Part shown: positions 1 to 64,000 of the stretch, piece by piece
How the letters are laid out: every line of letters starts with the position of its first letter
How positions within the stretch are numbered: position 1 is the first letter of the stretch
Assembly: GCA_963775275.1 (NCBI GenBank)
Contig: CAVZII010000005.1
Span: forward strand, 1,731,445 to 1,795,444
Source of the DNA: an uncultured Alphaproteobacteria bacterium
GTDB taxonomy: Bacteria; Pseudomonadota; Alphaproteobacteria; Caulobacterales; Caulobacteraceae
Direction: 5' to 3'
Length of the DNA: 64,000 nucleotides
Notes under the pieces: model-generated
Told to the model about the DNA's origin: nothing
Seen by the model: the letters and a program-made list of their open reading frames with translations, nothing else
Databases searched by the model: none
Translations under genes and position numbers: made by a program

Positions 1-323
1 TCAAGCCCAGCCGGCTCGACGCGGCGCTGGACGCGGTGACCCAGGCCGGCGCATCGGGCCTGACGGTCACCGAGGTGCGCGGCTACGGGCGCCAGAAGGG
101 CAAGACCGAGGTCTACAGGGGCGCGGAATACGAGGTGAAGCTGCTGCCCAAGGTCAAGCTCGAGATCGCCGTGCCGTCCGACATCGCCGAGCGCGTGGTC
201 GAGGCCGTGGCCAAGGCCGCCAACACCGGCAAGATCGGCGACGGCAAGGTGTTCGTGACGGACCTGGAGCAGGCCCTGCGCATCCGCACCGGCGAGCGCG
301 ACGCCCAGGCGATCGCGGGCTAA
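1..323 (+). CDS. glnB: Nitrogen regulatory protein P-II (GlnB/GlnK family), 5'-truncated by the window edge
   Basis: Frame 3 translation KPSRLDAALDAV..GLTVTEVRGYGRQKGKTEVYRGAEYEVKLLPKVKLEIAV..GKIGDGKVFV matches the P-II family over its whole length, including the T-loop. Stop at 321-323. Confidence 0.85.
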   Translation, partial: KPSRLDAALDAVTQAGASGLTVTEVRGYGRQKGKTEVYRGAEYEVKLLPKVKLEIAVPSDIAERVVEAVAKAANTGKIGDGKVFVTDLEQALRIRTGERDAQAIAG

Positions 324-1063
324 CCCTCGTCCTGGCCGAACAGCCCGGTCGCCTGCGCTGGCGTCTCGGCCCCAGCCGTCCCCTGATTGGCGAGCAGGAA
401 CAGGGCCGCCTCCGATCGCCAGTTCTCGAACGCGCTGCGCGGGTCGATGGGCCTGGGGGGATGGCCGGTGGTGAGCGCCGCGCAGTGCTCGATCCTGAGG
501 CCGAGGTCGTCGGTCAGGATCACGAAGTCCTTCAGCGTGCACATGTGGATGTTGGGCGTCGACCACCAGTGGTGCGGCAGGGCCGGCGTCTCGGGCATGC
601 GCCCGTTCGTCAGCAATGCAAGGCGCGTGCGCCAATGCCCGAAATTGGGGAAGGAGACGACGGCGCGGCCGGCGATGCGCAGCAGCTCGGCCAGGACGTC
701 CCTGGGCGCGACCGTCGCCTGCAGGGTCTGGGACAGGATGGCGTAGTCGAAGGCGTTGGCGGGGAAGTCCTTGAGGTCGCGGTCGGCGTCGCCCTGCACC
801 ACCGCCAGGCCCCTGGCGAGGCAGGCGGAGACCCCGCCCGAGCTGATCTCGAGCCCGCGCCCGTCGCAGCCCTTCTCGGTGGCCAGGAGCTCGAGCAACG
901 CGCCCTCGCCACAGCCCACGTCCAGCACGCGCGAGCCAGGCCGCACCAGGCGCAGGATCTCTGCGAAGTCGGGCCTCAGCTCGCCCGGCCGGCCGATGTC
1001 GCGGCTGGGCCGCAGCCGCGCGCCGGGGGATGCGGCCTCGCCGTTGGCGCGAAGCGCGGTCAC
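320..1063 (-). CDS. metW: Methionine biosynthesis protein MetW
   Basis: C-terminal 218 aa of the 320..1981 ORF carry the MetW methyltransferase-like fold ([16 protein letters not shown]...). Proposed GTG start at 1063 overlaps the metX TGA (GTGA coupling); no in-frame ATG lies upstream, so the start is uncertain. Confidence 0.75.
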
Positions 1064-2208
1064 AGCACGCCCCGCGCCTTGCCGGCCGAGTCGATGAACC
1101 CCTGGAGCGCCGCCTGCATGACCGGCTCGTCGAGCAGGAAGGCGTCGTGGCCCTTGTCGCTCTCGATCTCGACGAAGCTGGCGCGGGCGCCGGCCGCGTT
1201 CAGGGCGCGCACGATCGTGCGGCTCTCGGTGGTCGGATAGAGCCAGTCCGAGGTGAAGGAGAGCACGCAGAAGCGCACCTGCCGCGCCCGGGTGAAGGCC
1301 TGGGCCAAGGCGCCGCCGTGGCTCTGCGCCAGGTCGAAGTAGTCCATCGCCCGGGTGATGTAGAGGTAGGAGTTGGCGTCGAAGCGCTCGACGAACCTCG
1401 CGCCCTGGTGGCGCAGGTAGCTCTCCACCTGGAAGTCGGCGTCGAAGCCCCAGCTGAGGCCGTCGCGCTGGAGCTGGCGGCCGAACTTGCGCTGCAGGGC
1501 GGCTTCGGAAAGGTAGGTGATGTGCGCGGCCATGCGCGCCACCGCCAGGCCCTTCTCGGGCCGGACGCCCTGGCGCGCGTAGTCGCCGCCGCGCCAGTCC
1601 GGATCGGCCATGATCGCCTGGCGTCCGACCTCGTGCAGGGCGATGTTCTGGGCCGAGTGGCGCGCGGCCGCCGCGATGCAGACCGCCGCATAGAGCCGCT
1701 CTGGATAGTCCGCCGCCCACTGCAGCACCTGCATGCCGCCCATGGAGCCGCCGACCACCGCCAGCAGGGTCTCGACGCCCAGGTGGTCGAGCAGCATGGC
1801 CTGGGCGCGCACCATGTCGGCGATGGTGATCACGGGAAAGCTCACGCCATAGGGCTGGCCTGTGGCCGGGTCGATCGAGCCGGGTCCGGTCGTGCCCATG
1901 CACCCGCCCACCACGTTGGAGCAGATGATGAAGTGGCGCTGCGGGTCGATCGCCCGAGCGGGCCCGACCGTGCTGCTCCACCAGCCGGGCTTGCCGGTGA
2001 TGGGATTGTTCGACGCCACGTGCTGGTCCAGCGTCAGGGCGTGGCAGATCAGGATGGCGTTGGACCGGTCCGCGTTCAGCCGGCCATAGGTGCGGTAGGC
2101 GATCTCCAGATCCTGGATCCGACCGCCGGACTCCAGCTGGAGCGCGCGGCCGGAAAAGCGCGCGACGCCTTCGTCCGACACGATCCTGGTTGCGCCATCC
2201 TCGGCCAT
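1060..2208 (-). CDS. metX: Homoserine O-acetyltransferase MetX
   Basis: 382 aa starting [10 protein letters not shown]. Alpha/beta-hydrolase acyltransferase with the GGSMGG nucleophile motif and full-length similarity to MetX. ATG at 2208 is inside the longer 1060..2763 ORF. Confidence 0.9.
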
Positions 2209-2411
2209 GGCGGCCTTGGACAGCTTGACCGGGAAGCTGTCAACGGGCGCGTTCCAGCCGGGACGCTTCCAGGTCGCCGCCCGCTTGATCCGACCTGACG
2301 CCCATCCCGCTGCCGCGATTCTCCACTCGGTCGCGATTTCGGACAGCGAACCGGTACCCACTTCGCCTGAAATCGCTCTAAGGAGATTCAATGCCCGACC
2401 CGGCGACATCG

Positions 2412-2913
2412 ATGCGGCGGCTGATCCTGATGCGGCACGGCGAGGCCGAGCGCCCGCGGCCGGGGCTGGAGGATTTCGAGCGCGCCCTGAACGCCGAGGG
2501 ACAGGCCGAAATCGGCCCGCGTGGGACGCGCCATCGCCGAAGCGGGCCTGGCGCCGGACCTGGCCCTGGTCTCGACGGCGACGCGGGCGCTGGAGACCTG
2601 GCGCGCCGTCGCGCCGTCCTTCCCGAAGGCCCAGGTTCGCGAGGACGCCGGCCTCTACGCCGCCCCGGCCTCGCGCCTGGCGGCGGCCGTGCGCGACGCG
2701 CCAGCGGCGCTGAGCGTGATCCTGGTGGGCCACAATCCCGGCCTTCACCAGTACGCTGTCCACCTGGCGCGCCAGGCCGACGCCTCGGGCGCCGAGGCGC
2801 GGACACTCTACGAGAAGCTCCCGACCGGGGCCGCGGCCGTGTTCGCGCTGGACGAGGCGGGCCGGCCGACGCTGGAGCGCCTGTTCCTGCCCAAGGCGCT
2901 GAGGGGACGATGA
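2412..2913 (+). CDS. sixA: Phosphohistidine phosphatase SixA-like (histidine phosphatase superfamily), interrupted by an apparent +1 frameshift near 2514
   Basis: N-terminus [13 protein letters not shown] (RHG catalytic motif) is in frame 0, and the remainder (..[35 protein letters not shown]..) is in frame 1 (track ORF 2521..2913). Removing one g of the 'gg' at 2514/2515 restores a continuous ~166-aa protein. Confidence 0.7.
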
Positions 2914-3233
2914 GCCTGATCTACAAGATCCTGCCCCAGGCCGAATGGGACGAGGCGCTCGCCGCCGGCCGCTTCGAAGGCTCGGGCATCGACCTGAAGG
3001 ACGGCTTCATCCACTTCTCGTCCCGGGAGCAGCTCAGCGAGACCCTGCGCCTTCACTTCGCCGGCCGGACGGGCCTCCTGGTCGTGGCCGTGGAGGCGTC
3101 TTCGCTCGGCGAGGCCCTGAAATGGGAGCCGTCGCGGGGCGGCGAGCTCTTCCCGCACCTCTATGGCGCCTTGCCGACCGAGCTCGCCTTGTCGGTCGAG
3201 CCGGTCGTCCCTCCGGGCGGCGGGGCCGCTTGA
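2910..3233 (+). CDS. DUF952 domain protein
   Basis: 107 aa [54 protein letters not shown], typical of the DUF952 family. ATG overlaps the sixA stop (ATGA). Confidence 0.8.
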
Positions 3234-4285
3234 GCCTGTTGGCCGACATCGGGGCGGCGGCGCTGCGGCGGCTGGACGCCGAGACCGCCCACAGGCTCGC
3301 GATCAAGGCGCTGAGCTCGGGCCTGGGTCCCGGCGCCGCGGGGCCGAACGACCCGGTCCTGCAGACCGATGTCGCGGGCCTGAGGCTGCCCAACGGCGTT
3401 GGCCTGGCGGCTGGCTTCGACAAGGACGCCGAGGCCCCGGACGCCATGCTGCGGGCCGGGTTCGGCTTCGTGGAGTGCGGCACGGTCACGCCGGCGCCCC
3501 AGCCCGGCAATCCGCGCCCGCGGGTGTTCCGGCTGGCCGAGGACCGGGCGGTGATCAACCGCTACGGCTTCAACAGCCAGGGACTCGCCGCATTCGCCGG
3601 CCGCCTGGAGCGGCGGGCACGGACCGGGGTCGTCGGGGCCAACATCGGGGCGAACAAGGACTCCGAGGACCGCGTCGGCGACTATGTCGAGGGGCTGAGG
3701 CGCCTCTGGACCCTGGCCGACTACTTCACCGTCAATATCTCCTCGCCCAACACGCCGGGGCTGCGCGACCTGCAGGCGCGCGCGGCGTTGGACGATCTGC
3801 TGGGGCGCCTGGCCGAGGCGCGCGCGGCGCTCAGCGCCGACGCCGGCGCGCGGCCGCTGCTGCTCAAGGTGGCGCCGGACCTGGAGGCTCGTCAGATCGA
3901 CGACATCTGCGGCTCGGTCCAGGCCCATGGCCTGGACGGAATCATCGTCGGAAACACCACGCTCAGCCGGCCGATGTGGCTGCACTCGAGTCTCAGGACC
4001 GAGGCGGGCGGGCTCTCGGGCGCGCCCCTGATGGCGCTGTCGACCCGGGTCCTGCGTCTCTTCCGCCAGAAGGCCGGCGACAGCCTCGCCCTGATCGGTT
4101 GCGGCGGGATCGGCTCGGGCGAGGACGCCTACGCCAAGATCCGCGCCGGCGCCCGCGCGGTCCAGCTCTATACCGCCATGGCCTATCAGGGCCTGGGCCT
4201 GGTCGGCCGGATCAAGCGCGACCTCGCGGCGCGTCTGCGCGCGGACGGCTTCGCGAGCCTTGGCGAGGCGGTCGGGACCAGCTGA
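3230..4285 (+). CDS. pyrD: Dihydroorotate dehydrogenase (quinone), class 2
   Basis: 351 aa with full-length PyrD similarity (..[52 protein letters not shown]). Likely TTG start at 3230, overlapping the DUF952 stop; no ATG is available. Confidence 0.85.
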
Positions 4286-4373
4286 CCCGTTGTGCCGGGC
4301 GCTCCCGGCGCCTATCATCGGGGCCGGCGCAGCTCCCCTTGCGCCTCAAGTGCTGTCAGCGAGATTTCCCGAG

Positions 4374-4934
4374 ATGGACGTGAAGGTCCCGGCCATGTCC
4401 GCCGCGCGCGCGAGCGTCCAAGGCTACGATCCCAAGCTGCACGACCCTTTCTTCGACGGCGTGTCCGACGCCCTGGCCGACAAGGGCTTCGTGACCGCGG
4501 GCCTGGACGACGTGATCACCTGGGCGCGTACGGGCTCGTTGATGTGGATGACCTTCGGGCTCGCCTGCTGCGCGGTCGAGATGATGCAGGCCTCGATGCC
4601 GCGCTATGACCTCGAGCGGTTCGGCTTCGCGCCCCGCGCCAGCCCGCGCCAGTCGGACGTGATGATCGTGGCGGGCACCTTGACCAACAAGATGGCTCCG
4701 GCCCTGCGCAAGGTCTACGACCAGATGCCCGAGCCGCGCTACGTGATCTCGATGGGCAGCTGCGCCAACGGCGGCGGCTACTACCACTACAGCTACGCCA
4801 TCGTCCGCGGCTGCGACCGGATCGTGCCGGTGGACGTCTATGTGCCGGGCTGTCCGCCCACCGCCGAGGCCCTGGTCTACGGCGTGCTGCAGCTGCAGAA
4901 GAAGATCCGCCGCACCGGCACGATCGAGCGGTAA
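4374..4934 (+). CDS. nuoB: NADH-quinone oxidoreductase subunit B (NuoB/Nqo6 family), stand-alone copy
   Basis: 186 aa [53 protein letters not shown]. All four Cys ligands of the N2 [4Fe-4S] cluster are present. No nuoA or nuoC is adjacent. Confidence 0.8.
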
Positions 4935-4992
4935 GCGATCGCACGAGAAGCGGGGACCGGTTCTCCGTTCGCGATCGCGCCGACGAGCGATG

Positions 4993-5589
4993 TCAGGCGG
5001 GCCGCGCCCGGCGAAGGGTGAGATTGATCCGCCCGCCGCCCTCGATCAGGCGCGAGGAGCCCGGAAGGATCCGGTCCACGCCGTGATGCCAGAGCCGCGC
5101 CTCACCCGCCAGGATGCAGGCGTCGCCGGAACTGAGCCTGAGCGTCCGCGTCGGATCGCGCCGTGTCGGGCCCCCCAGGCGGAAGACGGCCGTGTCCCCC
5201 AAAGACACCGACAGCACCGGGAACGAGAAGTCCGCCTCGTCCCGGTCCTGGTGCATTCCCATGCGCGCCTGCGGCCCATAAAGGTTCACCAGGCAGGCGT
5301 CCGGCGGCGAGGGTGAACCGGTCAGACGGTCCCACAGCCCGAGCAGGACCTCGGGGATCGGCGGCCAGGGGCGGCCGGTCTTCGGGTGCAGGGGCTCGTA
5401 GCGGTAGCCCCTGGCGTCGGTGATCCAGCCGAGCGGGCCGAGGTTGGTCATGCGCACGGACATCGGCTGGCCGCCCGGCGTGACCGGCCGGTAGAAGGGC
5501 GCCTCTTCGGCGGCGGCCATGACCTCGTCCGCCAGCGCGCGCTGTGCGTCCGCGTGCAGGGCGTCGGGGAAGAGGCGGAAGCCGTCCAT
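4993..5589 (-). CDS. alkB: Alpha-ketoglutarate-dependent dioxygenase AlkB (DNA/RNA alkylation repair)
   Basis: 199 aa MDGFRLFPDAL..NLYGPQARMGMHQDRDE..GDTAVFRLGG.. with the Fe(II)/2OG dioxygenase HxD...H pattern. An alternative start lies at 5625. Confidence 0.8.
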   Translation of the reverse strand: MDGFRLFPDALHADAQRALADEVMAAAEEAPFYRPVTPGGQPMSVRMTNLGPLGWITDARGYRYEPLHPKTGRPWPPIPEVLLGLWDRLTGSPSPPDACLVNLYGPQARMGMHQDRDEADFSFPVLSVSLGDTAVFRLGGPTRRDPTRTLRLSSGDACILAGEARLWHHGVDRILPGSSRLIEGGGRINLTLRRARPA

Positions 5590-5663
5590 GGCCCGATGAT
5601 AAGCCCTGGATGGAGGAACGTTCACTGGCCCGGCGCGCGCCTATCGCCTAGCGTGCAGACGCG

Positions 5664-8297
5664 ATGCTCGTCCGCGCCCTCCTCTGCTGCGCACTGATCG
5701 CGGCCCTGGCCGCCTGCCGCGGGCCGGCGCCGAAGCCGCCGGCCGCCCCGGCGGGGCCCGGACAGGCCGTGCGCCTGCCGGCCGACGTGGTCCCCTCGGC
5801 CTACCGGATCAGCGTCACGCCCGACGCAGAGCGCATGGCCTTCAAGGGCCACGTCTCCATCGACGTCGAGGTCAGCTCGCCCGTGCGGGCGATCGTGATG
5901 AACGCCAACGAGCTCACCGTCTCGCGCGCCGCGGTGGACGGCCAGCCGGCGGCCGGGATCGCCCTGGACCCGGCGGCGGAGACGCTCACCCTGACGCTCG
6001 ACCGGCCGATCGCGGCGGGGCGGCACGTCGTGGACATCGACTACGCCGGCAAGATCAACCAGGGCGCCTACGGCCTCTTCGCCCTCGACTACGACACGCC
6101 CCAGGGCCATCGGCGCATGCTCGCCACCCAGTTCGAGAACGTCGACGCGCGCCGCTTCGTCCCCTCGTGGGACGAGCCCGCCCGCAAGGCGAGCTTCCAG
6201 CTGACCGTCACCGCGCCGCAGGACGAGATGGCGGTCTCGAACATGCCCATCGCCGAGGAGCATCCCCTGGCGGGCGGCCTGAAGCAGGTGAGCTTCCAGG
6301 CGACGCCCAAGATGTCGTCCTATCTGCTGTTCCTGGGCCTTGGGGACCTCGAGCGGATCAGCCGCAAGGTGGACGGCGTCGACGTCGGGGTCGTGTTCCG
6401 GCGCGGCGCGGCGGACAAGGCGCGCTATGCCCTCGACCGGGCGAGCGAGCTGCTCGGCTACTACGATCGCTACTTCGCGATCCCCTATCCCCTGCCCAAG
6501 CTCGATCTCGTCGCCGCGCCGGGCGCGGCGGGCTTCGCGGCCATGGAGAACTGGGGCGCGATCCTCTTCTTCGAGAACCGGATCCTGGTCGATCCCAGGC
6601 TCGCCACCGAGGCCGACCGCCGCGACGATGCGGTCACCATCGCCCACGAGATGGCCCACCAGTGGTTCGGCGACTTGGTGACCCCGAGCTGGTGGGACGA
6701 CGTCTGGCTGAACGAGAGCTTCGCCCAGTGGATGGAGGCCAAGTCGGTGAACGACCTGCATCCGGACTGGCGGGTCTGGCTCAGCGAGGCGGGCGGGCGC
6801 GAGGCGGCGATGAGGCTGGACGCGACCTCGGCCACCCACCCGGTGGTCGAGCCGGCCGAGACGCTGGACCAGGTCAACGAGATCCCCGACGCCATCGTCT
6901 ACGACAAGGGCGCGGCGGTGGTGCGCATGCTCGAGGCCTATGTGGGCGAGGACGCCTGGCGCGAGGGGGTGCGGGCGTACCTTCGCCGCTTCGCCTACTC
7001 GAACGCCACGCACGCCGACTTCTGGAAGGCGATGGAGACGGCGTCCAAGCGGCCGGTGGCCGCCATCGCCCACGACTTCACCGAGCAGGACGGCCTGCCC
7101 CTGGTCGGGGTGGACATCATGGTCGGCCAGGGAACGGGCTCGGGCGTCTTCCTGACCCAGCAGCGCCTGGCGGCCGACGCCGGCTCCACCGGCGAGCGGC
7201 ACTGGCGGATTCCCGTCATGGCCCAGCCGGCTGGCGGCGGCGCCAGGGTCTCGACCCTTGTGCGGGGCGGGCCGCTGGTGACCGCCCTGACCAGCCCCGC
7301 GCCCGGCCCCCTGGTGATCAATCCCGGCCAGGTGGGCTACTTTCGCACGCTCTACGCCCCCTCGGCCTTCGCCCCGATCGAGGCGCGGCTGGCCAGCCTT
7401 GAGGCGGCCGACCAGCTCGGGCTCATCAGCGACGCCTGGGCCTTCGGCCAGTCCGGCGACGCGCCCGCCGCACACTTGATGGAACTGGTCGACCAGCTGC
7501 CGGCCGGCGCCGATCCCAGGGTGTGGGACCAGGTCCTGCCGATCCTGTCCGACATCGACAGCCTCTACGCCGGCCGGCCCGGCCAGGCGGCGTTCCGAGC
7601 CTGGGCGCGGCGCAAGCTCGGGGCCGTCCTCGCGCGCGCGGGCTGGAGCGCGCGCTCGCGGGCGTCTGACACGGCGGCGGTGCTGAGGGGCGACCTGATC
7701 GAGAGCCTTGGCGATCTGGGCGATCCGGCGGTGATCGCCGAGGCCCGGCGCCGGTTCGCCGCCTTGCAGCAGGGGTCCGACCTGCCCGCGGACATCCATA
7801 CCGCGGTGCTGCGCGTGGTCGGCCGCAACGCGGACGCGGCGAGCTTCGAGGCGCTGGCCAGGCTGGCCTCGGCCGCCAAGGATCCCGCCGAGCGGCGCAG
7901 CTATCTGGTCGCCCTGGCCGGGGCCGAGGATCCGGCCCTGGCGCGACGGGCGCTCGACATGTCGCTGACGCCCGCGATCCCGACCACCCTGGCGCCGGTG
8001 ATGATCCGACGCGTGGCCGCGCGCCATCCCGACCTCGCCTGGCGCTTCGCCTTGGACCACGCCGCCGAGATCCGGCCGCGGCTCGATCCGTCGCAGGTCC
8101 TGAATTTCGCCCCGCGCCTGCTCAGCCAGTCAGCCGACGCGGACAGGGCGAACGAGCTGAGGGCCTATGCCGAGAAGACCTTCCCGCCGGGCGGGCGGCG
8201 CGAATCCGACAAGGTCGTCGCCCGCATCCTGCAGCGCGCCGACGTCCGGGCCCGCCGGCTGGACGACATCGACCGCTGGCTCAAGGCCAACGGATAG
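5664..8297 (+). CDS. pepN: Aminopeptidase N / M1-family zinc metallopeptidase, lipoprotein-type signal peptide
   Basis: 877 aa. N-terminal MLVRALLCCALIAALAACRG (lipobox-like). HEMAHQWFGDLVT zinc motif plus WLNESFAQW, the M1 gluzincin signature. Confidence 0.9.
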   Translation: MLVRALLCCALIAALAACRGPAPKPPAAPAGPGQAVRLPADVVPSAYRISVTPDAERMAFKGHVSIDVEVSSPVRAIVMNANELTVSRAAVDGQPAAGIALDPAAETLTLTLDRPIAAGRHVVDIDYAGKINQGAYGLFALDYDTPQGHRRMLATQFENVDARRFVPSWDEPARKASFQLTVTAPQDEMAVSNMPIAEEHPLAGGLKQVSFQATPKMSSYLLFLGLGDLERISRKVDGVDVGVVFRRGAADKARYALDRASELLGYYDRYFAIPYPLPKLDLVAAPGAAGFAAMENWGAILFFENRILVDPRLATEADRRDDAVTIAHEMAHQWFGDLVTPSWWDDVWLNESFAQWMEAKSVNDLHPDWRVWLSEAGGREAAMRLDATSATHPVVEPAETLDQVNEIPDAIVYDKGAAVVRMLEAYVGEDAWREGVRAYLRRFAYSNATHADFWKAMETASKRPVAAIAHDFTEQDGLPLVGVDIMVGQGTGSGVFLTQQRLAADAGSTGERHWRIPVMAQPAGGGARVSTLVRGGPLVTALTSPAPGPLVINPGQVGYFRTLYAPSAFAPIEARLASLEAADQLGLISDAWAFGQSGDAPAAHLMELVDQLPAGADPRVWDQVLPILSDIDSLYAGRPGQAAFRAWARRKLGAVLARAGWSARSRASDTAAVLRGDLIESLGDLGDPAVIAEARRRFAALQQGSDLPADIHTAVLRVVGRNADAASFEALARLASAAKDPAERRSYLVALAGAEDPALARRALDMSLTPAIPTTLAPVMIRRVAARHPDLAWRFALDHAAEIRPRLDPSQVLNFAPRLLSQSADADRANELRAYAEKTFPPGGRRESDKVVARILQRADVRARRLDDIDRWLKANG

Positions 8298-8309
8298 GCG
8301 CGCGCCCGG

Positions 8310-8672
8310 TCAGGGCTCGAAGCTATAGGCCGTGATCCGGCAGAGGTTCACGCCCTTCTTCTCCACCATGTCCCCGCTGTTCATCAGGAACATCAGGTCG
8401 AATGTGCAGATCCCGTTGGGATCATCGACCTTCAAGGTCACGGTCTTGCCCGCGCCGGCGGTCTGCTTGCCCAAAAGGTCGTCCGACATGTTCAAGGTCC
8501 CCGCCGGCGCGACGTAGACGGACGTGATGCCGTTCTTGCCGTCGTTGGTGAGCTTGATGACATGGACGCCTGCGGCCGACGCGGCGGCCGGCGTCGCCGG
8601 GCTCGTCTGGCCCCATGCGGTTGCGGCCGCCATGACCGCCGCCGCCGCTAAATTTGCTGTCCTGACCCCCAT
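8310..8672 (-). CDS. Hypothetical small secreted protein (signal peptide, 2 Cys)
   Basis: 120 aa. N-terminal MGVRTANLAAAAVMAAATAWGQTSPA reads as a signal peptide. Native-like codon usage; no recognisable domain. Confidence 0.55.
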   Translation of the reverse strand: MGVRTANLAAAAVMAAATAWGQTSPATPAAASAAGVHVIKLTNDGKNGITSVYVAPAGTLNMSDDLLGKQTAGAGKTVTLKVDDPNGICTFDLMFLMNSGDMVEKKGVNLCRITAYSFEP

Positions 8673-8861
8673 GCGCGCTTCCCTCCCGCGGTCGTCCTCG
8701 TGGGCGATCGCTTCTGCGCGCAGGGTCCGGCGGCGTCTCGCCGGAACGCATGACCTAGCCTGGGCGGGCGCTGCCCGCCGGGCCCCGCTGGCGGGAAGGT
8801 TAGCGTGTCCGATGGCGCGGGTTAATAGCCTCGGACGGTCGGCCCGAACCCGTTCCAGGCT

Positions 8862-8890
8862 CTTGCAGCGCGACCGAGCTTACCCATATG
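8862..8890 (+). promoter_or_regulatory. Candidate sigma-32 (RpoH) heat-shock promoter of dnaK
   Basis: tCTTGcAg-N14-aCCCATATg, about 170 bp upstream of the dnaK ATG, matches the CTTGAA-N13-15-CCCCATNT consensus. Confidence 0.45.
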
Positions 8891-9056
8891 CCAAACCGGA
8901 CGGCGCGCCTTGGCGCAGCCGGACGCCAGGGGCCTGTGTCAAAGGACACTTTGCGGGGCTCCGCCCAACTGGAGACCCGATCGAACCGGGGACGGACACC
9001 CAAGGCGCTCGCGACGAGGCCTCCGGTCCGCCGCCCGCAAGGAGCGAACTGATCTC

Positions 9057-10964
<1,908 letters not shown>

Positions 10965-10989
10965 TCGACTGACGTTCCAGACGCCCCTC

Positions 10990-11027
10990 GCGGCCGGCGA
11001 ACCGGCGGCGAGGGGCGCTTGACGATG
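10990..11027 (+). terminator. dnaK-dnaJ intergenic GC-rich hairpin (attenuator or partial terminator)
   Basis: cgcccctcgcggccggcgaaccggcggcgaggggcg forms an inverted repeat with a 10-bp stem, 26 nt after the dnaK stop. Confidence 0.45.
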
Positions 11028-11121
11028 GGAGCCGGGACCGTGCGGGACGCGAGCTTGCTTAACGGCCAAGCTGATCCCACTTTGGAAAGGCGGGTTGGGG
11101 CGTATCGGGGCCGGCTCTGAG

Positions 11122-12279
11122 ATGGTGCGTGATTACTACGAGGTGCTGGGCGTCGAACGCGGGTCGCCCGACGATGAGATCAAGCGAGCCTTCCGTAAGC
11201 TCGCCATGGAGCACCATCCTGACCGCAACAACGGGTGCACCGACGCGGAGTCCCGCTTCAAGGAGCTGAACGAGGCCTATTCGGTCCTCTCGGATCCGGC
11301 CAAGCGCGCGGCATACGACCAGTTCGGCCACGCCGGGCTGAACGGCATGAACGGCGGCGGCGCCCAGTTCACCGACATCCACGACATTTTCAACTCGGTG
11401 TTCGGCGAGGCCTTCGGCGACATGTTCGGGGGCCGTGCGCGCCAGCAGGGCCCCAGGCGCGGCCAGGATCTGCGCTACGATCTGGAGATCACGCTGGAGC
11501 AGGCCTACGCCGGCTCGACGGTCGAGATCATGGTGCCCGCCTCGATCACCTGCGAGGTCTGCTCGGGCTCGGGCTGCAAGCCGGGCACCAGCCCGACCAC
11601 CTGCACGACCTGCGGCGGCGCGGGACGCATCCGTGCGAGCCAGGGCTTCTTCGCCATCGAGCGGACCTGCCCGCGCTGCGGCGGCTCCGGGCGGATGGTG
11701 CTGGACCCCTGCACGGCGTGCCACGGCCATGGCCAGGCCCGCAAGGAGCGTACGCTGGAGGTCACGATCCCGCCCGGCGTGGACGACGGCGCACGGATCC
11801 GGCTTGCGGGCGAGGGCGATGCGGGCGCCTACGGCGGCCCGCGCGGCGACCTCTACATCTTCCTGAGCGTGAGGCCCCACGACCTGTTCGAGCGCGACGG
11901 GATGGACCTGCTGTGCACCGTGCCGGCGCCCATGTGCACGGCCGCGCTGGGCGGCGAGATCGAGGTCCCCTGCCTCGCCGAGGCCCAGGGCTGCGTCGAC
12001 GACTGCCGGCTGACGGTGAAGATCCCCGAGGGGACGCAGACCGGCCACAAGGTCCGGATCAAGGGCCGCGGCATGCCGTCCCTGCGCGGCCGGCACAAGG
12101 GCGACCTGCTGGTCGAGATCTTCGTCGAGACCCCGACCCATCTGACCGGCCGCCAGAAGGAGCTGATGCGCGAGCTGGCGTCCTGCTGCGGCGAGACCCA
12201 GCACCCCCGTTCGAGCGGCTTCTTCACCAAGGCCCGCCGGTTCTGGGACGACATCACCGGGGCCGAGGCCCAGGCCTGA
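11122..12279 (+). CDS. dnaJ: Molecular chaperone DnaJ
   Basis: 385 aa. J-domain ([16 protein letters not shown]), Gly/Phe-rich region, four CxxCxGxG zinc-finger repeats and a C-terminal domain. Confidence 0.95.
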
Positions 12280-12297
12280 CGTCCCAGGGCTCGGGCT

Positions 12298-12684
12298 TCA
12301 GACCGCGTCGATCTCGCCGTTCAAGGACTTGGCGAGGTCCAGCAGGCGCCGGCGCGGGCGCTCGCCCAGCTGGTAGTAGGCGCGGATCAGGTCCAGCGTC
12401 TCCTTGCGGGCGAACATCTCGCCCGAGGAATCCGAGCGCTCCTGCAGGGATTCCATGTGCGGCTTGTCCGAAATGCCGTCGTAGAAGTAGCCGATCGGCA
12501 CCTCCAGCGCCTCGGAAAGCTGCCACAGACGGGCGGCGGAGATTCGGTTCGCGCCGCACTCGTACTTCTGGATCTGCTGGAAGCGGACGCCGACGGCGCC
12601 GGCCAGCTGCTGCTGGGTCAGGCCCAGCAGACGCCGGCGGCGTCGCAGGCGCTTGCCCAGGTGGAGATCGATTTCGTTCGCCAT
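12298..12684 (-). CDS. Helix-turn-helix (XRE/Cro-C1 type) transcriptional regulator
   Basis: 128 aa MANEIDLHLGKRLRRRRRLLGLTQQQLAGAVGVRFQQIQKYECGANRISAARLWQLSEAL.. with a typical HTH_3 signature. Start taken at the M within the 12298..12858 ORF. Confidence 0.75.
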   Translation of the reverse strand: MANEIDLHLGKRLRRRRRLLGLTQQQLAGAVGVRFQQIQKYECGANRISAARLWQLSEALEVPIGYFYDGISDKPHMESLQERSDSSGEMFARKETLDLIRAYYQLGERPRRRLLDLAKSLNGEIDAV

Positions 12685-12850
12685 GATCGAGGCCCCTTGG
12701 TCGTTCTCTGGCCCGTCCCGTTTCGGGACGGATCGCCCGACAAGCGGCAAAGCTCGTGCCGGACGGGAGCGCGCCCGCCCGTCCTCCCGCAATGATGGGT
12801 CTGGCGCCGGCTTCATTGCGCCGCTGGGGCCCCCCGGATAAGCAGCCGCA

Positions 12851-13837
12851 GTGAACACCCGTTCCTCGACAATCTGGCGACAGCTCGGCTGGCGCGCCGA
12901 GGCTGCGGGCTACGATGCGCTGGCCTTGCTGGTGCGGCGCCTGCCCGTGGACCTCGTCTCGGCGCTGGGCGGGGCGGTGGTGGGCGCGCTCGGCCCCCTG
13001 ACGAAGCGGCACGCGGTGATCCTGCGCAATCTCGAGCTCGCCTTCCCGGAGAAGACCTCCGCCGAGCGCGAGGCCCTGGCCCGCGAGCACTGGCGCGTGA
13101 TCGGGCGCACCTTCGCCGAGTTCCCGCTGGTGGACCGCCTGACGCCCGCGAGCGGCCGCGTCGAGATCGAGGGGCTGGATCGGCTGACCGAGCTCGCCCG
13201 CACGGGGGAGGCCGCGGTCCTGATCTCGGGACACCTGTCGAACTGGGAGATCATGATGGCCGTGATCGTCCAGTCGGGTCTGAAATGCCGCGTCAGCTAC
13301 CGTCCGGCCAACAACCCCTTCACCGACCGGCGCATCATCGAGGCGCGCCGCCGCTACGGCGTGCGGCTGGAGGCGGCCAAGGGCGGAGAGGGCACGCGGG
13401 CGCTGCTGTCCGCGCTGAACAAGGGGGAGTCGGTCGCCCTGCTCAACGACCAGCGCGACTCCTCGGGGGTGGAGGCGCCGTTCTTCGGATGGCCCGTCCG
13501 CACCGCGCCCGGCCCGGCGCGCCTGGCCCTGCGCTACGGCGGGCGGCTGATCCCCATGTCGGTGGCGCGCACCCGCGGCGCGCGGTTCCGCGTCGTCATC
13601 CACCCGCCGATCGAGCTGGAGCGCACGGGCGACCGTCCACGCGACCTTCAGGCCGCGGTCGCCAAGATCAACGCCTTCATCGAATCCTGCATCCGCGCGC
13701 GGCCGGCCGAGTGGCTATGGTCGCACCGGCGCTGGCCGCTGGAGCACTATGCCGACCTCGACGGCGGGCGGCGCGCTCAGCCGCTGGCCGACGCCTTGCC
13801 CTCGGCGTCGTCGCAGCGCCGCCAGGGACCCGCGTAA
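12851..13837 (+). CDS. lpxL: Lipid A biosynthesis lauroyl/myristoyl acyltransferase (LpxL/HtrB/MsbB family, LPLAT superfamily)
   Basis: 328 aa with full-length similarity to Kdo2-lipid IVA late acyltransferases (..ISGHLSNWE..NDQRDSSG..). Family-level call only. Confidence 0.75.
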   Translation: MNTRSSTIWRQLGWRAEAAGYDALALLVRRLPVDLVSALGGAVVGALGPLTKRHAVILRNLELAFPEKTSAEREALAREHWRVIGRTFAEFPLVDRLTPASGRVEIEGLDRLTELARTGEAAVLISGHLSNWEIMMAVIVQSGLKCRVSYRPANNPFTDRRIIEARRRYGVRLEAAKGGEGTRALLSALNKGESVALLNDQRDSSGVEAPFFGWPVRTAPGPARLALRYGGRLIPMSVARTRGARFRVVIHPPIELERTGDRPRDLQAAVAKINAFIESCIRARPAEWLWSHRRWPLEHYADLDGGRRAQPLADALPSASSQRRQGPA

Positions 13838-14292
13838 GCCGGGTCCTGACGCCGACGCCGGTCGGGACCGAAGTAGCCCTCGGTCTTCACGAACGGCCGC
13901 TGCCGATAGATCACGTTGTTCAGCCGGTCCAGCACCGCGCGGGCGGTCACGGGCTTGACGATGAACTCGGTCACCCCGGCGTCGCGCGCCTCCATCACCC
14001 GGGAGCGCTCGGCGTAGCCCGTCAGCATGATGATCGGCAGATAGGGGTTCGGGCTGTCGGCCGCCTGGCGCACCAGGCGGGTGAACTCCACCCCGTCCAC
14101 CGGCTTCATGTGGAAGTCCACGATCGCGACGTCGGCGGGCCATTGGCGCAGGGCGTCGAGCGCCTCGGCCCCGTCCCAGCACTCGCGCACCTGCTCGACG
14201 CCGACGGCCGACAGCACCGCCGAGACGATCGAGCGCATATGCTGGTTGTCGTCCACCAGCAGCACGCGGATGGCTTTCAAAGCCGACGTCAT
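13777..14292 (-). CDS. Single-domain response regulator (CheY-like receiver with short C-terminal extension)
   Basis: 171 aa MTSALKAIRVLLVDDNQHMR..VAIVDFHMKPVDG..IIMLTGY..FIVKP. The Asp pocket, phospho-acceptor Asp, and conserved Thr and Lys are all present. Its 3' end overlaps the convergent lpxL by about 60 nt. Confidence 0.8.
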   Translation of the reverse strand: MTSALKAIRVLLVDDNQHMRSIVSAVLSAVGVEQVRECWDGAEALDALRQWPADVAIVDFHMKPVDGVEFTRLVRQAADSPNPYLPIIMLTGYAERSRVMEARDAGVTEFIVKPVTARAVLDRLNNVIYRQRPFVKTEGYFGPDRRRRQDPAYAGPWRRCDDAEGKASASG

Positions 14293-14406
14293 AGATCGGG
14301 CCCCTGACCGAACGCTCGCACAATTCCCACCCACCACGAATAACGGGCGCGAGAAAACACCGGAAGGCTTAACAAAGGCTGCAAACCGGGCCTGCGCGGC
14401 GGGCCG

Positions 14407-15273
14407 CTAAGGGGCCGCCGCCCCAATCATGAGCATGGGATCCAGGTGCTCGCCCCGCCACCAGAGCCGCCAGCACAGATGCGGCCCGGTCGCGCGGCCT
14501 TCCTTGCCCACGGCGCCGATGACCTGGCCCCGCGAGACCATCTGGCCCTCCTCAACCGCGACCTTGGACAGATGAAGGTACAGGCTGATCAACCCCTGGC
14601 CGTGGTCGATCATGATCAGCCCGCCTTCGTAGTGCAGTCCCGTCCGGGCGAGAGAAACGACCCCTGCCGCCGGGGCCATGACCGGCGTCCCGATCGGGGC
14701 GGCCAGGTCGTCTCCGTAGTGCGGCCGCTTGGGCTCGCCGTCCAGGATCCGCTGGCCGCCGAAGCGGGCGGTGAGGCGGTAATGCGCCAGGGGCGCGCTG
14801 AAGCCGTCCTTGAAGTCGTCCAGGTCCGCGCGGCTGGAGAAGCCGACCTTCTTGATCGCGACCTCGCGGGCGATCCGGGCCAGGAGAGCCGGGTCGCGCG
14901 GCGCGACCTGGTTCCGGGGCAGACCATTCATCCTCTGGATGTCGAATGAGCCCTTGGCGATCGGCGTCGGATGATCGCTCACGCCCGCGGAGGTTCTGAC
15001 GCGGATGTCCACCTGGGACGGCGCGTCCCGGTCGAAGCCCACGACGAACAGACCGTCGGAAGAGGCCCGACCCTGGTCGATCCCGTCGACGAACACCTCG
15101 GCGCGCGGCTCGGTTCGCCCGATGGCGAAGCCGCCCTGCACGAAGCGGCCGCCGAGCTCGAGCCCCGGCGGGGCGGCCAGCGCGGGAAGGGCGACCAGGG
15201 CCAGTCCCGCCGCCAGGGCCGCGGCGGGGCCGCTCAGGCGCCGGCGGGCTTGTGCGCGTTCAGCTCCAGCCAC
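14407..15273 (-). CDS. M23-family metallopeptidase (LytM/NlpD-like) with signal peptide
   Basis: C-terminal domain ..HYGDDLAAPIGTPVMAPAAGVV..LIMIDHGQGLISLYLHLSK..GAVGKEGRATGPHLCWRLWW (the HxxxD and HxH motifs of peptidase M23). Proposed GTG start at 15273 gives a VAGAERAQARRRLSGPAAALAAGLALVALPALAAP signal peptide; the start is uncertain. Confidence 0.7.
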   Translation of the reverse strand: MAGAERAQARRRLSGPAAALAAGLALVALPALAAPPGLELGGRFVQGGFAIGRTEPRAEVFVDGIDQGRASSDGLFVVGFDRDAPSQVDIRVRTSAGVSDHPTPIAKGSFDIQRMNGLPRNQVAPRDPALLARIAREVAIKKVGFSSRADLDDFKDGFSAPLAHYRLTARFGGQRILDGEPKRPHYGDDLAAPIGTPVMAPAAGVVSLARTGLHYEGGLIMIDHGQGLISLYLHLSKVAVEEGQMVSRGQVIGAVGKEGRATGPHLCWRLWWRGEHLDPMLMIGAAAP

Positions 15274-15464
15274 CGCGCCGTCGCCTCCTTCGGGCTCGCA
15301 TAGGCCTCCTGCAGCACCGGGTTCCAGTAGCGCAGCGCCGGCAGGGGGATCTTCACGCCCGTGACGGCGCACAGGACGTAACGTCCAGGCTTCAGCACGG
15401 CATAGTCGCCGTCGCCGTAGTGGAGGACGGCGAGCTCGCCCAGGTTCTTGTCATGTGTGTTCAC
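15234..15464 (-). CDS. Small conserved protein (DUF2093-like)
   Basis: 76 aa MNTHDKNLGELAVLHYGDGDYAVLKPGRYVLCAVTGVKIPLPALRYWNPVLQEAYASP. Compact, native codon usage; the family assignment is from memory. Confidence 0.55.
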   Translation of the reverse strand: MNTHDKNLGELAVLHYGDGDYAVLKPGRYVLCAVTGVKIPLPALRYWNPVLQEAYASPKEATARWLELNAHKPAGA

Positions 15465-15509
15465 GCCGCGATCCTAACCGGCCCGGCCGGTCCGCGTCCA
15501 ATGGCGTGA

Positions 15510-16967
15510 TCAGAACAGATCGCCCTGGCCCGGCGTCTTGGCCGCCGGCCGGCCTCGCCGGGCGGGAGCCTGGGCTGGAGGGGCCTGGTCCGCGCGGGAC
15601 GGCGCGCCATCGACCACGGCTCCGCGCGCCCCGTCGATGAACACCAGCCGGACGGCCTCGCCCGACCGCAGCGAGGCGGCCGTGCGCGCGAGGGCCCCGT
15701 CGGCGTGGTGGACCCGCGCGAAGCCCCGCTCGAGCGGCCGGTCCGGGCTCGCGGACTCCAGGAGCCGGCCCAGAGCCGCGAGCCGCTCCTGCGCGCGCTG
15801 CAGGTTGCGACCGAACGACGGCCCAATCCGCGCCGTGAGCTGGGCCAGGCGCTCGGCCTGGATCCGCCGGGGCCGGTCGAGCAGGGCGGGCCGCAGGCGC
15901 GAGGCCGAGCGTTCCAGGCGCAGGCGATGGACCGCGACGTTGCGCTCCAGCGCGGCGGCGAGGCGGCTGGAGGCCTGGTCGAACCGCTGACTCGCCAGGG
16001 CCAGGATGTCGGTGGGCCGAGGCAGGCCCCGAGTGGCGGCGGCCAGGCGCATGCGCGCGTCGTCCAGCACCCGCGCGCCGCCGCGCACCAGCCGGCGCTG
16101 GTGGTCGGCGATCAGGGCCCTCAGCTCGGCGAGCACGGGGGTCGCGATCTCGGCCGCGGCAGTTGGGGTCGGGGCGCGCCGGTCGGAGACGAAGTCGATC
16201 AGGGTGGTGTCGGTCTCGTGCCCCACCGCCGAGATCAGCGGGATGGCGCTGCTCGCCGCCGTGCGCGCCAGGGCTTCGTCGTTGAAGGGCCACAGATCCT
16301 CCACCGAGCCGCCGCCGCGGGCCACGATCAGCACGTCGGGCCGGGGAACGGGACCGCCCTCGCCGATGGCGTTGAAGCCGCGGATCGCGGCGCTGACCTG
16401 GGCGGCGGCCTGTTCGCCCTGGACGGTCACCGGCCAGACCACGACGCGGCAGGGCCAGCGGTCGCGGATGCGGTGCAGGATGTCGCGGATGACCGCGCCG
16501 GTGGGACTGGTGATCACGCCCACGACCGCGGGCATGGACGGCAGCGGACGCTTGCGCGAAGCCTCGAACAGGCCCTCGGCGCGGAGCTTCTCCTTGAGCT
16601 TCTCGAGCTGGGCCAGGAGCGCGCCGATCCCGGCGGCCTCCATGGTCTCGATCACGATCTGGTAGCGCGAGCCCATGGGATAGGTGGTCACCTTGCCGGT
16701 GACGATCACCTCCAGCCCCTGCTCGGGCCGCACCTGAAGGCTCCGGACGCTTCCCTTCCACACCACCCCGTCGATGGCCGCCCGCTCGTCCTTGAGCGTC
16801 AGGTAGACGTGGCCGTTGGAGTGGAAGGTGACCTTGGAGAGCTCCCCCCTCAGGCGCACGAAGCCGTAGGCGTCCTCGAGCGTGCGCTTGAGCGCGAAGG
16901 ACAGCTCCGAGACCGAGTAGGGCCGGGCGTTGCCTTCCGAGTCGGTCGGGGCGTCGGCGATGCTCAC
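15510..16967 (-). CDS. xseA: Exodeoxyribonuclease VII large subunit
   Basis: 485 aa with an N-terminal OB-fold (..[23 protein letters not shown]..) and the ExoVII_large catalytic region (..[16 protein letters not shown]..). Confidence 0.9.
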
Positions 16968-17027
16968 GCGCCGAGCATAGAGCGTGTTCGGGCCAGATCG
17001 AATCGTTTGCGCCGCCGAGCCGCCGGC

Positions 17028-17207
17028 TCAGCTGCCTGTGACTTTCCTGAAGATCGTCAGCCCCAGGATCAGGAAGGCCACGAACAGAACCAGGAACAGG
17101 AAGAACAGGGCCTTGGCCAGGCCCATGGCGACACCGGCCACGCCGGTGAAGCCCAAGGCGCCCGCGATCAGGGCGATCACCAGGAAGATCAGCGCCCACT
17201 TCAGCAT
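17028..17207 (-). CDS. UPF0391/DUF1328 small membrane protein (YtjA-like)
   Basis: 59 aa, absent from the ORF track because it is under 60 aa. [59 protein letters not shown] is the characteristic two-TM UPF0391 sequence. Confidence 0.6.
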
Positions 17208-17267
17208 GCCGAGGTCTCCTTCGAACGGCGACGCTGAAGGAACGCGCGGTCCGGCGCCGGGTTCACC

Positions 17268-17915
17268 TCAGGCGCGTTCGGCCAGGCCCTCGGCGATGGA
17301 GCGATTGATCGCCGCCACGGCGGCCGCAGGGCCCTCGGGGCTGGCCCAGACGCCGGCGCAGACCGCCAGGAAGTCCGCGCCCGCCGCCGCCAGCTCGCGC
17401 GCATTGGCGGCCGTGATCCCGCCGATGGCGACGCAGGGCGTCTGCATCGTCTCCTGCCAGATGGTCAGCATCTCCGGGTCCGCGCGGGTCTTGGCCTCCT
17501 TGGTCGCGGTTGCGAAGAAGGCGCCGAAGGCGACGTAGTCGGCTCCCGCCTCAGCCGCCTCCATGGCGAGGTGGCGGCTGGCATGGCAGGTGACGCCGAC
17601 GATGCGGCCGGGGCCGACGGCGCGCCTGGCCTCGGCGTAGGAGGCGTCCTGCTGGCCGACATGGACGCCGTCGCAGTCCAGCCGCGCGGCGAGGTCTGGC
17701 CGGTCGTTCATGATCACAGCCACGCCGCGCGGGCGGGCGAGCTCGATGGCTGCGCCGGCGACGGCGGCGATGTGGCCGTCCGGCGCGTCCTTGAGCCGGA
17801 TCTGCAGGGCCGCCACGTCGCCGCCGGACAGGGCCTCCTCGAGGCGCGCGGCGAAGGCCAATGTGTCATCCACGGTGGGCGGCGTGATCAGATAGAGGCG
17901 GCAGCGGTCAGCCAC
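17268..17915 (-). CDS. thiE: Thiamine-phosphate synthase
   Basis: 215 aa with full-length ThiE similarity (..[24 protein letters not shown]..). Confidence 0.9.
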
Positions 17916-17917
17916 GG

Positions 17918-18073
17918 TCAGCGCAGGAGCACGAAGGGGACCCTCAGGAGATAGGCGAGGACGATGGTGACCGCGGCGGCGGCCGTGGCGATGCCGGCGA
18001 ACCAGCCCAGGCGGATCAGAAGGGACCCTGGAGGCGCGCCCGGCTCGGGCGGTCCCTCAATGATAGCCCGCAT
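17918..18073 (-). CDS. Small hydrophobic protein downstream of cydB (DUF2474/CydX-like candidate)
   Basis: 51 aa [51 protein letters not shown] with a single TM. It overlaps the cydB 3' end by 17 nt and abuts the thiE start. Small accessory proteins are typical of cyd operons. Confidence 0.4.
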
Positions 18074-19082
18074 CCGCACCCACCCGGCCGCGGAACAGCC
18101 AGTAGACGAGGGCCGTATAGCCCAGCACCAGCGGCAGCATGACCACGCCGCCGGCGAGCAGCAGGCCGAGCGCGCTGTCGGTCGAGGCGGCCTGCCGGAA
18201 GTCCAGGGCATAGGGAACGACATAGGGGAAGAAGCCGGCCGCAAGTCCGAGGTATCCGGACAGGAACACCAGGGCGGCCCCGGCGAAGGGCCAGGCCGGC
18301 GCCCCCCGCCTGAGACCGGCGGCGACCAGGGTCAGTCCGAGAAGGCCCACGAGCGGGATCGGCAGGCGGCGGATCAGGATCGGCCAGTTGACGTCGCCGC
18401 CGACGATCCCCCAGCGCTCGGCGATCGGCGGATGGACATAGAGCGTCGCCACGCTGACCGCGGCCAGGAAGACGGCCACGGCGAGGGCCGAGACCGCCGT
18501 CCAGCGGCGGGCCTTGTCGTGCAGGGCGCCCTCGGCCTTCATCACCAGCCATCCGGCGCCGAGCAGCGCATAGCCGGCGATCAGCCCCGCCGCCACCAGC
18601 AGGGAATAGGGCGTGAGCCAGTCGAAGGGGCCGCCTGCGAAGGCGTCGTTCCTGACCGTGACGCCCTGGATGAACCCGCCCAGCACCAGACCCTGGGCGA
18701 AGGTCGCCGTCAGCGACCCGCCGGCGAAGGCGGCGGTCCAGAAGCGCTTGCCGCGGCGGCGCCCGCGAAGGCGGAACTCGAAGGCGACGCCCCTCAGGAT
18801 CAGGCCGATCAGCATCAGATAGACCGGCAGGTAGAGCGCCGGCATCAGCACGGCGTAGGCCAGCGGGAAGGCCGCGAACAGGCCGCCGCCGCCCAGCACC
18901 AGCCAGGTCTCGTTGCCGTCCCAGACCGGCGCGATGGACGCCATCATCACATCCCGCTCCTTGGGATCGCGCGCGAGCGGGAAGAGGATGCCGACGCCCA
19001 GGTCGAAACCGTCCAGCAGCACATAAAGCAGCACCGCCAGGGCGATCAGCCCGGCCCAGATCAGGGGCAGGTCCAGGCTCAC
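18057..19082 (-). CDS. cydB: Cytochrome bd ubiquinol oxidase subunit II
   Basis: 341 aa VSLDLPLIWAGLIALAVLLYVLLDGFDLGVGILFPLA..PVWDGNETWLV.., the CydB signature. GTG start overlaps the cydA TGA (GTGA). Confidence 0.9.
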   Translation of the reverse strand: MSLDLPLIWAGLIALAVLLYVLLDGFDLGVGILFPLARDPKERDVMMASIAPVWDGNETWLVLGGGGLFAAFPLAYAVLMPALYLPVYLMLIGLILRGVAFEFRLRGRRRGKRFWTAAFAGGSLTATFAQGLVLGGFIQGVTVRNDAFAGGPFDWLTPYSLLVAAGLIAGYALLGAGWLVMKAEGALHDKARRWTAVSALAVAVFLAAVSVATLYVHPPIAERWGIVGGDVNWPILIRRLPIPLVGLLGLTLVAAGLRRGAPAWPFAGAALVFLSGYLGLAAGFFPYVVPYALDFRQAASTDSALGLLLAGGVVMLPLVLGYTALVYWLFRGRVGADAGYH

Positions 19083-20473
19083 GGCGCATCCTCCGGCGCA
19101 TCCTCCGGCGCGGCCGCCAGAGGCGAGCCGGGCGCGCGCGGCGTGGCCGGGGCGGCCTCGACCGCGCCCGGCAGCGGGCCCGCGCCGATCAGGCGCAGGA
19201 TGTAGAGCGCCCCCACGGTGAAGACGACGGCGTAGACGACCAGGAAGGCCAGGAGCGAGGCGCCGACCTGGCCGCCGCTCACGGGCGAGACGGCATCGGC
19301 GGTGCGCAGCGCCCCGAACACCGCGTAGGGCTGGCGGCCCACCTCGGCGGTGGTCCAACCGGCGATCACGGCGATGAACCCGGCCGGCCCCATGGCGACC
19401 GTGGCGACGAGGAAGGGCCGAGTGCGCTCGATGCGCCCACGGATCCATAGCCACGCGCCCCAAAGGCCGAGACCGATCATCAGAAGGCCCAGGCCGACCA
19501 TGATGCGGAAGGCCCAGAACACGACGACTGCCGGCGGCTGGTCGTCCCGTGGGAAGGCCTTGAGCCCGGTCACCACCGCCGAGGTCCTGCCGTGGGTGAT
19601 CCAGCTGCCGAGGCCCGGCACGGCGAGGTCCCAGTCATTTCCCTGTCGTTTGCGGTCGGGCCACGCCACGATGTGGAACGGCTGGGCCGGGCGCGTGTCC
19701 CAGAACGCCTCGATGGCCGCGAGCTTGGAGGGCTGGAGCTGGCCGACCAGCTTGCCCGAAGCGTCGCCGAGCAGGAGCTGGAGCGGCGCCACGATCGCGA
19801 ACATGCCGATGGCCATGCGAAGGGCGATGCGGGACTCCGGCTGGGCCGGGTCCTTCAGGAGTCGCCAGGCCGAGGCGGCGCCGACGACCAGGGCGGTCGA
19901 CAGATAGGCCGCCAGCACCATGTGGGCCAAGCGCAGGGGGAAGGTCGGCGAGAAGATCACAGCCAGCCAGTCGCGGGAGACGAAGCGGCCCGTCGCGTCC
20001 ACCGTGAAGCCGGTCGGGTACTGCATCCAGCTGTTGGCCGAGATGATCCAGAACGCCGACACCAGGGTGCCGAGGGCGACGAGGCAGGTGGCCAGGAAAT
20101 GCAGGCCCGGCCCCACCTTCTTCCAGCCGAACAGCATGACGCCCAGGAAGCTGGCCTCCAGGAAGAAGGCGGTCAGCACCTCGAAGCCCAGCAAGGGGCC
20201 GAGCACCGGGCCGGTGCGCGCGGAAAACACGCTCCAGTTGGCGCCGAACTGGTAGCTCATCACCACGCCGGACACGACGCCCATGCCGAAGGAGATGGCG
20301 AAGATCTTGAGCCAGTAGAGATAGAGGATCTTGAAGGCGGTGCGCCCGGTCTTGAGCCACAGCCCCTCGAGCACCGCCAGATAGCTCGCGAGCCCGATGG
20401 TGAAGCTCGGGAAGACGATGTGCCAGGCGACGGTGAAGGCGAACTGCAGCCGCGAGAGCAGGAGCGCGTCCAT
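19079..20473 (-). CDS. cydA: Cytochrome bd ubiquinol oxidase subunit I
   Basis: 464 aa MDALLLSRLQFAFTVAWHIVFPSFTIGLASY..GWKKVGPGLHF.. (Q-loop and heme ligands). ATG lies inside the longer 19079..20950 ORF. Confidence 0.9.
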   Translation of the reverse strand: MDALLLSRLQFAFTVAWHIVFPSFTIGLASYLAVLEGLWLKTGRTAFKILYLYWLKIFAISFGMGVVSGVVMSYQFGANWSVFSARTGPVLGPLLGFEVLTAFFLEASFLGVMLFGWKKVGPGLHFLATCLVALGTLVSAFWIISANSWMQYPTGFTVDATGRFVSRDWLAVIFSPTFPLRLAHMVLAAYLSTALVVGAASAWRLLKDPAQPESRIALRMAIGMFAIVAPLQLLLGDASGKLVGQLQPSKLAAIEAFWDTRPAQPFHIVAWPDRKRQGNDWDLAVPGLGSWITHGRTSAVVTGLKAFPRDDQPPAVVVFWAFRIMVGLGLLMIGLGLWGAWLWIRGRIERTRPFLVATVAMGPAGFIAVIAGWTTAEVGRQPYAVFGALRTADAVSPVSGGQVGASLLAFLVVYAVVFTVGALYILRLIGAGPLPGAVEAAPATPRAPGSPLAAAPEDAPEDAP

Positions 20474-20730
20474 GGCCGCCCTTCTACGCTCTCCCGCGCC
20501 GGGGCGCACCCCCCGAACGACGTGCCGATGGCTCTCGGAACGAGCGGCGAGCGCGCCCGTGCCGGACCGTCGGCGAAGCGCTGCCGCAGGCGCCGGCGGC
20601 GGGAGAGACCGCCGACGAAGGCGTCGTGCTCGACAGCACCGGCGCGATGATCTCGCGCATCTCGCCGGATCCGTGGGTGGCGCCGGCCGGCTTCGGCCGC
20701 AAGTTCCGAGACCGGGGCGCGCGGCGGCGC

Positions 20731-21210
20731 TCAGCCCGCGAGGGCGCGCAGCGCCGCCAGCCGCGCGAAGGCCAGGGTCAGCGCCTTGCGCCGCGCCGGC
20801 GCGAGCGGCGTTTCCGGCGCGTCCTGCACCACCGCCCCACCGAACCCGTCGGCGACGATCAGACCCGGCCCGTCGGGCAGGACCGCGGTGGGGAACTCCG
20901 GCGCCACGGCGAAGTAGAAGGCGTCGCAGAACGGAAGGTACTCGCCCCACTTGCGGTCGGTGCGGAAGTCCTCCAGCCCCGACTTCACCTCGCAGATGAC
21001 GATCCGGCCCTTGGGCGAGAGCGCCATGATGTCGGCCCGGCGGCCGTTCGGCAGGCCCACTTCCAGGAGCGGCGCATAGCCGAGGTCGATCATCAGCCGG
21101 GCCGCGCCGCGGGTGACCGCGCTCGTGGTCTCGGGCCGCGACAGCTCGACGATGGTGAGCTCGACGTCCACCGGGCCATCCTGTTTCGGTTTTGTTCCGG
21201 AATCAACCAC
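20731..21210 (-). CDS. MmcB-family DNA repair protein (PD-(D/E)xK nuclease-like)
   Basis: 159 aa ..RADIMALSPKGRIVICEVKSGLEDFRTDRKW.. has the restriction-endonuclease-like D..ExK signature. Family call from memory. Confidence 0.65.
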   Translation of the reverse strand: MVDSGTKPKQDGPVDVELTIVELSRPETTSAVTRGAARLMIDLGYAPLLEVGLPNGRRADIMALSPKGRIVICEVKSGLEDFRTDRKWGEYLPFCDAFYFAVAPEFPTAVLPDGPGLIVADGFGGAVVQDAPETPLAPARRKALTLAFARLAALRALAG

Positions 21211-21214
21211 GCCA

Positions 21215-21385
21215 TCAGCGGTCGAACCAGTTGGACGGCCCGAACAGCAGCCAGGGCAGGAACAGCAGCGGAAAGCAGATCCACAGGGCGATGTCGGGCA
21301 GGCGCAGAAGCAGGTGCAGCGCCAGGACCCCGGCCCAGACGACGGCCAGCTGTTTCAGCGCCTTCCTGCCCCGCCTGTCCAGCAT
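21215..21385 (-). CDS. Hypothetical small membrane protein
   Basis: 56 aa MLDRRGRKALKQLAVVWAGVLALHLLLRLPDIALWICFPLLFLPWLLFGPSNWFDR. High GC3 is consistent with native coding. Not in the track because it is under 60 aa. Confidence 0.35.
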   Translation of the reverse strand: MLDRRGRKALKQLAVVWAGVLALHLLLRLPDIALWICFPLLFLPWLLFGPSNWFDR

Positions 21386-21507
21386 GGGGACAGTCTAACA
21401 CGCGCGGCCAGCCGGACGGCCGAAGATGGACGCCCCTTAACTTGTGCGTTCCACGCGCCTCTTCCTATGGTGCGGCGACGCTTTCCATCCGCCGCACGGT
21501 GCTGCAC

Positions 21508-23646
21508 ATGCGCGTCCTGCCCCTGGCCCTCGCGGCCGTCATCCTTGGATGTGGTTCCGCCTTGGCCCAGACACCGCCTTCGCCTGCTCCCGCCGCCGTT
21601 TCCGCCGCCGAGCCCCAGGACCCCTTCATCTGGCTGGAGGACGCCGAAAGCCCCAAGGCGCTCGACTGGGCGAGGGCCGAGAACGCCCGCTCGCTGGGGA
21701 TCCTCGAAAAGGACCCGCGCTACCAGGGCCTGCACCAGCAGGCGCTGAAGATCGTCGACGCCTCCGACCGCATCCCCATGCCCGCCTTCCGCGCGGGCGC
21801 GATCTACAACCTTTGGCAGGACAAGGACCACGTGCAGGGGCTGTGGCGGCGTACGAGCCTGGCGAGCTACCAGACCCCCGATCCGGCCTGGGAGACGGTG
21901 CTGGACCTGGACGCGCTCTCCAAGGCCGAGGGCAAGACCTGGGTCTGGAAGGGCGCGACGTGCCTGAAGCCCGACGAGCGGCTGTGCATCATCGCTCTGT
22001 CGGACGGGGGCGAGGACGCCATCGAGGCGCGCGAGTTCGACCTGCCGTCAAAGAGCTTCGTCAAGGGCGGCTTCGACCTGCCCAAGGGCAAGCAGGACAT
22101 CGACTGGCTGGACCCCGACACCCTGATCGTGGCCCGCGACTGGGGGCCCGGGACCATGACCGAGTCCGGCTACGCCTTCGTGGTCAAGGCCCTCAAGCGG
22201 GGTCAGGCGCTGGATCAGGCGCAGGAGCTGTTCCGCGGCAAGCCGGCCGACGTCGGGGTCTCGCCCTACAGCCTCTATGACGGCCAGACCGGCGCGCGGG
22301 CGGTGATGATCAACCGCGCCGTCACCTTCTTCGAGGCGGAGACCTACGCCCTGACCAAGGCTGGCGTCGTCAAGCTGCCGCTGCCCCTGAAGTCGACGGT
22401 GCGCGGCCTCATCGGCGGCCAGCTGATCTTCACCATCGAGCAGGACTGGACCCCCGAGGGCGCGGCCAAGTCCTTCGCCCAGGGCTCGCTGATGGCCGCC
22501 GACCTCGGCGCGCTGGAGCGCGGCGACGCCTCGGGCGCGACGGTCCTCTTTGCGCCGGGCCCCCGGGACTCGGTCGAGGACGTCGGCGTGACCAAGGACC
22601 GGGTGATCGTGGCCGCCTACCACAATGTGCGGGGGCGGGCCCTGGTCTTCGCCCGCGGCGCGGACGGCGCCTGGACCCAGAGCCAGCTCGGCCTGCCCGA
22701 CCAGGCGTCGGTGGGGCTGACCGACACGGACGACGCCTCCGACCGGGCGTTCGTGCGGGTGGAGAGCTTCCTCGAGCCGACCACGCTCTATCTGGCGGAT
22801 GCGGCCAGCGGAGCGCTGAAGCCCGTCAAGCGCCTGCCCGCCCGCTTCGACGCCTCCAAGGACGTGACCGAGCAGTTCGAGGCGACCTCCAAGGACGGGA
22901 CCAGGATCCCCTACTTCGTGGTCCGGCCCAAGGATCTGAAGCTCGACGGGACCGCGCCGACGCTGCTCTACGCCTACGGCGGTTTCCAGGTGTCGATGAC
23001 GCCGTCCTACTCGGGAATGATCGGCAAGCTCTGGCTGGAACGGGGCGGGGTCTATGTGCTCGCCAACATCCGCGGCGGCGGCGAGTTCGGGCCGGCCTGG
23101 CACGACGCCGGGCTGAAGACCCACCGCCAGCGCATCTACGACGACTTCGCGGCGGTGGCGCAGGACCTGATCGCGCGGAAGATCACCAGTCCGCGCCGGC
23201 TCGGCATCGAGGGCGGCTCCAACGGCGGGCTCCTGATGGGGGTCGAACTCGAGCAGCATCCCGAGCTCTGGCGCGCGGTGGTGATCCAGGTGCCGCTCCT
23301 GGACATGCTGCGCTTCACCAAGATCGGCGCGGGCGCCTCGTGGGTGGGCGAATACGGCAGCCCGGACGTCCCGGCCGAGCGGGCGTTCCTGGCCTCGATC
23401 TCGCCCTACCAGAACCTCAGGGCCGGCACAGCCTATCCCGAGCCGCTGTTCGTGACCTCGACCAAGGACGACCGGGTCAGCCCCGCCCACGCGCGCAAGA
23501 TGGCGGCGAAGATGGCCGCCATGGGCCTGCCCTTCCTCTACTACGAGAACATCGAGGGCGGGCACTCGGCGGCGGCCAACCTGCAGGAGACCGCCCACCG
23601 CGTGGCGCTGGAGATGACCTACCTGACGCGCAAGCTGATGGACTGA
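21508..23646 (+). CDS. Prolyl oligopeptidase family serine peptidase (S9A), secreted
   Basis: 712 aa. Signal peptide MRVLPLALAAVILGCGSALAQTPP, an N-terminal beta-propeller region, and C-terminal ..IEGGSNGGLLMG.. (GGSNGG nucleophile) with the Asp/His of the S9 triad. Confidence 0.9.
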   Translation: MRVLPLALAAVILGCGSALAQTPPSPAPAAVSAAEPQDPFIWLEDAESPKALDWARAENARSLGILEKDPRYQGLHQQALKIVDASDRIPMPAFRAGAIYNLWQDKDHVQGLWRRTSLASYQTPDPAWETVLDLDALSKAEGKTWVWKGATCLKPDERLCIIALSDGGEDAIEAREFDLPSKSFVKGGFDLPKGKQDIDWLDPDTLIVARDWGPGTMTESGYAFVVKALKRGQALDQAQELFRGKPADVGVSPYSLYDGQTGARAVMINRAVTFFEAETYALTKAGVVKLPLPLKSTVRGLIGGQLIFTIEQDWTPEGAAKSFAQGSLMAADLGALERGDASGATVLFAPGPRDSVEDVGVTKDRVIVAAYHNVRGRALVFARGADGAWTQSQLGLPDQASVGLTDTDDASDRAFVRVESFLEPTTLYLADAASGALKPVKRLPARFDASKDVTEQFEATSKDGTRIPYFVVRPKDLKLDGTAPTLLYAYGGFQVSMTPSYSGMIGKLWLERGGVYVLANIRGGGEFGPAWHDAGLKTHRQRIYDDFAAVAQDLIARKITSPRRLGIEGGSNGGLLMGVELEQHPELWRAVVIQVPLLDMLRFTKIGAGASWVGEYGSPDVPAERAFLASISPYQNLRAGTAYPEPLFVTSTKDDRVSPAHARKMAAKMAAMGLPFLYYENIEGGHSAAANLQETAHRVALEMTYLTRKLMD

Positions 23647-23700
23647 CGAGCTGGGCGATCTTCGTCCAGACCGGGGAAGGTCCACGGGCGCGCCGCGGAC

Positions 23701-24292
23701 TCAGGCGGCTGCGCGCGCCTCGGACACCTCGTCGACGAGCCCGAAGGCCTTGGCTTGCTCCGCGCTCATGAAGGTGTCGCGGTCCAGCGCCCGCTCGATC
23801 TCATCGAGAGTGCGCCCGCAGTGCTTCGCATAGAGCCGGTTGATGTTGGCCTGGGTCTCGAGCACGTCCTTGGCGTGGCGCTCTATGTCGCTGACCTTGC
23901 CCTGATAGCCGCCGGCGCCCTGGTGGACCATGATGCGGGCGTTGGGCATGGAGACGCGCCGGCCCGGCTCGCCGGCCATCAGCAGGAACGAGCCCATGGA
24001 GGCGGCGAAGCCGATGCAGTAGGTCGCCACCGGGCTCTTGATGTACTGCATGGTGTCGTAGATCGCGAAGCCGGCGGTCACCACGCCGCCCGGGGAATTG
24101 ATGTAGAGCGAGATCTCCTTCTTCGGGTTCTCGGCCTCGAGGTAGAGCAGCTGGGCGCAGATCAGCGCCGCCATGCCGTCCTCCACCTGTCCGTTCAGGA
24201 ACACGACCCGCTCGCGCAGCAGGCGCGAGAAGATGTCGAAGGCCCGCTCGCCGCGGCTCGAACTCCTCCACCACCATCGGCACGAGGCCCAT
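23701..24292 (-). CDS. clpP: ATP-dependent Clp protease proteolytic subunit ClpP, interrupted by an apparent +1 frameshift near 24263-24266
   Basis: N-terminus [10 protein letters not shown] is in one frame. The -1 frame then reads [35 protein letters not shown]... through the catalytic region to the stop (track ORF 23701..24204). The span is 592 nt (3n+1); deleting one g in ..gtggagGagttcg.. restores a 196-aa ClpP. Confidence 0.8.
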
Positions 24293-24642
24293 CACGCCGC
24301 CCACTTCAGGCCGGACTGCAAGCGCATCGACGGGCCGCGCCGGGCCCGGACCGCCGCCAGGGAGACGACCGCCGGGCTGTGGACCACGCGCAGGCGCACG
24401 CCGCCTGCGGGCGTGGGCGTCAGGGTGAACTCCACCTCGCTGGCCGCCCAGCCAGGCTCGCGCCAGGCATAACGGACCCGTTCGTTGGGTTCGGCCTGCA
24501 AGATCTCGAATTCCACGGCCGGGCCCGAATCGGCCTCGGCGGGCGCCAGCCAGGCGCCGACCAGGTCCGGGTCGGTCAGCGCGCGCCACACCTTTTCCAA
24601 TGGCTCCGCCAGGTCTGCCTCGACGATGACCTCATCGCTCAT
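24292..24642 (-). CDS. SRPBCC-superfamily protein (Aha1/activator-of-Hsp90-ATPase-like)
   Basis: 116 aa MSDEVIVEADLAEPLEKVWRALTDPDLVGAWL.. with the typical SRPBCC N-terminal motif. ATGA overlap with the upstream arsR; its stop overlaps the clpP ATG by 1 nt. Confidence 0.6.
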   Translation of the reverse strand: MSDEVIVEADLAEPLEKVWRALTDPDLVGAWLAPAEADSGPAVEFEILQAEPNERVRYAWREPGWAASEVEFTLTPTPAGGVRLRVVHSPAVVSLAAVRARRGPSMRLQSGLKWAA

Positions 24643-24953
24643 TCGTCCATCTCCTTGAGCACCGTCTTCAGGCGCTCGATGCGCTCGGGCCAGAAGGCGC
24701 GATAGCGTTCGACCCACTCAGCCAGGGGCGCCAGGCCCTCCGGCGCGATCCGGTAGTAGGCGAAGCGTCCTTCCCGCCGCTCGCTGACCAGCCCCGCGCC
24801 CTTGAGCGCGGCCAGGTGCTGGGAGATCGCCGGCTGGGAGACCTCGAACCCCGCCTTCAGCTCCGAGACGGTCATCTCGCGCCCCGCCAGCCGCTCGAAC
24901 ACCGCGCGGCGCGTGGGATCGGCGAGCGCGCGGAAGACGTGGGTGTCGGCCAT
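24639..24953 (-). CDS. ArsR/SmtB-family transcriptional regulator
   Basis: 104 aa ..HVFRALADPTRRAVFERLAGREMTVSELKAGFEVSQPAISQHLAALKGAGLV.. is a classic ArsR HTH. ArsR paired with SRPBCC is a common operon. Confidence 0.8.
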   Translation of the reverse strand: MADTHVFRALADPTRRAVFERLAGREMTVSELKAGFEVSQPAISQHLAALKGAGLVSERREGRFAYYRIAPEGLAPLAEWVERYRAFWPERIERLKTVLKEMDE

Positions 24954-25035
24954 GCCGATAAATAAGTCATGACTTATGCGAAAGCGCAAGCGTCAAAGCA
25001 GACGGCGCCACGCGGCCTGCCGGAAGTTGGCGGAC

Positions 25036-25200
25036 TGATGTGTCTGCTCTCCCAGTGGGAGAGGAAGGGGCCCATTGCGGAGCCGTGGGAAGGTGAGGGG
25101 TTTCGCTGGCGGCGTCTTATCCCCTCATCTTCCCACGCTCCTGGCGGAGCGCGGGCCCTTCTTCTCCCCATGGGAGAAGAAAGGTTCACCCCCGTTCCCA
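25036..25200. repeat. REP/MITE-like triple-hairpin intergenic element, copy A
   Basis: Three hairpins: ctctccc-agt-gggagag; cgtgggaaggtgagggg..(20-nt loop)..cccctcatcttcccacg; cccttcttctcccc-atg-gggagaagaaagg. About 75% identical in sequence and arrangement to copy B at 57270..57420. Confidence 0.6.
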
Positions 25201-25485
25201 GGCGATCTCCAGGGTCTCGCGGTGGGCGAAGCGCTCCAGGTGCCGGGCGATGACCTGCTCCATCCGCTCCAGATCCGGCTCGCTGGCGGCTTGCACGGTC
25301 AGCTCCAGGGCGTCGGCCTCGGCCTTCAGCGCACAGGCGCCGAAGGGGAACTCCAGGGCGCCGGCCTGGTCGTCGAAGCTGGCCGGCAGCTTGTGGGCGA
25401 AGTGCTTGCAGAGCTGGACCATGTAGCGGCGGCCCAGGGGCGTCGCCACCTTGGCCCGGGACTGTCTGGCGGCGAGCCCGCTCAT
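25186..25485 (-). CDS. DUF2218 domain protein
   Basis: 99 aa MSGLAARQSRAKVATPLGRRYMVQLCKHFAHKLPASFDD... ATGA overlap with the upstream padR. PadR plus DUF2218 is a recurrent pair. Confidence 0.65.
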   Translation of the reverse strand: MSGLAARQSRAKVATPLGRRYMVQLCKHFAHKLPASFDDQAGALEFPFGACALKAEADALELTVQAASEPDLERMEQVIARHLERFAHRETLEIAWERG

Positions 25486-26012
25486 GCCGCCTCCACCTTC
25501 GTCGCCGCCTCGTCGATCGCCTTGACGACCTGGACCAGCCGCGCCTCGTCGAGCGGGCCCTGGGCCAGCTTGAGCCTGAGCGCGGTGTGCAGGTTCTCCA
25601 TGGCGCGGATCACCCGCGGGCCCACCGTCGAGTTGCGCTGGGAAACCTCGTCCAGGCGCGCCAGGATCTGGTCCACATTGGCCTTGTCCGCGTCCAGGGC
25701 CGCGCGGCCCGCGTCGGTCGCGGCATAGGCCTTCTTGCCGCCCTCGGCGTCGACTTGTTCGACCAGGCCCTGTTCCTGGAGCAGGGTCAGGGTGGGATAG
25801 ATCACGCCGGGGCTCGGGCTGTACTCGCCGCCGGTCATCTCCTCGAGCGCCTTGATGATGTCGTAGCCGTGCCGCGGCCGCTCGGCGATCAGGGCCAGCA
25901 TCACCAGCCTCAGGTCGCCCTGATCGAACATCCGGCCGCGCCGATGGCCCCACCGGCCGCGCTCATGGCCCCGGCCCCAGCGGCCGGGATGCCGCCAATA
26001 GTCATGTGTCAT
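25482..26012 (-). CDS. PadR-family transcriptional regulator (His/Arg-rich N-terminal extension)
   Basis: ..LVMLALIAERPRHGYDIIKALEEMTGGEYSPSPGVIYPTLTLLQEQGLV.. is a PadR winged HTH. The start could be 26012 or the internal M (MFDQGDL) at 25931. Confidence 0.75.
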   Translation of the reverse strand: MTHDYWRHPGRWGRGHERGRWGHRRGRMFDQGDLRLVMLALIAERPRHGYDIIKALEEMTGGEYSPSPGVIYPTLTLLQEQGLVEQVDAEGGKKAYAATDAGRAALDADKANVDQILARLDEVSQRNSTVGPRVIRAMENLHTALRLKLAQGPLDEARLVQVVKAIDEAATKVEAA

Positions 26013-26060
26013 ATCGCAATCCTATCAAGATATATCGAAACAGTTAGATATATCGAACTT
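26010..26060. promoter_or_regulatory. AT-rich direct repeats (gATATATCGAA x2, 18-bp spacing, plus a third ATATCG) upstream of padR; candidate operator
   Basis: catatcgcaatcctatcaaGATATATCGAAacagttaGATATATCGAActt sits immediately 5' of the padR start. It is unusually AT-rich for this genome. Confidence 0.4.
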
Positions 26061-26130
26061 GCATCTTTGGCAAGGGGCGCGGATCGAGGCGCGTCGTCGA
26101 TCGTCCCCCAAGGGGAGAAGATCGCGCGGT

Positions 26131-27033
26131 TCAGCCGGCGTCGCGGAAGGCTTCGGCCAGCATGCGGCCCTCCAGCGCCCGGCTGGAGCCCTTGCGCCAG
26201 GCGATCACGATCTCGCGCTTTGGCTCCTTGGCGGCCAGGTGCAGCACGCTGATGGGGACGCCGCGCGCGAGGCCCGCCTCGACCGCCATGGCCGGCACCA
26301 GGGAGACGCCGAGGCCCGAGCCCACCATCTGGACCAGGGTGTGCAGCGAGGTGGCCGCGAAGCCTTCCCCGCCGAGACGCGGCGGCTCGAGGCCGCAGAC
26401 CGCCAGGGCGTGCTCGCGAAGGCAGTGGCCGTCCTCGAGCAGGATCAGGTCCTCGTCCTCCAGGCGGTCGGCGGTGACCGGCTCGGAGCTCGCCAGGGGG
26501 TGGCCGACGGGCAGGGCGGCCAGGAGCTCGTCGTCGCCGATATGGGCCGTCTCCAGGCCCGCCGTGTCGTAGGGCAGGGCGATCAGGGCGGCGTCCAGGG
26601 CGCCGGCCTTCAGAGCGGCGATCAGCCGGTGGGTCAGGTCCTCGCGCAGGAACAGGCTGAGCTTGGGGAAGCGCTCGCGCAGCAGCGGCAGGGCCTTGGG
26701 CAGCAGATACGGGGCGACGGTGGGGATGACGCCAAGGCGGAAGCGGCCGGTCAGGGGCTGGCCCGCGGCGCGCGCGGCCTGCACCAGATCCTCGGCTCTG
26801 GCCAGGATGTCGTTGGCGCGCCCGACCATCTCCTCGCCGATGGGGGTCATGATCACGCCCGTGCGCGCGCGGTCGACCACCGGCGCCCCCAGGATCTTCT
26901 CCAGCTCCTGCACGCCGGCCGAAAGAGTGGGCTGGGTGACGTGCGCGGCCTCGGCGGCGCGGCTGAACGAGCCGTGCTCGGCCAGGAGCTTGAGGTACTG
27001 CAGCTGTCGCAGGGTCGGGAGCATGGCCACCAT
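26131..27033 (-). CDS. oxyR: LysR-family redox regulator OxyR
   Basis: 300 aa. LysR HTH (..LRQLQYLKLLAEHGSFSRAAEAAHVTQPTLS..) plus the redox Cys pair (..EDGHCLREHALAVCGLEP..) at the OxyR C199/C208-equivalent positions. Divergent from a peroxiredoxin gene. Confidence 0.85.
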   Translation of the reverse strand: MVAMLPTLRQLQYLKLLAEHGSFSRAAEAAHVTQPTLSAGVQELEKILGAPVVDRARTGVIMTPIGEEMVGRANDILARAEDLVQAARAAGQPLTGRFRLGVIPTVAPYLLPKALPLLRERFPKLSLFLREDLTHRLIAALKAGALDAALIALPYDTAGLETAHIGDDELLAALPVGHPLASSEPVTADRLEDEDLILLEDGHCLREHALAVCGLEPPRLGGEGFAATSLHTLVQMVGSGLGVSLVPAMAVEAGLARGVPISVLHLAAKEPKREIVIAWRKGSSRALEGRMLAEAFRDAG

Positions 27034-27155
27034 ATAGGCTGGCCCTATGAAATTTGCAAAAACAATCGATTAGATTTCTAGGCGTCGGGGACCTACCTCT
27101 TGGCCAAGGCGTTCCACACGGACGTCAACCCAAAGAACCGTAAGGAGCACGCACG
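27034..27155. promoter_or_regulatory. oxyR-ahpC divergent promoter region with an OxyR-type ATAG-N7-CTAT element
   Basis: ATAGgctggccCTAT at 27035..27049, followed by further degenerate (T)TAG..CTAG elements, in the AT-rich 123-bp intergenic region. Confidence 0.45.
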
Positions 27156-27713
27156 ATGATGGGCGTCGGACAGAAGCTGCCTGACTTCAAGCTCGTGGGC
27201 GTGAAGCCGGGATTCATGCGCCACGAGGAGAACGGCCAATCGGCCTTCGAGACCCTCACCCCCGAGAGCTTCCCCGGGAAGTGGAAGGTCATCTTCTTCT
27301 ATCCCAAGGACTTCACCTTCATCTGCCCCACCGAGATCGCCGAGTTCGCCCGGCTCAATCCCGAGTTCGCCGAACGCGACGCGGTGGTGCTGGGCGGCTC
27401 GGTGGACAACGAACACGTCAAGCTCGCCTGGCGGCGCGATCACCCCTCGCTGGCCAATCTGCCGATCTGGCAGTTCGCCGACTCCGGCGGCCGCTTCGCC
27501 CGCGCCCTGGGCGTGCTGGACGAGGCCGAAGGCGTGGCGCTGCGGGCCACCTTCGTGGTCGATCCCGAGGGCGTGATCCAGCACGTCTACGTCACCAACC
27601 TGAACGTGGGCCGCGCGCCGGCCGACACCCTGAGGGTCGTGGACGCGCTGCAGACCGACGAGCTTTGCGCCTGCAACCGTCCGGTCGGAGGGGACGTCCT
27701 CGAGGCTGCGTAG
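27156..27713 (+). CDS. ahpC: Peroxiredoxin, AhpC/TSA family (alkyl hydroperoxide reductase C-like)
   Basis: 185 aa ..FFYPKDFTFICPTEI.. (peroxidatic Cys) and a C-terminal ..ELCACN.. (resolving Cys region). Confidence 0.85.
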   Translation: MMGVGQKLPDFKLVGVKPGFMRHEENGQSAFETLTPESFPGKWKVIFFYPKDFTFICPTEIAEFARLNPEFAERDAVVLGGSVDNEHVKLAWRRDHPSLANLPIWQFADSGGRFARALGVLDEAEGVALRATFVVDPEGVIQHVYVTNLNVGRAPADTLRVVDALQTDELCACNRPVGGDVLEAA

Positions 27714-27925
27714 AACAAGGCGACGGCCCGGCCTTGTCGGGCCCTACGGAACGCTCGCGCCTCCACGCGGGCCAGGCCGCGGAGCGTCGAGGGATTTCCT
27801 CCCCCCCACGATCCCTCCGCTCCGCGGCCGCTTCGCCTGGACCTCGGACCAGCCGCCGTCCGGTCAAGCGCCCCAGCACCCCGAGCGGCGCGCGCGCCGG
27901 CCGCGCCCCCGCCGCGCCCCCGCCG

Positions 27926-28495
27926 TCACACCTTCTGCGCCGCCCTGATCGCCGCGCGGCAGCCGGCGCGGATGACCGCCGTGAGCAGCTCGTAGCCCGG
28001 CGCCTCGCGCGCGCCCTGGTCGATCGCCCGGTCGCGGTGGTCGAGCTCGTCCTGGCGGTACCCGCAAAGCTGGGCCGCCAGCTCGGGGTCGCGCTCTTCC
28101 AGCTCCTCGATCTGGCCGGCGTAGTGCTGCTCGATCACGGTCTCCACCGCCTCGGTGCAGGCGTGGGCGGCCCGCTCGCCGGCGAGGGCGGTGGCGGCGC
28201 CGAGCGCGAACCCCGCTGCGCGCCACAGCGGCGACAGCAGCGACGGGCGCACGCCGCGCTCCAGCAGGAGCTGGTCGAAGGCCTGCAGGTGCACGCTCTC
28301 CTGGGCGCCCATCTCCTCGACCTCGGCCGCGCTCGCCGCCGTGGCCGCCGCGCGGCCGAGCACCGCCGCCTGACCGCGGTAGATCTGGACGGCCGCCAGC
28401 TCGCCGGCGTGGTCCACGCGCAGGATCTCGTGCAGCCGCGCGCGCATGGCGTGGCGGCCCGGCCGGGGCGGGACGGGGCGTTCCGGGCGCATCAT
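27926..28495 (-). CDS. coq7: Demethoxyubiquinone hydroxylase, COQ7 family (ferritin-like di-iron)
   Basis: 189 aa MMRPERP..ILRVDHAGELAAVQIYRGQ..EEMGAQESVHLQAFD..HACTEAVETVIEQHYAGQIEEL with the di-iron carboxylate motifs ExxH x2. It is the C-terminal part of the shadow ORF 27926..29545. Confidence 0.75.
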   Translation of the reverse strand: MMRPERPVPPRPGRHAMRARLHEILRVDHAGELAAVQIYRGQAAVLGRAAATAASAAEVEEMGAQESVHLQAFDQLLLERGVRPSLLSPLWRAAGFALGAATALAGERAAHACTEAVETVIEQHYAGQIEELEERDPELAAQLCGYRQDELDHRDRAIDQGAREAPGYELLTAVIRAGCRAAIRAAQKV

Positions 28496-29013
28496 GCGCG
28501 GGCCTCCTGCTGCATTCCCGCTTTGGCGGCGATCACGCTGACCGTGGCGAAGACCAGCGAGCAGACCGCGTTCCAGCCGGCCATGGACAGGCCCAGCATC
28601 CGCCAGGCCGCCACGTCGCACTGGGGTCCGCGGATCCGCGCGCCGTTCAAGAGGGCCAGGAGGTCCTTGGCGTTGACCTGGCCCGAGCCGGTGCAGGCCT
28701 TGGGACCCGGCCACCAGTGCCACTCCACGCCCGCGTGATAGGACGCGAGCGCCGCGCTGTAGAGGAACACCAGCACGAGCAGCCAGCTCGTCCAGGTGAT
28801 CAGCACTGGCCGCTTCAGGGCCCTGGCCGCGCCGAAGCCGACGAGGCCGATCGGCAGGGCGACCCAGTAGACCGTGCGCTGCTTGAGGCAGAGCTCGCAG
28901 GGCGGAAGATGGCCGAAGGTCTCGAAGGCGTGGGCGATCGCCAGCATCGCCGCCGAGACCGCGGCCGCGGCGAGCGGCCAGTTCGAAACCAGGATGCGCC
29001 ACGCGCGGGTCAT
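28492..29013 (-). CDS. dsbB: Disulfide bond formation protein B (DsbB/DsbI family)
   Basis: 173 aa, four TMs, ..HLPPCELCLKQR.. and a second periplasmic Cys pair (..CTGSGQ..RGPQCDV..). ATGA overlap with coq7. Confidence 0.75.
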   Translation of the reverse strand: MTRAWRILVSNWPLAAAAVSAAMLAIAHAFETFGHLPPCELCLKQRTVYWVALPIGLVGFGAARALKRPVLITWTSWLLVLVFLYSAALASYHAGVEWHWWPGPKACTGSGQVNAKDLLALLNGARIRGPQCDVAAWRMLGLSMAGWNAVCSLVFATVSVIAAKAGMQQEARA

Positions 29014-29037
29014 GGCTGCGGTATAGGTCCGTCGCCG

Positions 29038-29604
29038 CTAGTGGACCAGCCTCAGCGCCATCACCGCCCCCACGATGACCACGGCGACGGCGCTGACCAC
29101 CAGGCCCAGGCGCCGCTCGACGAAGCCGCGGATCGGCGCGCCGTAGCGGGCGATCAGCCAGGCGACGAGGCTGAACCGCGCCCCGCGGATGACGATCGAG
29201 GCCCCGATGAAGAGCGGGAAGTTGAACTGGAACAGGCCCGAGGCGATGGCCATCAGCTTGTAGGGCAGGGGCAGGGTCAGCAGCAGCACGCCCCAGCGGC
29301 CGTACCAGCGCTGGAAGGCGTCCATGCTGTGGGCCGAGCCGGTCAGGCTGAGCAGCCAGTGGCCCACCGGGTGCAGGAAGTAGCCGATGGCGTAGCCGGT
29401 CGAGCCGCCGAGGACGGAGCAGAAGAGGCAGATCAGGACGTTGCGCCAGGCGTGTTCGCGCCTGGCCATCACCATGGGCATCAGCATGACGTCCGGCGGG
29501 ATGGGGAAGAAGACGCCCTCGCAGAAGGCCACCACCCCCAGCCACGCGGGCGCGGCGGGCGAAGCCGAGAGCTCCATCAGCCGGTCGTAGGTGCGTCTCA
29601 GCAT
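29038..29604 (-). CDS. YqaA/DedA-family membrane protein
   Basis: 188 aa, multi-TM, ..GVVAFCEGVFFPIPPDVMLMPM.. typical of the SNARE-associated/DedA-like YqaA family. Confidence 0.7.
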   Translation of the reverse strand: MLRRTYDRLMELSASPAAPAWLGVVAFCEGVFFPIPPDVMLMPMVMARREHAWRNVLICLFCSVLGGSTGYAIGYFLHPVGHWLLSLTGSAHSMDAFQRWYGRWGVLLLTLPLPYKLMAIASGLFQFNFPLFIGASIVIRGARFSLVAWLIARYGAPIRGFVERRLGLVVSAVAVVIVGAVMALRLVH

Positions 29605-29779
29605 GCCGGCGCGGCTCCCGTCCTTTCCGGAACCTTTGCCGGATGGGCGGCCTCTACCAGTGATTCAAGGCTGTTTCACAGCGCTTTCGGCCAAAGGCCG
29701 CGCGGCGGGGCGCCAAGGTGTGATTTCCGCGGGCGCCCGGCTTGGGTAGGGTTGCAGCCAGCAAGAGGACACCCTCCCC

Positions 29780-30856
29780 ATGAGCCGCGATCTGTTCGAG
29801 AACCCGCTGGGCACCGACGGCTTCGAGTTCGTCGAGTTCACCAGCCCCGATCCCGAGACCCTGGCCGGCCAGCTGCGGACCCTGGGCTTCGTGGCGACCG
29901 CCCGCCACCGGTCCAAGAACGTGCTGCGCTTCCGCCAGGGCGACATCAACTTCATCCTGAACATGGAGCCCGAGGGCCAGGCGGCCGACTTCCGCGCCGC
30001 CCACGGCCCCTCCGCCAACGCCATGGCCTTCCGCGTGAAGGACGCGGCCAAGGCGCTGGAGCTCGCCGTCGAGCGCGGCGCCAAGCCGGTGCAGGGACCC
30101 GTGGGGGCGATGGAGCTGAACATCCCCGCCATCGAGGGGATCGGCGGCTCGAACCTCTATCTGGTCGACCGCTACGGCGCCCAGGAGATCTACGACGTCG
30201 ACTTCAAGCCGATCGAGGGCGCCGAGGCGCGCATGGCCGAGGCGGACGTCGGCCTCGCCTACATCGACCACCTGACCCACAACGTCCACCGCGGCCAGAT
30301 GGACCGGTGGGCAGGCTTCTACGAGCGGATCTTCAATTTCCGCGAGATCCGCTACTTCGACATCGAGGGCCAGCAGACGGGGCTTCTGTCCCGCGCCATG
30401 ACCTCGCCCTGCGGCAAGATCCGCATCCCTCTGAACGAGAGCCGGGACGAGCACTCCCAGATCGAGGAGTTCCTGCGCGACTACCGCGGCGAAGGCATCC
30501 AGCACATCGCGCTGGGGACCGGCGACATCTACCAGGCGGTGGAGGAGCTGAGGGAGCGGGGCCTGAGGTTCCAGGACACGCCCGACACCTACTACGAGCA
30601 GCTCGACGCGCGCGTGCCCGGCCATGGCGAGAGCCAGCAGCGGCTGCGGGCCGACCGCATCCTGGTGGACGGCGCCCCCACCGAGGGCCAGGGCCTGCTG
30701 CTGCAGATCTTCACCGAGAACCAGGTCGGCCCGATCTTCTTCGAGATCATCCAGCGCAAGGGCAACGACGGCTTCGGCGAGGGCAACTTCAAGGCCCTGT
30801 TCGAATCCATCGAGCTCGACCAGATCCGCCGCGGCGTCCTGCCGGCCAAGGTGTGA
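29780..30856 (+). CDS. hppD: 4-hydroxyphenylpyruvate dioxygenase
   Basis: 358 aa with full-length HPPD similarity (..FEFVEF..GDINFILN..HIALGTGDIY..FFEIIQRKG..). Two vicinal oxygen chelate modules. Confidence 0.9.
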   Translation: MSRDLFENPLGTDGFEFVEFTSPDPETLAGQLRTLGFVATARHRSKNVLRFRQGDINFILNMEPEGQAADFRAAHGPSANAMAFRVKDAAKALELAVERGAKPVQGPVGAMELNIPAIEGIGGSNLYLVDRYGAQEIYDVDFKPIEGAEARMAEADVGLAYIDHLTHNVHRGQMDRWAGFYERIFNFREIRYFDIEGQQTGLLSRAMTSPCGKIRIPLNESRDEHSQIEEFLRDYRGEGIQHIALGTGDIYQAVEELRERGLRFQDTPDTYYEQLDARVPGHGESQQRLRADRILVDGAPTEGQGLLLQIFTENQVGPIFFEIIQRKGNDGFGEGNFKALFESIELDQIRRGVLPAKV

Positions 30857-30914
30857 GCCCTCGCGCTCGCCTTGCGCGGGCGCGCCGGACCCCCTATCCG
30901 AGGGGCCGCCCTGG

Positions 30915-31000
30915 GCCCCAGTGGCGAAATGGTAGACGCGACAAACTCAAAATCTGTTGTCCGCAAGGGCGTGCTGGTTCGAGTCCGGCCTGGGGCACCA
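30915..31000 (+). tRNA. tRNA-Leu (anticodon CAA)
   Basis: GCCCCAG..CTGGGGC acceptor stem, D-arm GCGAAATGGTAGACGC, anticodon loop cuCAAaa, long variable arm, T-arm GGTTCGAGTCC, discriminator A and encoded CCA. 86 nt. Confidence 0.85.
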
Positions 31001-31029
31001 CACGCGAAGTCTCTGATGCGCACGCCAAA

Positions 31030-31056
31030 GGCCGCGCCGCTTGCGGCGGCGCGGCC
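31030..31056. terminator. Perfect GC hairpin (11-bp stem) between tRNA-Leu and the flotillin 3' end
   Basis: GGCCGCGCCGC-ttgc-GGCGGCGCGGCC. Confidence 0.5.
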
Positions 31057-31078
31057 TGGCTGGGCGATCCCTCCGATC

Positions 31079-33137
31079 CTAGGCGGCGGGGGGTGAGGCG
31101 CCGTTGGCCGCTGAGGCCTGGCGAGGGCGCGCGCGCCTGCGCGTTTCAACCGGGGCCTCGGCCGGCGGTGCGGCCGCCCCATCCTGCAGCCTGCGCATCA
31201 ACAGCGGCGTCAGGGCGTTCAGCCCGGCGCCGAGGCCGCCCTCGCCGAGGTTCAGCGCCAGGTTCTGGGGCATGAAGCTCTGGGCGCCCGACGCCAGCTC
31301 GCGCACCACATTGACGATGGCGGTCTGGTCCTTGCCGATGGCCAGCTGCTGGGCCTCCAGGCCCTTGGCGATGGCTAGGCCCTCGGCCTCGGTCCTGACC
31401 GCGCCGGCGCGGCCCACCTTCTCGAGCCGATAGGACTCGCCGTCCGCCTCCGCCTGGACGCCCGAGGCCTTGTTGCGGGCGATGTCGACGCCCACGGCCG
31501 AGCGGGCGAGGTCGGACTGCATGTCGGCCCGGCCGCGCGCGGCCTCCAGGTCCAGCCGCTTTTCCTGCGCCGCCTTCTCGGCCTCGAAGGTCTGCTGCTG
31601 CTGGTTGGCGATCTCGCGCGCGGTCAGCACCTCGACCAGCTGGGGCGGGAAGACCACGTCCTGGATGTAGACCCCGCGCGTCTCGACCCGGTATTCCTTG
31701 AGCCGGTCGCTGATGTGCCTCTGCGCCTCGGCCTGGACGTCCTGGCGCTTCTCGATGAAGTCGATCGCCGGCATGGACTGCAGCTTGTCGCGGAAGTGGT
31801 TGCCGACCGCGGCCTGCAGCACCTCGTTCACCAGGTTGGTCATGGCGCCGACGGTCGAGATCACCTTGGGCGCCTCGGTGTCGGGCACGTGGATCTGGAC
31901 CTGCAGGTCCAGGTCGAAGACGAAGCCCTCGCGCGACTTGGCGGTGATCTGGCGCAGATCCTTGTCGAGGTTGTGCGCCGTCGAGGTCGCGTCCGCCCAG
32001 TTCAGGGTCAGGATGAACGTCGGCACGATCTCGGCGCTGTAGCAGCGCGGGTTGATCGCGTACTTGCCGGTGCGCAGGGGCTCCTGCCAGATGCCGCGGT
32101 GGCCCGGGCGCACCAGCGAGCCGAACTTGAACTCCTCGCCCGAGGTGTCCTCGGTGGCCAGGCCCACATAGGCCTTGATCACCGCCACCTGGCCCTGCTG
32201 GACCACCAGCATCGGCGTCAGGTCCACCGACACCAGGAAGGGATTCAGGTTGTAGGCGCCGTAGAGCAGCGGGTCGTGCTGGAGCCCGATGCGCCCGCCG
32301 TTGTCCAGGAAGGCCTGGAAGTCCTGGTAGTTGTTGTGGACCTCGTTCTTGACGGCCAGGAGGGCCTCGACGAGCTGGGAGTCCCGGACGGCGGGGTCGG
32401 CTTCGAGCGCGGTCACGTCCTCGAAGTCCCGGAGGCGGTTGGCGATCGCGCCCTTGGGCAGCGGCAGGCCCTCGAGCGCGGTGACGATGCCGATCATGTC
32501 GACGATGCGCCCGTCCTCGTGGGCGCTGGGCTGAATGCGCACGATCTCGAGCTGCTGAGGCCTCAGGCCGAAGGAGGCGCAGGTCAGGCCGGTCTTGCCG
32601 GCCAGGCGCACATAGCTGTCGTCGACCGGCACGCCATAGACGCGGTCGCGGGTGATGACGAGGAAGCCGACCGGATGGATCGGCGCGACCGTGCCCGGCG
32701 GCAGGACCGGGCGCTGGACGCCCTTGCCGCCGCCGTGGGCGACGAAGGCGCGGAGATCCTCGAAGTCGCCGAAGGCGGGCTTGCAGGCGGCCGACTTGGC
32801 GCCGATGGGCAGGGGCTGGCCGACCTGGGCGATCACCACGCCGACCTGGCCGGCGGGGATCTGCACCATGGGGTGGCGGGTGACGGCGTAGAGCGGCCAG
32901 AGCTTGAACCTCAGGCCGGGCATCAAGAGGTCGGCCTGATAGCCGGCCTCGCCGCCAAATGCGATCGGGCCCTCGCCCTTCTGAACTCGAGCCGAATCGC
33001 TTGCGAACGAGCCCCACCTCGGTGGGGCCGATGGTCCAGAAGGACCGGAGCAGGACAAACACAAGGCAAAGACCCAGAACGATGATGGCTGCGCCCGTCA
33101 GCCCGTTCTGAACGGCCAGGGCGATGATCTGGGACAC
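31079..33137 (-). CDS. Flotillin-family SPFH/band-7 protein, interrupted by an apparent +1 frameshift near 32975-32990
   Basis: N-terminal TM plus start of the SPFH domain (MSQIIALAVQNGLTGAAIIVLGLCLVFVLLRSFWTIGPTEVGLVRKRFG) is in the 33137 frame. The remaining ~640 aa (..GEGPIAFGGEAGYQADLLMPGLRFKLWPLYAVTRH.. and a coiled-coil/flotillin C-terminus) is in the 31079..33064 frame. Total span is 3n+1. Confidence 0.75.
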
Positions 33138-33219
33138 CGTGGTCTCCCGTGGGGTGGCGCGCCAAGAGCAGCGCCGTCTTCAGTTAATCATGCCCCAATA
33201 GCCAAGCCAGAGTTGCGGC

Positions 33220-33252
33220 GCCGAAATCGGCGCTCGGCGGGCGGAAATCGGC
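33220..33252. promoter_or_regulatory. Two 12-bp palindromes (GCCGAAATCGGC / GCGGAAATCGGC) spaced 21 bp centre-to-centre, in the divergent promoter region between flotillin and the small secreted protein
   Basis: Each site is a GCCGA-aa-TCGGC palindrome. Two helical turns apart suggests a tandem operator for a dimeric regulator. Confidence 0.4.
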
Positions 33253-33353
33253 GCCTCCACTCTGGGACGAGCGCTGCTTTACTTGCCTGCGCCGCGATCT
33301 AGAGTGGCCGCGTTCGGTCCCGCCCGGACGGGGCCGCCAGGGAGGACGTCCCC

Positions 33354-33641
33354 ATGATCGCCCTTTTGCTCGCCGCCGCCGTCGCCTCGGGCGACCCGGC
33401 GCATCCCCAGGCGCCCGATCAGGACACGTCCAAGTCCGCGCCAAAGCGCGCCGCGGCCGACCCCAACAAGGTCGTCTGCCGCTACGAGGAGGTGGCGGGC
33501 CAGCGCATCCCCACCCGCATCTGCATGACCCGCGCGCAGTGGACCGCCCAGGACGAGAAGATGGAGCAGTTCTTCCAGCAGCAGCGCGACGCCGGCGCCA
33601 TCGCCCAGCCCAGCGGCCCCCCGGCCACCGGCGTTCCTTAA
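33354..33641 (+). CDS. Hypothetical small secreted protein (2 Cys)
   Basis: 95 aa. Signal peptide MIALLLAAAVASG, GGGAGGA RBS 8 nt upstream, native GC3. Confidence 0.55.
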   Translation: MIALLLAAAVASGDPAHPQAPDQDTSKSAPKRAAADPNKVVCRYEEVAGQRIPTRICMTRAQWTAQDEKMEQFFQQQRDAGAIAQPSGPPATGVP

Positions 33642-33660
33642 GGTCCTTCCGCCGGCGCCC

Positions 33661-34443
33661 TCACGGGCTCCAGGTGAAACTGTACTTGAAGCCTGCGCCG
33701 GCGGAGATCTCGTCGCGCGAGCCGATCGCCTGGACGACCGGGCTGTCGGCCGGCTTGTCGCCCAGCCGGTGGTAGCCGAGGTTCGCGACCGCCTGCCAGC
33801 TCTCGCTGATCCGATAGACGGCGGTGGCCTCGCCGCCCACGTAGCGCAGGCCGCCGGATGAGGCGTAGGCGCTCGTGATCAGGGAATTGGCCGCCGCATC
33901 GGCCGGGGTCACGCCGAAATAGGCGCTCATGTAGCTGTGGTCGCCGAAGCCGACCCTGGGGCCGATGGTGGCGGTCCAGCGCCCGGATCGGGCGACGAGG
34001 TCGAGCCCGCCGTCCTCGACCCAGCCGTGGTGGCCCCTCACGCCACGCCGCACCTCGGCGTGCAGCCGCAGCCAGTCGGTCGGCCAGATGGTGACGAAGG
34101 CGCCGGGCTCGATCGCCAGGGCCACCGTGTGCAGCCCGGCGCGCACGCCGAAGTCGTCGCGCCTGGCCCGCAGGCGCAGGTTCGGGCCGAAGCTGACCGG
34201 CCCGATGCCCAGCAGGTTCAGGCCGAGGGCGTCGTCGGGCAGGGCCACCCGTTCGGGCGAGCCGGGCCGCCGGATGGACAGGGTGGGAACGGGCACGAGG
34301 ATGTCGTGGCCGGCGCCCTCATAGGGCGGCGTCGCCTGGAGCCGCCCCCCGACGCTGACGGTCCAGGGCGCCGCCTGGGCGGCCCCGGCGCCGATGCCGA
34401 CGGCCGCGCCGAACGCCAACGCTCCGATCACCTTGGTCTTCAT
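33661..34443 (-). CDS. mipA: MipA/OmpV-family outer-membrane protein
   Basis: 260 aa. Signal peptide MKTKVIGALAFGAAVGIGAGAAQA, a beta-barrel-like alternating pattern, aromatic C-terminus (..FKYSFTWSP). Confidence 0.75.
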   Translation of the reverse strand: MKTKVIGALAFGAAVGIGAGAAQAAPWTVSVGGRLQATPPYEGAGHDILVPVPTLSIRRPGSPERVALPDDALGLNLLGIGPVSFGPNLRLRARRDDFGVRAGLHTVALAIEPGAFVTIWPTDWLRLHAEVRRGVRGHHGWVEDGGLDLVARSGRWTATIGPRVGFGDHSYMSAYFGVTPADAAANSLITSAYASSGGLRYVGGEATAVYRISESWQAVANLGYHRLGDKPADSPVVQAIGSRDEISAGAGFKYSFTWSP

Positions 34444-34608
34444 CGCCGTTCCATGGGAGCCGCCCGAATCGCGCAGGGCGCGCAAGGAAGAATGAATGGG
34501 GCTGCTGCTGGTTCAAGGCAGCCAGATAACGCCTGCGCCCATGGGGCGCCCGCCGCCTTGCGTTTGATCAAGCAGCCGGTGCGAGCGACCGTGGACGGCC
34601 CGCCGGGC

Positions 34609-35688
34609 TCAGCGGCCCTTGTTCAGGGTGCGGTATTCCACGAGCCGGCTCTTGTCGCGGCTGACCTGGTCGCCGATGGTGTCGTCCAGGTCCAGCGTGG
34701 CGTAGCGAATCCAGCTCTCGGACCCCAGCTTGTCGCGCGCCAGGTTCAGCGGCGTCTTCCAGAAGTGGTAGGACACCCAGCCCATCGCCAGGCCCAGCAC
34801 GCCGGCGACCGCCTGCAGCGCGCGGAACGCGCCCGCGCTCGCCGTGGCGGGGACCGGCTGCAGCGCGAACAGCCCCGCCCAAACCAGGATGATCAGCACC
34901 GCCAGGGCGCCGCCGACCCAGTTGGTCCAGTAGCGCTCGCGCCGCACGCGCCACATCTCGACCTGGATGAACTTCTCCAGGTACTCCATGCGCTTGGCCA
35001 CCCACATCACCAGGCGAACGAGGAACTTGGAGCGCCGGCCCCAGGCTTCGCCCTCGTGCTGGTAGTGGGTCTCCTCCTGGTCGGGCAGGGCGCGCAGGGT
35101 GGTGTAGAGGTTCTGCAGCTCGCGGGTGCGCTGGATGATCTGGCGCGACAGCTCGTAGCTGCGGTTCTCCAGGCTGATCCGGTACTGCACGAACACCAGG
35201 ACGTTGATCCCCGCGAACACCGCCGGGGTCAGGACCATGGCCGCGATCACCCCGGCGATCCCGCCGGCGGTCCCCATGCCGAGGCCCGCGCCGATCGAAG
35301 GGCCCTGCACCGCCAGGAGCCACAGGGTCGCCAGGGCCAGCGCCAGCAGCAGCCGCTTGATCCCGACGTAGAAGGCCAGGGCCCCGAAGAACCGCCGGGT
35401 GTAGCGGCTGATCAGCGCCCGGATGTCCTCGTCGTCGGGAAACCGGTCGGCGATGCTGTCCTCGTAGAACCGGTAGAAGCGGTGCGGCTTGCTGTTGGTC
35501 TCCGAGAACGGAAACATGTCCAGCGGAGTGTTGAAGTAGCGGTCGATCTCGTCCGACAGCTGGGTCTGCCGCTCGGGCGAGGGATGGGTGTAGTCCCCCT
35601 CGGAGATGGCGCGCAGGGTGAGATTGCGCGTGGACAGCCGCGGCGGCGCCCGGTCCGGCTGCTCGTTGTCCGCGGTCATGATCCTCAC
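34609..35688 (-). CDS. Hypothetical integral membrane protein, no recognisable domain
   Basis: 359 aa. Diverse native-like composition. Two hydrophobic blocks (~aa 100-170 and 275-300) separated by Arg/Glu-rich predicted helices. It is the real frame; the overlapping 588-aa ORF 34568..36334 is a shadow. Confidence 0.65.
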   Translation of the reverse strand: MRIMTADNEQPDRAPPRLSTRNLTLRAISEGDYTHPSPERQTQLSDEIDRYFNTPLDMFPFSETNSKPHRFYRFYEDSIADRFPDDEDIRALISRYTRRFFGALAFYVGIKRLLLALALATLWLLAVQGPSIGAGLGMGTAGGIAGVIAAMVLTPAVFAGINVLVFVQYRISLENRSYELSRQIIQRTRELQNLYTTLRALPDQEETHYQHEGEAWGRRSKFLVRLVMWVAKRMEYLEKFIQVEMWRVRRERYWTNWVGGALAVLIILVWAGLFALQPVPATASAGAFRALQAVAGVLGLAMGWVSYHFWKTPLNLARDKLGSESWIRYATLDLDDTIGDQVSRDKSRLVEYRTLNKGR

Positions 35689-35844
35689 CCCCAGGCGCGC
35701 TCGTCCCTAAGATAGGTTGAGCCGCGCCCGGGAGCCAGAATCCTCGCCGATCGCGGGAGTGCGCGGCGCGGCGGCCCCGCCGACGGACTTTCGGCGCCCG
35801 CCAGGCCGGCGGCGACGCCCAACCGGCAGGCGCCCGGCCGCCGC

Positions 35845-36297
35845 TCAGTTCAGGGCGAGGAACCCTGCGTTCAGCACCGTGGCGAAGGCGACCCAGAGGG
35901 CGTAGGGCGTGAACAGCAGCGCCGAGGTCCGGTCGCGCGACCAGCACGTCTCGATGAAGGCGACGATGACGGCAAGGAGCAGGACGATCACCGCCAGCGC
36001 GAGCCCCATCCGATGGGCCGCGAAGAAGACCGGCGACCAGAGGAAGTTCAGCGCCAGCTGCGCGCCCCACAGGCGCATCGGCCAGCCGGCGCGGTCCCGG
36101 CGCCAGAGGCGCCATCCCGTCACGGCGATCAGGACGTAGATCGCGCTCCAGGCGATCGGGAACACCCAGCCCGGCGGCGTGAAGGCCGGCTTGGCGAGGC
36201 CCGCGTACCACGGGCCTGGCGCGGTGGCGTAGCCGATCGCAAGCCCGCCGCCGAGGACCAGGGCGACGAAGGCGATCAGGGTAAGTCCCGCTTTCAT
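35845..36297 (-). CDS. tspO: TspO/MBR tryptophan-rich sensory protein
   Basis: 150 aa, five TMs, with conserved W/P positions (..WYAGLAKPAFTPPGWVFPIAWSAIYVL..LNFLWSPVFF..). Confidence 0.85.
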   Translation of the reverse strand: MKAGLTLIAFVALVLGGGLAIGYATAPGPWYAGLAKPAFTPPGWVFPIAWSAIYVLIAVTGWRLWRRDRAGWPMRLWGAQLALNFLWSPVFFAAHRMGLALAVIVLLLAVIVAFIETCWSRDRTSALLFTPYALWVAFATVLNAGFLALN

Positions 36298-36443
36298 GGC
36301 CGGTGAGGTTCCTCCTGGCGAACCCGTCCTTCAAGCTTGACCGGAGCGGATTTTGGGGGTTGGCCGGCCGGCTTGAGCCAGATCAAGGCCGCAGCGCCCC
36401 GCCGCCGTCGAATTGCGGCCCTGCGAACAAGGGAGAGACACGC

Positions 36444-36947
36444 ATGTCCGTGACCGAGGAGGAGCTTGGAGTCGTCGAGCGGATCGAGGGCGGCGCCGTG
36501 CGGGCGCGGCTCGAGCGGCTGTTCGAGGCCGACCAGGCGGCGGTCTGGGCGGCCCTGACCGAGCCTGGCCAACTCGCCCAGTGGCTGGCGCCCGGCGAGA
36601 TCGCGCTCTTCAAGGGCGGTCCGGCCAAGCTCGACTTCGTCGACAGCGGCATCGTCATCGACAGCACCGTGGCCGCGGTCGATCCGCCGCGCCTGCTGCA
36701 ATACTCCTGGAGCGGGCCGGGCGAGCCCGAGCGGCCCCTGCGCTGGGAGACGGCCGAGGCGGGCGATGGCTCGACGCGCCTGACCCTCACCGTGACAATT
36801 CCCGCGGGCGAGGACGCGGCCAAGGCCTGCGCCGGCTTCGTGGCGCACCTGCAGATGCTCGCCGCCGCCCTCTATGGCGCGCCGATGAAGTTCCCGTTCG
36901 ACGTCTACAAGGCCGCGCGCGAAGCCTACAAGGCGCGCCTGCTCTGA
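36444..36947 (+). CDS. SRPBCC-superfamily protein (Aha1-like)
   Basis: 167 aa MSVTEEELGVVERIEGGAVRARLERLFEADQAAVWAALTEPGQLAQWL.. GGGAGAG RBS. Start is inside the longer 36303..36947 ORF. Confidence 0.7.
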   Translation: MSVTEEELGVVERIEGGAVRARLERLFEADQAAVWAALTEPGQLAQWLAPGEIALFKGGPAKLDFVDSGIVIDSTVAAVDPPRLLQYSWSGPGEPERPLRWETAEAGDGSTRLTLTVTIPAGEDAAKACAGFVAHLQMLAAALYGAPMKFPFDVYKAAREAYKARLL

Positions 36948-36951
36948 CGAC

Positions 36952-37563
36952 CTAACCAGCGGCGGCCGGGCGGCCGTTGCAGCGGGCGAGCCATTCGGCG
37001 AGCCGGGGAAAGCCGGAGAAGTCGAACTTCGCCATCGCGCCGGCCCCGATCGAGGCGGCGACGTTCAGGTCGGCGGCGGTGAAGCGGTCTCCCACCAGCC
37101 AGCGGCGGCCGGAGAGGACGCCGTCCAGCACCGCGAGCGGGGTCTTCAGACGTTCGGCCGCCTGGTCCGCGGCGGCCGCGTCGCGGGCGGCCTCGGGCTT
37201 GAACACGCGCTCCATCAGAACCGTGTTCATGTGCGGGTCGATCTCGTTGACCGCCCAGAAGCTCCATTGCCAGACGCGGCCCTCGTCCTCGACGCTCGAG
37301 GGGTAGATCGGCCCCTCGCCGCCCGAGCCGTACTTCTTGGCGAGGTAGAGCACGATCGCGAAGGACTCGAAGAGCCTGGTTCCGTCGTCGTCGATTGCAG
37401 GGATGCGGCCGTTGGGATTGATCGCCAGGAACTCGGGTCTCTTGGTGCTTCCGTCGTGGGGGTCCACCTGGACGAGGTCGAAGTCGACGCCCGTCTCGCG
37501 CGCGGCCCACAGCGCCCGCGAGGCGCGGGAAAAGGCGGTCCCGTAGATCTTCAGTCTGGCCAT
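36952..37563 (-). CDS. Glutathione S-transferase
   Basis: 203 aa [66 protein letters not shown] is a GST N-terminal thioredoxin-like domain plus C-terminal helical domain. Confidence 0.85.
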
Positions 37564-37738
37564 CGTCGTCCCTCCCGGCGGCGCGGTCGATCGCCGCGTG
37601 CGCCGCAGGCTTATCGCGCGCAGGCCGGTCTTGGCCAAGGGCCCGTCGGAATCCACAGGGACCCTGGCGAAATCGAGGTGGCGGGCAACTGGCGCGCGGC
37701 GTCGAACTAAGGCTAAGCTGCGCGCGGAGGAACGCCCA

Positions 37739-39220
37739 ATGAGATTCAAGTCCCTGGCGCTGGTCGGCGCCGTTGTCGTTGCCGCCGGCGCCTGGAGTTC
37801 GGCCTCGGGTCCGGCCGACGCCTGGCCGTTCCATTCGAAATCGGGGGCGGCGAAGCCGGCCTCCGCCGCTGCGCCGGCCGCGCCCCAGGCCGCGCCGGCC
37901 CAGGCCTCCGCGCCGCCGACGCCGAGGTCCCAGGACCTGCGCCGCCGCATCGGTCCCTTCGGCATCCCCTATCCGTTCGACCTGTCCTACATGCTGCGCG
38001 GCGGCTACGGCCCGTTCGGCCGGCCCAACCCCGAGATCAAGGGCCCGCCGCCCGGCGTCGAGCCCCTGCCGAACGACATGTTCACGTCCAAGAACTTCTA
38101 CAAGGACAGGAAGCTCTGGTCCGACCCGCGCTATTACCGCTGCAATACGCCCCGCGCGATGATCGAGTGGATGTGGGAGTCCGGCAAGATCGGCAAGAAC
38201 CCGCCGACCTCCGCCTCGTGGGGCGACAGCTGCGACAGCCTCTATCCGCGCGACAAGATCGTCAGCCCATATCCCTACAAGACCGCCAAGGCGCAGTACG
38301 AGGCCCTGCTCGCCAAGGCGAAGGCGCACGGCGGGCCCACGGTCTACACCAAGGCCACGACGCCGGACTGGGACGGATTCTACACGCGCGACCCGGACGC
38401 CAGCGACATCCCCTCCGGAAGCTATGTGGAGGACCGCCGCGCCGGCGGGCCGGGCCGCGGCGAGCGCTGGATCTGGGGCGGGATCGACCAGGCGCCGACG
38501 ATCCTGTCGCTCCTGACCCCGAAATATCAGACCCGCTGGGTCCAGGCGCTCTATCACGAGACCGTCGACAACTCGAAGCAGTGGAACGCTTCGTTCTGCT
38601 ATCCGGAAGGCTTCGTCCGCCTGTGGGCGGGAGCGTCCCAGGCGTCGAACTTCGAGCTGACCATGACGCCCTACAAGGTCCAGTTCCTGGGCGGCGTGGC
38701 CGACAATTTCCTGCGCGAGATCCTGATCGGGCGCCAGCACGTCCAGACGGTGCCCCAGTGGTACGGCGAGACGGTGGGCTTCTGGGACGGGGACACCCTG
38801 GTGACCTGGACCGCCGACATCCAGGGCTGGACCCAGCACACCATGTTCGAGTTCAGCTCGCAGATGGAGACGGTCGAGATCTTCAAGCCCGCCTACGACA
38901 AGAAGCATCACTTCATCGGCATCGACCACGAGGCGATCTGGTACGATCCCGAAGCCCTGGTGCAGCCGGTGCGGCTCTTCGAGCGCTACCTGCGCATCGC
39001 GCCGCCGAACGATCCCAGGGCGCGGTTCACCTTCATCGAGTGCCTGTCCAACATCAAGAACGTGAACGGCCGGCCCAAGCAGCTGACCAAGGAAGACCCG
39101 GACTACGTCGACTATTACGGCCGGCCCTGGGCCCAGAACTGGGAGACCTGGCTCGAGAAGGGCTGGGACAAGCCCGACGACGAAGAGGTGCCGCAGGACG
39201 TGCTCGACCTGTTGAAGTAG
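37739..39220 (+). CDS. Large secreted protein of unknown function, Trp/Tyr/Pro-rich (possibly DUF1329-like; unverified)
   Basis: 493 aa. Signal peptide [28 protein letters not shown], a low-complexity Ala/Pro linker, then a ~400-aa aromatic-rich domain. Native codon usage. Confidence 0.75.
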
Positions 39221-39274
39221 AGTGGGCGGGGGCCCGGACCGAAATCGCGCTCAGCGCGCCATAGGGGAAGAGAC

Positions 39275-39754
39275 GTGAATACAGGAATGCTTACCGGCGC
39301 TCGGGCCGCCGCCATCGCAGCCGCGGCCGCCTTGGGGGCCGTGGCCGGCCCGGCCATGGCCCACCACTCCTTCGCCATGTACGACCAGACCAAGACCCTG
39401 GTCCTGACCGGCGTGACGACGACCTTCATCGGCCAGGCCAACCACGCCGAGCTGCACTTCTACATGATCGGGCCGGACGGCAAGCTGGAGCGGGGCAAGG
39501 ACGGCAAGTTCGTCGACTACGGCGTCGAGATGATGGGCGCCGCGGCCATGGCCGAGCAGGGGATCACGGCCGCGACCTTCCCTGCCGGCACCATCTTCAG
39601 CGTCAAGGTCAACCCCATGCGCGACGGCTCGAACTTCGGATCGCGCGCCGGCGCCACGCCGATCGCCAAGTGCCCCTGGAAGACGCCGCCCGCGCCGGGC
39701 AAGACCTGCGCCACCGTCAAGGGCGTGCAGCTGCTCGGCGGCGCTGCGTTCTAA
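39275..39754 (+). CDS. Small secreted protein whose mature N-terminus would begin His-His (DUF6152-like; family assignment from memory)
   Basis: 159 aa. Signal peptide ..AAAALGAVAGPAMA / HHSFAMYDQTKTLVLTGVTTTFIGQANHAELHF.. Two Cys near the C-terminus (..KCPWKTPPAPGKTCA..). Confidence 0.7.
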   Translation: MNTGMLTGARAAAIAAAAALGAVAGPAMAHHSFAMYDQTKTLVLTGVTTTFIGQANHAELHFYMIGPDGKLERGKDGKFVDYGVEMMGAAAMAEQGITAATFPAGTIFSVKVNPMRDGSNFGSRAGATPIAKCPWKTPPAPGKTCATVKGVQLLGGAAF

Positions 39755-39805
39755 GTCGCTCGCCCCGGCTCAGGCTTTCACGAAACCTGCGACAGGAGGC
39801 CCCCG

Positions 39806-40327
39806 GTGAAGGGTCTGGTGGACTGGATCGCCGCCACGCCGCTCAGCGTGCTGTTCCAGCAGCAGGAGGCGTGGCTCATCCCGACCGTCCAGTCGATCCA
39901 CATCGCCGGGATCGGGGTGGTGCTGGCCTGCGTGCTGGTGATGACCCTGCGCATCCTGGGCTATGCGGCGACGGACCTGACCGTGCTCCAGACCCAGCGG
40001 CGCTTCGGCCCCTGGCTGATCGGGGCGCTGTGGGTGCTGTTGGGGACCGGGATCCTGATGATCATCGCCGAGCCCGAGCGGGAGCTGATCACCTTCTCCT
40101 TCTGGGCCAAGATGACGCTGGTGGCGATCGGGACGGCGATCGCCCTGCTGTTCCAGCGGTCGGTCAGGGCCCGCGGCGAGGGCTGGGAGCTGTCGCTTCA
40201 GGGCCGCGCCCCAGTCAAGGCCATCGCCGTGGCGACGCTCCTGATCTGGCTCGTCATCGTCGTCCTGGGACGCCTGATCGCCTACGACCACGTGTGGGGC
40301 GTCCTGTCGCCCGCGACCAAGGCCTGA
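39806..40327 (+). CDS. 4-TM membrane protein of unknown function (paralog 1)
   Basis: 173 aa ..QSIHIAGIGVVLACVLVMTLRILGYAATD.., paralogous to the next gene (..ATHVIALTLVFGTIMIVDLRILGVASTN..). Confidence 0.7.
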   Translation: MKGLVDWIAATPLSVLFQQQEAWLIPTVQSIHIAGIGVVLACVLVMTLRILGYAATDLTVLQTQRRFGPWLIGALWVLLGTGILMIIAEPERELITFSFWAKMTLVAIGTAIALLFQRSVRARGEGWELSLQGRAPVKAIAVATLLIWLVIVVLGRLIAYDHVWGVLSPATKA

Positions 40328-40366
40328 GGCGCGCATGAGCCGGACATATCCCGAGGAGGCGACCGG

Positions 40367-40960
40367 ATGAGCGTCACCCCCCTGCTCGATGCGCTGCAGC
40401 ACTCCGGGCTCGCGTCCTACATCCGCAACTCCTTCCTGGCCTTCCCCCTGCTCGAGGCGACCCACGTCATCGCCCTGACCCTGGTGTTCGGCACGATCAT
40501 GATCGTCGACCTCAGGATCCTGGGCGTGGCCTCGACCAACCGGCTCTACACCCGCGTCTCGGACGACATGCTGAAGTGGACGTGGGGATTCTTCGGCCTC
40601 GCCGTCCTGACCGGCTCGCTGATGTTCATCACCAACGCGCGGATCTATTTCGACAACGGCTTCTTCCGCGCCAAGTTCGCCCTGATGGCGCTGGCGGGCC
40701 TGAACATGCTGGCCTTCCAGCTGACCACCGGCCGCCACCCGGCGGCCTGGGACTCCGGGCAGGCCGCGCCCCGGCTCGGCAAGGCGGCCGCGGTCCTGTC
40801 GCTGGTGCTCTGGGTGCTGGTGATCGGCATGGGCCGGGCGGTGGGCTTCTCCACCACCCGCCAGCAGGCCAAGGAGATCGCGCCGCCGGCCAATGTCGAT
40901 TTCAGCTCGTTCCTGGACAGCGGCCCATCAGACGCTCCCCCGGCGAGCAGCGGGAACTGA
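40367..40960 (+). CDS. 4-TM membrane protein of unknown function (paralog 2)
   Basis: 197 aa. Same topology and conserved blocks as 39806..40327, with an added Pro/Ala-rich C-terminal tail. Confidence 0.7.
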   Translation: MSVTPLLDALQHSGLASYIRNSFLAFPLLEATHVIALTLVFGTIMIVDLRILGVASTNRLYTRVSDDMLKWTWGFFGLAVLTGSLMFITNARIYFDNGFFRAKFALMALAGLNMLAFQLTTGRHPAAWDSGQAAPRLGKAAAVLSLVLWVLVIGMGRAVGFSTTRQQAKEIAPPANVDFSSFLDSGPSDAPPASSGN

Positions 40961-40963
40961 GCG

Positions 40964-41545
40964 TCAGTCCTTGATCCCGTCCTCGCGCGCCGCCTCCCAG
41001 GCGCGTTTGTCGTTCGGGTAGAAGTAGTGCAGGTGGCAGCTCTCGCAGGCCTTGTCGACGCCGTCGAGCGCCCTCTGCAGCGCGCGCGGGTCGCGCACGG
41101 CCACCGCCTGGGCCGCCACGTCGGCCGCCGACTTCAGCCGCAGCGCCCGGCGGTCGAAGTCGTCGCGGTGCGACTGGATCGCCTGCTGGATCCAGGCCGG
41201 GTCGCTCTCGATCCCGGGGTGCTCGGACTTGGAGCCCGGCGGCGCGGCCTTCAGGCCCTTGGCGGTCAGGATCTCGGGCGCGTCCTGCAGCACCTTGAGC
41301 TGGTCGGCCACCTCCCGCCACTGGGCGTCCGTCTCGGGCGCCTTCAAATGCTGGCCCTTGGCGTCGGCGATGTCCTGGACCGACTGGAAGAGGAAGTTCC
41401 CGGCGGGATTCACCTCGCCTTCCATGAACTGCTGGATCGTGGTGCGCGGCGGCGGAGCCGACGGCTTGGAGCAGCTTGCGGCCGCAATCACAGCCAGCAG
41501 AGCGGCTGGCAGGAGGCATGATCTGATCGCCGGCGCCGAGGTCAT
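40964..41545 (-). CDS. Class II cytochrome c (cytochrome c'/c-556 type, C-terminal CxxCH), lipoprotein
   Basis: 193 aa. Signal/lipobox MTSAPAIRSCLLPAALLAVIAAASC, helical-bundle composition, single heme motif CESCH 15 residues from the C-terminus. Confidence 0.7.
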   Translation of the reverse strand: MTSAPAIRSCLLPAALLAVIAAASCSKPSAPPPRTTIQQFMEGEVNPAGNFLFQSVQDIADAKGQHLKAPETDAQWREVADQLKVLQDAPEILTAKGLKAAPPGSKSEHPGIESDPAWIQQAIQSHRDDFDRRALRLKSAADVAAQAVAVRDPRALQRALDGVDKACESCHLHYFYPNDKRAWEAAREDGIKD

Positions 41546-41636
41546 CCAGCTCCTCCCTCCAGACGGCCCGACTGCGCGGGCCTCGATCCGAACCTTAGCA
41601 CAGCCATGGACCGGCAAGGCCAACGCCGCGAAGACC

Positions 41637-42098
41637 CTATGACTCGGGATAGGCCGAGCCGTCCTTGTGCACGAACCGGCCGTCTGCGTTGGCGCTCATC
41701 ATGTCGATGTCCGAGCAGGTCGTGAGGTCGTCCGGCGAGCGCGAGCCGACTTCGAGATAGACCGCCATGGCGCCCGACCTGTTGATCAGGTGATGGCCGT
41801 CGCCGGAGCCCTTGGGGAAGGCCGCGCAATCGCCGGCGCGCAGCACCGTCTCGCCGCCGTCCTCGACCAGCGTCAGCTCGCCTTCGAGCACATAGACGAA
41901 CTCGTCCTCGTGCGAGTGCCAGTGGCGCTGGCTCGACCAGCCCTCCGGCGGCAGGCGCATGAGGTTGACGCCGAAGTCCGTGAGCCCGCCGGCGTTCCCC
42001 AGCCGCCGTCGCACGCGCTCGGCGCAGGGGGCGTCGAAGGGCGGCGGATAGCCCGAGCCCTTGCGTTCAGGCGCGGCGGCGATGTCGATCTTGGGCAT
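41637..42098 (-). CDS. Cupin-domain protein
   Basis: 153 aa ..HWHSHEDEFVYVLEGELTLVEDGGETVLRAGDCAAFPKG..HHLIN.. is a cupin 2 conserved-barrel motif. Confidence 0.7.
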   Translation of the reverse strand: MPKIDIAAAPERKGSGYPPPFDAPCAERVRRRLGNAGGLTDFGVNLMRLPPEGWSSQRHWHSHEDEFVYVLEGELTLVEDGGETVLRAGDCAAFPKGSGDGHHLINRSGAMAVYLEVGSRSPDDLTTCSDIDMMSANADGRFVHKDGSAYPES

Positions 42099-42163
42099 GG
42101 CGGTCTCCCCGGCGATCCAAGGCGGCCCCGCAGGGCGCGGAACGATGGTCAGGAGAAGGGCCG

Positions 42164-42239
42164 TGGTGCCGCCTGGGTGACTCGAACACCCGACCTACGC
42201 ATTACGAATGCGCCGCTCTACCGGCTGAGCTAAGGCGGC
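42164..42239 (-). tRNA. tRNA-Thr (anticodon CGU)
   Basis: Reverse complement GCCGCCTTAGCTCAGCCGGTAGAGCGGCGCATTCGTAATGCGTAGGTCGGGTGTTCGAGTCACCCAGGCGGCACCA: 7-bp acceptor, anticodon loop uuCGUaa, T-arm GTTCGAGTC, CCA encoded. Confidence 0.85.
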
Positions 42240-42654
42240 CCCTGGCTCGGAGCGGGGTGTTTAGAACGATTTCCCGCCGAATTGAAGCCGCGCGGCGCCC
42301 GAGCGGATCAGGCCGCGAGCGCGCTCAGGCGCTCGGGGTCGGCGCGCCAGCTGCGCCAGCTCTCCACGAGGGCGAGCAGGACCGCGAACGCCACGGTGGC
42401 GCCCCAGAGCGCGACCGACAGGGGCGGCGGGATAAGCAAGCTCGTCGCGAGCCCAATGAGCCCGCTCCAGAACAGGATGCGCCCCAGCGCCCGGTGCGCC
42501 TTGTCCCAGGCGAGCCGGCTGTCCAGCGTCCCGGCTCACAGCCGGTTCGAGGCCGCCTCCGGTTCGAGGCCTGATCGCCCCGAAGACGCAGGAAGGCAGA
42601 GGGCGCGGGCCGATTCGTCTTGACGGCGGGCGTCGCGCGACCCCCACTCCCCCC

Positions 42655-44182
42655 ATGCCGTCGATCTATCTGATCAACCCCGCGCCCTCGATCCCCGGCT
42701 TCTACACCGCCGAGGCCTTCCGCGACGGCGCCCGCGGCTGGGCCCGCGTGGCCGATCTCGCCATCGCCACGGTCGCGGCGATGATCCCGGATCACTGGCA
42801 GGTGCGACTGACCGACGAGTTGATCGACCCCGCCGACCTGGACGCGCCGGAGGGCTTCATCGGCATCACCGGCAAGTCCTCGCAGCGGGACCGGATGATC
42901 GAGCTTGCCGCTCACTACCGCGCGCGCGGCAAGACCGTGATCATCGGCGGGCCTTACGCGACCCTCAACGTCGACGATATGACCCCTCATGCGGACGTGC
43001 TCGTCGCCGGCGAGATCGAGGAGATCGCGCCGCAGATCTTCGCAGATCTGGAGTCCGGATCCTTCCAGCCGCGCTATGACGGCGGCAAGGCCGACATCCG
43101 CCGCTCGCCGGTCCCGCGCTGGGACCTGTATCCGATCGAGCGCGCCATGACCGGCGCCCTGCAGACCACGCGCGGATGCCCGTTCTCGTGCGAATTCTGC
43201 GATGTCATCCAGTACCAGGGCCGCAAGCAGCGGCATAAGGACCTGCCTCAGATCATCGCCGAGCTCGACGCGCTCTACGAGGCCGGCTTCCGCAACGTCT
43301 TCCTGGTGGACGACAATTTCACGGTGCACCGCCGATTCGCCCGCGAGGTGCTGACGGCCATCGCCGGGTGGAACGCCGCCAAGCCGGAGCCCTTCTATTT
43401 CTCGACCCAGGCGTCCCTCGACATCGCCCGCGACGAGGAGCTCCTCGACCTCTGCTACGCCGCGGGCCTGCACATCCTGTTCGTCGGCGTTGAGACGATC
43501 AACGAGGAGAGTTCTGAAGGAAACCGGCAAGAAGCAGAACCTCCTGATGCCCATGCTCGAGGCGCTCGACCGGATCGTCTCACATGGCATCGGGCTGCGG
43601 GCGGGCATCGTGGTCGGGTTCGACCACGACGACGCCGGCATCTTCTCGACCCTGCTGGAATTCTTCGACGCCGCGCCTTTGCCCACCCTGTCGATCAGCG
43701 TGCTCAACGCCCCGGCGCAGACGGACCTCTATCACCGCCTCGAAGCCGAAGGCCGGCTGCGCGGGAGCTCGGTCGGAACCGGCGCGGGCAAATTGTTCGA
43801 CACCAACATCGTTCCGGCCGGGATGAGCCGCGCCGAACTGCTCGAGGGCGCCCTGTGGCTGTCCCAGCAGGCGTTCTCGCCGGCCCGGTTCAAGGAACGG
43901 ATGCTCCGGTTCATCGACCGGTTCCCTGCGGACCTGCCGGCCGCCAGGCGCGGCGCGGCCGAACCGGGCCGTTACGGCTACCGACTGTTCTCGGTGCTCA
44001 AGCGGGAGTTGAGAGGCGATCCGGAGGTCTCCGCAATGACCCAGGATATCCTCAGGGCCGGCATGGCCAAGCCCGCGGTCCTCCCGGCGATCATGGACGC
44101 CCTGGCCCTCTACGCCCAGACGCTCCACGTGATGAACCGCGAGACCGAGGGCGCGACGGAGGTGACCGAGGCGGCCGCCTAG
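42655..44182 (+). CDS. Cobalamin(B12)-binding-domain radical SAM protein (class B rSAM), interrupted by an apparent +1 frameshift near 43532
   Basis: N-terminal B12-binding-like region, then ..TTRGCPFSCEFCDV.. (CxxxCxxC), then ..FVGVETINEES in the frame of ORF 42655..44217. Continues ..LKETGKKQNLLMPMLEALDRIVSHGIGLRAGIVVGFDHDD.. in the frame of ORF 43490..44182. Deleting one t of agTTctgaag joins them into ~508 aa. Confidence 0.8.
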
Positions 44183-44273
44183 AGCGGCGCTCCGATCAAG
44201 TCGGAGCGCCGCTCTAGAAGTCTTGATTTGTCGTGTTTTCCAGCGGCGAACCGGTGTGCACATCGCTGGAAAA
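44180..44273. terminator. Two hairpins between the convergent rSAM and FAAL genes: perfect 16-bp palindrome TAGAGCGGCGCTCCGA-tcaagt-CGGAGCGCCGCTCTA (44180..44216) and TTTTCCAGCG-N18-CGCTGGAAAA (44236..44273)
   Basis: Read directly from the sequence. The first stem includes the rSAM stop codon. Confidence 0.55.
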
Positions 44274-44276
44274 CGC

Positions 44277-45956
44277 TTAGGTCGATCGGGTCGCCCAGCG
44301 GCCCAGAAGGCGGCTCTCGCCGGTCCGGATCGTCGGCTTCAACGTTTCCGCCAGATAGAGCTCGCGGCAGGCGCTCCGCCGCACCTTGCCGCTGGTGGTC
44401 AAGGGGATCGCGCGACGGCGGACCAGAAGCAGGTCGTGCAGCCGCACGCCGAACCCCTGGGCGACGGCCCGAACAGCGGCCTCCACCATTGGCGCGCCCG
44501 CGTCGGCGCCCGTGCCGCGCTCGACTTCCTGGACAGCGACAACCCCGCCGTCGTCAAGCTGGAAGACCGCCCCGACGCCCGCGAACCCGGCGTGGCTGGC
44601 GCCGACCGCCTGCTCGATGTCCGCGGGGTGCAGGTTCTCGCCCCGATGGATGATCACGTCCTTCAGCCGGCCCGTCACGAAGAGCTCGCCATCGGACAGG
44701 AACCCGAGGTCGCCGGTCCTGAGATACGCCAGCCTGGATCCCTCGAGCCGTGCGCCGAAGGCCGCGGCGGTCTCCTCGGGGCGACGCCAGTAGCCATCGG
44801 CGAGGCTGGGCCCCGCCGCCCATATCTCGCCCTCCTCGCCCTCGGCGCAGCGCAGGCAGGTCACCGGATCGACGATCTGGACACTCACTCCGGGAACCGG
44901 GGCCCCGCAGCCGACGATCGGCGGCGCGTCCGGCGTCCGCGCGGCCCGGGTCCGGACCCCGCCGCGCGGGCCGCCCGAGATCACCAGCGTCGCCTCGGCC
45001 AGCCCGTAGCCGGGGCGCAGAGCCTCGGCGCGGAAGCCGAGCGGCGCGAACGCCTCGGCGAACCGCAGCATCGTCGCCGCCCGGACCGGCTCGGCGCCGC
45101 AGAAGGCGCTGTCCCAGGACGACAGGTCCACGCCGGTCAGGTCCATCCGCTCGGCGCGCCGGGCGCAGAGCTCGAAGGCGAAGTTGGGCGCGCCGCTGTA
45201 GGTCGCCCGATGGCGGCTGATCGCCTTCAGCCACCGCTCGGGCTTCTGCATGAAGGTCAGGGCCGGGGCCAGCACGCAGGGGCGTCCGGCATAGGCGGCG
45301 ACGAGGAAGGCGCCGATCAGGCCCATGTCGTGGAACAGGGGCAGCCAGCTGAACACCACGGCCTGGTCGTGCAGCCACAGGCCGTGACGGATCATCTCGA
45401 GGTTCGCGGCCAGCGCCCCGTGGCTGACCAGGACGCCTCTCGGCGCGGATTGCGATCCGGACGTGTACTGCAGCAACGCCGGATCCCCGGCGGAACGAAG
45501 GATCGGCGCCTCGAGCCCCTCGCCGGCCGCCCCGCCTTCCAGCTCGTCGAGCATGATCCAGGGGACCTGCGCGAGCTCCGCCTTCAGGGCGGCTTCCGCC
45601 GAGGTTGCGAGGATCGCCTCGACCCCGGCGTCCTGGGCGACCGCCTTCAGGCGCCGCCATCCTTCGCCGCGCCCGTGCGCCGGCGCGGGGGTCGCGATCG
45701 CCCCGGCGTAGAGGCAGGCCCAGAAGCCGACCGCGAAGGTCACGCCGGGCGACTGCATCACGAGAACCGGCCGGCCTTGCATCCCGCGCCGGACCAGTGT
45801 CGCGGCGAGGCGAAGGGCTCGGGCGTGGAGGTCGCCGAAACTGATCTCGTCCGTCTCGGTCTCGCCGTCGCCCATGACCGTCAAGGCCGTCACGGCCGGG
45901 TCGCGCCGGGCATGCCGCTCGAACGCCCCTGCCAGCCCGTTGGGCGCCTGGCTCAA
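44277..45956 (-). CDS. Fatty-acyl-AMP ligase (FAAL) / AMP-dependent synthetase-ligase
   Basis: 559 aa with full-length ANL adenylating-enzyme motifs (..LLQYTSGSQSAPRGVLVSHG.., ..YGLAEATL.., ..GDLGFLSDGELFVTGRLKD.., ..SGKVRR..) and an FAAL-type insertion. Probable TTG start overlaps the stop of the upstream carrier protein (TTGA). Confidence 0.85.
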   Translation of the reverse strand: MSQAPNGLAGAFERHARRDPAVTALTVMGDGETETDEISFGDLHARALRLAATLVRRGMQGRPVLVMQSPGVTFAVGFWACLYAGAIATPAPAHGRGEGWRRLKAVAQDAGVEAILATSAEAALKAELAQVPWIMLDELEGGAAGEGLEAPILRSAGDPALLQYTSGSQSAPRGVLVSHGALAANLEMIRHGLWLHDQAVVFSWLPLFHDMGLIGAFLVAAYAGRPCVLAPALTFMQKPERWLKAISRHRATYSGAPNFAFELCARRAERMDLTGVDLSSWDSAFCGAEPVRAATMLRFAEAFAPLGFRAEALRPGYGLAEATLVISGGPRGGVRTRAARTPDAPPIVGCGAPVPGVSVQIVDPVTCLRCAEGEEGEIWAAGPSLADGYWRRPEETAAAFGARLEGSRLAYLRTGDLGFLSDGELFVTGRLKDVIIHRGENLHPADIEQAVGASHAGFAGVGAVFQLDDGGVVAVQEVERGTGADAGAPMVEAAVRAVAQGFGVRLHDLLLVRRRAIPLTTSGKVRRSACRELYLAETLKPTIRTGESRLLGRWATRST

Positions 45957-46201
45957 GCCGCGGGCCCCTCGGCGGCGGCGGCCAGCCGACGGTCGATCCA
46001 GGCCGCCACCGCGCGGGCGTCGCTGTGTTCCTCGAACTGGTCGCTCGGCAGCTCGATCGCAAACCTCAGCTCCAGCTCCACGGCGATCTGGAGCGTCTGC
46101 ATGGAGTCCCCGCCCAGACTGTAGACGTCCTTGTCCACGTCCGCACAGGGACGGCCCAACACCTGCGCGTACACCGACTGCACGATGTCGAGCGTGGTCA
46201 T
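45953..46201 (-). CDS. Acyl/peptidyl carrier protein 1 (PCP-like GGDSM 4'-phosphopantetheine site)
   Basis: 82 aa MTTLDIVQSVYAQVLG..DVYSLGGDSMQTLQIAVELE.. ATGA overlap with the upstream gene. Confidence 0.8.
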   Translation of the reverse strand: MTTLDIVQSVYAQVLGRPCADVDKDVYSLGGDSMQTLQIAVELELRFAIELPSDQFEEHSDARAVAAWIDRRLAAAAEGPAA

Positions 46202-47484
46202 TGCATCCCGGGGCCCGGTGCAAAGACGCCGGCGATGACGCCGGCCAGCTCGCCCCGCAGCAGCATCTCGCCCGCGACGGCGTGGCGGCTCAGACCTTCG
46301 ACGCTCACCAGGCGCACATTGTCCAGATCCCCGATCGCTTCCGCCTGGGTGCGGTCGAGCACGACCTCCGACCCGAAATAGAGGTCGATGAGCGGCCCTG
46401 CAGCGCTCTCGACCAGTCTTGGCCGGATGGGGCCGATCATATCCGGGACATATTGCACGAGGCGTTTCTTGATCCTCCCGACGTGGCCGTCATCGGAAAG
46501 CACGCCCTGGTGCAGCGTCGTAGGCGCGCCAAAGCCCAACACCCGTTCGACGCCGAGGTCCAGCCCGTATCTCATGGCCGCAAAGCCTCCCGCCGATGCC
46601 CCGATGGTCGCCAACCGGCGAACGCCCCAGCGCTTCAGCCGCCGACGCAGCGCAAGCAGCGTTTCTGCATAGTCGCGCCCGAGCGCGGGGTTCCCTGCCA
46701 GGTGAAGGAGCCGGTTCGGGTCGAAGAGGTAGATCGCGTTCACGCCGAGCGGGATCAACATCGCCTGGATGAGATCAACGGGAACGCCGCCGAAGCTGCC
46801 GTCCAGACCCGCGAACACCAGGGCCGCGGCGTCCGATCCCCGTCGGCGGTCGAAGACGGCGGGGCCTCGCCCCACGAGTGGGTGGACGCCCCCGACGGCC
46901 GACCTGCAGGTCGAGATCACGTCGATGACCGTCAACAGGATCCGGACCTCACGCGCGTCCTTTTCATGCGTTGCGCGCGGGGCGATCGAGATCAGGCTTT
47001 CCCGCGCCGGCCTCGTCATTCCGCTGCCGATCAGGCGTCGGGCCGCCTCGATCCCGACCGACACCGGTACGGACGGTTTGGCGAGCGTCTCGAGCAGGAA
47101 TTCCGGACCTGACAGGTCGGGGAGGAAGGGGGCCAGCATGACCCGCAAGTGCTGGACGTGTGGATCGCCTGGCTCGATCTCGGAGGCGCGCGACAACCAG
47201 CCGACGGCCTGCTCGACGTCGCCGGACTTGCGGGTGAGTTCGCCGAGCCGGCAAGGCCACCGGGGATTCCCGGGCTCCAGCTCGTGCAGGCGGATCATGC
47301 AGGCCGCCTCCAGCGAAGGGTCACGGCACCCATCCGCAATGTGCGCGGCGCGCCTCAGTCCGTCGGCGTCGAGCTGTGCGGCGTCCAGGGCCGATCGTAT
47401 CGCCGCAGAAGCCGCCTGGCGCTCTCCACGCTTGAGATGGTGACGACAGGATTTCAGCGTCCGCTCTTGGAGAGCCCGGTCCAT
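46198..47484 (-). CDS. TPR-like N-terminal domain plus alpha/beta-hydrolase-fold C-terminal domain protein (GASAGG nucleophile elbow), paralog A
   Basis: 428 aa from MDRALQERTLKS... C-terminal ~230 aa ..ALVFAGLDGSFGG..AIYLFDPNRL..RRLATIGASAGGFAAMRYGLDLG.. with downstream Asp and a ..SRHAV.. His consistent with a Ser-Asp-His triad. About 55% identical to paralog B. The upstream part of ORF 46198..47943 is shadow. Confidence 0.7.
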   Translation of the reverse strand: MDRALQERTLKSCRHHLKRGERQAASAAIRSALDAAQLDADGLRRAAHIADGCRDPSLEAACMIRLHELEPGNPRWPCRLGELTRKSGDVEQAVGWLSRASEIEPGDPHVQHLRVMLAPFLPDLSGPEFLLETLAKPSVPVSVGIEAARRLIGSGMTRPARESLISIAPRATHEKDAREVRILLTVIDVISTCRSAVGGVHPLVGRGPAVFDRRRGSDAAALVFAGLDGSFGGVPVDLIQAMLIPLGVNAIYLFDPNRLLHLAGNPALGRDYAETLLALRRRLKRWGVRRLATIGASAGGFAAMRYGLDLGVERVLGFGAPTTLHQGVLSDDGHVGRIKKRLVQYVPDMIGPIRPRLVESAAGPLIDLYFGSEVVLDRTQAEAIGDLDNVRLVSVEGLSRHAVAGEMLLRGELAGVIAGVFAPGPGMQ

Positions 47485-47558
47485 ATCCGATCGTCGGGGT
47501 CCCGCCCGAGGTTTGCAACGACCATCCGGCGACTTGCCGCCGGCTGCGTCGAGCGGAC

Positions 47559-47810
47559 TCAACCCATCGGGCCGGGCCCGGCGAGGGCCGCGCGCTGGCG
47601 GTCGATCCAGGCCGCGACGGAGCGCGCGTCGCTGCACTCTTCGAACTCCTCGAGCGGGAGCTCCAACGCGAACTGCAACTCCAGCTCGAGGGCGATCTGG
47701 ACCGCCTGAACCGAGTCCCCGCCGAGCGCATAGACGTCCGCGTCCACGTCGGGCGCGTCGAGGCCCAGGACTTCGGCGTAGACCGTCCGTACGACGTCCA
47801 GTGTGGTCAA
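47559..47810 (-). CDS. Acyl/peptidyl carrier protein 2 (paralog of 45953..46201)
   Basis: 83 aa MTTLDVVRTVYAEVLG..DVYALGGDSVQAVQIALELE.., about 65% identical to carrier 1. ATGA overlap with the hydrolase B stop. Confidence 0.8.
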   Translation of the reverse strand: MTTLDVVRTVYAEVLGLDAPDVDADVYALGGDSVQAVQIALELELQFALELPLEEFEECSDARSVAAWIDRQRAALAGPGPMG

Positions 47811-49168
47811 GCGCGGCGACCTGCGGCCGCGAAGGCGCCCTCGAAGATGCCGGGGAGCTCTCCCCCCAGGAGCAGCTCGTCCACGACGGTGTGGCGATCC
47901 AGGTCGGGAATCGCGAACAGCCGGACCTCGTCCAGATCCGCAATCGCTTCGGCCTGGCTCCGGTCCAGCGCCATGCCGGCGCCGAAGTAGAGGTCGATCT
48001 GCGGGCGCGCGTCGGCGGCCTCGAGCCGCGGGCGCAGGGGCCCGATCATGTCAGATGCATACGTCTCGAGCCGGTCCATGATGGTTCGACCACGGCCTTC
48101 CGCCAGGAGCACGTCGCGCTCCATCGTCGTGGGCGAGCCGAAACAGAGCACACGCTGCGCGCCGAGGTCCAGCCCGTAGCGCATCGCCGCATAGCCCCCG
48201 GCGGAGGCGCCGATGGTGGTCAGCCGTCGCACGCCCCATTCATCCAGGGTCCGGCGAAGGCTTCGCAGGGTCTCCATGTAGTCGCGGCCCAGCTCCGCGT
48301 TGCCCGCCAGGTGGATCAGCCGGTTCGGGTCGAACAGGTAGATCGCGCTCACGCCCTGCTGGACGAGCAGCGCCTGGACGACGTCGGTGGGGACGCCGCC
48401 GAAGCCGCCGTCGATGCCGGTGAAGACGATCGCGGCGCAGTCCGTTCCCTCCTGGCGCCGCATGACGGCGGGACCAGCCCATTCCACGGGCCTGACGTCG
48501 CCGCCGGCGCTCCGGCAGGCGTCGATGGCATCGATGGCCATGAGCAGGAGGCGGATCTGCCGGCTCTCCTCCGGCGTGACGGCGCGTGCGGCCAGGCCCT
48601 GCAATCCCTCCCGCGCCGGCCCGGTCAGCCCCTTGGAGATCAGGCGGTAGGCCGCCTTGGCGGCGACCAGGATGGGCGCGGCTGGACTGGCGAGCGTCTG
48701 GATCAGGACGTCCGGATCGGCCAGGTCGGACCGTGCGGCCGCCAGCCTGGTCCTCAGGTGCTCCACCAGGGGATGCCCGGACTCGATCGCGGCCGCCTTC
48801 GCGAGCCAGGCTTTGGCCTCGTCGAAGTCGAGACGCTGGCGGGCGACGTGACCGAGCTGGCAGGGCCACTCGAGACTGTTCGGCTCCAGCTCGCGCAGCC
48901 GCCTCAGGCAATCGGTCGCGAGGTCGAGGTCGCTGAGCCTTGCCGCGAAGTCGGCGACGCGCGCCAGACTGGCGACGTCCAGCGTCGCCCCGTCCAGCGC
49001 GGCTCGGAAGGCGCCTGCCGCCGGTCCGCGCTGGCCCTGAATGAGCTCGGCCCTGAGGGCTTTCAGAAGCGCGCGGCGGGACCGTTCATCGGGATCGTGA
49101 CGCTGCGTCGGGGCCAACATCTTCTCTCGTGACAGCTCAGATCCCCGCTCGGGCTTGCTCGGATCCAA
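47807..49168 (-). CDS. TPR-like plus alpha/beta-hydrolase-fold protein (GASAGG), paralog B
   Basis: 453 aa (alternative start M17 at 49120). ..AAIVFTGIDGGFGG..AIYLFDPNRL..RRLTTIGASAGGYAAMRYGLDLG..DLDRHTVV.. Confidence 0.7.
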   Translation of the reverse strand: MDPSKPERGSELSREKMLAPTQRHDPDERSRRALLKALRAELIQGQRGPAAGAFRAALDGATLDVASLARVADFAARLSDLDLATDCLRRLRELEPNSLEWPCQLGHVARQRLDFDEAKAWLAKAAAIESGHPLVEHLRTRLAAARSDLADPDVLIQTLASPAAPILVAAKAAYRLISKGLTGPAREGLQGLAARAVTPEESRQIRLLLMAIDAIDACRSAGGDVRPVEWAGPAVMRRQEGTDCAAIVFTGIDGGFGGVPTDVVQALLVQQGVSAIYLFDPNRLIHLAGNAELGRDYMETLRSLRRTLDEWGVRRLTTIGASAGGYAAMRYGLDLGAQRVLCFGSPTTMERDVLLAEGRGRTIMDRLETYASDMIGPLRPRLEAADARPQIDLYFGAGMALDRSQAEAIADLDEVRLFAIPDLDRHTVVDELLLGGELPGIFEGAFAAAGRRA

Positions 49169-49177
49169 GGCCGCCCG

Positions 49178-50704
49178 CTACCGCCTCGTCCGGCGCGAGC
49201 CGGGGCCGGATCGGGGACGCCCGTCGGTGACGGGACTCTCCTCAGCGGCGGAAAGGTCGGCCTCGACATCCATGGGACCAGGATCGTCCGGCAGGGGCGC
49301 GAGCGCCGCGCCCGCCTCGGCCGCCCGCAGGAACGGCGCAGAGGCCTGGTAGCCCGTAGGCAGCTCCGGCAGCTCGGTGATCGTGCGCTCCTTGCGCTCG
49401 AGCCTGGGATGGATCAGCTCGCCGGTCTCGGCGTAGACCGCGACCAGCCGCCCCCAGTCCTCCCGGCCGTAAGCGAAGGCCTTGCCCTCGGGATCGATGT
49501 CGGACCAGTCCGCCTCCTGCGGCGCGGCCGAGGCCCGGGCCATCCAGGCGCGCGCCTCGTCGGCGTTCCCCACCGCGAATGCCGTGCGCGCCATCAGGGC
49601 GCACAGCCGCTGGGTCGGCGGCTCGACCAGCAGGGGCGTGGCGGCCTCGCGCGCGCCGGGACCGTCGCCCGCGATCAGCGCCTGCTCGACCATCAGGAGC
49701 CGGCTCTCCCGAGCGGCGGGATTGAGCCCGGCCAGGTCCTTCAGGCGCTCTGCCCGGCGGCGCGGCGTCTCGTCGGTGTAGAGATCGCGGTAGAGCAGCC
49801 ACAGGGCCGGGTGCGGCTGGATCTTCCAGGCGTTCTCGCACTGGCCCTCGGCGCGGCCGGCCTTGCCGTCGGCCGCCAGCAGGCGCGCCGCGATCACGGC
49901 GCCGGGCGCGAACCCGGGCTTCAGCTTGGCGGCGTCCAGCGCCTGGACGAGGGCCTCGTCGCGCGCGCGCCGATCGGCGCTGGACTCGAGCGACGCCGCC
50001 GACGCCGCCAAGAGCGCCGCGCGGGTGCGTTCGGCGATCAGCGGAGGCACGATCTTGCGCTCGAGCGCGCCCTTGACCAGCTCCAGCGCCCCTTGCCAGT
50101 CGGCCGACTCCAGCCGCGCCTCCAGGAGCGCGCGCCAAGCCCACCGGGCGGTGCGGGCGAGGCCGAAGGCGGCCTCGGCGTTGGCCAGGGCCGCCTTCTT
50201 GTCCCCCTGCGCGAGGGCGAGCTGCATCAGGCCGCGGTGGCCGGCCAGCTTCATGTCGGGAAAGCCGAGCATGGCCGTATAGGCGGCCTGGGCGCCGGGA
50301 ATGTCGCCGGCCGCCTGGGCGGCCTCGGCGGCCAGGATGCGCACCAGCGCCGGGGTGTCCTCCACCAGGTCCGAGGCGCGCTGGGCCCAGCGGCGGGCCT
50401 CCGAGCCGTCGCCGGCCGCGGCGGCCAGGAAGCCACGGGTCAGGGCCTCGGCGCCCTGGCGGCGGCGGGCCTGGGAGCGGGCGAGCTCGGCGCGCCGGGG
50501 GGCCTGGATCATCCAGATCACCGCCCGCCAGAAGGCCACCGAGATCAAGGACCCGATGACCACCAGCATCACCGCGGCGGCGGCGGTCATGTCCAGGCGC
50601 CAGCCCAGCCAGTCGAGCGAGGCGTGGCCCGGCTGGCCGATCACGGCGGAGGCGGCGACCGCCACCGCGGCGGCCAGCACCAGGAGCAGGGCGGCGCGGA
50701 TCAC
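49178..50704 (-). CDS. hemY: HemY-domain TPR membrane protein (heme biosynthesis-associated)
   Basis: 508 aa with two N-terminal TMs (MIRAALLLVLAAAVAVAASAVIG..; ..AAVMLVVIGSLISVAFW..) then an Ala-rich TPR-like region. Position downstream of hemC-hemD-hemX matches the conserved alphaproteobacterial locus. Confidence 0.75.
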   Translation of the reverse strand: MIRAALLLVLAAAVAVAASAVIGQPGHASLDWLGWRLDMTAAAAVMLVVIGSLISVAFWRAVIWMIQAPRRAELARSQARRRQGAEALTRGFLAAAAGDGSEARRWAQRASDLVEDTPALVRILAAEAAQAAGDIPGAQAAYTAMLGFPDMKLAGHRGLMQLALAQGDKKAALANAEAAFGLARTARWAWRALLEARLESADWQGALELVKGALERKIVPPLIAERTRAALLAASAASLESSADRRARDEALVQALDAAKLKPGFAPGAVIAARLLAADGKAGRAEGQCENAWKIQPHPALWLLYRDLYTDETPRRRAERLKDLAGLNPAARESRLLMVEQALIAGDGPGAREAATPLLVEPPTQRLCALMARTAFAVGNADEARAWMARASAAPQEADWSDIDPEGKAFAYGREDWGRLVAVYAETGELIHPRLERKERTITELPELPTGYQASAPFLRAAEAGAALAPLPDDPGPMDVEADLSAAEESPVTDGRPRSGPGSRRTRR

Positions 50705-50711
50705 GACATCC

Positions 50712-51608
50712 TCACGGCGAGCCCGGATCCTGGGACGCCCGGGCGAGGTCCGCCAGGGCGGAGGCGCGGATGGAGGCGAGCCTCCGGTCGATCTCGGCCC
50801 GCCGCTCGGCGCGCGCGCGCCAGTCGGCCATGGCGTCCCGGCCCGAGGGCGGCAGGGCGGAAAGCTCGGACAGGGCCCCTTGCAGGTCGCCGTCGTCCAC
50901 CTTGCGCTGGGCGCGGGCCAGGATGGCGTCCACGCCCTTGCCGTTCAGCTGGTCGGTGCGGCGGATGGTGATGATCGCCGCGAAGGCCTGGGCGATGCGG
51001 GCGATCCAGCCGGTGCCGCGGGCGCGGGCGCGCGAGGCGACGGCCGCCTTGGCCGCGGCGTCGGGGTATTCGGCCGCAAGGGCCGCGAGCGTCGGCGCGC
51101 CGGTCTCGGCCAGAGGACGCAGGGCCCTGAGGTCCGCGGACTCGGGCAGCGCGGCCTCGACCACGGCCAGCTCGCCGGGGAAGGGCCGGGAGGCGGCGGC
51201 GGCCTGGGAGAGCGCGGCGGCCGACAGCGCCGCGGCGGCGGCGCGGGTCAGGCGCTTTCGGTCGGACTCCAGGCGGTCCACCCGCTGGCTCAGCGCCGTG
51301 ACCTCGGCGGAGGGCGGCTCTGCGCTGGCGGCCGGGGGCGTGGCCTCCTGGGTCTTCAGGCGAGCCTGGATGTCGGCGAGGCGCGCGTCCAGCGAGGCGG
51401 CCGGAACGTCGGCGGGTGCGGACGCCTGGGCGGCGGGCTTGGGCGGGAAGAGCTGTGCGCCGTATCGGCCGACCGCGACGCCGGCGACGATGCACACGGC
51501 GGCGAAGGCGATCACGATCCAGAAGGTCACGCCCATCAGCGGCCGGCGCGGCCCGTAGGCGGCCGGGTCCACCGGACTGGCGACATTGGCGGGATCGGGC
51601 GCGGTCAT
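50712..51608 (-). CDS. HemX-position protein (COG4223/mitofilin-like membrane-anchored coiled-coil protein)
   Basis: 298 aa with one TM (..GVTFWIVIAFAAVCIVAGVAVG..) and an Ala/Gln-rich coiled-coil. Called by synteny between hemD and hemY. Confidence 0.55.
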   Translation of the reverse strand: MTAPDPANVASPVDPAAYGPRRPLMGVTFWIVIAFAAVCIVAGVAVGRYGAQLFPPKPAAQASAPADVPAASLDARLADIQARLKTQEATPPAASAEPPSAEVTALSQRVDRLESDRKRLTRAAAAALSAAALSQAAAASRPFPGELAVVEAALPESADLRALRPLAETGAPTLAALAAEYPDAAAKAAVASRARARGTGWIARIAQAFAAIITIRRTDQLNGKGVDAILARAQRKVDDGDLQGALSELSALPPSGRDAMADWRARAERRAEIDRRLASIRASALADLARASQDPGSP

Positions 51609-51629
51609 CGGCCTTGCCTCTCGCCTCCT

Positions 51630-52328
51630 TCAGCTTGCCATCAGATTAAGCATGCGCCCCTCGTTGGGAAGCGTCGCGATGGACATGCGCCGGAAATTCA
51701 GGCGCTGAAGGGGGAGGGCGGCCGCCTCGGAGATGCACACGAGATCGAGTTCGGGGGCGGCCTCGAGGAGCGCCCGATAGCCCTCCAGCGTGCGCGCCGC
51801 GCGCGGGGAATGGACCATCACAGCGTCGAGCTCGACCGGGCGCGCCATCAGCGCGGCGGCGGCGGCATCGGGGATGGGCGTCGGCTCGGTGCGATAGACG
51901 GGGTGCAGCCGGGCCGCCAGGCCCATCCGGATCAGCTCGCCGACGAGATCGCCCGCCAGGTCCTCGGCGCCGGCGTGCAGGACCTCGCCGCTGAACGCGG
52001 CCCGGGCGGCGGCGATCAGCTGGGCCAGCGCGAGGGAGTCGCCTTCCGCCGAGCGCACGGACGCGAACCCCGCATCCGTGGCGGCGCGGGCGGTGGCCCC
52101 GCCCACGGCGAAGACCGGCAGCCCCCGCTCCCCGCTCAGGGCGGCGAAGGCGCGCACGCCATTGCGCGAGGTGAATGCGAGGGCGCCGACGCCCGCCAGG
52201 TCCGCTGGCGGGGCGTCCAGCGCGCGCACCCTCAGCACGGGAGCGACCAGGGGCTGGTGACCCATCGCCCTAAGCCGCTCGCCCGTGGCCTCCGCCCCGG
52301 GCGCGGCGCGCGTGACCCACACTCGCAT
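51630..52328 (-). CDS. hemD: Uroporphyrinogen-III synthase
   Basis: 232 aa [45 protein letters not shown].. has the HemD fold signature and sits between hemC and the hemX-like gene. Confidence 0.8.
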
Positions 52329-52338
52329 TGGAGGGAGT

Positions 52339-53289
52339 CTACACCCATTCGATGCGGTCGCCCGCCTCGGCGCGGATTTTGCGGCCCAAACTCAGCCCCA
52401 GCTCGCGCGCGAGGGCCGGCGGCGCGCCGGACGCCGGGACGCCCAGCTGGTCCTGCCGCCTGAACCGCTCGCGGCCGTCGGGCGTCAGGGCTTCGACCGT
52501 GAGCAGGAGCTGGCCGGCGTCGATCCGGGCGTAGGCGCCCATCGCCGTCCGGCACGATCCTTCCAGCGCCTCCAGCGCGCCGCGCTCGGCCGCGACCGCC
52601 AGGGCCGTCGGCGCGTGGCGCAGGGCGGCCAGCCAAGGCGCGTCCGCGTCCGACTCGCGAACCTCGATCCCCAGCGCGCCCTGGCCCGGCGCGGGCGGGG
52701 CCAGAACGGGATCGAGCAGGGCGGCGATGCGCTCGTGCAGCCCCAGGCGGTTCAACCCGGCGGCCGCCAGCATCAGGGCGTCCATCTCGCCGGCGTCGAG
52801 CCTGGCGAGCCGCGTGTCGACGTTGCCGCGCACCATCACGACCTCGAGGTCGGGCCTGACGGCCAGCGCCTGGGCCTGGCGTCGCAGGCTGGCGGTGCCC
52901 AGCTTCGCCCCCTGCGGCAGGGCCGCAAGGCCCGAAGCGCCGATCAGGGCGTCGCGCGGGTCCTCCCGCTCGGGGATGGCGGCGATGACGAGGCCGGGCG
53001 GCAGCTCGGCGGGCACGTCCTTGATCGAGTGCACGGCGCAGTCGATGCGCCCGTCCAGCAGCGCCTCCTCCAGCTCCTTGACGAACAGGCCCTTGCCGCC
53101 GGCCTCGAGCAGGCGCCGGTCCTGGATCCGGTCGCCGGAGGTGGTGATCAGGACCAGCGGCGCGACCTCGTCGGCCCGCGCGGGCGGCGCGCCCAGGGCC
53201 GCGGCGATGCGCTGCTGCATGTGGCCGGACTGGGTGCGGGCGAGCTTGGAGGCGCGCGTGCCGATGCGGATGGGCGGTTGCGAGGCCAT
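52339..53289 (-). CDS. hemC: Porphobilinogen deaminase (hydroxymethylbilane synthase)
   Basis: 316 aa ..[40 protein letters not shown].. (dipyrromethane cofactor Cys). Confidence 0.9.
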
Positions 53290-53346
53290 GGCCGGACAGC
53301 TACCTCGGTGCGGGCGCCTCCGCTAGGGCGGCGCGGATCCGGAGCC

Positions 53347-54435
53347 ATGGCCGCCCTCACCGTCCTCGGCATCGAGACGAGCTGCGACGAGACCGCCGCG
53401 GCCGTGCTGCGCCTTCCTGACGCCGGCGCGCCGCAGGTGCTGTCCTCGCGGGTGTCGAGCCAGGCCGCCGAGCACCGGCCCTACGGCGGCGTGGTCCCCG
53501 AGATCGCCGCGCGGGCCCACGTGGAGATCATCGACCAGGTCATCCAGGCGGCGATGGACGAGGCGGGCGCCCGGTTCGAGGACCTGGACGCGGTGGCGGC
53601 CACCGCCGGGCCCGGACTGATCGGCGGGGTGATGGTGGGGCTCTCCGCCGGCAAGGCGATCGCGCTGGCGCGGGGAATCCCTCTGATCGCGGTGAACCAT
53701 CTGGAGGGCCATGCGGTCTCGCCGCGGCTCGGCGCGGCGCTGGCCTATCCCTTCCTGCTGCTCCTGGTCTCGGGCGGACACTGCCAGCTCCTGGCGGTGG
53801 AGGGGATCGGCGCCTGCCGCCGGCTGGGCTCGACCATCGATGATGCGGCCGGCGAGGCCTTCGACAAGATCGGCAAGGTCCTGGGCCTGCCCTATCCCGG
53901 CGGCCCCGCGCTCGAGCGCCTGGCCGAGGGCGGCGACCCGGCCAGGTTCGCCCTGCCGCGGGCGCTGGTGGGGCGTGAGGGCTTCGACTTCTCCTTCTCG
54001 GGGCTGAAGACCGCCGCCGCGCGGCTTGCCGAGGGGCTGACCAACGAAGCGGACCGGCGCGACCTCGCCGCCGCCGTCCAGGCCGCCATCGCCCGCCAGC
54101 TCGCCGAGCGCACGGACAAGGCGATGGCGCACTACGCACGCGCCCAGGGTGGTCGGAACCTGCGCTTCGCCGTGGCCGGCGGCGTCGCGGCCAATGCGCA
54201 GGTGCGCCGCCGCCTGCAAGAGGCCGCCGCCGCCCGGGGGTTCTCCTTCACCGCCCCGGCGCTCGCCTACTGCACCGACAACGCCGCCATGATCGCGCTC
54301 GCCGGCGCCGAGCGGCTGAGGGCGGGGCTGACCGACGGTCTCGATGTCGCCGCCCGGCCCCGCTGGCCGCTCGACGAGGCCGCGGCCGCCATGCGCCCGA
54401 CCCATGTCCCGGGCCGCAAGGGGGCCAAGGCGTGA
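53347..54435 (+). CDS. tsaD: tRNA N6-adenosine threonylcarbamoyltransferase TsaD
   Basis: 362 aa [37 protein letters not shown].. Start is inside the longer ORF 52285..54435. Divergent from hemC with a 57-bp spacer. Confidence 0.9.
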
Positions 54436-55421
54436 GGTCCGCAGGGATCATCGGCGGCGGCGCCTGGGGGACGGCCCTGGCCCTGGTCTGCCGCAGGGGC
54501 GGGCTCGAGGCGCGGATCTGGGCCCGCGAGGCCGAGGCGGTGGAGCAGATCAACGCCTCGCACGAGAACCGCCTGTTCCTGCCGGGCGTGGCGCTTGACG
54601 AGCAGATCACGGCGACCAGCGACATAGCCGATCTCGCCGGCTGCGACGTCGTCCTGGCGGTCTCGCCCGCCCAGCATCTCAGGGCCATGCTGACCGGGCT
54701 CGCCCCGCACGTCCGCTCCGGCGTGCCGGTCGTCCTGTGCGCCAAGGGGATCGAGCAGGGCTCGCTCAAGCTGATGAGCCAGGTTCTGGCCGAGACCTTG
54801 CCTGAGGCCGCGCCAGCGGTGCTCTCGGGCCCGAGCTTCGCCGCGGAGGTGGCGCGCGGCCTGCCCACGGCGGTGACCCTGGCCTGCCCCGACCCGGACC
54901 TTGGCCGCGCCCTGGTCGAGGCGCTCGCCGGGCCCAGCTTCCGGCCCTATCTGTCGGATGACATGATCGGCGCCGAAACCGGCGGCTCGGTGAAGAACGT
55001 CCTCGCGATCGCCTGCGCCATCGTCGAGGCGCGCGGGCTGGGCTCGAGCGCCCACGCCGCCCTGATCACCCGCGGCTTCGCCGAGCTGACGCGGCTCGCG
55101 GTCGCGCTCGGGGGCCGCGCCGAGACGGCGGCCGGTCTCTGCGGCCTCGGGGATCTCGTGCTCACCTGCTCCAGCGCCCAGTCGCGCAACTACAGCGTCG
55201 GCCTCGCGCTCGGCCGCGGCGAGAGCCTCGAAGAAGCCCTGGCCGGCAGGCTGTCGGTGGCCGAGGGCGTGGCCTCGGCGCCGGCCGTGCGCGCGCTCGC
55301 GGCGCGCCTCGGTGTGGAGACCCCGATCTCCTCGGCCGTGGCCCAGGTGCTGGCCGGCGAGACCAGCGTCGATGCGGCGATCGAGGGCCTGATGGCCCGG
55401 CCGCTGAAGTCGGAACAATAG
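54432..55421 (+). CDS. gpsA: Glycerol-3-phosphate dehydrogenase [NAD(P)+]
   Basis: 329 aa ..[16 protein letters not shown].. Rossmann fold with full-length GpsA similarity. ATGA-type overlap with the tsaD stop. Confidence 0.9.
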
Positions 55422-55430
55422 GAGAAAACC

Positions 55431-55718
55431 ATGCCGCTCTTCGTGATCAGCTGGCGGGACAAGCCGGACAGCCTGCAGGTGCGGATGGACGCGCGCGAGG
55501 CGCACCTGAACTATGCGGCCAAGCTCGGCGACCGGGTCAAGCTCGGCGGGCCTTACCTCGACGCCGAAGGGCGCATGATCGGCTCGCTGATCATCGTGCA
55601 GGCCGAGAGCCTCGATGAGGCCATGGCGCTGCACGACGCCGATCCCTACAAGCTCGCCGGCCTGTTCGAGACCTCGGACGTCACGCCCTGGCGGGTCACG
55701 CTCAACAGCTTCGCTTGA
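55431..55718 (+). CDS. YciI-family protein (Dabb-like)
   Basis: 95 aa MPLFVISWRDKPDSLQVRMDAREAHLNYAAKLGDRVKLGGPYLDAEGRMIGSLIIVQAESLDEAMALHDADPY is the YciI-like signature. Confidence 0.8.
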   Translation: MPLFVISWRDKPDSLQVRMDAREAHLNYAAKLGDRVKLGGPYLDAEGRMIGSLIIVQAESLDEAMALHDADPYKLAGLFETSDVTPWRVTLNSFA

Positions 55719-55773
55719 GGGCGTCTTAACCGGAGCCGGCTAGGAGGACGGGGAACCTCGTCAGGACCCCTTC

Positions 55774-56490
55774 ATGGCCGATCCCCTGCGCGCCCTGGCC
55801 TCGATCAACGGCCGCTTCGCGCCCGCCTTCGCCCAGACCATGCTCGTCTCGCCCCGCGCCAGCGGGGACGTGGCGGCCTTCCAGGCCCATGCGAGGGAGA
55901 CCGGCTTCGAGTTCACCGACCTGTGGGCCGACAACAACATCCCCTTCATCGCCCCCGTGCTGCGCCGGTTCGCCAGGTGGAAGGACAGGATCCGCTACCT
56001 CGAGATCGGCGCCTATGAGGGCCGCAACCTCGCCTTCATGGACTGGCTCCTGCCCGGCAAGCTGGAAGTCACGGTGATCGACCCCTGGTTCGACCCGGAC
56101 CTCAATCCCGAGGACAAGTACCACGCGGTCGAGCCCCGATTCGGACGCAACGCTGATAAGCTCGCCTTCCCGTCGCTGACGGTGACCAAGGGCTTCTCCA
56201 CCTACGAGCTGCCCAGGATGCTCGAGGCCGGACAGGGCTTCGACCTCATCTATGTGGACGGCACCCACACCGCGCTCGGGGTGATGATCGACCTGTGCTT
56301 CTGCGCGGCCATGCTGGAGGTCGGCGGTCTGATGATCCTGGACGACTACTGGCATCAAGAGAGCGAGATCGGGGGTCCGGGCGTGAAGCAGGCGGTGGAC
56401 CGGTTCCACGGCGCCTTCCGCCGCTACTTCGAGCTGGAGGCGGTCTACCGCCAGGTGGTGCTGCGCAAGACGGCCGAGATCCCGCGCTGA
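55774..56490 (+). CDS. Class I SAM-dependent methyltransferase (O-methyltransferase-like)
   Basis: 238 aa ..RYLEIGAYEGRNLAFMDW.. (motif I-like) ..DLIYVDGTHT.. (motif post-II). Family-level call only. Confidence 0.7.
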   Translation: MADPLRALASINGRFAPAFAQTMLVSPRASGDVAAFQAHARETGFEFTDLWADNNIPFIAPVLRRFARWKDRIRYLEIGAYEGRNLAFMDWLLPGKLEVTVIDPWFDPDLNPEDKYHAVEPRFGRNADKLAFPSLTVTKGFSTYELPRMLEAGQGFDLIYVDGTHTALGVMIDLCFCAAMLEVGGLMILDDYWHQESEIGGPGVKQAVDRFHGAFRRYFELEAVYRQVVLRKTAEIPR

Positions 56491-56608
56491 CGGTCCCGCG
56501 TCCAGGGAATCTGAACGTCTTTTCCGAAGAACTGAACGGCCGGCGCGTTTCCTCGGGCCAACCGGGCGACTAGATTGCCTCCCAAGCTCGATAAGGAGGC
56601 CAAAGCCC

Positions 56609-57269
56609 ATGCCGCTTCAGCTCAACGACACCGCTCCGGACTTCACCGCCGAGACCACCGAGGGACCGATCCGCTTCTACGACTGGGCGGGCGATTCCTG
56701 GGTGCTGCTGTTCTCCCACCCCAAGGACTTCACGCCGGTCTGCACCACCGAGCTCGGCGCGGTCGCCAGGCTCAAGCCGGAGTTCGACAAGCGCGGGGTC
56801 AAGGTGATCGGCCTGTCGGTGGACCCGGTCGAGAACCATTCGGCCTGGTCCAAGGACATCGAGGAGACCCAGGGCCTGGCTCCCAACTTCCCGATGATCG
56901 GCGACACGGACCTGAAGGTCTCCAAGCTCTACGGCATGTTGCCGGCGGACACGGAGGGGACGTCCGAGGGCCGCACGGCGGCCAACAACGCCACGGTCCG
57001 CAACGTCTTCGTCATCGGACCGGACAAGCAGATCAAGCTCCTGCTGGTCTACCCGATGACGACCGGGCGGAACTTCGAGGAGATCCTGCGGGTGATCGAA
57101 CTCCATGCAGCTCACCGCCCGTCACAAGGTCGCGACGCCGGCGGACTGGAAACAGGGCGAGGACGTGATCATCGTCCCGGCGGTCTCCAACGACCAGGCC
57201 AAGGACATGTTCCCCAAGGGCTTCAAGGAGCTGAAGCCCTACCTGCGGACCACGCCCCAGCCGGGGTGA
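56609..57269 (+). CDS. 1-Cys peroxiredoxin (Prx6-like), interrupted by an apparent +1 frameshift near 57099
   Basis: MPLQLNDTAPDFTAETTEGPIRFYDW..HPKDFTPVCTTELG..LLLVYPMTTGRNFEEILRVI then the frame shifts. The -1 frame continues DSMQLTARHKVATPADWKQGEDVIIVPAVSNDQAKDMFPKGFKELKPYLRTTPQPG*, the canonical Prx6 C-terminus. Deleting one a of gAActcc restores 219 aa. Confidence 0.8.
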
Positions 57270-57420
57270 GCTCTCCTCTCCCATAGGAAGAGGATGGGGG
57301 CCCGCGCCGGAGGCGTGGGAAGGTGAGAGGTTCCGGCGACGAGGACCGAACCCCCTCGTCCTCCCGCCGCCTTTCAGGCGCCGGGCCCCTCCTTCTCCCG
57401 ATGGGAGAAGGAAGAGCACA
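57270..57420. repeat. REP/MITE-like triple-hairpin intergenic element, copy B (overlaps the moeB 3' end)
   Basis: cctctccc-ata-ggaagagg; gcgtgggaaggtgagaggtt...aaccccctcgtcctcccgc; cccctccttctccc-gatg-ggagaaggaagag. Same order, spacing and about 75% identity to copy A at 25036..25200. Confidence 0.6.
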
Positions 57421-58159
57421 CCGGGCACTCCGGATCGGGAGACAGGCCGACGGTCCGGACCTCGGCGGCGAGGGCGTCGTAGATCAGGAGGCGCCCCGAC
57501 AGGGTCTCGCCGGCGCCCGTGATCCGCTTGACGGCCTCGAGCGCCATCATCGAGCCGATGACTCCGGCCAGGGCGCCCATGACGCCCACGGCCGAGCAGG
57601 TCTCCGCGTCCGGCGGCATCTCGCTGACCAGGCACCGGTAGCAGGGCCTCTCCGGATCGAGGCCGGACTCGAAGAGCGCGAGCTGGCCGGTCCAGCGGCC
57701 GATCGCGCCCGAGACCAACGGCTTGTGTTCGGCATGGCAGGCGGCGTTCACGGCGAAGCGCGTCTCGAAGCTGTCGGTGCCGTCGAGCACCAGGTCGTAG
57801 CCCGCAACGAGGGCGCGGGCGTTGGCCTCGTCGAGCCGGACCGCATGGGGCTCGACCACGACGTTGGGATTGAGCGCGCCGAGCGCCTCGGCCGCCGCCT
57901 CCACTTTCGCCCGATCGACGTCGGCGGTCCCATAGAGCACCTGCCGCTGGAGGTTCGACAACGCCACCGTGTCAGCATCGACCAGGCCCAGCGTCCCGAC
58001 CCCGGCGGCCGCCAGGTAGAGCGCCGCGGGCGCGCCCAGGCCCCCCGCGCCGACGATCAGCACCCTCGCCGCCTTCAGGCGCTGCTGCCCCGGACCGCCG
58101 ATCTCGCGCAGCACCAGGTGGCGGGCGTAGCGCTCGACCTCCTCGTCGGTGAAGCTCAT
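57374..58159 (-). CDS. moeB: Molybdopterin-synthase adenylyltransferase MoeB / ThiF-family E1-like enzyme
   Basis: 261 aa [55 protein letters not shown].. with two CxxC zinc motifs (..CYRC.., ..CPVC..). The last ~15 codons lie inside repeat copy B. Confidence 0.85.
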
Positions 58160-58223
58160 CTCGTCCTTCCGCCAATCCTGCCGCGACTTGACCGCGGCGC
58201 GCCGGGCCGCCACATGCGCCGCC

Positions 58224-58781
58224 ATGTCCGAACCGCACGCCGTCGCGCCGCCCTGGCATGGGACCACCATCCTGGCCGTACGCAAGGGGCCCGTCACCGT
58301 CATCGCCGGCGACGGCCAGGTGTCGATGGGCCAGACCGTGGTCAAGGGCAACGCCCGCAAGGTCCGGCGCCTGGCCGACGGCAAGGTGGTCGCGGGCTTC
58401 GCCGGCGCCACCGCCGACGCCTTCACCCTCCTGGAGCGGCTGGAGAAGAAGCTCGAGCAGTATCCCGGCCAGCTCGCGCGCGCCTGCGTCGAGCTCGCCA
58501 AGGACTGGCGCACCGACCGGTACCTGCGCCAGCTCGAGGCCATGCTGATCTGCGCCGACGGATCGGCGGTCTATACCGTGACGGGGACCGGCGACGTGCT
58601 CGAGCCCGAGCACGGCGTGGCGTCGGTCGGCTCTGGCGGGCCCTTCGCCCTGGCGGCCGCCCTCGCGCTCTACGACTTCGACCTCTCCGCCGAGGAGATT
58701 GCGCGCCGGGCCATGGCCATCGCCGCGGACATCTGCGTCTACACCAATTCCAGCCTGACCCTCGAAAAGGTCGAGGCCTGA
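58224..58781 (+). CDS. hslV: ATP-dependent protease subunit HslV
   Basis: 185 aa [22 protein letters not shown].. with N-terminal Thr nucleophile motif TTILAV and ..GSGG.. Start chosen inside ORF 58149..58781. Confidence 0.9.
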
Positions 58782-58793
58782 GCGAAGTCCGAC

Positions 58794-60104
58794 ATGACCG
58801 AGTTTTCCCCCCGCGAGATCGTCTCCGAGCTCGACCGCCACATCGTCGGCCATGCCGACGCCAAGAAGGCGGTCGCCATCGCCCTTCGCAACCGCTGGCG
58901 CCGCCGCCGGCTGATGCCCGAGGAGCTGCGCGAGGAGGTCACGCCCAAGAACATCCTGATGATCGGGCCCACGGGCGTGGGCAAGACCGAGATCGCACGG
59001 CGCCTGGCCAGGCTCGCCCAGGCGCCGTTCCTGAAGGTCGAGGCCACCAAGTTCACTGAGGTCGGCTACGTCGGCCGCGACGTCGACCAGATCCTGCGCG
59101 ACCTCGTCGAGGCCGCCGTGGTCATGGTCCGCGACCGGAGACGGGCGTCCGTGCGCGCCACGGCGGAGGCTCAGGCCGAGGAGCGGATCATCGAGGCGCT
59201 GGTCGGGACGAACGCGGGCGAGCCCACGCGCGACTCCTTCCGGCGCAAGCTCAGGGCCGGCGAGATCGACGACAAGGAGATCGAGATCGCGATCGCCGAG
59301 CACGCCTCGCCGTTCCAGGGCTTCGACATCCCCGGCCAGCCGGGGGCGTCGGTGGGGATGATCGACCTGTCGGAGATGATGTCCAAGGCCTTCGGCCAGC
59401 GCTCGAAGTCGCGCCGCACGACGGTGGCCCAGGCCTGGGCCCCGCTGATCGCCGAGGAGTCGGACAAGCTGCTCGACCAGGACGCCCTGACCCACGAGGC
59501 GGTGGAGCTGGCCGAGACGGCCGGCATCGTCTTCATCGACGAGATCGACAAGGTGGCCTCGCGCACCGACCGCGCCGGCGCCGACGTCAGCCGTGAGGGC
59601 GTGCAGCGCGACCTGCTGCCCCTGATCGAGGGCACCACCGTCTCCACCAAGTACGGCCCGGTGAAGAGCGACCACGTCCTCTTCATCGCCTCGGGGGCCT
59701 TCCACGTCGCCAAGCCCTCGGACCTGCTCCCCGAACTGCAGGGCCGCCTGCCGATCCGCGTCGAGCTGAAGGCCCTGACCCGCGAGGACTTCCGCCGCAT
59801 CCTGACCGAGCCCGAGGCCAACCTGATCCGCCAGCACCAGGCGCTGATGGCCACCGAGGGGGTGGAGCTGGAGTTCACGCCCGACGCCATCGACGCCCTG
59901 GCCGACGCGGCCGTCGAGGTGAACGGCTCGGTCGAGAACATCGGCGCGCGCCGGTTGCAGACCGTGCTCGAGAAGGTGGTCGAGGAGATCAGCTTCTCTG
60001 CGGGCGACCGCTCGGGCCAGACGGTGACCATCGACGGCGCCTATGTGCGCGAGCGCCTGGGCGATCTCGCCCGGAACGCGGACCTGTCGCGCTACATCCT
60101 CTAG
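58794..60104 (+). CDS. hslU: ATP-dependent protease ATPase subunit HslU
   Basis: 436 aa ..[22 protein letters not shown].. (Walker A), ..IVFIDEIDK.. (Walker B), I-domain and C-terminal sensor 2. Confidence 0.95.
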
Positions 60105-60111
60105 GGTCCCG

Positions 60112-60160
60112 ATTCCGAAGTTCGCAGCCGAGGGAGCCGCCATCATCATGCGAACTTCTG
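60112..60160. terminator. Hairpin after hslU: GAAGTTCGCA-N25-TGCGAACTTC
   Basis: 10-bp inverted repeat beginning 8 nt after the hslU stop. Confidence 0.4.
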
Positions 60161-60192
60161 ATCCACCACACTAGCGAGGCTCGGGGGCGGAC

Positions 60193-61068
60193 ATGCTGCT
60201 GGAGATGATCGAAAGGAGGCGCGCCGTGCCGCTCAGCGACCTTGCCGGCAGGACCGCCGTGATCACCGGCGCCGCCTCGGGGATCGGCCTGGCGCTCGGC
60301 CGGCGCCTAAAGGCCGAGGGGATGGGTCTCGTCCTCATCGACCTCGACGCGGAGGCGCTGGACGCCGCCGCCGCCGAACTGGGCGCCCTGGCGATACCGG
60401 CCGACGTGCGCGACGCCGAGGCCATGCGGGCCGCCGCCGCCCAGGTGATGGAGCGTTTCGGCCACGTCAGCCTGCTGTGCTCCAACGCCGGCGTGTCGAA
60501 GATGGCGGGGGTCCGCCGGCTGACGGCCCAGGACTGGCGCTGGGTGTTCGACGTCAACCTGTTCGGCGCGGTGAACGTCGTCACCGCCTTCCTGCCGGCG
60601 CTGGACGCGAGCCCCGACGGCGGCCACGTCCTGATCACCGCCTCTCTGTCCAGCCTCTACGCCACCCGCTCCCAGGCCGCCTATGCCGCGACGAAATACG
60701 CCGTCGCCGCCTTCGGCGAGACCCTGGCGATGGAGCTTCAGGCCGAAGGCTCGAAGGTCGGCGTGAGCCTGCTCTGCCCCGGCCCGGTGCGCACCAACAT
60801 CGCCCAGGGCTACGCCCGGCGCGAGGCGCGCTACCGCACGCCCGAGGCGGAGACCGACGCCGGTCCCGACGTCCACTTCGAGGCGTTCATGGGGGCGGTG
60901 GTCGAGAGCGACTGGTCCACGCCGGAACAGGTCGCCGACATCGCCATCGACGGCGTCAGGCGCGGCGACTTCTGGATCATCACTCACCCCCAGCTGATGG
61001 CCTCGGTGGACGACCGCAGCCGGGCCATCACCGAAGCGAGCGCCGCGATGGCGGCGCAGGTTCGGTGA
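60193..61068 (+). CDS. SDR-family oxidoreductase
   Basis: 291 aa ..TAVITGAASGIGLALG.. (TGxxxGxG), ..NAG.., ..YAATKYA.. (YxxxK). Confidence 0.8.
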   Translation: MLLEMIERRRAVPLSDLAGRTAVITGAASGIGLALGRRLKAEGMGLVLIDLDAEALDAAAAELGALAIPADVRDAEAMRAAAAQVMERFGHVSLLCSNAGVSKMAGVRRLTAQDWRWVFDVNLFGAVNVVTAFLPALDASPDGGHVLITASLSSLYATRSQAAYAATKYAVAAFGETLAMELQAEGSKVGVSLLCPGPVRTNIAQGYARREARYRTPEAETDAGPDVHFEAFMGAVVESDWSTPEQVADIAIDGVRRGDFWIITHPQLMASVDDRSRAITEASAAMAAQVR

Positions 61069-61234
61069 GCTGAACCACATTTCCACCGTCATGGCCGGGC
61101 TTGTCCCGGCCGCCCATGGACACGGCCCGACGGACGGGGCCCGCGGATGCGGTTCGGGGTTCATGGGTCGCCGGCGCTCCGCGCTCCCGGCGGCGATGAC
61201 GGTGAGTTGGGTGAGTTCGTCCCCTCGAAGCGTC

Positions 61235-62116
61235 CTACGCCGCCCGCTCGAGTCGCGCCGCCTCGGTCCCCAGCATGGCGGCCTTGCGGGCGAGGCCCCA
61301 GTGGTAGCCGGTCAGGCGGCCGTCCCTGGCGATGGCCCGGTGGCAGGGGATCAGCCAGCTCACCGGATTGGCGCCGATCGCGGCGCCCGTGGCGCGAAAT
61401 GCGCCGGGTTTGCCGGCCAGCGCCGCCACCTGGCCGTAGGTCGCCGTGCGGCCCGACGGAATGCGCAGCAGCGCCTTCCAGACCTGGATGTGGAACGGCG
61501 GCCCGATCAGTACGATCGGCGTGGGCTCTTCGCCGCCCAGGAAGACCAGGCGGGCCATGACGGCGGCGGCCTCGTCGTCGCGGACCCACCGGGCGGCGGG
61601 CCAGCGGGCGTGCATGTCCTGAAAAGCGGCCGCCTCGCCGGTCTCGGGGTCGGTGAAGGCGAGGCCGCAAAGGCCCCGGGCCGTCATCACGAACAGGCCC
61701 TCGCCGAAGGGCGTGGGCGCCAGGCCCCAGCGCAGCTCCAGCCCCTCGCCCCGGCGGCGCGCCTCGCCCGGCGTCACCGCCTCCTGGGCGATGAACAGGT
61801 CGTGCAGCCGCGAGGGGCCGGAGAGCCCCGCGTCCAGCGCGGCGCCCAGCACGCTCTCGCCGTCCTCCAGCATCCGGCGGGCCTCGGCATGGGCGATCGA
61901 GGCGACGAAGGTCTTGGGGCTGACGCCCGCCCAGCGGGTGAAGATGCGCTGGAAGTGGAAGGGCGAGAGGCCCACGGCCTCGGCCGCCTCGTCCAGCGAC
62001 GGGTGCTCGCGCCAGCGCGCGGCCAGCCAGTCCAGGGCCCGCTCCATGCGGTGGTAGTCCCTGGCTTGTTCCTGCAGGCGCTCGAGCGACGGATCGGTGG
62101 TGAGATCGAGTGGCAT
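61235..62116 (-). CDS. AraC-type HTH fused to methylated-DNA-[protein]-cysteine S-methyltransferase (Ada-like, lacking the N-terminal Zn domain)
   Basis: 293 aa. N-terminal AraC HTH (..LDEAAEAVGLSPFHFQRIFTRWAGVSPKTF..), C-terminal MGMT (..TYGQVAALAG..NPVSWLIPCHRAI.. with the PCHR active site). My row-based reading is off by 1 nt from the track here, so coordinates are +/-1. Confidence 0.8.
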   Translation of the reverse strand: MPLDLTTDPSLERLQEQARDYHRMERALDWLAARWREHPSLDEAAEAVGLSPFHFQRIFTRWAGVSPKTFVASIAHAEARRMLEDGESVLGAALDAGLSGPSRLHDLFIAQEAVTPGEARRRGEGLELRWGLAPTPFGEGLFVMTARGLCGLAFTDPETGEAAAFQDMHARWPAARWVRDDEAAAVMARLVFLGGEEPTPIVLIGPPFHIQVWKALLRIPSGRTATYGQVAALAGKPGAFRATGAAIGANPVSWLIPCHRAIARDGRLTGYHWGLARKAAMLGTEAARLERAA

Positions 62117-62169
62117 GGCCGTCCATATATTCCCGCCGGAATGGGCCGTCCGCCCGGTTCTTGCGGTGC

Positions 62170-62661
62170 TCAGACCGGGTGCCGCTCCGCCCGCGCCGAG
62201 CGGATCGCGTCCTGGACCTGCGCCACCAGGTCGGCGCGCGCCTTCGGGCCGAGCATCTGGCCGATGACGAGCTGGCGGCCGGAGAGCATCAGGCGCGCTT
62301 CGACCCCGTAGCGGCCGGTGTCCGCCAGCTGGACCCGGGTGAAGGCGGTGGGCGAGGTCCAGACCGTGTCGCTGCGCCGGCCGTCCTCGCGCATCACCCG
62401 CACGTGGTCGGCGCAGACCTGCACCCGCTCGCGAAGGCGCGTGCGGCGATAGCTGACCAGGAAGGCGGCGCCGACCGCGACCACGTCCATGCCCAGGAAC
62501 ACCGGCACGGGCAGGGCGCCCAGGAGCCAGAAGACCGTCGCCATGACCAGGTTCAGCGTGACCAGGGCGCCGAAGAGGATGGCGAAGCCTTTCAGCGACA
62601 ACGACGGCGCAGGCGCGATCACCGCGTCCAGGTGCAGGCGGATGGCGGGCGTCGCGTCCAT
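62170..62661 (-). CDS. DUF2244-like integral membrane protein
   Basis: 163 aa with two TMs (..GFAILFGALVTLNLVMATVFWLLGALPVPVFLGMDVVAVGAAFLVSY..). Family assignment from memory. Confidence 0.6.
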   Translation of the reverse strand: MDATPAIRLHLDAVIAPAPSLSLKGFAILFGALVTLNLVMATVFWLLGALPVPVFLGMDVVAVGAAFLVSYRRTRLRERVQVCADHVRVMREDGRRSDTVWTSPTAFTRVQLADTGRYGVEARLMLSGRQLVIGQMLGPKARADLVAQVQDAIRSARAERHPV

Positions 62662-62723
62662 CGCAGCAAGATAAGCCGCCGCGGCGGCTTGGCGAAGCGT
62701 CGCCGCGCTCCCATCCTGCGGCC

Positions 62724-63404
62724 ATGGCCAAGCCCCGAGTCGCCGATCAGCTGAGGATCACCCCCAAGGAGCGCACGCGCATCCAGACGATCTTCGAGCG
62801 CTTCGCCGCCTCGAGCGCCCACCCCAAGACCGAGCTCGACTACGCCAATCCCTTCACCCTGCTGGTGGCGGTGGTCCTGTCGGCCCAGGCGACGGACAAG
62901 TCGGTGAACAAGGCGACGCAGGCCCTGTTCAAGGTCGCCGACACGCCCGCCAGGATGGCCGCGCTCGGCCCGGCCGGGCTCGAGCCCTACATCAAGACCA
63001 TCGGCCTCTTCCGGACCAAGGCGAAGAACGTCGTCGCCCTCTCGAACATCCTGGTCGGCAAGTATGGGGGCAAGGTCCCGCTGGAGCGCGATGCGCTGCA
63101 GGCCCTGCCGGGGGTGGGGCGAAAGACCGCCAGCGTCGTGCTGAACGAGCTCGACATCGAGCCGGCGATCGCGGTGGACACCCACGTCTTCCGCGTCTCC
63201 CATCGCCTGGGCCTGTCCAAAGGCAAGACGCCCGACCAGGTGGAGGCCGAACTGATGGCCAAGGTCCCCGCGCCCTACCTCACCCGCGCGCACCACTGGC
63301 TGATCCTGCACGGGCGCTACGTCTGCCTGGCGCGCCGGCCGAAATGCGAGAGCTGCGTCGTCTCCGATCTCTGCCCCTCGCGAGAGCTGTTCGTGGGGGC
63401 GTAG
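62724..63404 (+). CDS. nth: Endonuclease III (DNA glycosylase/AP lyase)
   Basis: 226 aa. HhH-GPD (..LPGVGRKTASVVL..) and [4Fe-4S] loop C-x6-C-x2-C-x5-C (..CLARRPKCESCVVSDLCPS..). Confidence 0.9.
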   Translation: MAKPRVADQLRITPKERTRIQTIFERFAASSAHPKTELDYANPFTLLVAVVLSAQATDKSVNKATQALFKVADTPARMAALGPAGLEPYIKTIGLFRTKAKNVVALSNILVGKYGGKVPLERDALQALPGVGRKTASVVLNELDIEPAIAVDTHVFRVSHRLGLSKGKTPDQVEAELMAKVPAPYLTRAHHWLILHGRYVCLARRPKCESCVVSDLCPSRELFVGA

Positions 63405-63537
63405 AGCCTTGCGGCATCGCTTTGCCGTCCTCCACGACTGGCGTGTAATGCCTGGCTTTAAGCCCGGTTGCGAAGTGGCTAAGCTCGCGTCCAGGGAGAC
63501 GCGGGTGCCGTCATCGCAACTGACATTCCGTCAGAAG

Positions 63538-64000
63538 ATGGGCGTTGTTCGCCAAAAGCTCCTTGGCGCACTCGCAAGAGCGCTTGCCGGGGTGTTTCTG
63601 CTCGGCATATCGGTGTTGGTCGGCGGCGCCACAGCCGCGCAGAGCCCACATCCACCGGATCAACCATGGTGGATTCCTGATCATTGGGTCGCCTGGTTCG
63701 ACAACGATCGTCCCTACGCCGTCGTGGCGTTGATCGCTGCGGTCGGAACCGGCGGCGGATTTGCGCTCTCAGTGTTCCAGGTTTGGTTCTCCAGAGGAGC
63801 CCGCGAAGCGACAGCTCGCATCGAGGCCCTGGAGCAACGTCTTCGCGGTCAGGTGCAGCGGCTGCAGGACAGCGTCGATGCGGCCGCGTCCGACAGCCGT
63901 GCGGGACACGCCCGCACCCAGGACTTGCTCGAGAAACTGACTGCGGATCGCGGCGACAAGCCGGATTCTCTGCCGCCCGCCACGCCCGAGGCGGTAGCCA
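63538..64000 (+). CDS. Hypothetical membrane/coiled-coil protein, 3'-truncated by the window edge, in a lower-GC segment
   Basis: Open frame from ATG 63538 to the window end (154 aa so far): MGVVRQKLLGALARALAGVFLLGISVLVGGATAAQSPHPPDQPWWIPDHWVAWFDNDRPYAVVALIAAVGTGGGFALSVFQVWFSRGAREATARIEALEQRLRGQVQRLQDS... Codon usage is less GC3-biased than neighbours. Not in the track because it has no stop. Confidence 0.4.
   Translation, partial: MGVVRQKLLGALARALAGVFLLGISVLVGGATAAQSPHPPDQPWWIPDHWVAWFDNDRPYAVVALIAAVGTGGGFALSVFQVWFSRGAREATARIEALEQRLRGQVQRLQDSVDAAASDSRAGHARTQDLLEKLTADRGDKPDSLPPATPEAVA

Follow-up and report, generated by a model that had tools for sequence, protein, structure and literature searches.

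Frameshifts at GANTC sites in five genes of an uncultured alphaproteobacterium are very probably methylation-linked consensus errors of the deposited assembly

The alphaproteobacterial cell-cycle methyltransferase CcrM, an enzyme that is conserved in, and characteristic of, Caulobacteraceae and Alphaproteobacteria, acts on the sequence GANTC. In nanopore-only assemblies of agrobacteria and Brucella, residual errors have been found at GANTC (PMC12710330, PMC12392509), and the nanopore errors that have been tied to base modification are for the most part substitutions (PMC10687267, PMC12710330). We analyzed a window of 64,000 nucleotides (i.e., the whole stretch of DNA studied here) from an uncultured alphaproteobacterium, in which five genes are each interrupted by a single surplus base located in a GANTC site.

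The five genes that carry a +1 lesion (i.e., one surplus base in the gene's own direction) are sixA, encoding a phosphohistidine phosphatase (2412-2913, plus strand; span of 502 bases, with frame 0 followed by frame +1); clpP (24292 to 23701, minus strand; span of 592 bases, with the lesion 10 codons past the start); a YqiK-like SPFH/flotillin gene (33137 to 31079, minus strand; span of 2059 bases, lesion at codon ~50); a gene for a B12-binding-type radical SAM protein (B12-rSAM; 42655-44182, plus strand; span of 1528 bases, lesion at codon ~287) and a 1-Cys peroxiredoxin gene (Prx; 56609-57269, plus strand; span of 661 bases, lesion at codon ~164). As the original prediction had stated, all five lesions are present, each span equals 3n+1, and the repair of one nucleotide restores the frame. 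GC3 phase and coding signal are strong on both sides of every lesion, and each gene shows one lesion, no secondary lesions and no decay of the coding signal.

Frame changes were sought by a GC3 frame-switch scan, and candidates were checked against Pfam domains. No further frameshift of either sign was found among the ~71 genes of the window scanned in this way, which bears out the earlier claim of zero -1 events; five frameshifts per 71 genes are far above chance. Domains in the other scanned genes were full-length, except for five segments without a Pfam match. Nine other abutting frame changes were explained by normal gene boundaries, with Pfam domains complete on either side, i.e., metX/metW (~1027/1063), DUF952/pyrD (~3209/3215), DUF2093/M23 (~15204/15237), an unassigned ORF/MmcB (~21183/21218), PadR/DUF2218 (~25464/25488), DsbB/COQ7 (~28504), DedA/DsbB (~29016/29041), ACP/AMP-ligase (~45968/45992) and DUF2244/Ada (~62086/62173). 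Same-frame runs at hslV/hslU, gpsA/YCII, hemD and its neighbour, and DUF6152/DUF6644 represent separate genes and not in-frame stops. The original prediction also warned of further undetected indels, a warning that remains valid for intergenic DNA; substitution errors, which are invisible without a reference, may be present too.

All five lesions were located within a hexamer GAANTC, i.e., a GANTC with its A doubled, and removal of one A from GAANTC restores both GANTC and the reading frame in every case. The hexamer reads GAAATC (GAATC plus A; 2508-2513, plus strand) in sixA and GAACTC (GACTC plus A) on the plus strand in clpP (24260-24265; GAGTTC in gene orientation), in the flotillin gene (32983-32988) and in Prx (57098-57103). 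In B12-rSAM, GAACTC is found on the minus strand and GAGTTC on the plus strand (43509-43514; GACTC/GAGTC plus one base); this is the correct place of a lesion previously put at ~43532. The shared motif had been overlooked in the earlier work, which had reported that each extra base doubles its neighbour. This holds for all five lesions, although the identity of the doubled base given as "gg" was wrong for sixA and is not required in clpP. The joint probability that five lesions would all fall in GAANTC by chance was P ~7e-8, and none of 200,000 random placements matched the observation. Approximately 7% of coding GANTC sites in the window carry an insertion. A strict flanking-sequence rule for the affected sites was sought in the window, and a weak trend alone was seen, with 4 of 24 HGACTC sites affected as compared to 0 of 25 GGACTC sites (p = 0.05); such a mild flanking-base dependence at GACTC is consistent with a signal effect at the k-mer level.

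Homologs of all five proteins are intact, and their alignment supports the repaired reading frames. Repaired SixA aligns without gaps across the junction with PDB 2rfl and 22 homologs. Removal of an A yields ..AES ARVG.., in agreement with the homolog consensus "AES", while removal of a G yields "AEI", which occurs in no homolog; SixA homologs carry S, T or A after "..AE", and never I. The homologs thus contradict an extra g (gg, ~2514) in sixA and support the A of GAAATC at 2508-2513 instead. Repaired ClpP aligns without gaps with the E. coli ClpP structure from residue 1. The lesion proposed at ~24264 in this gene stands, but the "gg" is not required, as the T of GAGTTC can be removed equally well, which fits the motif common to the five lesions. 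This clpP has no clpX nearby and lies in an ArsR-SRPBCC-clpP arrangement, and might therefore be a paralog rather than the essential gene. The flotillin repair, in a protein with a Band_7 domain, aligns without gaps with 13 homologs, in which the sequence reads "RKRFGxSxKGxG-PIAF", and in repaired B12-rSAM an unbroken Radical_SAM domain covers residues 170-326, spanning the junction. In Prx, the last stop of the downstream frame ends at 57095, which places the extra base within 57096-57104, and the conserved Asp codon GAC is regenerated only by removing an A. The repaired Prx sequence "EILRVIDSMQLT" matches "EILRVIDSLQLT" of PDB 6p0w, and no residue differs across the junction between it and its closest homolog (P0007). 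Judged by bit score, the top Prx hits (P0004-P0006) resembled near-identical orthologs, but they proved to be chimeric duplicated ORFs and were set aside. For sixA and Prx, homologs pin the extra base to the motif.

A second consensus is available from the Logan k-mer assembly of run ERR11571143, which probably derives from the same read data and does not represent an independent isolate; the accession of the run did not turn up in the literature that could be searched. Logan contig L001 matches the window at 100% over 1,649 bp, and contig L002 shows, over 1,906 bp, no mismatches and two 1-bp indels, both at GANTC sites. Over the ~3.5 kb compared, the two consensuses thus disagree exactly, and solely, at GANTC. 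The flotillin lesion is the only one of the five that could be compared. Look-ups of neighbouring genes found no Logan contig on record that covers the lesions of sixA, clpP or Prx, or the extra regions sought. The flotillin insertion (32983) is missing from L002, which reads GACTC. On the other hand, L002 lacks the G of an intact GANTC (GAATC; 32994-32998, plus strand) 11 bp away, so that flotillin is broken in L002 too, by a different indel. At 32994 the window encodes R-F-G (CGA-TTC-GGC), and as at least 90% of homologs share this R-F-G, the window is correct at this site and Logan wrong. Each consensus hence is wrong at a different site, i.e., Logan is right at 32983 and the window at 32994. 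The left end of L002 lies inside a GANTC; its right end (34150) lies on GAAGTC, which is in-frame within a gene and not a GANTC, and was not counted as evidence.

We consider it very likely that the five frameshifts are consensus errors at methylated GANTC sites in a deposited assembly built from long reads only, and not biology. The DNA of the organism would carry N6-methyladenine at GANTC, written by CcrM; the modified base would distort the sequencing signal at its k-mer and thereby make reads noisy at GANTC, with both insertions and deletions; and the assembler or polisher would have settled on G-A-A-N-T-C in place of G-A-N-T-C at the affected ~7% of coding sites. Judging from taxonomy, GANTC is probably methylated in this organism. 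The platform was presumably nanopore, with the error arising at basecalling or polishing. A PacBio origin, with extra pulses opposite m6A, is conceivable; it would still be methylation-linked and is part of the same explanation. The deposit consists of a single 4.48-Mb contig, most likely the genome (or a MAG) of a novel Caulobacterales-like alphaproteobacterium obtained by nanopore sequencing, and the real genes are most likely intact in the organism. The earlier proposal of systematic insertion errors is thereby strongly supported, given that five of five lesions double the A of GANTC and that Logan disagrees with the window at GANTC only.

One alternative is that methylation plays no part. 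The lesions would then be homopolymer or random indels of the kind seen in unpolished PacBio CLR or early nanopore assemblies, and the coincidence with GANTC would merely reflect how frequent the Glu-Phe (GAG-TTC) codon pair is. PacBio CLR errors are typically dominated by insertions, and GAANTC is indeed common in the window, with 114 occurrences, most of them in-frame codon pairs. However, the chance probability given above was calculated with the true hexamer density in the window, in-frame codon pairs included. Moreover, none of the lesions lies in the longest homopolymers present (A5, C7, G6 and T4), random events would include deletions and sites outside the motif, and the disagreement with Logan is motif-specific as well. 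We therefore regard this alternative as very unlikely.

Similarly improbable, in our judgement, is that the lesions are real mutations, i.e., that the organism, or a dominant subpopulation of it, truly carries the five genes as pseudogenes, perhaps owing to a GANTC-specific mutational hotspot. In line with this reading, the lesions are present in the deposited assembly, flotillin is broken in the Logan contig as well (by the other indel), and exact look-up of the intact versions of the five proteins in public collections gave no verbatim match. However, Logan lacks the flotillin insertion and carries its own lesion at a GANTC where homologs back the window, and the gene halves retain their coding signal and high identity to homologs, with no secondary lesions. 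It is implausible that 64 kb of housekeeping DNA would have gained five recent pseudogenes, each through a single +1 event and each at the same motif, and we know of no mechanism for the insertion of an A specifically at m6A, which also counts against real mutations. The argument of the original prediction against natural pseudogenisation is supported by the motif-bound lesions, the intact coding signal and the Logan contig without the flotillin insertion. A variant of this reading, in which GANTC sites are real +1/-1 indel hotspots in the living population and the assembly and Logan capture different alleles, seems less probable again. Such hotspots might be caused, for example, by replication slippage or by repair errors provoked at hemimethylated CcrM sites. 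The finding that two consensuses from the same population differ at one motif only points to read noise and not to alleles.

For each of the five genes, a frameshifted or truncated product has been recorded from the deposited 4,483,369-bp NCBI/ENA contig, i.e., a C-terminal fragment of SixA (2521-2913), a truncated ClpP of 167 aa (23701-24204), an N-truncated flotillin call of 614 aa (starting at ATG 32923), a C-terminal fragment of B12-rSAM (43547-44182) and a Prx read-through product of 225 aa. The possibility that the lesions were put into the window after deposition, deliberately or accidentally, as a synthetic perturbation of clean sequence, had been suggested by their uniform pattern (+1 only, each doubling a neighbouring base). 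As the broken products are present in the deposited contig, the window was not tampered with, and deliberate perturbation, one of the options of the original prediction, is excluded. Random hits would also not have placed five of five lesions in GANTC (P ~7e-8), and the indel that Logan itself shows at a neighbouring GANTC would be left unexplained; we thus give post-deposition changes of any kind next to no credence. The truncated products already stand as cluster representatives in protein databases. Every neighbouring protein tested was a singleton 90% cluster, a contig scan around the gene at 33661-34485 found only relatives of 39% identity or less, and the nearest named relatives are Caulobacteraceae, Phenylobacterium, Asticcacaulis and Rhizomicrobium. 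By these comparisons, the lineage appears to have no close relatives.

The genes might also be expressed as they stand, if ribosomes underwent a programmed +1 frameshift or transcription slipped at GAA-NTC. This would account for a short sequence common to five sites and for shifts in one direction, but is extremely improbable: homologs of all five proteins are single-frame; the sites show no in-frame stop, rare codon or stimulator of the Shine-Dalgarno type, such as those of prfB; the codon phase of the hexamer varies, as does its strand with respect to the gene (in B12-rSAM it is the non-coding strand that bears the doubled A, where a translational signal would be meaningless); and the flotillin base is missing from the Logan contig.

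Overall, these data indicate that the five lesions do not represent a real biological feature and are of little biological consequence, as the genes are almost certainly intact. A deposited chromosome-scale assembly carries motif-specific insertion errors, which provides a useful quality warning; extrapolated to 4.5 Mb, the same rate might translate into a few hundred genes that are falsely split or truncated and feed databases as "novel" fragments. The signature GANTC to GAANTC offers a simple reference-free route by which errors of this kind can be located and corrected in Alphaproteobacteria that carry CcrM, and it may indirectly report GANTC modification in an uncultured lineage.

As in natural pseudogenes, each gene is cut by a 1-bp indel; however, the lesions described here are motif-specific and unidirectional, show no secondary lesions, and a second consensus of the same population speaks against one of them. 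Like homopolymer indels in long-read and 454 data, they are single-base indels that lead to frameshifted and truncated calls in an otherwise good assembly. Unlike homopolymer indels, they occur in runs of 2-3 bases (AA/AAA) and are bound to a motif and not to run length; runs of up to C7, G6 and A5 are unaffected in coding DNA in the window. When compared to Oxford Nanopore errors at methylation motifs (i.e., Dam GATC, Dcm CCWGG and CcrM GANTC; PMC12710330, PMC12392509, PMC10687267), the published errors are dominated by substitutions, whereas here five of five are single-base insertions that double an A, in addition to one Logan deletion. Nanopore errors linked to modification less typically consist of single-base insertions alone, which counts against the explanation that we prefer. 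On the other hand, both sets of errors recur at one motif, affect a subset of its copies with flanking context mattering, survive consensus building and polishing, are mostly located in coding DNA and differ between consensus procedures.

Because long spurious ORFs are plentiful in the window (G+C approx. 70%), coding frames were called by codon-position GC. Direct translation showed that sixA (2412-2913, plus strand), clpP (24292 to 23701, minus strand), an SPFH/flotillin gene (33137 to 31079, minus strand), a B12-type radical SAM gene (42655-44182, plus strand) and a 1-Cys peroxiredoxin gene (56609-57269, plus strand) each have a start-to-stop span of 3n+1 and, read along the gene, shift from frame f to f+1. 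The five +1 disruptions of the original prediction were thus all borne out, although the radical SAM lesion had been placed about 20 nt from its actual site (43509-43514). A frame scan identified nine more places where coding segments in differing frames abut, all of which represented ordinary gene boundaries by Pfam (metX/metW, DUF952/pyrD, DUF2093/M23 peptidase, ORF/MmcB, PadR/DUF2218, DedA/DsbB/COQ7, ACP/AMP-ligase and DUF2244/Ada); boundary segments with a Pfam match carried full-length domains, and the sole segment without a match was one short upstream ORF. Other genes were full-length in a single frame, including those for P-II, prolyl oligopeptidase, a LysR protein and an SDR as well as pepN, dnaK, dnaJ, xseA, thiE, cydAB, hemC, hemD, hemY, tsaD, gpsA, hslVU and nth. 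The frame scan and Pfam therefore revealed no frameshift of either sign beyond the five +1 lesions in approx. 71 genes, in agreement with the predicted absence of -1 events.

All five lesions are enclosed by GAANTC on one strand, i.e., GAAATC at 2508 (sixA), GAACTC at 24260 (clpP), 32983 (flotillin) and 57098 (peroxiredoxin), and GAGTTC at 43509 (radical SAM; GAACTC on the minus strand); deletion of the doubled base regenerates GANTC, the target of the CcrM methyltransferase, and restores the frame. As the hexamer is common (114 copies in the window, most of them Glu-Phe or Glu-Leu codon pairs read in frame), significance was assessed from its actual density, with junction intervals spanning 9-35 nt; the co-location of lesions and hexamers was highly significant (joint P ~7e-8), and none of 200,000 random placements matched it. 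The GAANTC form was found at 5 of 68 coding GANTC sites. The effect of the flanking base was weak (HGACTC affected at 4/24 sites vs. GGACTC at 0/25; p = 0.05) and fits a k-mer signal cause.

Homology located the extra base to different degrees. In the peroxiredoxin gene it is confined to 57096-57104, and the conserved Asp of "RVIDS(M/L)QLT" is recreated only by loss of an A. In sixA, the predicted extra G of a "gg" pair was rejected, as 22 homologs carry S, T or A, and never I, after "..AE"; these residues fit GAA-TCG, i.e., removal of an A. The repaired ClpP and radical SAM proteins align without gaps, and homology alone does not pin their extra base. Flotillin homologs with 72-78% identity ("VGLVRKRFGxSxKGxG-PIAF") are likewise gapless against the repaired flotillin.

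A second consensus, probably derived from the same reads as the window and covering only the flotillin lesion of the five, was available as two Logan k-mer assembly contigs of run ERR11571143. The first, L001, is 100% identical to the window over 1,649 bp. The second, L002, shows zero mismatches over 1,906 bp and two 1-bp gaps, both at GANTC sites, 11 bp apart; its start also lies inside a GANTC. At the first gap L002 reads GACTC where the window reads GAACTC, so the flotillin lesion is missing from L002. At the second (window 32994-32998; L002 ~752) L002 has -AATC vs. GAATC, a 1-bp deletion which breaks flotillin in another way than the deposited assembly. As homologs are gapless against the repaired flotillin, L002 has the correct reading at the first site and the window has it at the second; the true sequence retains both motifs, and the two consensuses differ both in the indel they carry and in the GANTC that it affects. 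Such disagreement is the expected product of read-level noise at one motif, not of alleles or random errors.

Generic homopolymer or random indels do not explain these data, as they leave the motif specificity unaccounted for and the longest runs (C7, G6, A5) are unaffected. Natural pseudogenisation, already disfavored in the original prediction, is contradicted by L002, where the inserted flotillin base is not reproduced, by the intact coding signal with one lesion per gene, and by the uniform motif and direction. Programmed frameshifting is excluded, since orthologs are single-frame and the motif is found on the coding strand in some of the genes and on the opposite strand in others. Deliberate perturbation, which had also been proposed, is excluded because the window reproduces the deposit: exact-sequence look-up traced the broken products of all five genes to one deposited NCBI/ENA contig of 4,483,369 bp (a 225-aa peroxiredoxin read-through, C-terminal fragments of SixA and the radical SAM protein, a truncated ClpP and an N-truncated flotillin). 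None of the repaired proteins has a verbatim match in public collections. Tested neighboring proteins were all singleton 90% clusters, indicating a lineage without a close sequenced relative.

Across the window, GANTC is strongly underrepresented (82 observed vs. ~280 expected; first-order Markov model) and 2.4-fold denser in non-coding DNA (2.67/kb vs. 1.11/kb in coding DNA). GAAATC/GATTTC hexamers fall in the non-coding 11% of the window in 13 of 18 cases (2335, 2369, 4363, 27073, 27793, 29722, 33223, 33244, 37669, 37837, 39241, 42268 and 47450; odds ratio ~21, p = 2e-9). This excess may reflect only the greater AT content and denser GANTC of intergenic DNA, but some sites could represent hidden erroneous insertions of A into GAATC; L002 is the same as the window at 33223 and 33244.

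The broken clpP lies in an ArsR (24639-24989), SRPBCC/AHSA1-like (24292-24642), clpP arrangement (23701-24989) with overlapping stop and start codons; no clpX, tig or lon was found nearby, and this clpP may be a second paralog rather than the essential housekeeping copy. Beyond the radical SAM gene, the opposite strand encodes an AMP-dependent ligase (44277-45968), an ACP (45953-46201), a TPR protein (46198-47313) and, at 47559-47801, a second ACP; the whole region (42655-47801) is a possible small cluster for modifying lipids or natural products, and G+C and GC3 dip slightly at 46-47.5 kb. At 39320-40960, a DUF6152 gene and two DUF6644 paralogs lie in tandem, preceded in the same reading frame by a 449-aa ORF (37871-39220) without a Pfam match. 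AT skew is unusually high (0.32) at 18001-20000, over cydA/cydB (minus strand). A ThiF/MoeB ORF (57374-58555, minus strand) overlaps hslV (58149-58781, plus strand) by approx. 400 nt; as its ThiF domain starts at aa 143, the overlap is probably an ORF-calling artifact of high G+C, with the real start near 58170. In other public metagenome assemblies, peroxiredoxin ORFs (P0004-P0006) are chimeric and internally duplicated and flotillin homologs (P0264, P0278, P0280, P0311) have frameshift-like out-of-frame tails, so that assembly artifacts are common for both families in the protein database.

The nearest named homologs (50-87% identity) are from Caulobacteraceae, Phenylobacterium, Asticcacaulis and Rhizomicrobium, and in Alphaproteobacteria of this kind CcrM methylates the GANTC adenine (PMC12710330). 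GANTC errors persist in nanopore-only assemblies of agrobacteria and Brucella, where methylation-aware models lessen them and more depth does not clear them (PMC12710330, PMC12392509). From these relationships we infer that the lesions are artifacts, i.e., errors at the CcrM methylation motif, with no biological novelty: m6A at GANTC, on a presumed nanopore platform, would disturb basecalling or polishing, so that approx. 7% of coding GANTC sites would be resolved as GAANTC. The systematic insertion error originally predicted was hence right, and is narrowed to the CcrM motif by the five GAANTC contexts and the L002 disagreement at GANTC. In practice, the result provides a quality flag for the deposited assembly and a reference-free repair rule (GAANTC to GANTC wherever the frame is thereby restored). 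Compared to published modification-linked errors, which are mainly substitutions (PMC10687267), the insertion-only lesions of the window are somewhat unusual.

Follow-up and report, generated by a model that had tools for sequence, protein, structure and literature searches.

Structured repeat modules of Alphaproteobacteria bracket DUF559 endonuclease genes and co-vary by the rule of a purine-motif triplex

Two intergenic segments of the window, i.e. the whole 64,000-nucleotide stretch of DNA analyzed here, are built from a structured repeat module, and the physical association of this module with genes of the DUF559 family is the main new result of the present analysis. On balance, and with moderate confidence, the segments are interpreted by analogy as gene-less, REPIN-like partners of a DUF559 nuclease that would act at the level of DNA. 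The modules are related in design to the BoxC/PIT/TMECO repeats, which have thousands of occurrences in proteobacterial genomes and have been studied biophysically; BoxC/PIT repeats reportedly go back to work by Bergler in 1992 and by Hoyne and Maher in 2000. To our knowledge, these repeats have been on record from the early 1990s onward and have remained for some 30 years without a known origin, function or mobilizing enzyme, and we know of no role assigned to DUF559, a very large family of “endonuclease domain-containing” proteins. If the link is true, a candidate function is provided for each of them, and a new enzyme class is added to the few systems that disperse structured repeats in bacteria. 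Furthermore, the repeats mark synteny breakpoints, generate spurious ORFs and change real C-termini (that of moeB here), so that their recognition improves annotation.

The two copies in the window are each ~140 bp in length and are listed with their parts in Table 1. Their identity is ~80% per aligned column and 76% across the full element, and both their position and their gene context agree with the first-pass annotation, in which the pair had been reported. Copy A is flanked on one side by the stop codon of the DUF2218 gene (25186-25188, minus strand) and on the other by the start of arsR (24953) and its promoter region, and copy B lies between prx and moeB. It can be observed that in both copies the left and right halves are reverse complements of each other across ~60 nt, forming a near-complete two-fold inverted repeat of two modules that face each other at a spacing of 14-15 nt. 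The three hairpins described previously are real, but this two-fold symmetry was overlooked, as was a second, variable hairpin of the form CCCnnnn-GNA-nnnnGGG in each half. Likewise, the pairing of the previously described “long central hairpin” exists, but is actually that of the two G-rich tails; the left tail of copy A doubles as its 5' arm. Within the window, the core GCGTGGGAAGGTGAGRGGTT occurs three times at up to 3 mismatches (0.01 expected by chance), the terminal hairpin pattern 10 times (0.25 expected), and a 22-nt degenerate terminal pattern matches exactly the four element ends (0.00 expected). The folds are equally distinctive, with z = -5.2 on both strands for copy A and z = -6.9 and -7.5 on the two strands for copy B, none of 200 shuffles being as good in either case. 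Copy A, which was aligned with 14 other full elements, carries a T-A*A signature in its right module where the left module has C-G*G. The left module of copy B is a slightly decayed copy, since two of its positions violate the pairing and triplet rules. Moreover, the 3' end of moeB is contributed by the copy B element: the stop codon (57374-57376) falls in the loop of a hairpin 2, and the closest element-carrying relatives have an FSH(R/G)EKEGP tail in common, whereas most MoeB homologues finish in ...CPVCG. At the moeB-prx site of another contig (P0009), the two genes are separated by an insert of ~965 nt.

Table 1. Positions of the two repeat copies in the window and of their component parts.
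Feature	Position	Strand	Description
Copy A	25043..25182	.	Complete doublet, inward-facing module pair; nhmmer full-element and half-module models
Copy A, left module, hairpin 1	25047..25063	+	Pyrimidine arm CTCTCCC, loop AGT, purine arm GGGAGAG
Copy A, left module, hairpin 2	25071..25089	+	CCCATTGCGGAGCCGTGGG; holds d(GCGGAGC) mini-hairpin with GNA triloop; basis: hairpin 2 co-variation
Copy A, left module, G-rich tail	25091..25100	+	AGGTGAGGGG; candidate third strand; basis: triplet compatibility
Copy A, right module	25118..25182	-	Half-module match, score 44
Copy A, right module, hairpin 1	25161-25179	-	Arms CTTCTCCC/GGGAGAAG
Copy A, right module, hairpin 2	25132-25155	-	
Copy A, right module, tail	25121-25130	-	AGATGAGGGG
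Copy B	57272..57413	.	Complete doublet between convergent prx (stop 57267-57269) and moeB
Copy B, left module	57274..57330	+	Half-module match, score 44
Copy B, left module, hairpin 1	57274-57294	+	TCCTCTCCC-ATA-GGAAGAGGA
Copy B, left module, hairpin 2	57301-57319	+	CCCGCGCCGGAGGCGTGGG
Copy B, left module, tail	57321-57330	+	AGGTGAGAGG
Copy B, right module	57349..57413	-	Half-module match, score 46; also caught by the sequence-agnostic triplex-motif finder
Copy B, right module, tail complement	57351-57362	-	
Copy B, right module, hairpin 2	57363-57385	-	
Copy B, right module, hairpin 1	57391-57411	-	CCTTCTCCC-GAT-GGGAGAAGG
moeB ORF 3' end inside copy B	57374..57415	-	Last 13 codons and stop; basis: ORF table, translation

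Each module of ~62 nt has two arms, one of pyrimidines (CCTCTCCC) and one of purines (GGGAGAGG), as well as a GC-rich mini-hairpin and a G-rich tail, GGTGAGGGG. Hairpin 1 has the form (T/C)CCTCTCCC-N3-GGGAGAGG(A/G) with 7-9 bp, and is conserved in 173 unique modules. In an alignment of 22 modules, helix 1 was 99% paired with two compensatory pairs, and overall 98.4% of cells were paired and six pairs displayed compensatory changes; the co-variation score of this alignment was 0.315 compared with 0.132 for shuffles, none of 500 scoring as high, and slid controls remained at or below 0.11. Hairpin 2 is held in the second loop, the ~25-35 nt from the purine arm to the G-rich tail. Its 87 unique sequences form stems with a mean of 7.1 bp, compared with 4.6 bp when partners are permuted, and contain 46 G.T pairs but only 2 A.C pairs, indicating that the G-rich strand is the folding strand. 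A GNA triloop is present in 47 of the 87 and the d(GCGNAGC) motif in 43.

Changes in the two arms of hairpin 1 and in the tail are coupled. Triplets of arm, arm and tail obey C-G*G or T-A*A/T in 96.5% of cases in register, compared with 42-61% in shifted registers. At three positions all three letters change together, for example 149 C-G*G against 23 T-A*A/T with a single exception (Fisher p 1e-27), and the triple co-variation is repeated in a variant subfamily, in which CTTCCCCC is paired with GAAGGGGG. The co-variation follows the purine-motif DNA triplex rule; the tail, which mirrors the purine arm, could lie along hairpin 1 and so provide the third strand of a triplex, and such a triplex may form in vivo. 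From a comparative standpoint, the triple co-variation would also argue for selection in vivo on an intrastrand DNA triplex, or at the least on its mirror symmetry. Two other readings of the tail were rejected. A G-quadruplex (Kaplan et al., PMC5100583) fits less well than a triplex or mirror repeat because G-to-A changes that co-vary with the C strand interrupt the G-runs, and Watson-Crick pairing between tail and pyrimidine arm is contradicted by the register of the co-variation, which is parallel and not antiparallel.

Since this co-variation obeys the purine-motif rule, the module is probably a variant of BoxC/PIT/TMECO whose second loop has an extra hairpin inserted into it. TMECO, named BoxC or PIT earlier, is defined as 5'-CCCTCNCCC N3-6 GGGNGAGGG N3 GGGNGAGGG and forms a triplex in vitro, and its inverted pairs combine a type A and a type B (PMC4666352). 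According to Holder et al., it is abundant in E. coli and Enterobacter and missing from Salmonella. In both systems a pyrimidine arm, a short loop and a complementary purine arm are followed by a second G-rich block mirroring the purine arm, and both are intergenic, multi-copy, without strand bias, and found as inverted pairs of two subtypes (23 of the 30 short inward pairs here are heterotypic, i.e. carry two signatures). The published pattern is not matched literally because hairpin 2 parts the G-rich block from the purine arm: the second loop is 3 nt in TMECO, whereas here it is lengthened by the co-varying GC mini-hairpin. The arms also differ (CCTCTCCC/GGGAGAGG here, CCCTCNCCC in TMECO), and the hosts here are Alphaproteobacteria. 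In E. coli, the triplex was undetected in double-stranded DNA and in vivo, and no association with mobile elements was seen (Holder et al., PMC4666352); the published work on TMECO reports no gene or mobile-element link, in contrast to the bracketing of DUF559 genes by the modules described here.

Regarding this bracketing, eight inward module pairs lie 330-750 nt apart, seven of which enclose a DUF559 ORF (Pfam PF04480, E-values 1e-32 to 1e-43), the remaining one holding another palindrome. Among the 22 closest metagenomic DUF559 homologues, 18 are flanked by full modules, one upstream (+) and one 1-10 nt downstream (-); three of the other four lie at a contig end, each with the one module visible, and one has a doublet downstream instead. 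The repeat loci had been collected with a pattern derived from the element itself, a bias that the gene-side scan of DUF559 was meant to offset. Using a sequence-agnostic triplex-motif finder at 64 diverse DUF559 loci, inward motifs flanked the gene on both sides at 41 loci and on a single side at another 15, and the motif density was 3.48 per kb near the gene compared with 0.10 per kb further off, an enrichment of ~35-fold. Both flanking modules bear the same triplet signature in 18 of 21 long forms (homotypic), and signatures vary between DUF559 lineages, which suggests that the gene and its repeats co-evolve. One long form is located at a conserved orthologous locus (L014, L140, L147 and L166) and looks vertical rather than mobile; related DUF559 genes with 82% identity are found in unrelated contexts. 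The genome of the window appears to encode a module-associated DUF559 gene elsewhere (P0186): the contig of this gene is 4,483,369 bp long, as is the one that bears the window's MoeB and DUF2218 proteins, and the last 21 residues of its product result from read-through into a module downstream that is of the type seen in the window.

The DUF559 proteins consist of ~115 residues with invariant D47, E58, D60 and H64 and a core of the Vsr-type PD-(D/E)XK class. The nearest solved structure to the profile is 3HRL (E 7e-34), followed weakly by the homing endonuclease I-Bth0305I (3R3P, E 0.011). The EDxHD homing endonucleases share the Vsr-type core and provide a precedent for this fold in the nuclease of a selfish element; unlike them, the DUF559 proteins lack an extra DNA-binding domain and are situated outside introns and inteins. 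In Caulobacter crescentus, a DUF559 protein is a genotoxic nuclease (PMC12907096).

The explanation favored here is as follows. The repeat unit is the ~62-nt module; on its G-rich strand, the one that folds, hairpin 1 is followed by a very stable GC mini-hairpin, often d(GCGNAGC), and by the tail. The 140-bp element consists of a pair of such modules oriented toward each other across 14-15 nt. As the same inward layout in the same lineages brackets the gene of a Vsr-like PD-(D/E)XK endonuclease, the doublets may be non-autonomous partners of this nuclease, comparable with REPINs and their RAYT transposase. The DUF559 nuclease may recognize the folded single-stranded module in DNA, with the result that repeats are copied, moved or homogenized, and effects on neighboring genes, such as hairpins at 3' ends and the altered C-terminus of moeB, would be by-products. 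By this analogy, DUF559 could be what spreads a BoxC-like class of repeats. No transposition or cleavage events were observed, which counts against mobility. The REP/BIME/REPIN-RAYT systems similarly consist of short structured repeats beside gene ends, present singly and as inverted doublets without target-site duplication, with a small nuclease gene between two inverted repeats, apparent co-evolution of the two and some loci that are vertical. The name “REP-like” used in the first-pass annotation was therefore a fair analogy, since the inward pairs, outward pairs and singles found here are also seen for REPs in BIMEs and REPINs. The differences are that the module consensus has no GTAG/CTAC head, that the unit is 62 nt long, with two hairpins plus a tail of triplex type, in place of a single palindrome of 20-40 nt, and that the flanked gene, as assigned from its sequence, is DUF559 (PF04480) and not an HUH/Y1 transposase of the IS200/IS605-like type.

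A genome scan with the terminal pattern returned at least 117 stretches, and nhmmer gave 201 module matches in the window and the 117 listed loci. With metagenome loci added, 175 full modules at ~110 loci were counted among the matches listed, which, together with the compensatory changes, shows that the family is neither confined to the two window copies nor devoid of structural conservation; the dispersed structured repeat family proposed earlier is thus real and extends well outside the source genome. Among these matches, modules occur in Caulobacterales, Sphingomonadales, Hyphomicrobiales, Parvibaculum, Rhodospirillales and unclassified “Proteobacteria” MAGs; all but one of the 175 belong to alphaproteobacterial or unclassified proteobacterial records, the exception being a weak match on an Anaerolineales MAG contig. 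The alphaproteobacterial hosts have a G+C content of 65-71%. Inward pairs are commoner than other arrangements among the matches listed, singles and outward pairs also being common, and the spacer within doublets is 14-76 nt. Copies from different orders resemble each other (83-87%) as much as sampled copies inside one genome do (64-90%), and because of the latter values no recent burst is visible. At the orthologous moeB-prx site, the doublet is present in the window and in one relative (L200), only a solo hairpin in two others (L202/L203) and a variant doublet in a further two (L204/L205), a pattern that deletion would explain as readily as insertion. Downstream of DUF2218, one relative (L206) has an empty site and another (L208) the variant doublet.

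These data can also be viewed in terms of immobile DNA motifs kept by the host, such as protein-binding, replication-pausing or recombination-prone sites, with DUF559 being a repair or processing nuclease, or simply an insulated gene, and no spreading involved. The strong conservation of sequence and triplet rules across orders and the vertical inheritance of one DUF559 locus would be expected on these terms; in addition, Holder et al. tie TMECO to local genomic instability and not to mobility (PMC4666352), and the C. crescentus DUF559 protein VsrA has been proposed as a mismatch-repair nuclease (PMC12907096). Nevertheless, inward modules of matching signature at both ends of DUF559 genes in many unrelated contexts are left unexplained, as are sites at which relatives differ by a whole doublet or subfamily, and the motifs have no known host protein partner. 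Immobile motifs are consequently regarded as unlikely, though deserving of consideration.

A role in RNA, also raised in the first-pass annotation, would have the hairpins in the 3' UTR terminate transcription or shield mRNA from 3' exonucleases. Both window copies and many of the 31 doublets start 1-10 nt beyond a stop codon, each strand gives folds of high stability, and the co-variation and G.U tolerance of the hairpins would suit RNA too. However, neither element contains a U-tract or terminator-like site, the single such site (25186-25205, minus) lying at the DUF2218 stop codon outside copy A, and what is found instead is co-variation of tail and hairpin 1 in a parallel register that Watson-Crick pairing does not explain. 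A purine-motif triplex of this kind does not form in RNA, and the E. coli PIT/BoxC repeats have neither promoter nor terminator activity (Holder et al. 2015, PMC4666352). Outward pairs, single modules and modules flanking DUF559 genes exist as well. At the gathering threshold, an Rfam search of the whole window returned only two tRNAs, and an E-value scan gave only microRNA-hairpin look-alikes far below threshold; a sigma-70 promoter scan of both elements found nothing inside. A host RNA element is accordingly held to be improbable, and the suggested function in termination or mRNA stability is not upheld.

Alternatively, the doublet could be primary and DUF559 a gene resembling that of a homing endonuclease, which inserts at the doublet center and for which the window copies would be unoccupied targets. 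The gene in the long forms sits exactly at the position of the doublet spacer, DUF559 is weakly similar to the Vsr-like I-Bth0305I, and the related genes of 82% identity occupy unrelated contexts. On the other hand, most long forms are homotypic whereas heterotypic pairs prevail among free doublets, no orthologous site among the loci compared was found in both an occupied and an unoccupied state, and the multiplication of the doublets themselves is not accounted for. Insertion by homing is therefore very doubtful. The same contrast in signatures led to rejection of an origin of the doublets as plain internal deletions of the sampled long forms.

A classical MITE, i.e. a deletion derivative of an insertion sequence moved in trans by its DDE transposase, is largely refuted and hardly credible despite a length of ~140 bp, long terminal inverted repeats and an intergenic, multi-copy occurrence, as none of 31 doublets has a target-site duplication (the flanks only add a few A/T bases to the palindrome), none of the module pairs encloses a transposase, single modules and outward pairs are frequent, and the inverted ends are internally structured and co-varying, unlike transposase-binding ends. 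The MITE label of the first-pass annotation is borne out only in part, in that long inverted ends are present. Bacterial MITEs such as Correia/NEMIS, ERIC/IRU and RUP do share with the element a length of 100-200 bp, inverted ends, long stem-loops and a location that is intergenic or fused to ORF ends, as in the moeB tail. They differ in their TA or other target-site duplication and their parent IS with a transposase, half-elements being common here; the long forms with the same ends as the doublets encode DUF559, which is no known transposase.

Other repeats and possible vehicles were also compared. CIR1-4, the CcrM-associated intergenic repeats of Caulobacter and Brucella (Chen and Shapiro 2003), belong to the same host group and are, according to the summary in PMC2229807, defined by conserved GANTC methylation sites, ~110 bp in length, intergenic, and composed of two inverted-repeat arms and a linker. 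GANTC is absent from 25036-25200 and 57264-57425, the nearest sites being at 24527 and 57560, and on this ground the window copies are set apart from the CIRs as so described. The ScmA methylation motif YGCCGGCR is likewise absent from both elements. In the plasmid and phage collections, three single-module matches were found, all in Azospirillum chromids and none in the phage collection, so that no tie to plasmid or phage vehicles is indicated.

The partnership of doublet and DUF559 nuclease favored above may have a wider counterpart. It is conceivable, as a tentative extension, that BoxC/PIT/TMECO-type repeats across Proteobacteria and beyond are non-autonomous partners of YcjD-like, Vsr-fold DUF559 genes. 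They would then represent a second REPIN/RAYT-like system, based on a PD-(D/E)XK nuclease that recognizes intrastrand-triplex single-stranded DNA, to which a mini-hairpin has been added in Alphaproteobacteria. In E. coli, the DUF559 gene ycjD carries a BoxC repeat together with a degenerate copy on its 3' side.

Both intergenic segments that had been singled out as a triple-hairpin repeat are present where they were placed, and their alignment displays about 80% column identity, or 76% over the whole element. The core proposed for them occurs 3 times at ≤3 mismatches against 0.01 expected and the terminal hairpin pattern 10 times against 0.25, and a 22-nt degenerate pattern of the element ends matches the four copy ends and nothing else. 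On both strands, copies A and B fold far better than dinucleotide shuffles (z −5.2 to −7.5). Alignment of each copy to its own reverse complement reveals a two-fold inverted repeat whose unit is a module of about 62 nt. In the window, two modules face inward, 14-15 nt apart, an arrangement termed a doublet here. As regards the three hairpins described in the first-pass annotation, the outer ones are hairpin 1 of each module, the “long central hairpin” is in fact the two module tails pairing with each other, and hairpin 2 had been overlooked. The gene setting was read correctly, with copy A flanked by the DUF2218 stop and the region upstream of arsR, and copy B between the convergent genes prx and moeB.

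Parts of the module, and positions of the features discussed, in the window or in the comparison locus named
Feature	Location	Sequence or extent
Hairpin 1	module, first part	pyrimidine arm (T/C)CCTCTCCC, 3-nt loop, purine arm GGGAGAGG(A/G)
Linker	module, after hairpin 1	AGGGG
Hairpin 2	module, after linker	CCCnnnn-loop-nnnnGGG, stem variable
Tail	module, last part	A(G/A)GGTGAGGGGTT
Copy A	window 25043..25182	
Copy B	window 57272..57413	
Palindrome just upstream of arsR start	window 24962-24977	ATAAGTCATGACTTAT, perfect, 16 bp
DUF2218 downstream junction	window 25186	
Solo hairpin between padR and LysR-type gene	window 26102-26120	TCCCCCAAGGGGAGA
Diverged direct repeats, first pair	window 45970-46141 and 47579-47750	77% identity
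Diverged direct repeats, second pair	window 27294-27407 and 56711-56824	74% identity
prx (1-Cys peroxiredoxin)	window 56609..57269	
Frameshift in prx	window, near 57098 (57090-57105)	+1
moeB end derived from copy B	window 57374-57415	final 13 codons and stop codon
Hairpin at moeB-prx site	L202 2272-2299	CCCCTCCCCCTGACGGGGAGGGG
Variant subfamily	L204 2290-2400; L208 1780-1900	hairpin CTTCCCCC/GGGGGAAG, mini-hairpin TCCGCCCGAAGGGCGGGA, matching tail GAAGGGGG
Different palindromic insert	L061 1717-1893	CACGAAG / CTTCGTG repeats
Partial ycjD 3'-end duplicate (E. coli K-12, ycjD-fabI)	L199 5240-5420	GGAGACGGTGCTGGAGAATATTC...

The hairpins show structural constraint. When 22 equally long modules are aligned, pairing holds in 98.4% of cells and compensatory changes are found at 6 pairs, with a co-variation score of 0.315 compared with 0.132 in shuffles (0 of 500 as high) and ≤0.11 in slid controls. 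Among 87 unique hairpin 2 sequences, which comprise 31 variants at stem positions 3-7, the uninterrupted stem averages 7.1 bp; permuting the 3' arms lowers this to 4.6 bp (at most 5.07 in 200 permutations). Since hairpin 2 contains 46 G.T pairs and only 2 A.C pairs, it is the G-rich strand that folds. A GNA triloop is present in 47 of the 87 loops, and d(GCGNAGC), reportedly described by Hirao and colleagues as a DNA mini-hairpin of exceptional stability, lies within 43 of the 87 stems. The tail has no complementarity to any part of its own module. Placed parallel to the pyrimidine arm, it obeys the purine-motif triplex rule, in which arm C is matched by tail G and arm T by A or T. Across 173 unique modules, 96.5% of the arm/arm/tail triplets (nine per module) are allowed in register, compared with 42-61% when shifted. 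The first variable position displays C-G*G 113 times and T-A*A 16 times, the second C-G*G 149, T-A*A 22 and T-A*T 1 with one exception (Fisher p 1e-27), and the third C-G*G 154, T-A*A 9 and T-A*T 5, counts that inflate the number of independent events, the sequences being related. Several solutions (A or T in the tail, three positions) are found in separate lineages. In both window copies, the triplets also switch from the left module to the right, CCTCTCCC..GGGAGAGG..GGTGAGGG versus CTTCTCCC..GGGAGAAG..GATGAGGG.

A genome scan by terminal pattern returned at least 117 stretches. Over these loci and the window, an nhmmer half-element model gave at least 201 module matches, and at least 175 full modules were counted once metagenome loci were added, which, together with the hairpin co-variation, bears out the earlier reading of a dispersed structured repeat. 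Full modules are hosted by Caulobacterales, Sphingomonadales, Hyphomicrobiales (including Aestuariivirga), Parvibaculum, Rhodospirillales, Kiloniellales and unclassified proteobacterial MAGs, and one weak full-length match lies in an Anaerolineales MAG contig. Among the nhmmer matches listed, those from other phyla cover hairpin 1 only; loci of Xanthomonas, Variovorax and Enterobacter carry related short modules without hairpin 2. Inward pairs spaced by 7-76 nt (as in the window), outward pairs, singles and inward pairs spaced by 330-750 nt all occur. At L061, the two modules of one element are separated by a different palindromic insert, apparently a second repeat family nested within the element.

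The module shares its design with the E. coli “TMECO” pattern, CCCTCNCCC N3-6 GGGNGAGGG N3 GGGNGAGGG, formerly named BoxC and later PIT element (Holder et al. 2015, PMC4666352); BoxC also figures in a list of known E. coli repeat families (PMC2267715). TMECO has a second loop without hairpin 2, whereas the alphaproteobacterial module carries hairpin 2 there and fails the literal pattern on that feature only. TMECO is counted 3610 times across 262 proteobacterial genomes and lies exclusively between genes in E. coli K-12, where five inverted pairs are always of type A plus type B. The authors link it to local genomic variability and saw no connection to mobile elements (PMC4666352). The isolated TMECO strand forms a stable purine-motif triplex, which was observed neither in duplex DNA nor in vivo, and no promoter or terminator activity was found (PMC4666352). 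The Caulobacter CIR repeats form a separate family: GANTC sites define it, and GANTC is absent from both window copies. The window element represents a new variant, from Alphaproteobacteria, of a repeat class that is known but has no explanation.

The widely spaced inward pairs connect this class with a gene. Among the loci listed, 7 of 8 such pairs have between them an ORF of roughly 115 residues, and these ORFs match Pfam DUF559 (PF04480) with E-values of 1e-32 to 1e-43; among the genome-scan loci listed, 8 of 9 alphaproteobacterial DUF559 genes touch modules. From the gene side, metagenome contigs were scanned with a DUF559 alignment. A full module upstream (+) and another 1-10 nt downstream (−) accompany 18 of the 22 closest homologues; at three, the contig end cuts the locus and the one observable module is present, and one has a doublet downstream instead. 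More distant DUF559 genes are without this exact module; inverted repeats with the same grammar nevertheless flank most of them. With a sequence-agnostic triplex-motif finder applied to 64 DUF559 loci with sufficient flank, inward motifs were found on both sides at 41, on one side at 15 and on neither at 8, the density being 3.48 per kb adjoining the gene versus 0.10 per kb further off. In 18 of 21 long forms (module pairs enclosing the gene), both modules have the same triplet signature; signatures vary between DUF559 lineages, and hairpin 2 varies freely in sequence from one end to the other. At one conserved locus (L014, L140, L147, L166), the flanks of the long forms are 85-92% identical and the DUF559 gene only 70-74%, so that the gene either evolves faster than its neighbours or was replaced. 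DUF559 genes 82% identical to each other also sit in unrelated contexts. In E. coli, the DUF559 gene ycjD adjoins fabI, which we take to be the former envM, near which BoxC was reportedly first described by Bergler in 1992. A degenerate module lies over the ycjD stop codon, with an intact BoxC about 170 nt downstream; the ycjD 3'-end duplicate between them suggests a past rearrangement at the repeat. No DUF559 gene lies within the 64-kb window. The DUF559 protein P0186 appears to be encoded by the same genome outside it, and at its C terminus 21 residues (RPLTFPLLCNGPLPLPMGEET) come from reading through into a module of the window type that lies downstream. No report of the DUF559-repeat link was found in the literature searched, and it appears to be previously unreported; it makes an old open question of this repeat class testable.

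Presence and absence at orthologous sites were also observed. At the moeB-prx site, a doublet is present in the window and L200, and a variant-subfamily doublet in L204 and L205; in L202 and L203, the 28-nt spacer holds no more than a single 23-nt hairpin. Downstream of DUF2218, no module is present in L206, and L208 has the variant subfamily of L204; at both sites, this subfamily comes from metagenomes of one project. These differences indicate that the same sites were re-used, or that copies were homogenised within a lineage. Copy identity is 64-90% within one genome, implying no recent burst in the sampled copies, and up to 83-87% between orders; these values argue for constraint or exchange over neutral decay. 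In one relative (contig of P0009, JGI 3300047160), about 965 nt lie between moeB and prx at the copy B position, with two small ORFs of 100 and 103 aa and no Pfam match. The DUF2218 downstream junction (window, L206, L208) is a synteny breakpoint, with the repeat there in two lineages; the following gene is arsR in the window, a Crp-family gene in L206, peptidase S9 in L208, and GIY-YIG then peptidase S9 in a further contig.

The active form of the modules may be single-stranded DNA folded from the G-rich strand; the DUF559 nuclease would recognise the modules and drive their spread or homogenisation. By analogy with REPINs and RAYTs, the window doublets could be its non-autonomous partners. 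Speculatively, a heterotypic doublet, with modules of different triplet signature, might fold back on itself and form G.T mismatches between them; T:G mismatches are the substrate of Vsr. That DUF559 is an active nuclease is supported by the SOS response caused by C. crescentus VsrA (PMC12907096), the strong structure match to the solved DUF559 3HRL and the weak match to the Vsr-like homing endonuclease 3R3P. An immobile host motif, with DUF559 as its processing enzyme, is a possible alternative that accounts for the conserved DUF559 locus but leaves the matching module ends in many contexts unaccounted for. Homing of DUF559 into doublets is also possible, but doublet multiplication is then left unaccounted for. 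The classical MITE considered in the first-pass annotation is largely excluded, target-site duplications being found in 0 of 31 doublets. Its other suggestion, an RNA terminator or stabiliser, agrees with the position after stop codons but is at odds with the lack of a U-tract, the co-variation of the tail in triplex register and the absence of terminator activity in the E. coli counterpart (PMC4666352).

Several further observations concern the surroundings of the window copies. The moeB ORF ends within copy B; the resulting MoeB tail, FSH(R/G)EKEGP, is common to the closest element-carrying relatives, while most MoeB homologues end CPVCG. The palindrome between arsR and copy A is a plausible candidate ArsR operator, which would place copy A upstream of the arsR control region, not inside it. 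The solo hairpin of the window resembles hairpin 1 alone, and this hairpin and the similar one of L202 may be element remnants or precursor hairpins. In prx, the N-terminal 164 and C-terminal 55 residues are in different frames with reference to the intact 218-aa L202 orthologue, reflecting either a sequencing error or a pseudogene. Each pair of diverged direct repeats probably represents paralogous coding sequence; the second pair connects prx beside copy B with a region beside the LysR-type regulator.

Follow-up and report, generated by a model that had tools for sequence, protein, structure and literature searches.

Among described systems, the CopC/CopD type of copper import and the N-terminal-histidine metalloproteins are among those closest to the gene set considered here. 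CopD (YebZ) contains eight transmembrane helices, with two periplasm-side histidines that are essential for copper uptake, and 'truncated' four-helix CopDs keep one histidine (PMC11923076). Approximately 70% of copD genes adjoin copC, about 4% encode a cytochrome c domain in the same chain, and copD neighbours include TonB-dependent transporters (PMC11923076). Metal binding by a histidine placed immediately behind the signal peptide is an established device (PMC12537917). Representatives of the CopC/CopD type are YobA/YebZ of Escherichia coli, YcnI/YcnJ of Bacillus subtilis and the CopD-cytochrome c fusion of Methylosinus trichosporium OB3b.

The locus described here is one instance of a module that faces the periplasm and is widespread but uncharacterised. 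It lies in the window, that is, the whole 64,000-nucleotide stretch analysed, from an uncultured Alphaproteobacteria bacterium. As the original prediction proposed, four co-directional genes, BIG, DUF6152, DUF6644a and DUF6644b, follow each other with short spacers (54, 51 and 39 nt) at 37739-40960. A cytochrome gene is convergent to the last of these, with 3 nt between their ends. The features are as follows.

37739-39220, + strand: BIG, a 493-aa secreted protein (ORF call)
38291-39220, + strand: region of BIG homologous to the bigS family, residues 185-493 (alignment)
39275-39754, + strand: DUF6152, a 159-aa secreted protein (PF19649)
39362-39367, + strand: codons of His30-His31, the predicted mature N-terminus of DUF6152
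39806-40327, + strand: DUF6644a, a four-helix (4-TM) inner-membrane protein of 173 aa (PF20349)
39899-39901, + strand: codon of the invariant His32 of DUF6644a, at the periplasmic end of TM1
40367-40960, + strand: DUF6644b, a paralogous 4-TM protein of 197 aa (PF20349, with a weak DUF2214 match)
40463-40465, + strand: codon of the invariant His33 of DUF6644b, same position as His32 of DUF6644a
40964-41545, - strand: class II c-type cytochrome, a probable lipoprotein (PF01322)
41033-41047, - strand: haem motif CESCH, at the C-terminal end of the cytochrome
41423-41425, - strand: invariant methionine of the cytochrome, near the domain start
41637-42098, - strand: cupin, a nearby gene

A GST gene is also found near the locus. 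A literature search returned no paper mentioning DUF6152 or DUF6644. Since no protein of the module has a known function, the five-gene set of soil Proteobacteria and Acidobacteria is probably an undescribed periplasmic redox or metal-handling system. This is the general class (redox, metal handling or uptake) that had been proposed from the sequence, and the evidence still points to it, without the parts assigned to a cupin and a cytochrome c'. The core formed by DUF6152 and the BIG superfamily and the CopD-likeness of the membrane proteins were not part of that proposal.

The conserved cluster that had been predicted is borne out, as the four genes are a conserved unit across phyla. Among 80 homologous genome loci from Alpha- and Gammaproteobacteria and Acidobacteriota, the four genes occur together in 37 (median gap 83 nt), in differing gene order. 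Almost all members of the module are from uncultured MAGs. The class II cytochrome is present in 20 of these 37 loci and in 25 of the 80 overall, in many of them co-directional with the module or fused to DUF6644b. The fusions of DUF6644b with cytochrome c (367-391 aa, six loci) place the cytochrome at the DUF6644b C-terminus, which upholds the predicted place of a periplasmic haem protein in the system. DUF6644-DUF6644-cytochrome c fusions of about 430 aa also occur in six loci; in addition to the 20 loci just mentioned, six have BIG beside such a double fusion. The cupin, which had been counted as a cluster member, is found in only one of the 80 loci and thus is not part of the module; neither it nor the GST is a conserved neighbour.

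The evolutionary core of the module is the pair of DUF6152 and a BIG-superfamily protein. In a second set of 80 metagenome loci centred on generic DUF6152 genes, a gene for bigS, a short relative of BIG, lies within 400 nt in 62, and adjacent in 28 of the 29 loci that are flanked on either side by 900 nt or more. Further, a 375-aa DUF6152-bigS fusion was found in 12 contigs from three repositories. DUF6644 is near only 5 of the 80 generic pairs, and any c-type cytochrome is near only 4 of the 36 loci of at least 5 kb; therefore, dedicated electron transfer by a membrane unit is not intrinsic to DUF6152-bigS. Redox partners recur in varied forms, including class II cytochrome, dihaem cytochrome c and PQQ dehydrogenase with cytochrome c.

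BIG is, as predicted, a secreted protein rich in tryptophan, tyrosine and proline (4.3%, 4.9% and 9.7%, respectively), with a Sec-type signal peptide (residues ~1-28), a variable Ala/Pro-rich linker (~29-100) and a very highly conserved core (~100-493). It has no Pfam or NCBIfam match, and the earlier suggestion of a DUF1329-like protein does not hold, as BIG does not combine a match to Pfam DUF1329 with a fold like that of LolA. The C-terminal ~310 residues are homologous to bigS, a large unannotated secreted family of ~250-300 aa, with which BIG shares the motifs PDWxG, C-P-x-G, GxWDGDTLV, DP and a second Cys in the alignment. A profile search turned up at least 4931 proteins, and no Pfam domain or informative name is attached to any of them; the bigS region likewise has no NCBIfam match. 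Invariance across the aligned superfamily is limited to Gly, Pro, a single Asp and two paired Cys, with no invariant metal ligand and no obvious catalytic residue among them; BIG may therefore solely bind or carry something.

The predicted model of BIG shows a helical domain and a 10-stranded FABP-like barrel, whose structural neighbours by model comparison include dinoflagellate luciferase, UnaG and nitrobindin, at sequence identities of only 8-12%. The barrel would hold a small hydrophobic molecule, probably an aromatic or a phenolic one. In contrast to FABP/calycin-type barrels (including the cofactor-less luciferases, UnaG and nitrobindin), BIG has an N-terminal helical/loop domain of ~200 residues and a C-terminal extension, both without a structural match, and is periplasmic with two conserved Cys pairs. 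A fusion of BIG to a BD-FAE esterase is present in four protein clusters, one of them within a full module, and a SnoaL domain is joined to a further relative of BIG. Stand-alone BIG paralogs share operons with genes for aldehyde dehydrogenase, RPE65-type dioxygenase, aromatic-ring hydroxylase, WrbA, SDR and PQQ dehydrogenase. Among or directly after the generic bigS/DUF6152 genes, an HpaB hydroxylase is present in three loci (L127, L136 and L145) and a PQQ dehydrogenase in one (L166). These fusions and neighbours connect the family with organic substrates, although the catabolic neighbours are heterogeneous, each occurring in only ~5-12% of loci.

The 159-aa protein belongs to DUF6152, the family suggested for it in the original prediction (PF19649, 54 bits, cutoff 27, E = 1.8e-14). 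Cleavage is predicted at AMA|HH, and all 41 DUF6152 homologs from the related loci (37 module orthologs and four divergent copies) share the mature start A|HHSFAMYDQ. H30, H31 and H57 are invariant even when divergent family members are included. With the predicted cleavage, DUF6152 shows the histidine-brace or N-terminal-His pattern, a first mature residue His and a second conserved His. By analogy with histidine-brace and other N-terminal-His proteins, the three histidines may coordinate a redox-active metal, for which copper is the likeliest candidate. The pattern is common to LPMOs, CopC, YcnI, DUF4198, DUF6702 and Ang-1/Ang-2 (PMC12537917), to none of which DUF6152 is related in sequence; unlike them, it has two consecutive N-terminal histidines and invariably comes with a barrel protein, either as a pair or in a single chain. 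As a candidate CopC homolog, DUF6152 gave an hhalign probability of 1% against CopC/YobA, with only the signal peptide and the first His aligned, and solved structures include none of a DUF6152 relative. The Sec signal peptides of DUF6152 and BIG fit a cofactor loaded in the periplasm (Cu or haem c). Fusions and synteny suggest that the two proteins form a physical complex.

The two membrane proteins are paralogs, as had been claimed (25% identity over 136 aa, E = 6e-10), and both match PF20349 (DUF6644a 38 bits and DUF6644b 35.5 bits, cutoff 27). The block that they were said to share is real and takes the form H...LRxLG, with His32, Arg49, Leu51 and Gly52 fully or almost fully conserved in a set of 29 domains. 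Both termini are predicted, from hydropathy and the positive-inside rule, to be periplasmic, with His32 near the periplasmic face; in DUF6644b, a Pro/Ala-rich periplasmic tail follows the last helix. Conserved Phe99 and Lys102 also lie on the periplasmic side and would suit a haem pocket. All ten DUF6644a orthologs compared gave a sub-threshold match to essentially the whole Pfam CopD model (PF05425, positions 2-101 of 105; 17-28 bits, cutoff 32.1), and the DUF6644a and DUF6644b of this locus gave no CopD match in the Pfam search. DUF6644 thus weakly resembles CopD, a copper importer; its only other family-level relatives are DUF2214 and HemJ, all below threshold and, as a group, equally compatible with a transport role. 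HemJ (UPF0093) is a haem-b-binding protein of the same membrane superfamily. It resembles DUF6644 in its small size, its four helices and the conserved His of helix one, although the similarity is very weak (4 of 29 DUF6644 domains, E >= 0.008) and haem b in DUF6644 is only hypothetical. Contact between DUF6644a and DUF6644b is likewise suggested by fusions and synteny.

The convergent gene does encode a cytochrome with a single C-terminal CxxCH, and it is of class II (PF01322, 29.6 bits against a cutoff of 26.5). It carries a predicted lipoprotein signal (IAAAS-C) and weakly matches solved class II cytochromes c, including c' and c-556 (best E = 4e-4). The similarity to these covers the last two helices; the module cytochrome is ~60 residues longer, so that only its C-terminal half aligns, and unlike them it is membrane-tethered or fused to DUF6644b. 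Met and CxxCH are invariant among its homologs, and the Met suggests Met/His ligation of a low-spin six-coordinate haem. Because of this Met near the domain start and the membrane tether or fusion, the protein is probably not the gas-binding five-coordinate cytochrome c' of the original prediction, and an electron carrier fits better; the class II assignment stands.

The reading that we prefer, with a probability of roughly 0.4, is that DUF6152 and BIG are a metalloprotein pair in the periplasm, with a hydrophobic ligand as their target, and that a CopD-like, haem-carrying membrane unit serves them. The two secreted proteins would be the obligate core, and DUF6644a and DUF6644b, as two paralogous CopD-like four-helix bundles, would be a membrane unit dedicated to them. 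The class II cytochrome, lipid-anchored here and covalently fused in other genomes, would sit on the periplasmic face of these bundles. BIG would bind the ligand, delivered in many genomes by an adjacent TonB-dependent receptor, and the metal centre of DUF6152 would then carry out redox chemistry on it. The tethered haem c, together with the DUF6644 heterodimer, would relay electrons between this centre and the membrane, in one direction or the other, and the two histidines of the heterodimer may hold a b-type haem or hand over the metal. The observations behind this are the gene composition, its conservation, the fusions, the conserved residues, the topology and the fold class; the proposed part comprises metal binding and the choice of metal, the BIG-DUF6152 complex, the direction of electron flow and the kind of substrate.

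A less likely, though still serious, explanation is a CopC/CopD-type importer of copper or perhaps another divalent metal. DUF6152 would capture the ion with its N-terminal His, the cytochrome would reduce it, DUF6644a and DUF6644b would act as a split eight-helix CopD that moves it inward via two periplasm-side histidines, and BIG would be an accessory, for example a capture or delivery factor. The full-length CopD matches of the ten orthologs and the weak matches to DUF2214 and HemJ agree with this, as do the initial His that mature DUF6152 shares with E. coli CopC (YobA), the TonB-dependent receptors flanking 18/80 and 10/36 loci, and a CDF metal exporter beside extra DUF6152 copies in one locus (L026). 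Both systems combine a His-starting periplasmic protein with an adjoining CopD-superfamily or CopD-like membrane protein that has a conserved His near the periplasmic face, and both show occasional cytochrome c fusions and TonB-dependent receptors nearby; periplasm-side histidines and four-helix forms are likewise features of CopD (PMC11923076). The invariant histidines of the module are candidate counterparts of H135/H154 in YebZ, although no positional alignment to these was obtained. However, every CopD match is under the Pfam gathering score, and direct comparisons with YebZ and YobA were not significant. In place of a single CopD, the module has two 4-TM units, separate or fused in tandem, and in each the periplasmic end of TM1 carries one invariant His; the cytochrome of the module is class II and not cbb3-type; and DUF6152 is not homologous to CopC. 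In particular, the obligate partner of DUF6152 is bigS/BIG and not a membrane protein, Cop systems contain no counterpart of it, and import leaves its extreme conservation, the esterase and SnoaL fusions and the stand-alone copies in catabolic operons unexplained.

Release of metal from a chelate is distinctly less probable. Here, a hydrophobic metallophore or tetrapyrrole-like chelate imported through TonB would sit in the BIG barrel, the tethered cytochrome would reduce it, and DUF6152 would catch the freed ion and pass it to DUF6644. This proposal uses all five components, tetrapyrrole binders are among the modelled barrel's structural neighbours (dinoflagellate luciferase, UnaG and nitrobindin), and a TonB-dependent receptor gene is directly upstream and co-directional in L048, L053, L059, L064, L091, L138, L156 and L163. 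Receptor adjacency, however, reaches only ~20-28%, part of which is perhaps background, given how numerous such receptors are in Acidobacteria. The surroundings showed no metallophore biosynthesis genes, and the upstream region inspected no metal regulator or operator sequence; the stand-alone BIG copies and esterase fusions are again left unexplained. A role in nitrosative or oxidative stress, with a gas-binding cytochrome c' at its centre and in part put forward by the original prediction, is highly improbable. The PF01322 ('Cytochrome C'') match and the nearby GST and cupin would fit it, but the invariant Met, the tethering or fusion of the cytochrome domain to a membrane protein, the lack of conservation of both neighbours and the absence of NO-related genes from every locus examined speak against it.

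The metalloprotein-pair reading can be given a more specific form, which we regard as speculative and, as a whole, unlikely. DUF6152 and BIG/bigS would be a periplasmic copper oxidoreductase of a hitherto unrecognised class, with two subunits that are in some cases joined in one chain, in which the His-His centre of the small subunit oxidises hydrophobic aromatics derived from lignin or humus, imported through TonB and held in the barrel, and the CopD-like unit wires the BIG clade to the respiratory chain. If so, the CopD superfamily would gain an electron-transfer role, and soil Acidobacteria and Proteobacteria would contain a major unannotated route of carbon turnover.

The four genes of the original prediction are indeed co-directional and closely spaced, filling positions 37739-40960 of the window (G+C approximately 70%) with spacers of 54, 51 and 39 nt. 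The features of the region are listed below, where BIG denotes the large secreted protein and DUF6644a and DUF6644b the two 4-TM membrane proteins.

Features of the locus and its flanks (window coordinates)
30915-30997, plus strand, tRNA gene
34609-35688, minus strand, predicted membrane protein, 359 aa, no Pfam family
35845-36297, minus strand, TspO gene
36450-36947, plus strand, SRPBCC/AHSA1 gene
36952-37569, minus strand, GST gene
37739-39220, plus strand, BIG, 493 aa, no Pfam family
39275-39754, plus strand, DUF6152, 159 aa, Pfam 54 bits
39806-40327, plus strand, DUF6644a, 173 aa, Pfam DUF6644
40367-40960, plus strand, DUF6644b, 197 aa, Pfam DUF6644
40964-41545, minus strand, cytochrome gene, Pfam Cytochrom_C_2, 29.6 bits
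41637-42098, minus strand, cupin gene, Pfam Cupin_2
42167-42239, minus strand, tRNA gene, directly past the cupin gene

The cytochrome gene is convergent with DUF6644b and ends 3 nt past the fourth ORF, and the tRNA gene beyond the cupin gene sets the downstream boundary of the neighbourhood. The small secreted protein had been named correctly as DUF6152, and the two membrane proteins (38 and 35.5 bits against Pfam DUF6644) are paralogous as proposed, with 25% identity (E = 6e-10). The suggestion that the large protein is DUF1329-like was mistaken. BIG matches no Pfam family; Pfam and structure comparison rule out a DUF1329 or LolA-like identity. An NCBIfam search of all components returned no names. 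The cupin, earlier named as flanking the cluster, was rejected as a member together with GST, SRPBCC and TspO: it is present in one of 80 related loci, and neither the other three nor the adjoining 359-aa membrane protein recur in them.

These 80 loci, nearly all from MAGs, are the best of 447 obtained by scanning one genome per GTDB species. BIG, DUF6152, DUF6644a and DUF6644b are kept together in 37 of the 80, which bears out the co-localisation on which the original prediction depended; the median gap to the nearest module gene is 83 nt, and the cytochrome is also present in 20 of the 37. BIG adjoins a fused DUF6644-DUF6644-cytochrome gene in six further loci and is alone in 35. In Acidobacteriota and Caulobacteraceae the order is BIG-DUF6152-DUF6644a-DUF6644b, and in Steroidobacteraceae it is DUF6152-DUF6644a-DUF6644b(-cytochrome)-BIG. 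Because the order differs by clade, the association is kept by selection and not by common descent of a single operon. Neighbour-joining groups the stand-alone BIG genes in what is essentially a single clade, separate from the clades of module-linked genes. A module copy occurs alongside a stand-alone one in at least 10 genomes, and also in the window's own genome, whose second BIG protein (P0118) is 82-86% identical to stand-alone Caulobacteraceae copies.

More than 3600 homologs of BIG, all named 'hypothetical', were found in Caulobacteraceae, Steroidobacteraceae, Bryobacteraceae, Terriglobia and 'Acidiferrales', with 60-86% identity over a core of ~390 residues. An exhaustive search of 50%-identity representatives yielded only 966 clusters, among which the sole Pfam domain was one N-terminal SnoaL fusion. 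A BD-FAE esterase is fused N-terminally to BIG in four protein clusters, one of them inside a complete module. An AlphaFold model of BIG, based on a more diverse alignment (A2) reaching down to 35% identity, attained a pLDDT of 78 and a pTM of 0.75, compared with a pLDDT of 57 from a shallow alignment. The model predicts a disordered Ala/Pro linker, a helical and loop domain (~100-300), ten beta-strands (305-448) and a short helical tail. Y121, G213, W244, T260, P289, R294 and H367 are invariant, and two Cys pairs (C135/C165 and C287/C435) are nearly so. A Foldseek comparison of the model with the PDB gave nothing at E <= 1e-3.

Several loci contain weak BIG-like ORFs of 250-320 aa adjoining BIG, which align end to end with BIG residues 185-493. 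The secreted family matching the C-terminal 310 residues of BIG, termed bigS, has the motifs PD(L/W)xGxW, C-P-x-G, GxW(E/D)GDTLV, DP and a second Cys in common with BIG. A profile search for bigS recovered at least 4931 proteins, none with a Pfam domain or an informative name, and BIG and bigS are in neither Pfam nor NCBIfam. Tandem duplicates of ~515 aa carry two bigS domains per chain (P0282-P0289). Three bigS genes picked at random had varied surroundings, which were uninformative.

The DUF6152 family comprises at least 7997 single-domain proteins of ~130 aa; as with BIG and bigS, its carriers are almost all bacteria of soil and peat, namely Bryobacteraceae, Terriglobia, Steroidobacteraceae and Caulobacteraceae. 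In all 41 homologs from related loci (37 module orthologs and four divergent copies), the predicted signal peptide ends directly before a His-His pair (A|HHSFAMYDQ). H30, H31 and H57 are invariant across divergent members, and S32, F33, D37, E85 and D117 nearly so. Members of the module subfamily additionally have E59, H61 and one Cys pair. A His right after the signal peptide is a hallmark of histidine-brace and related metal sites, as in LPMOs, CopC, YcnI, DUF4198 and Ang-1/2 (PMC12537917). DUF6152 likewise has this His, although it has no sequence relation beyond it to E. coli CopC (YobA), direct profile comparison with which was not significant. By analogy, the N-terminal His-His site of DUF6152 probably carries a metal, copper being the likeliest. 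Profile searches of the PDB gave no significant match to a solved structure for DUF6152, BIG or DUF6644.

Generic DUF6152 genes (AHHSFAAEYD...NPH) were examined in 80 soil-metagenome loci. A bigS gene lies within 400 nt of this generic DUF6152 in 62 of the 80, on the same strand in 61, and where at least 900 nt of flank was available on both sides bigS was beside it in 28 of 29. DUF6644 was found nearby in only five of the 80 loci and a class II cytochrome in only one. Thus, the evolutionary core is the pair of DUF6152 and BIG/bigS, to which the BIG clade typically adds the two DUF6644 genes and the cytochrome.

Gene fusions further associate these components. A continuous DUF6644b-cytochrome protein of 367-391 aa is encoded in six gammaproteobacterial loci, and a protein of ~430 aa in six Bryobacteraceae/Terriglobia loci has two DUF6644 domains followed directly by the cytochrome, as reflected in its Pfam matches (two DUF6644 stretches and Cytochrom_C_2). 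In a 375-aa gene product encoded on 12 contigs (JGI, ENA and Logan), a signal peptide precedes a DUF6152 domain whose first residues are AHHEMAAEFD, and bigS makes up the remainder. This fusion is found at 5722-6849 of metagenome locus L169, as well as in L170 and L171; in L169 a 156-aa dihaem cytochrome c precedes it and separate DUF6152 and bigS genes follow. To judge from these fused sequences, DUF6644a and DUF6644b would work as one unit with the haem domain on its periplasmic face, and DUF6152 would cooperate physically with a BIG-type protein.

Seven residues (P26, H32, R49, G82, F99, K102 and G155) occur in each of the 29 DUF6644 domains compared. From hydropathy and the positive-inside rule, both termini are predicted to be periplasmic, in agreement with the C-terminal cytochrome fusions, and His32 to lie at the periplasmic end of TM1. 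Sub-threshold Pfam matches were obtained to DUF2214 (16 of 29 domains), CopD (11 of 29) and UPF0093/HemJ (four of 29). In a separate scan, all 10 DUF6644a orthologs matched positions 2-101 of the 105 in the CopD model at 17-28 bits, below the cutoff of 32.1, and direct profile comparison with E. coli YebZ was not significant. CopD has eight TMHs and two periplasm-side His residues essential for copper uptake, and 'truncated' forms with four TMHs and one His retained also exist; copD is beside copC in ~70% and fused to a cytochrome c in ~4% (PMC11923076). DUF6644a and DUF6644b each have four TM helices and one invariant His predicted on the periplasmic side, which may correspond to the CopD arrangement, and occasional cytochrome c fusions are common to DUF6644 and CopD.

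Genes for TonB-dependent receptor-like proteins occur in 18 of the 80 genome loci and, among the 36 metagenome loci spanning 5 kb or more, in 10, and in several loci such a gene is directly upstream and co-directional. Between this receptor and DUF6152, L156 (4432-4878) and L163 (2083-2529) encode a protein of ~149 aa with a weak rhodanese-like match, and L091 (4463-4906) has at the equivalent position a 148-aa protein without a Pfam match. Stand-alone BIG genes belong to apparent operons of three kinds: WrbA, aromatic-ring hydroxylase and BIG; aldehyde dehydrogenase, BIG and RPE65-type dioxygenase; and TonB-dependent receptor, SDR, amine oxidase and BIG. PQQ dehydrogenases and SMP-30-like lactonases are found near BIG, the former flanking it in ~9 of 80 genome loci, and an HpaB hydroxylase is among the genes around generic DUF6152-bigS pairs in L127, L136 and L145. 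In L166 (7001-10474) two DUF6152 genes, bigS and a PQQ-dependent dehydrogenase are arranged as in an operon, adjoined by a cytochrome c gene. Each catabolic, redox or receptor neighbour is present in a minority of loci only. In a Steroidobacteraceae MAG (L026, 12413-14718), a CDF cation-efflux gene and two additional, divergent DUF6152 genes come after the full module, which hints at a metal link.

Tentatively, at a probability of roughly 40%, the module is suggested to carry out redox chemistry on a compound that is hydrophobic or aromatic. DUF6152 would act jointly with the ligand-binding barrel predicted for BIG, and the DUF6644a/b-cytochrome unit would be the membrane partner of this pair. 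The strongest rival, a CopC/CopD-like metal importer with the cytochrome as reductase, draws on the N-terminal His of DUF6152 and the parallels between DUF6644 and CopD; it is possible, and we consider it the less probable of the two. The redox role is favoured over it because the constant partner of DUF6152 is the barrel protein and not the membrane protein, because BIG has esterase and SnoaL fusions, because stand-alone BIG paralogs sit among oxidative catabolic genes and because c-type cytochromes of varied kinds are repeatedly found close to the pair.

A system that imports a metal chelate and frees the metal by reduction would employ every part of the module, and is nevertheless improbable. 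A stress function based on cytochrome c' can be given very little credence. The protein is a divergent class II cytochrome that has a CxxCH motif and, early in the domain, an invariant Met. Its alignment to solved c', c-556 and class II structures covers only the last two helices (best E 4e-4), and it occurs as a lipoprotein or as a fusion to DUF6644b; we read these sequence features as those of a putative tethered low-spin electron carrier.

No paper on DUF6152 or DUF6644 by name was found, a lanthanide/XoxF gene-cluster paper does not describe a DUF6152-BIG-DUF6644 cluster, and there is no characterised member in the BIG/bigS, DUF6152 or DUF6644 families. Parallels are known for the general architecture, in which a cytochrome accompanies an N-terminal-His periplasmic protein and a membrane protein of CopD-like type; no counterpart has been described for the obligate barrel partner or for the CopD-like unit that is split and carries haem. 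That the module is a categorically new enzyme system is doubtful. The fusions and near-obligate synteny provide a testable wiring diagram in which a small protein with a metal tip and a ligand barrel are joined by a split CopD-like membrane unit and a tethered haem. Should DUF6152 bind copper, it would be a new family among histidine-brace proteins, and if the DUF6644 pair moves electrons and not copper, the CopD superfamily would be understood differently. Either outcome would give better annotation to a large proportion of the periplasmic genes that are labelled 'hypothetical' in soil metagenomes.

An Rfam search of the locus revealed no riboswitch or leader RNA, and no metal-regulator operator was recognisable upstream of BIG in the window or in the related genome loci L001 and L002. 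The upstream regions of these three Caulobacteraceae-type BIG genes (37700-37738 in the window; ~7960-8000 in both L001 and L002) have in common only the conserved ribosome-binding site GGAGGAACGCC and, ~20 nt ahead of it, a GCTAAG motif that may be a promoter -10 element.

Beyond the downstream boundary, a B12-binding/radical-SAM-like gene lies in two frames, with plus-strand ORFs at 42655-44217 and 43490-44182. The first becomes Arg/Pro-rich past approximately residue 280 and the overlapping ORF carries on sensibly in the other frame, pointing to a frameshift, a pseudogene or an error in the sequence around 43480-43500. Translations of the minus strand further reveal a fatty-acyl-AMP ligase-like gene (44277-46223) and a small overlapping acyl-carrier-protein-like ORF (45953-46201), a pair that seems to belong to a lipid or secondary-metabolite locus with no connection to the module.
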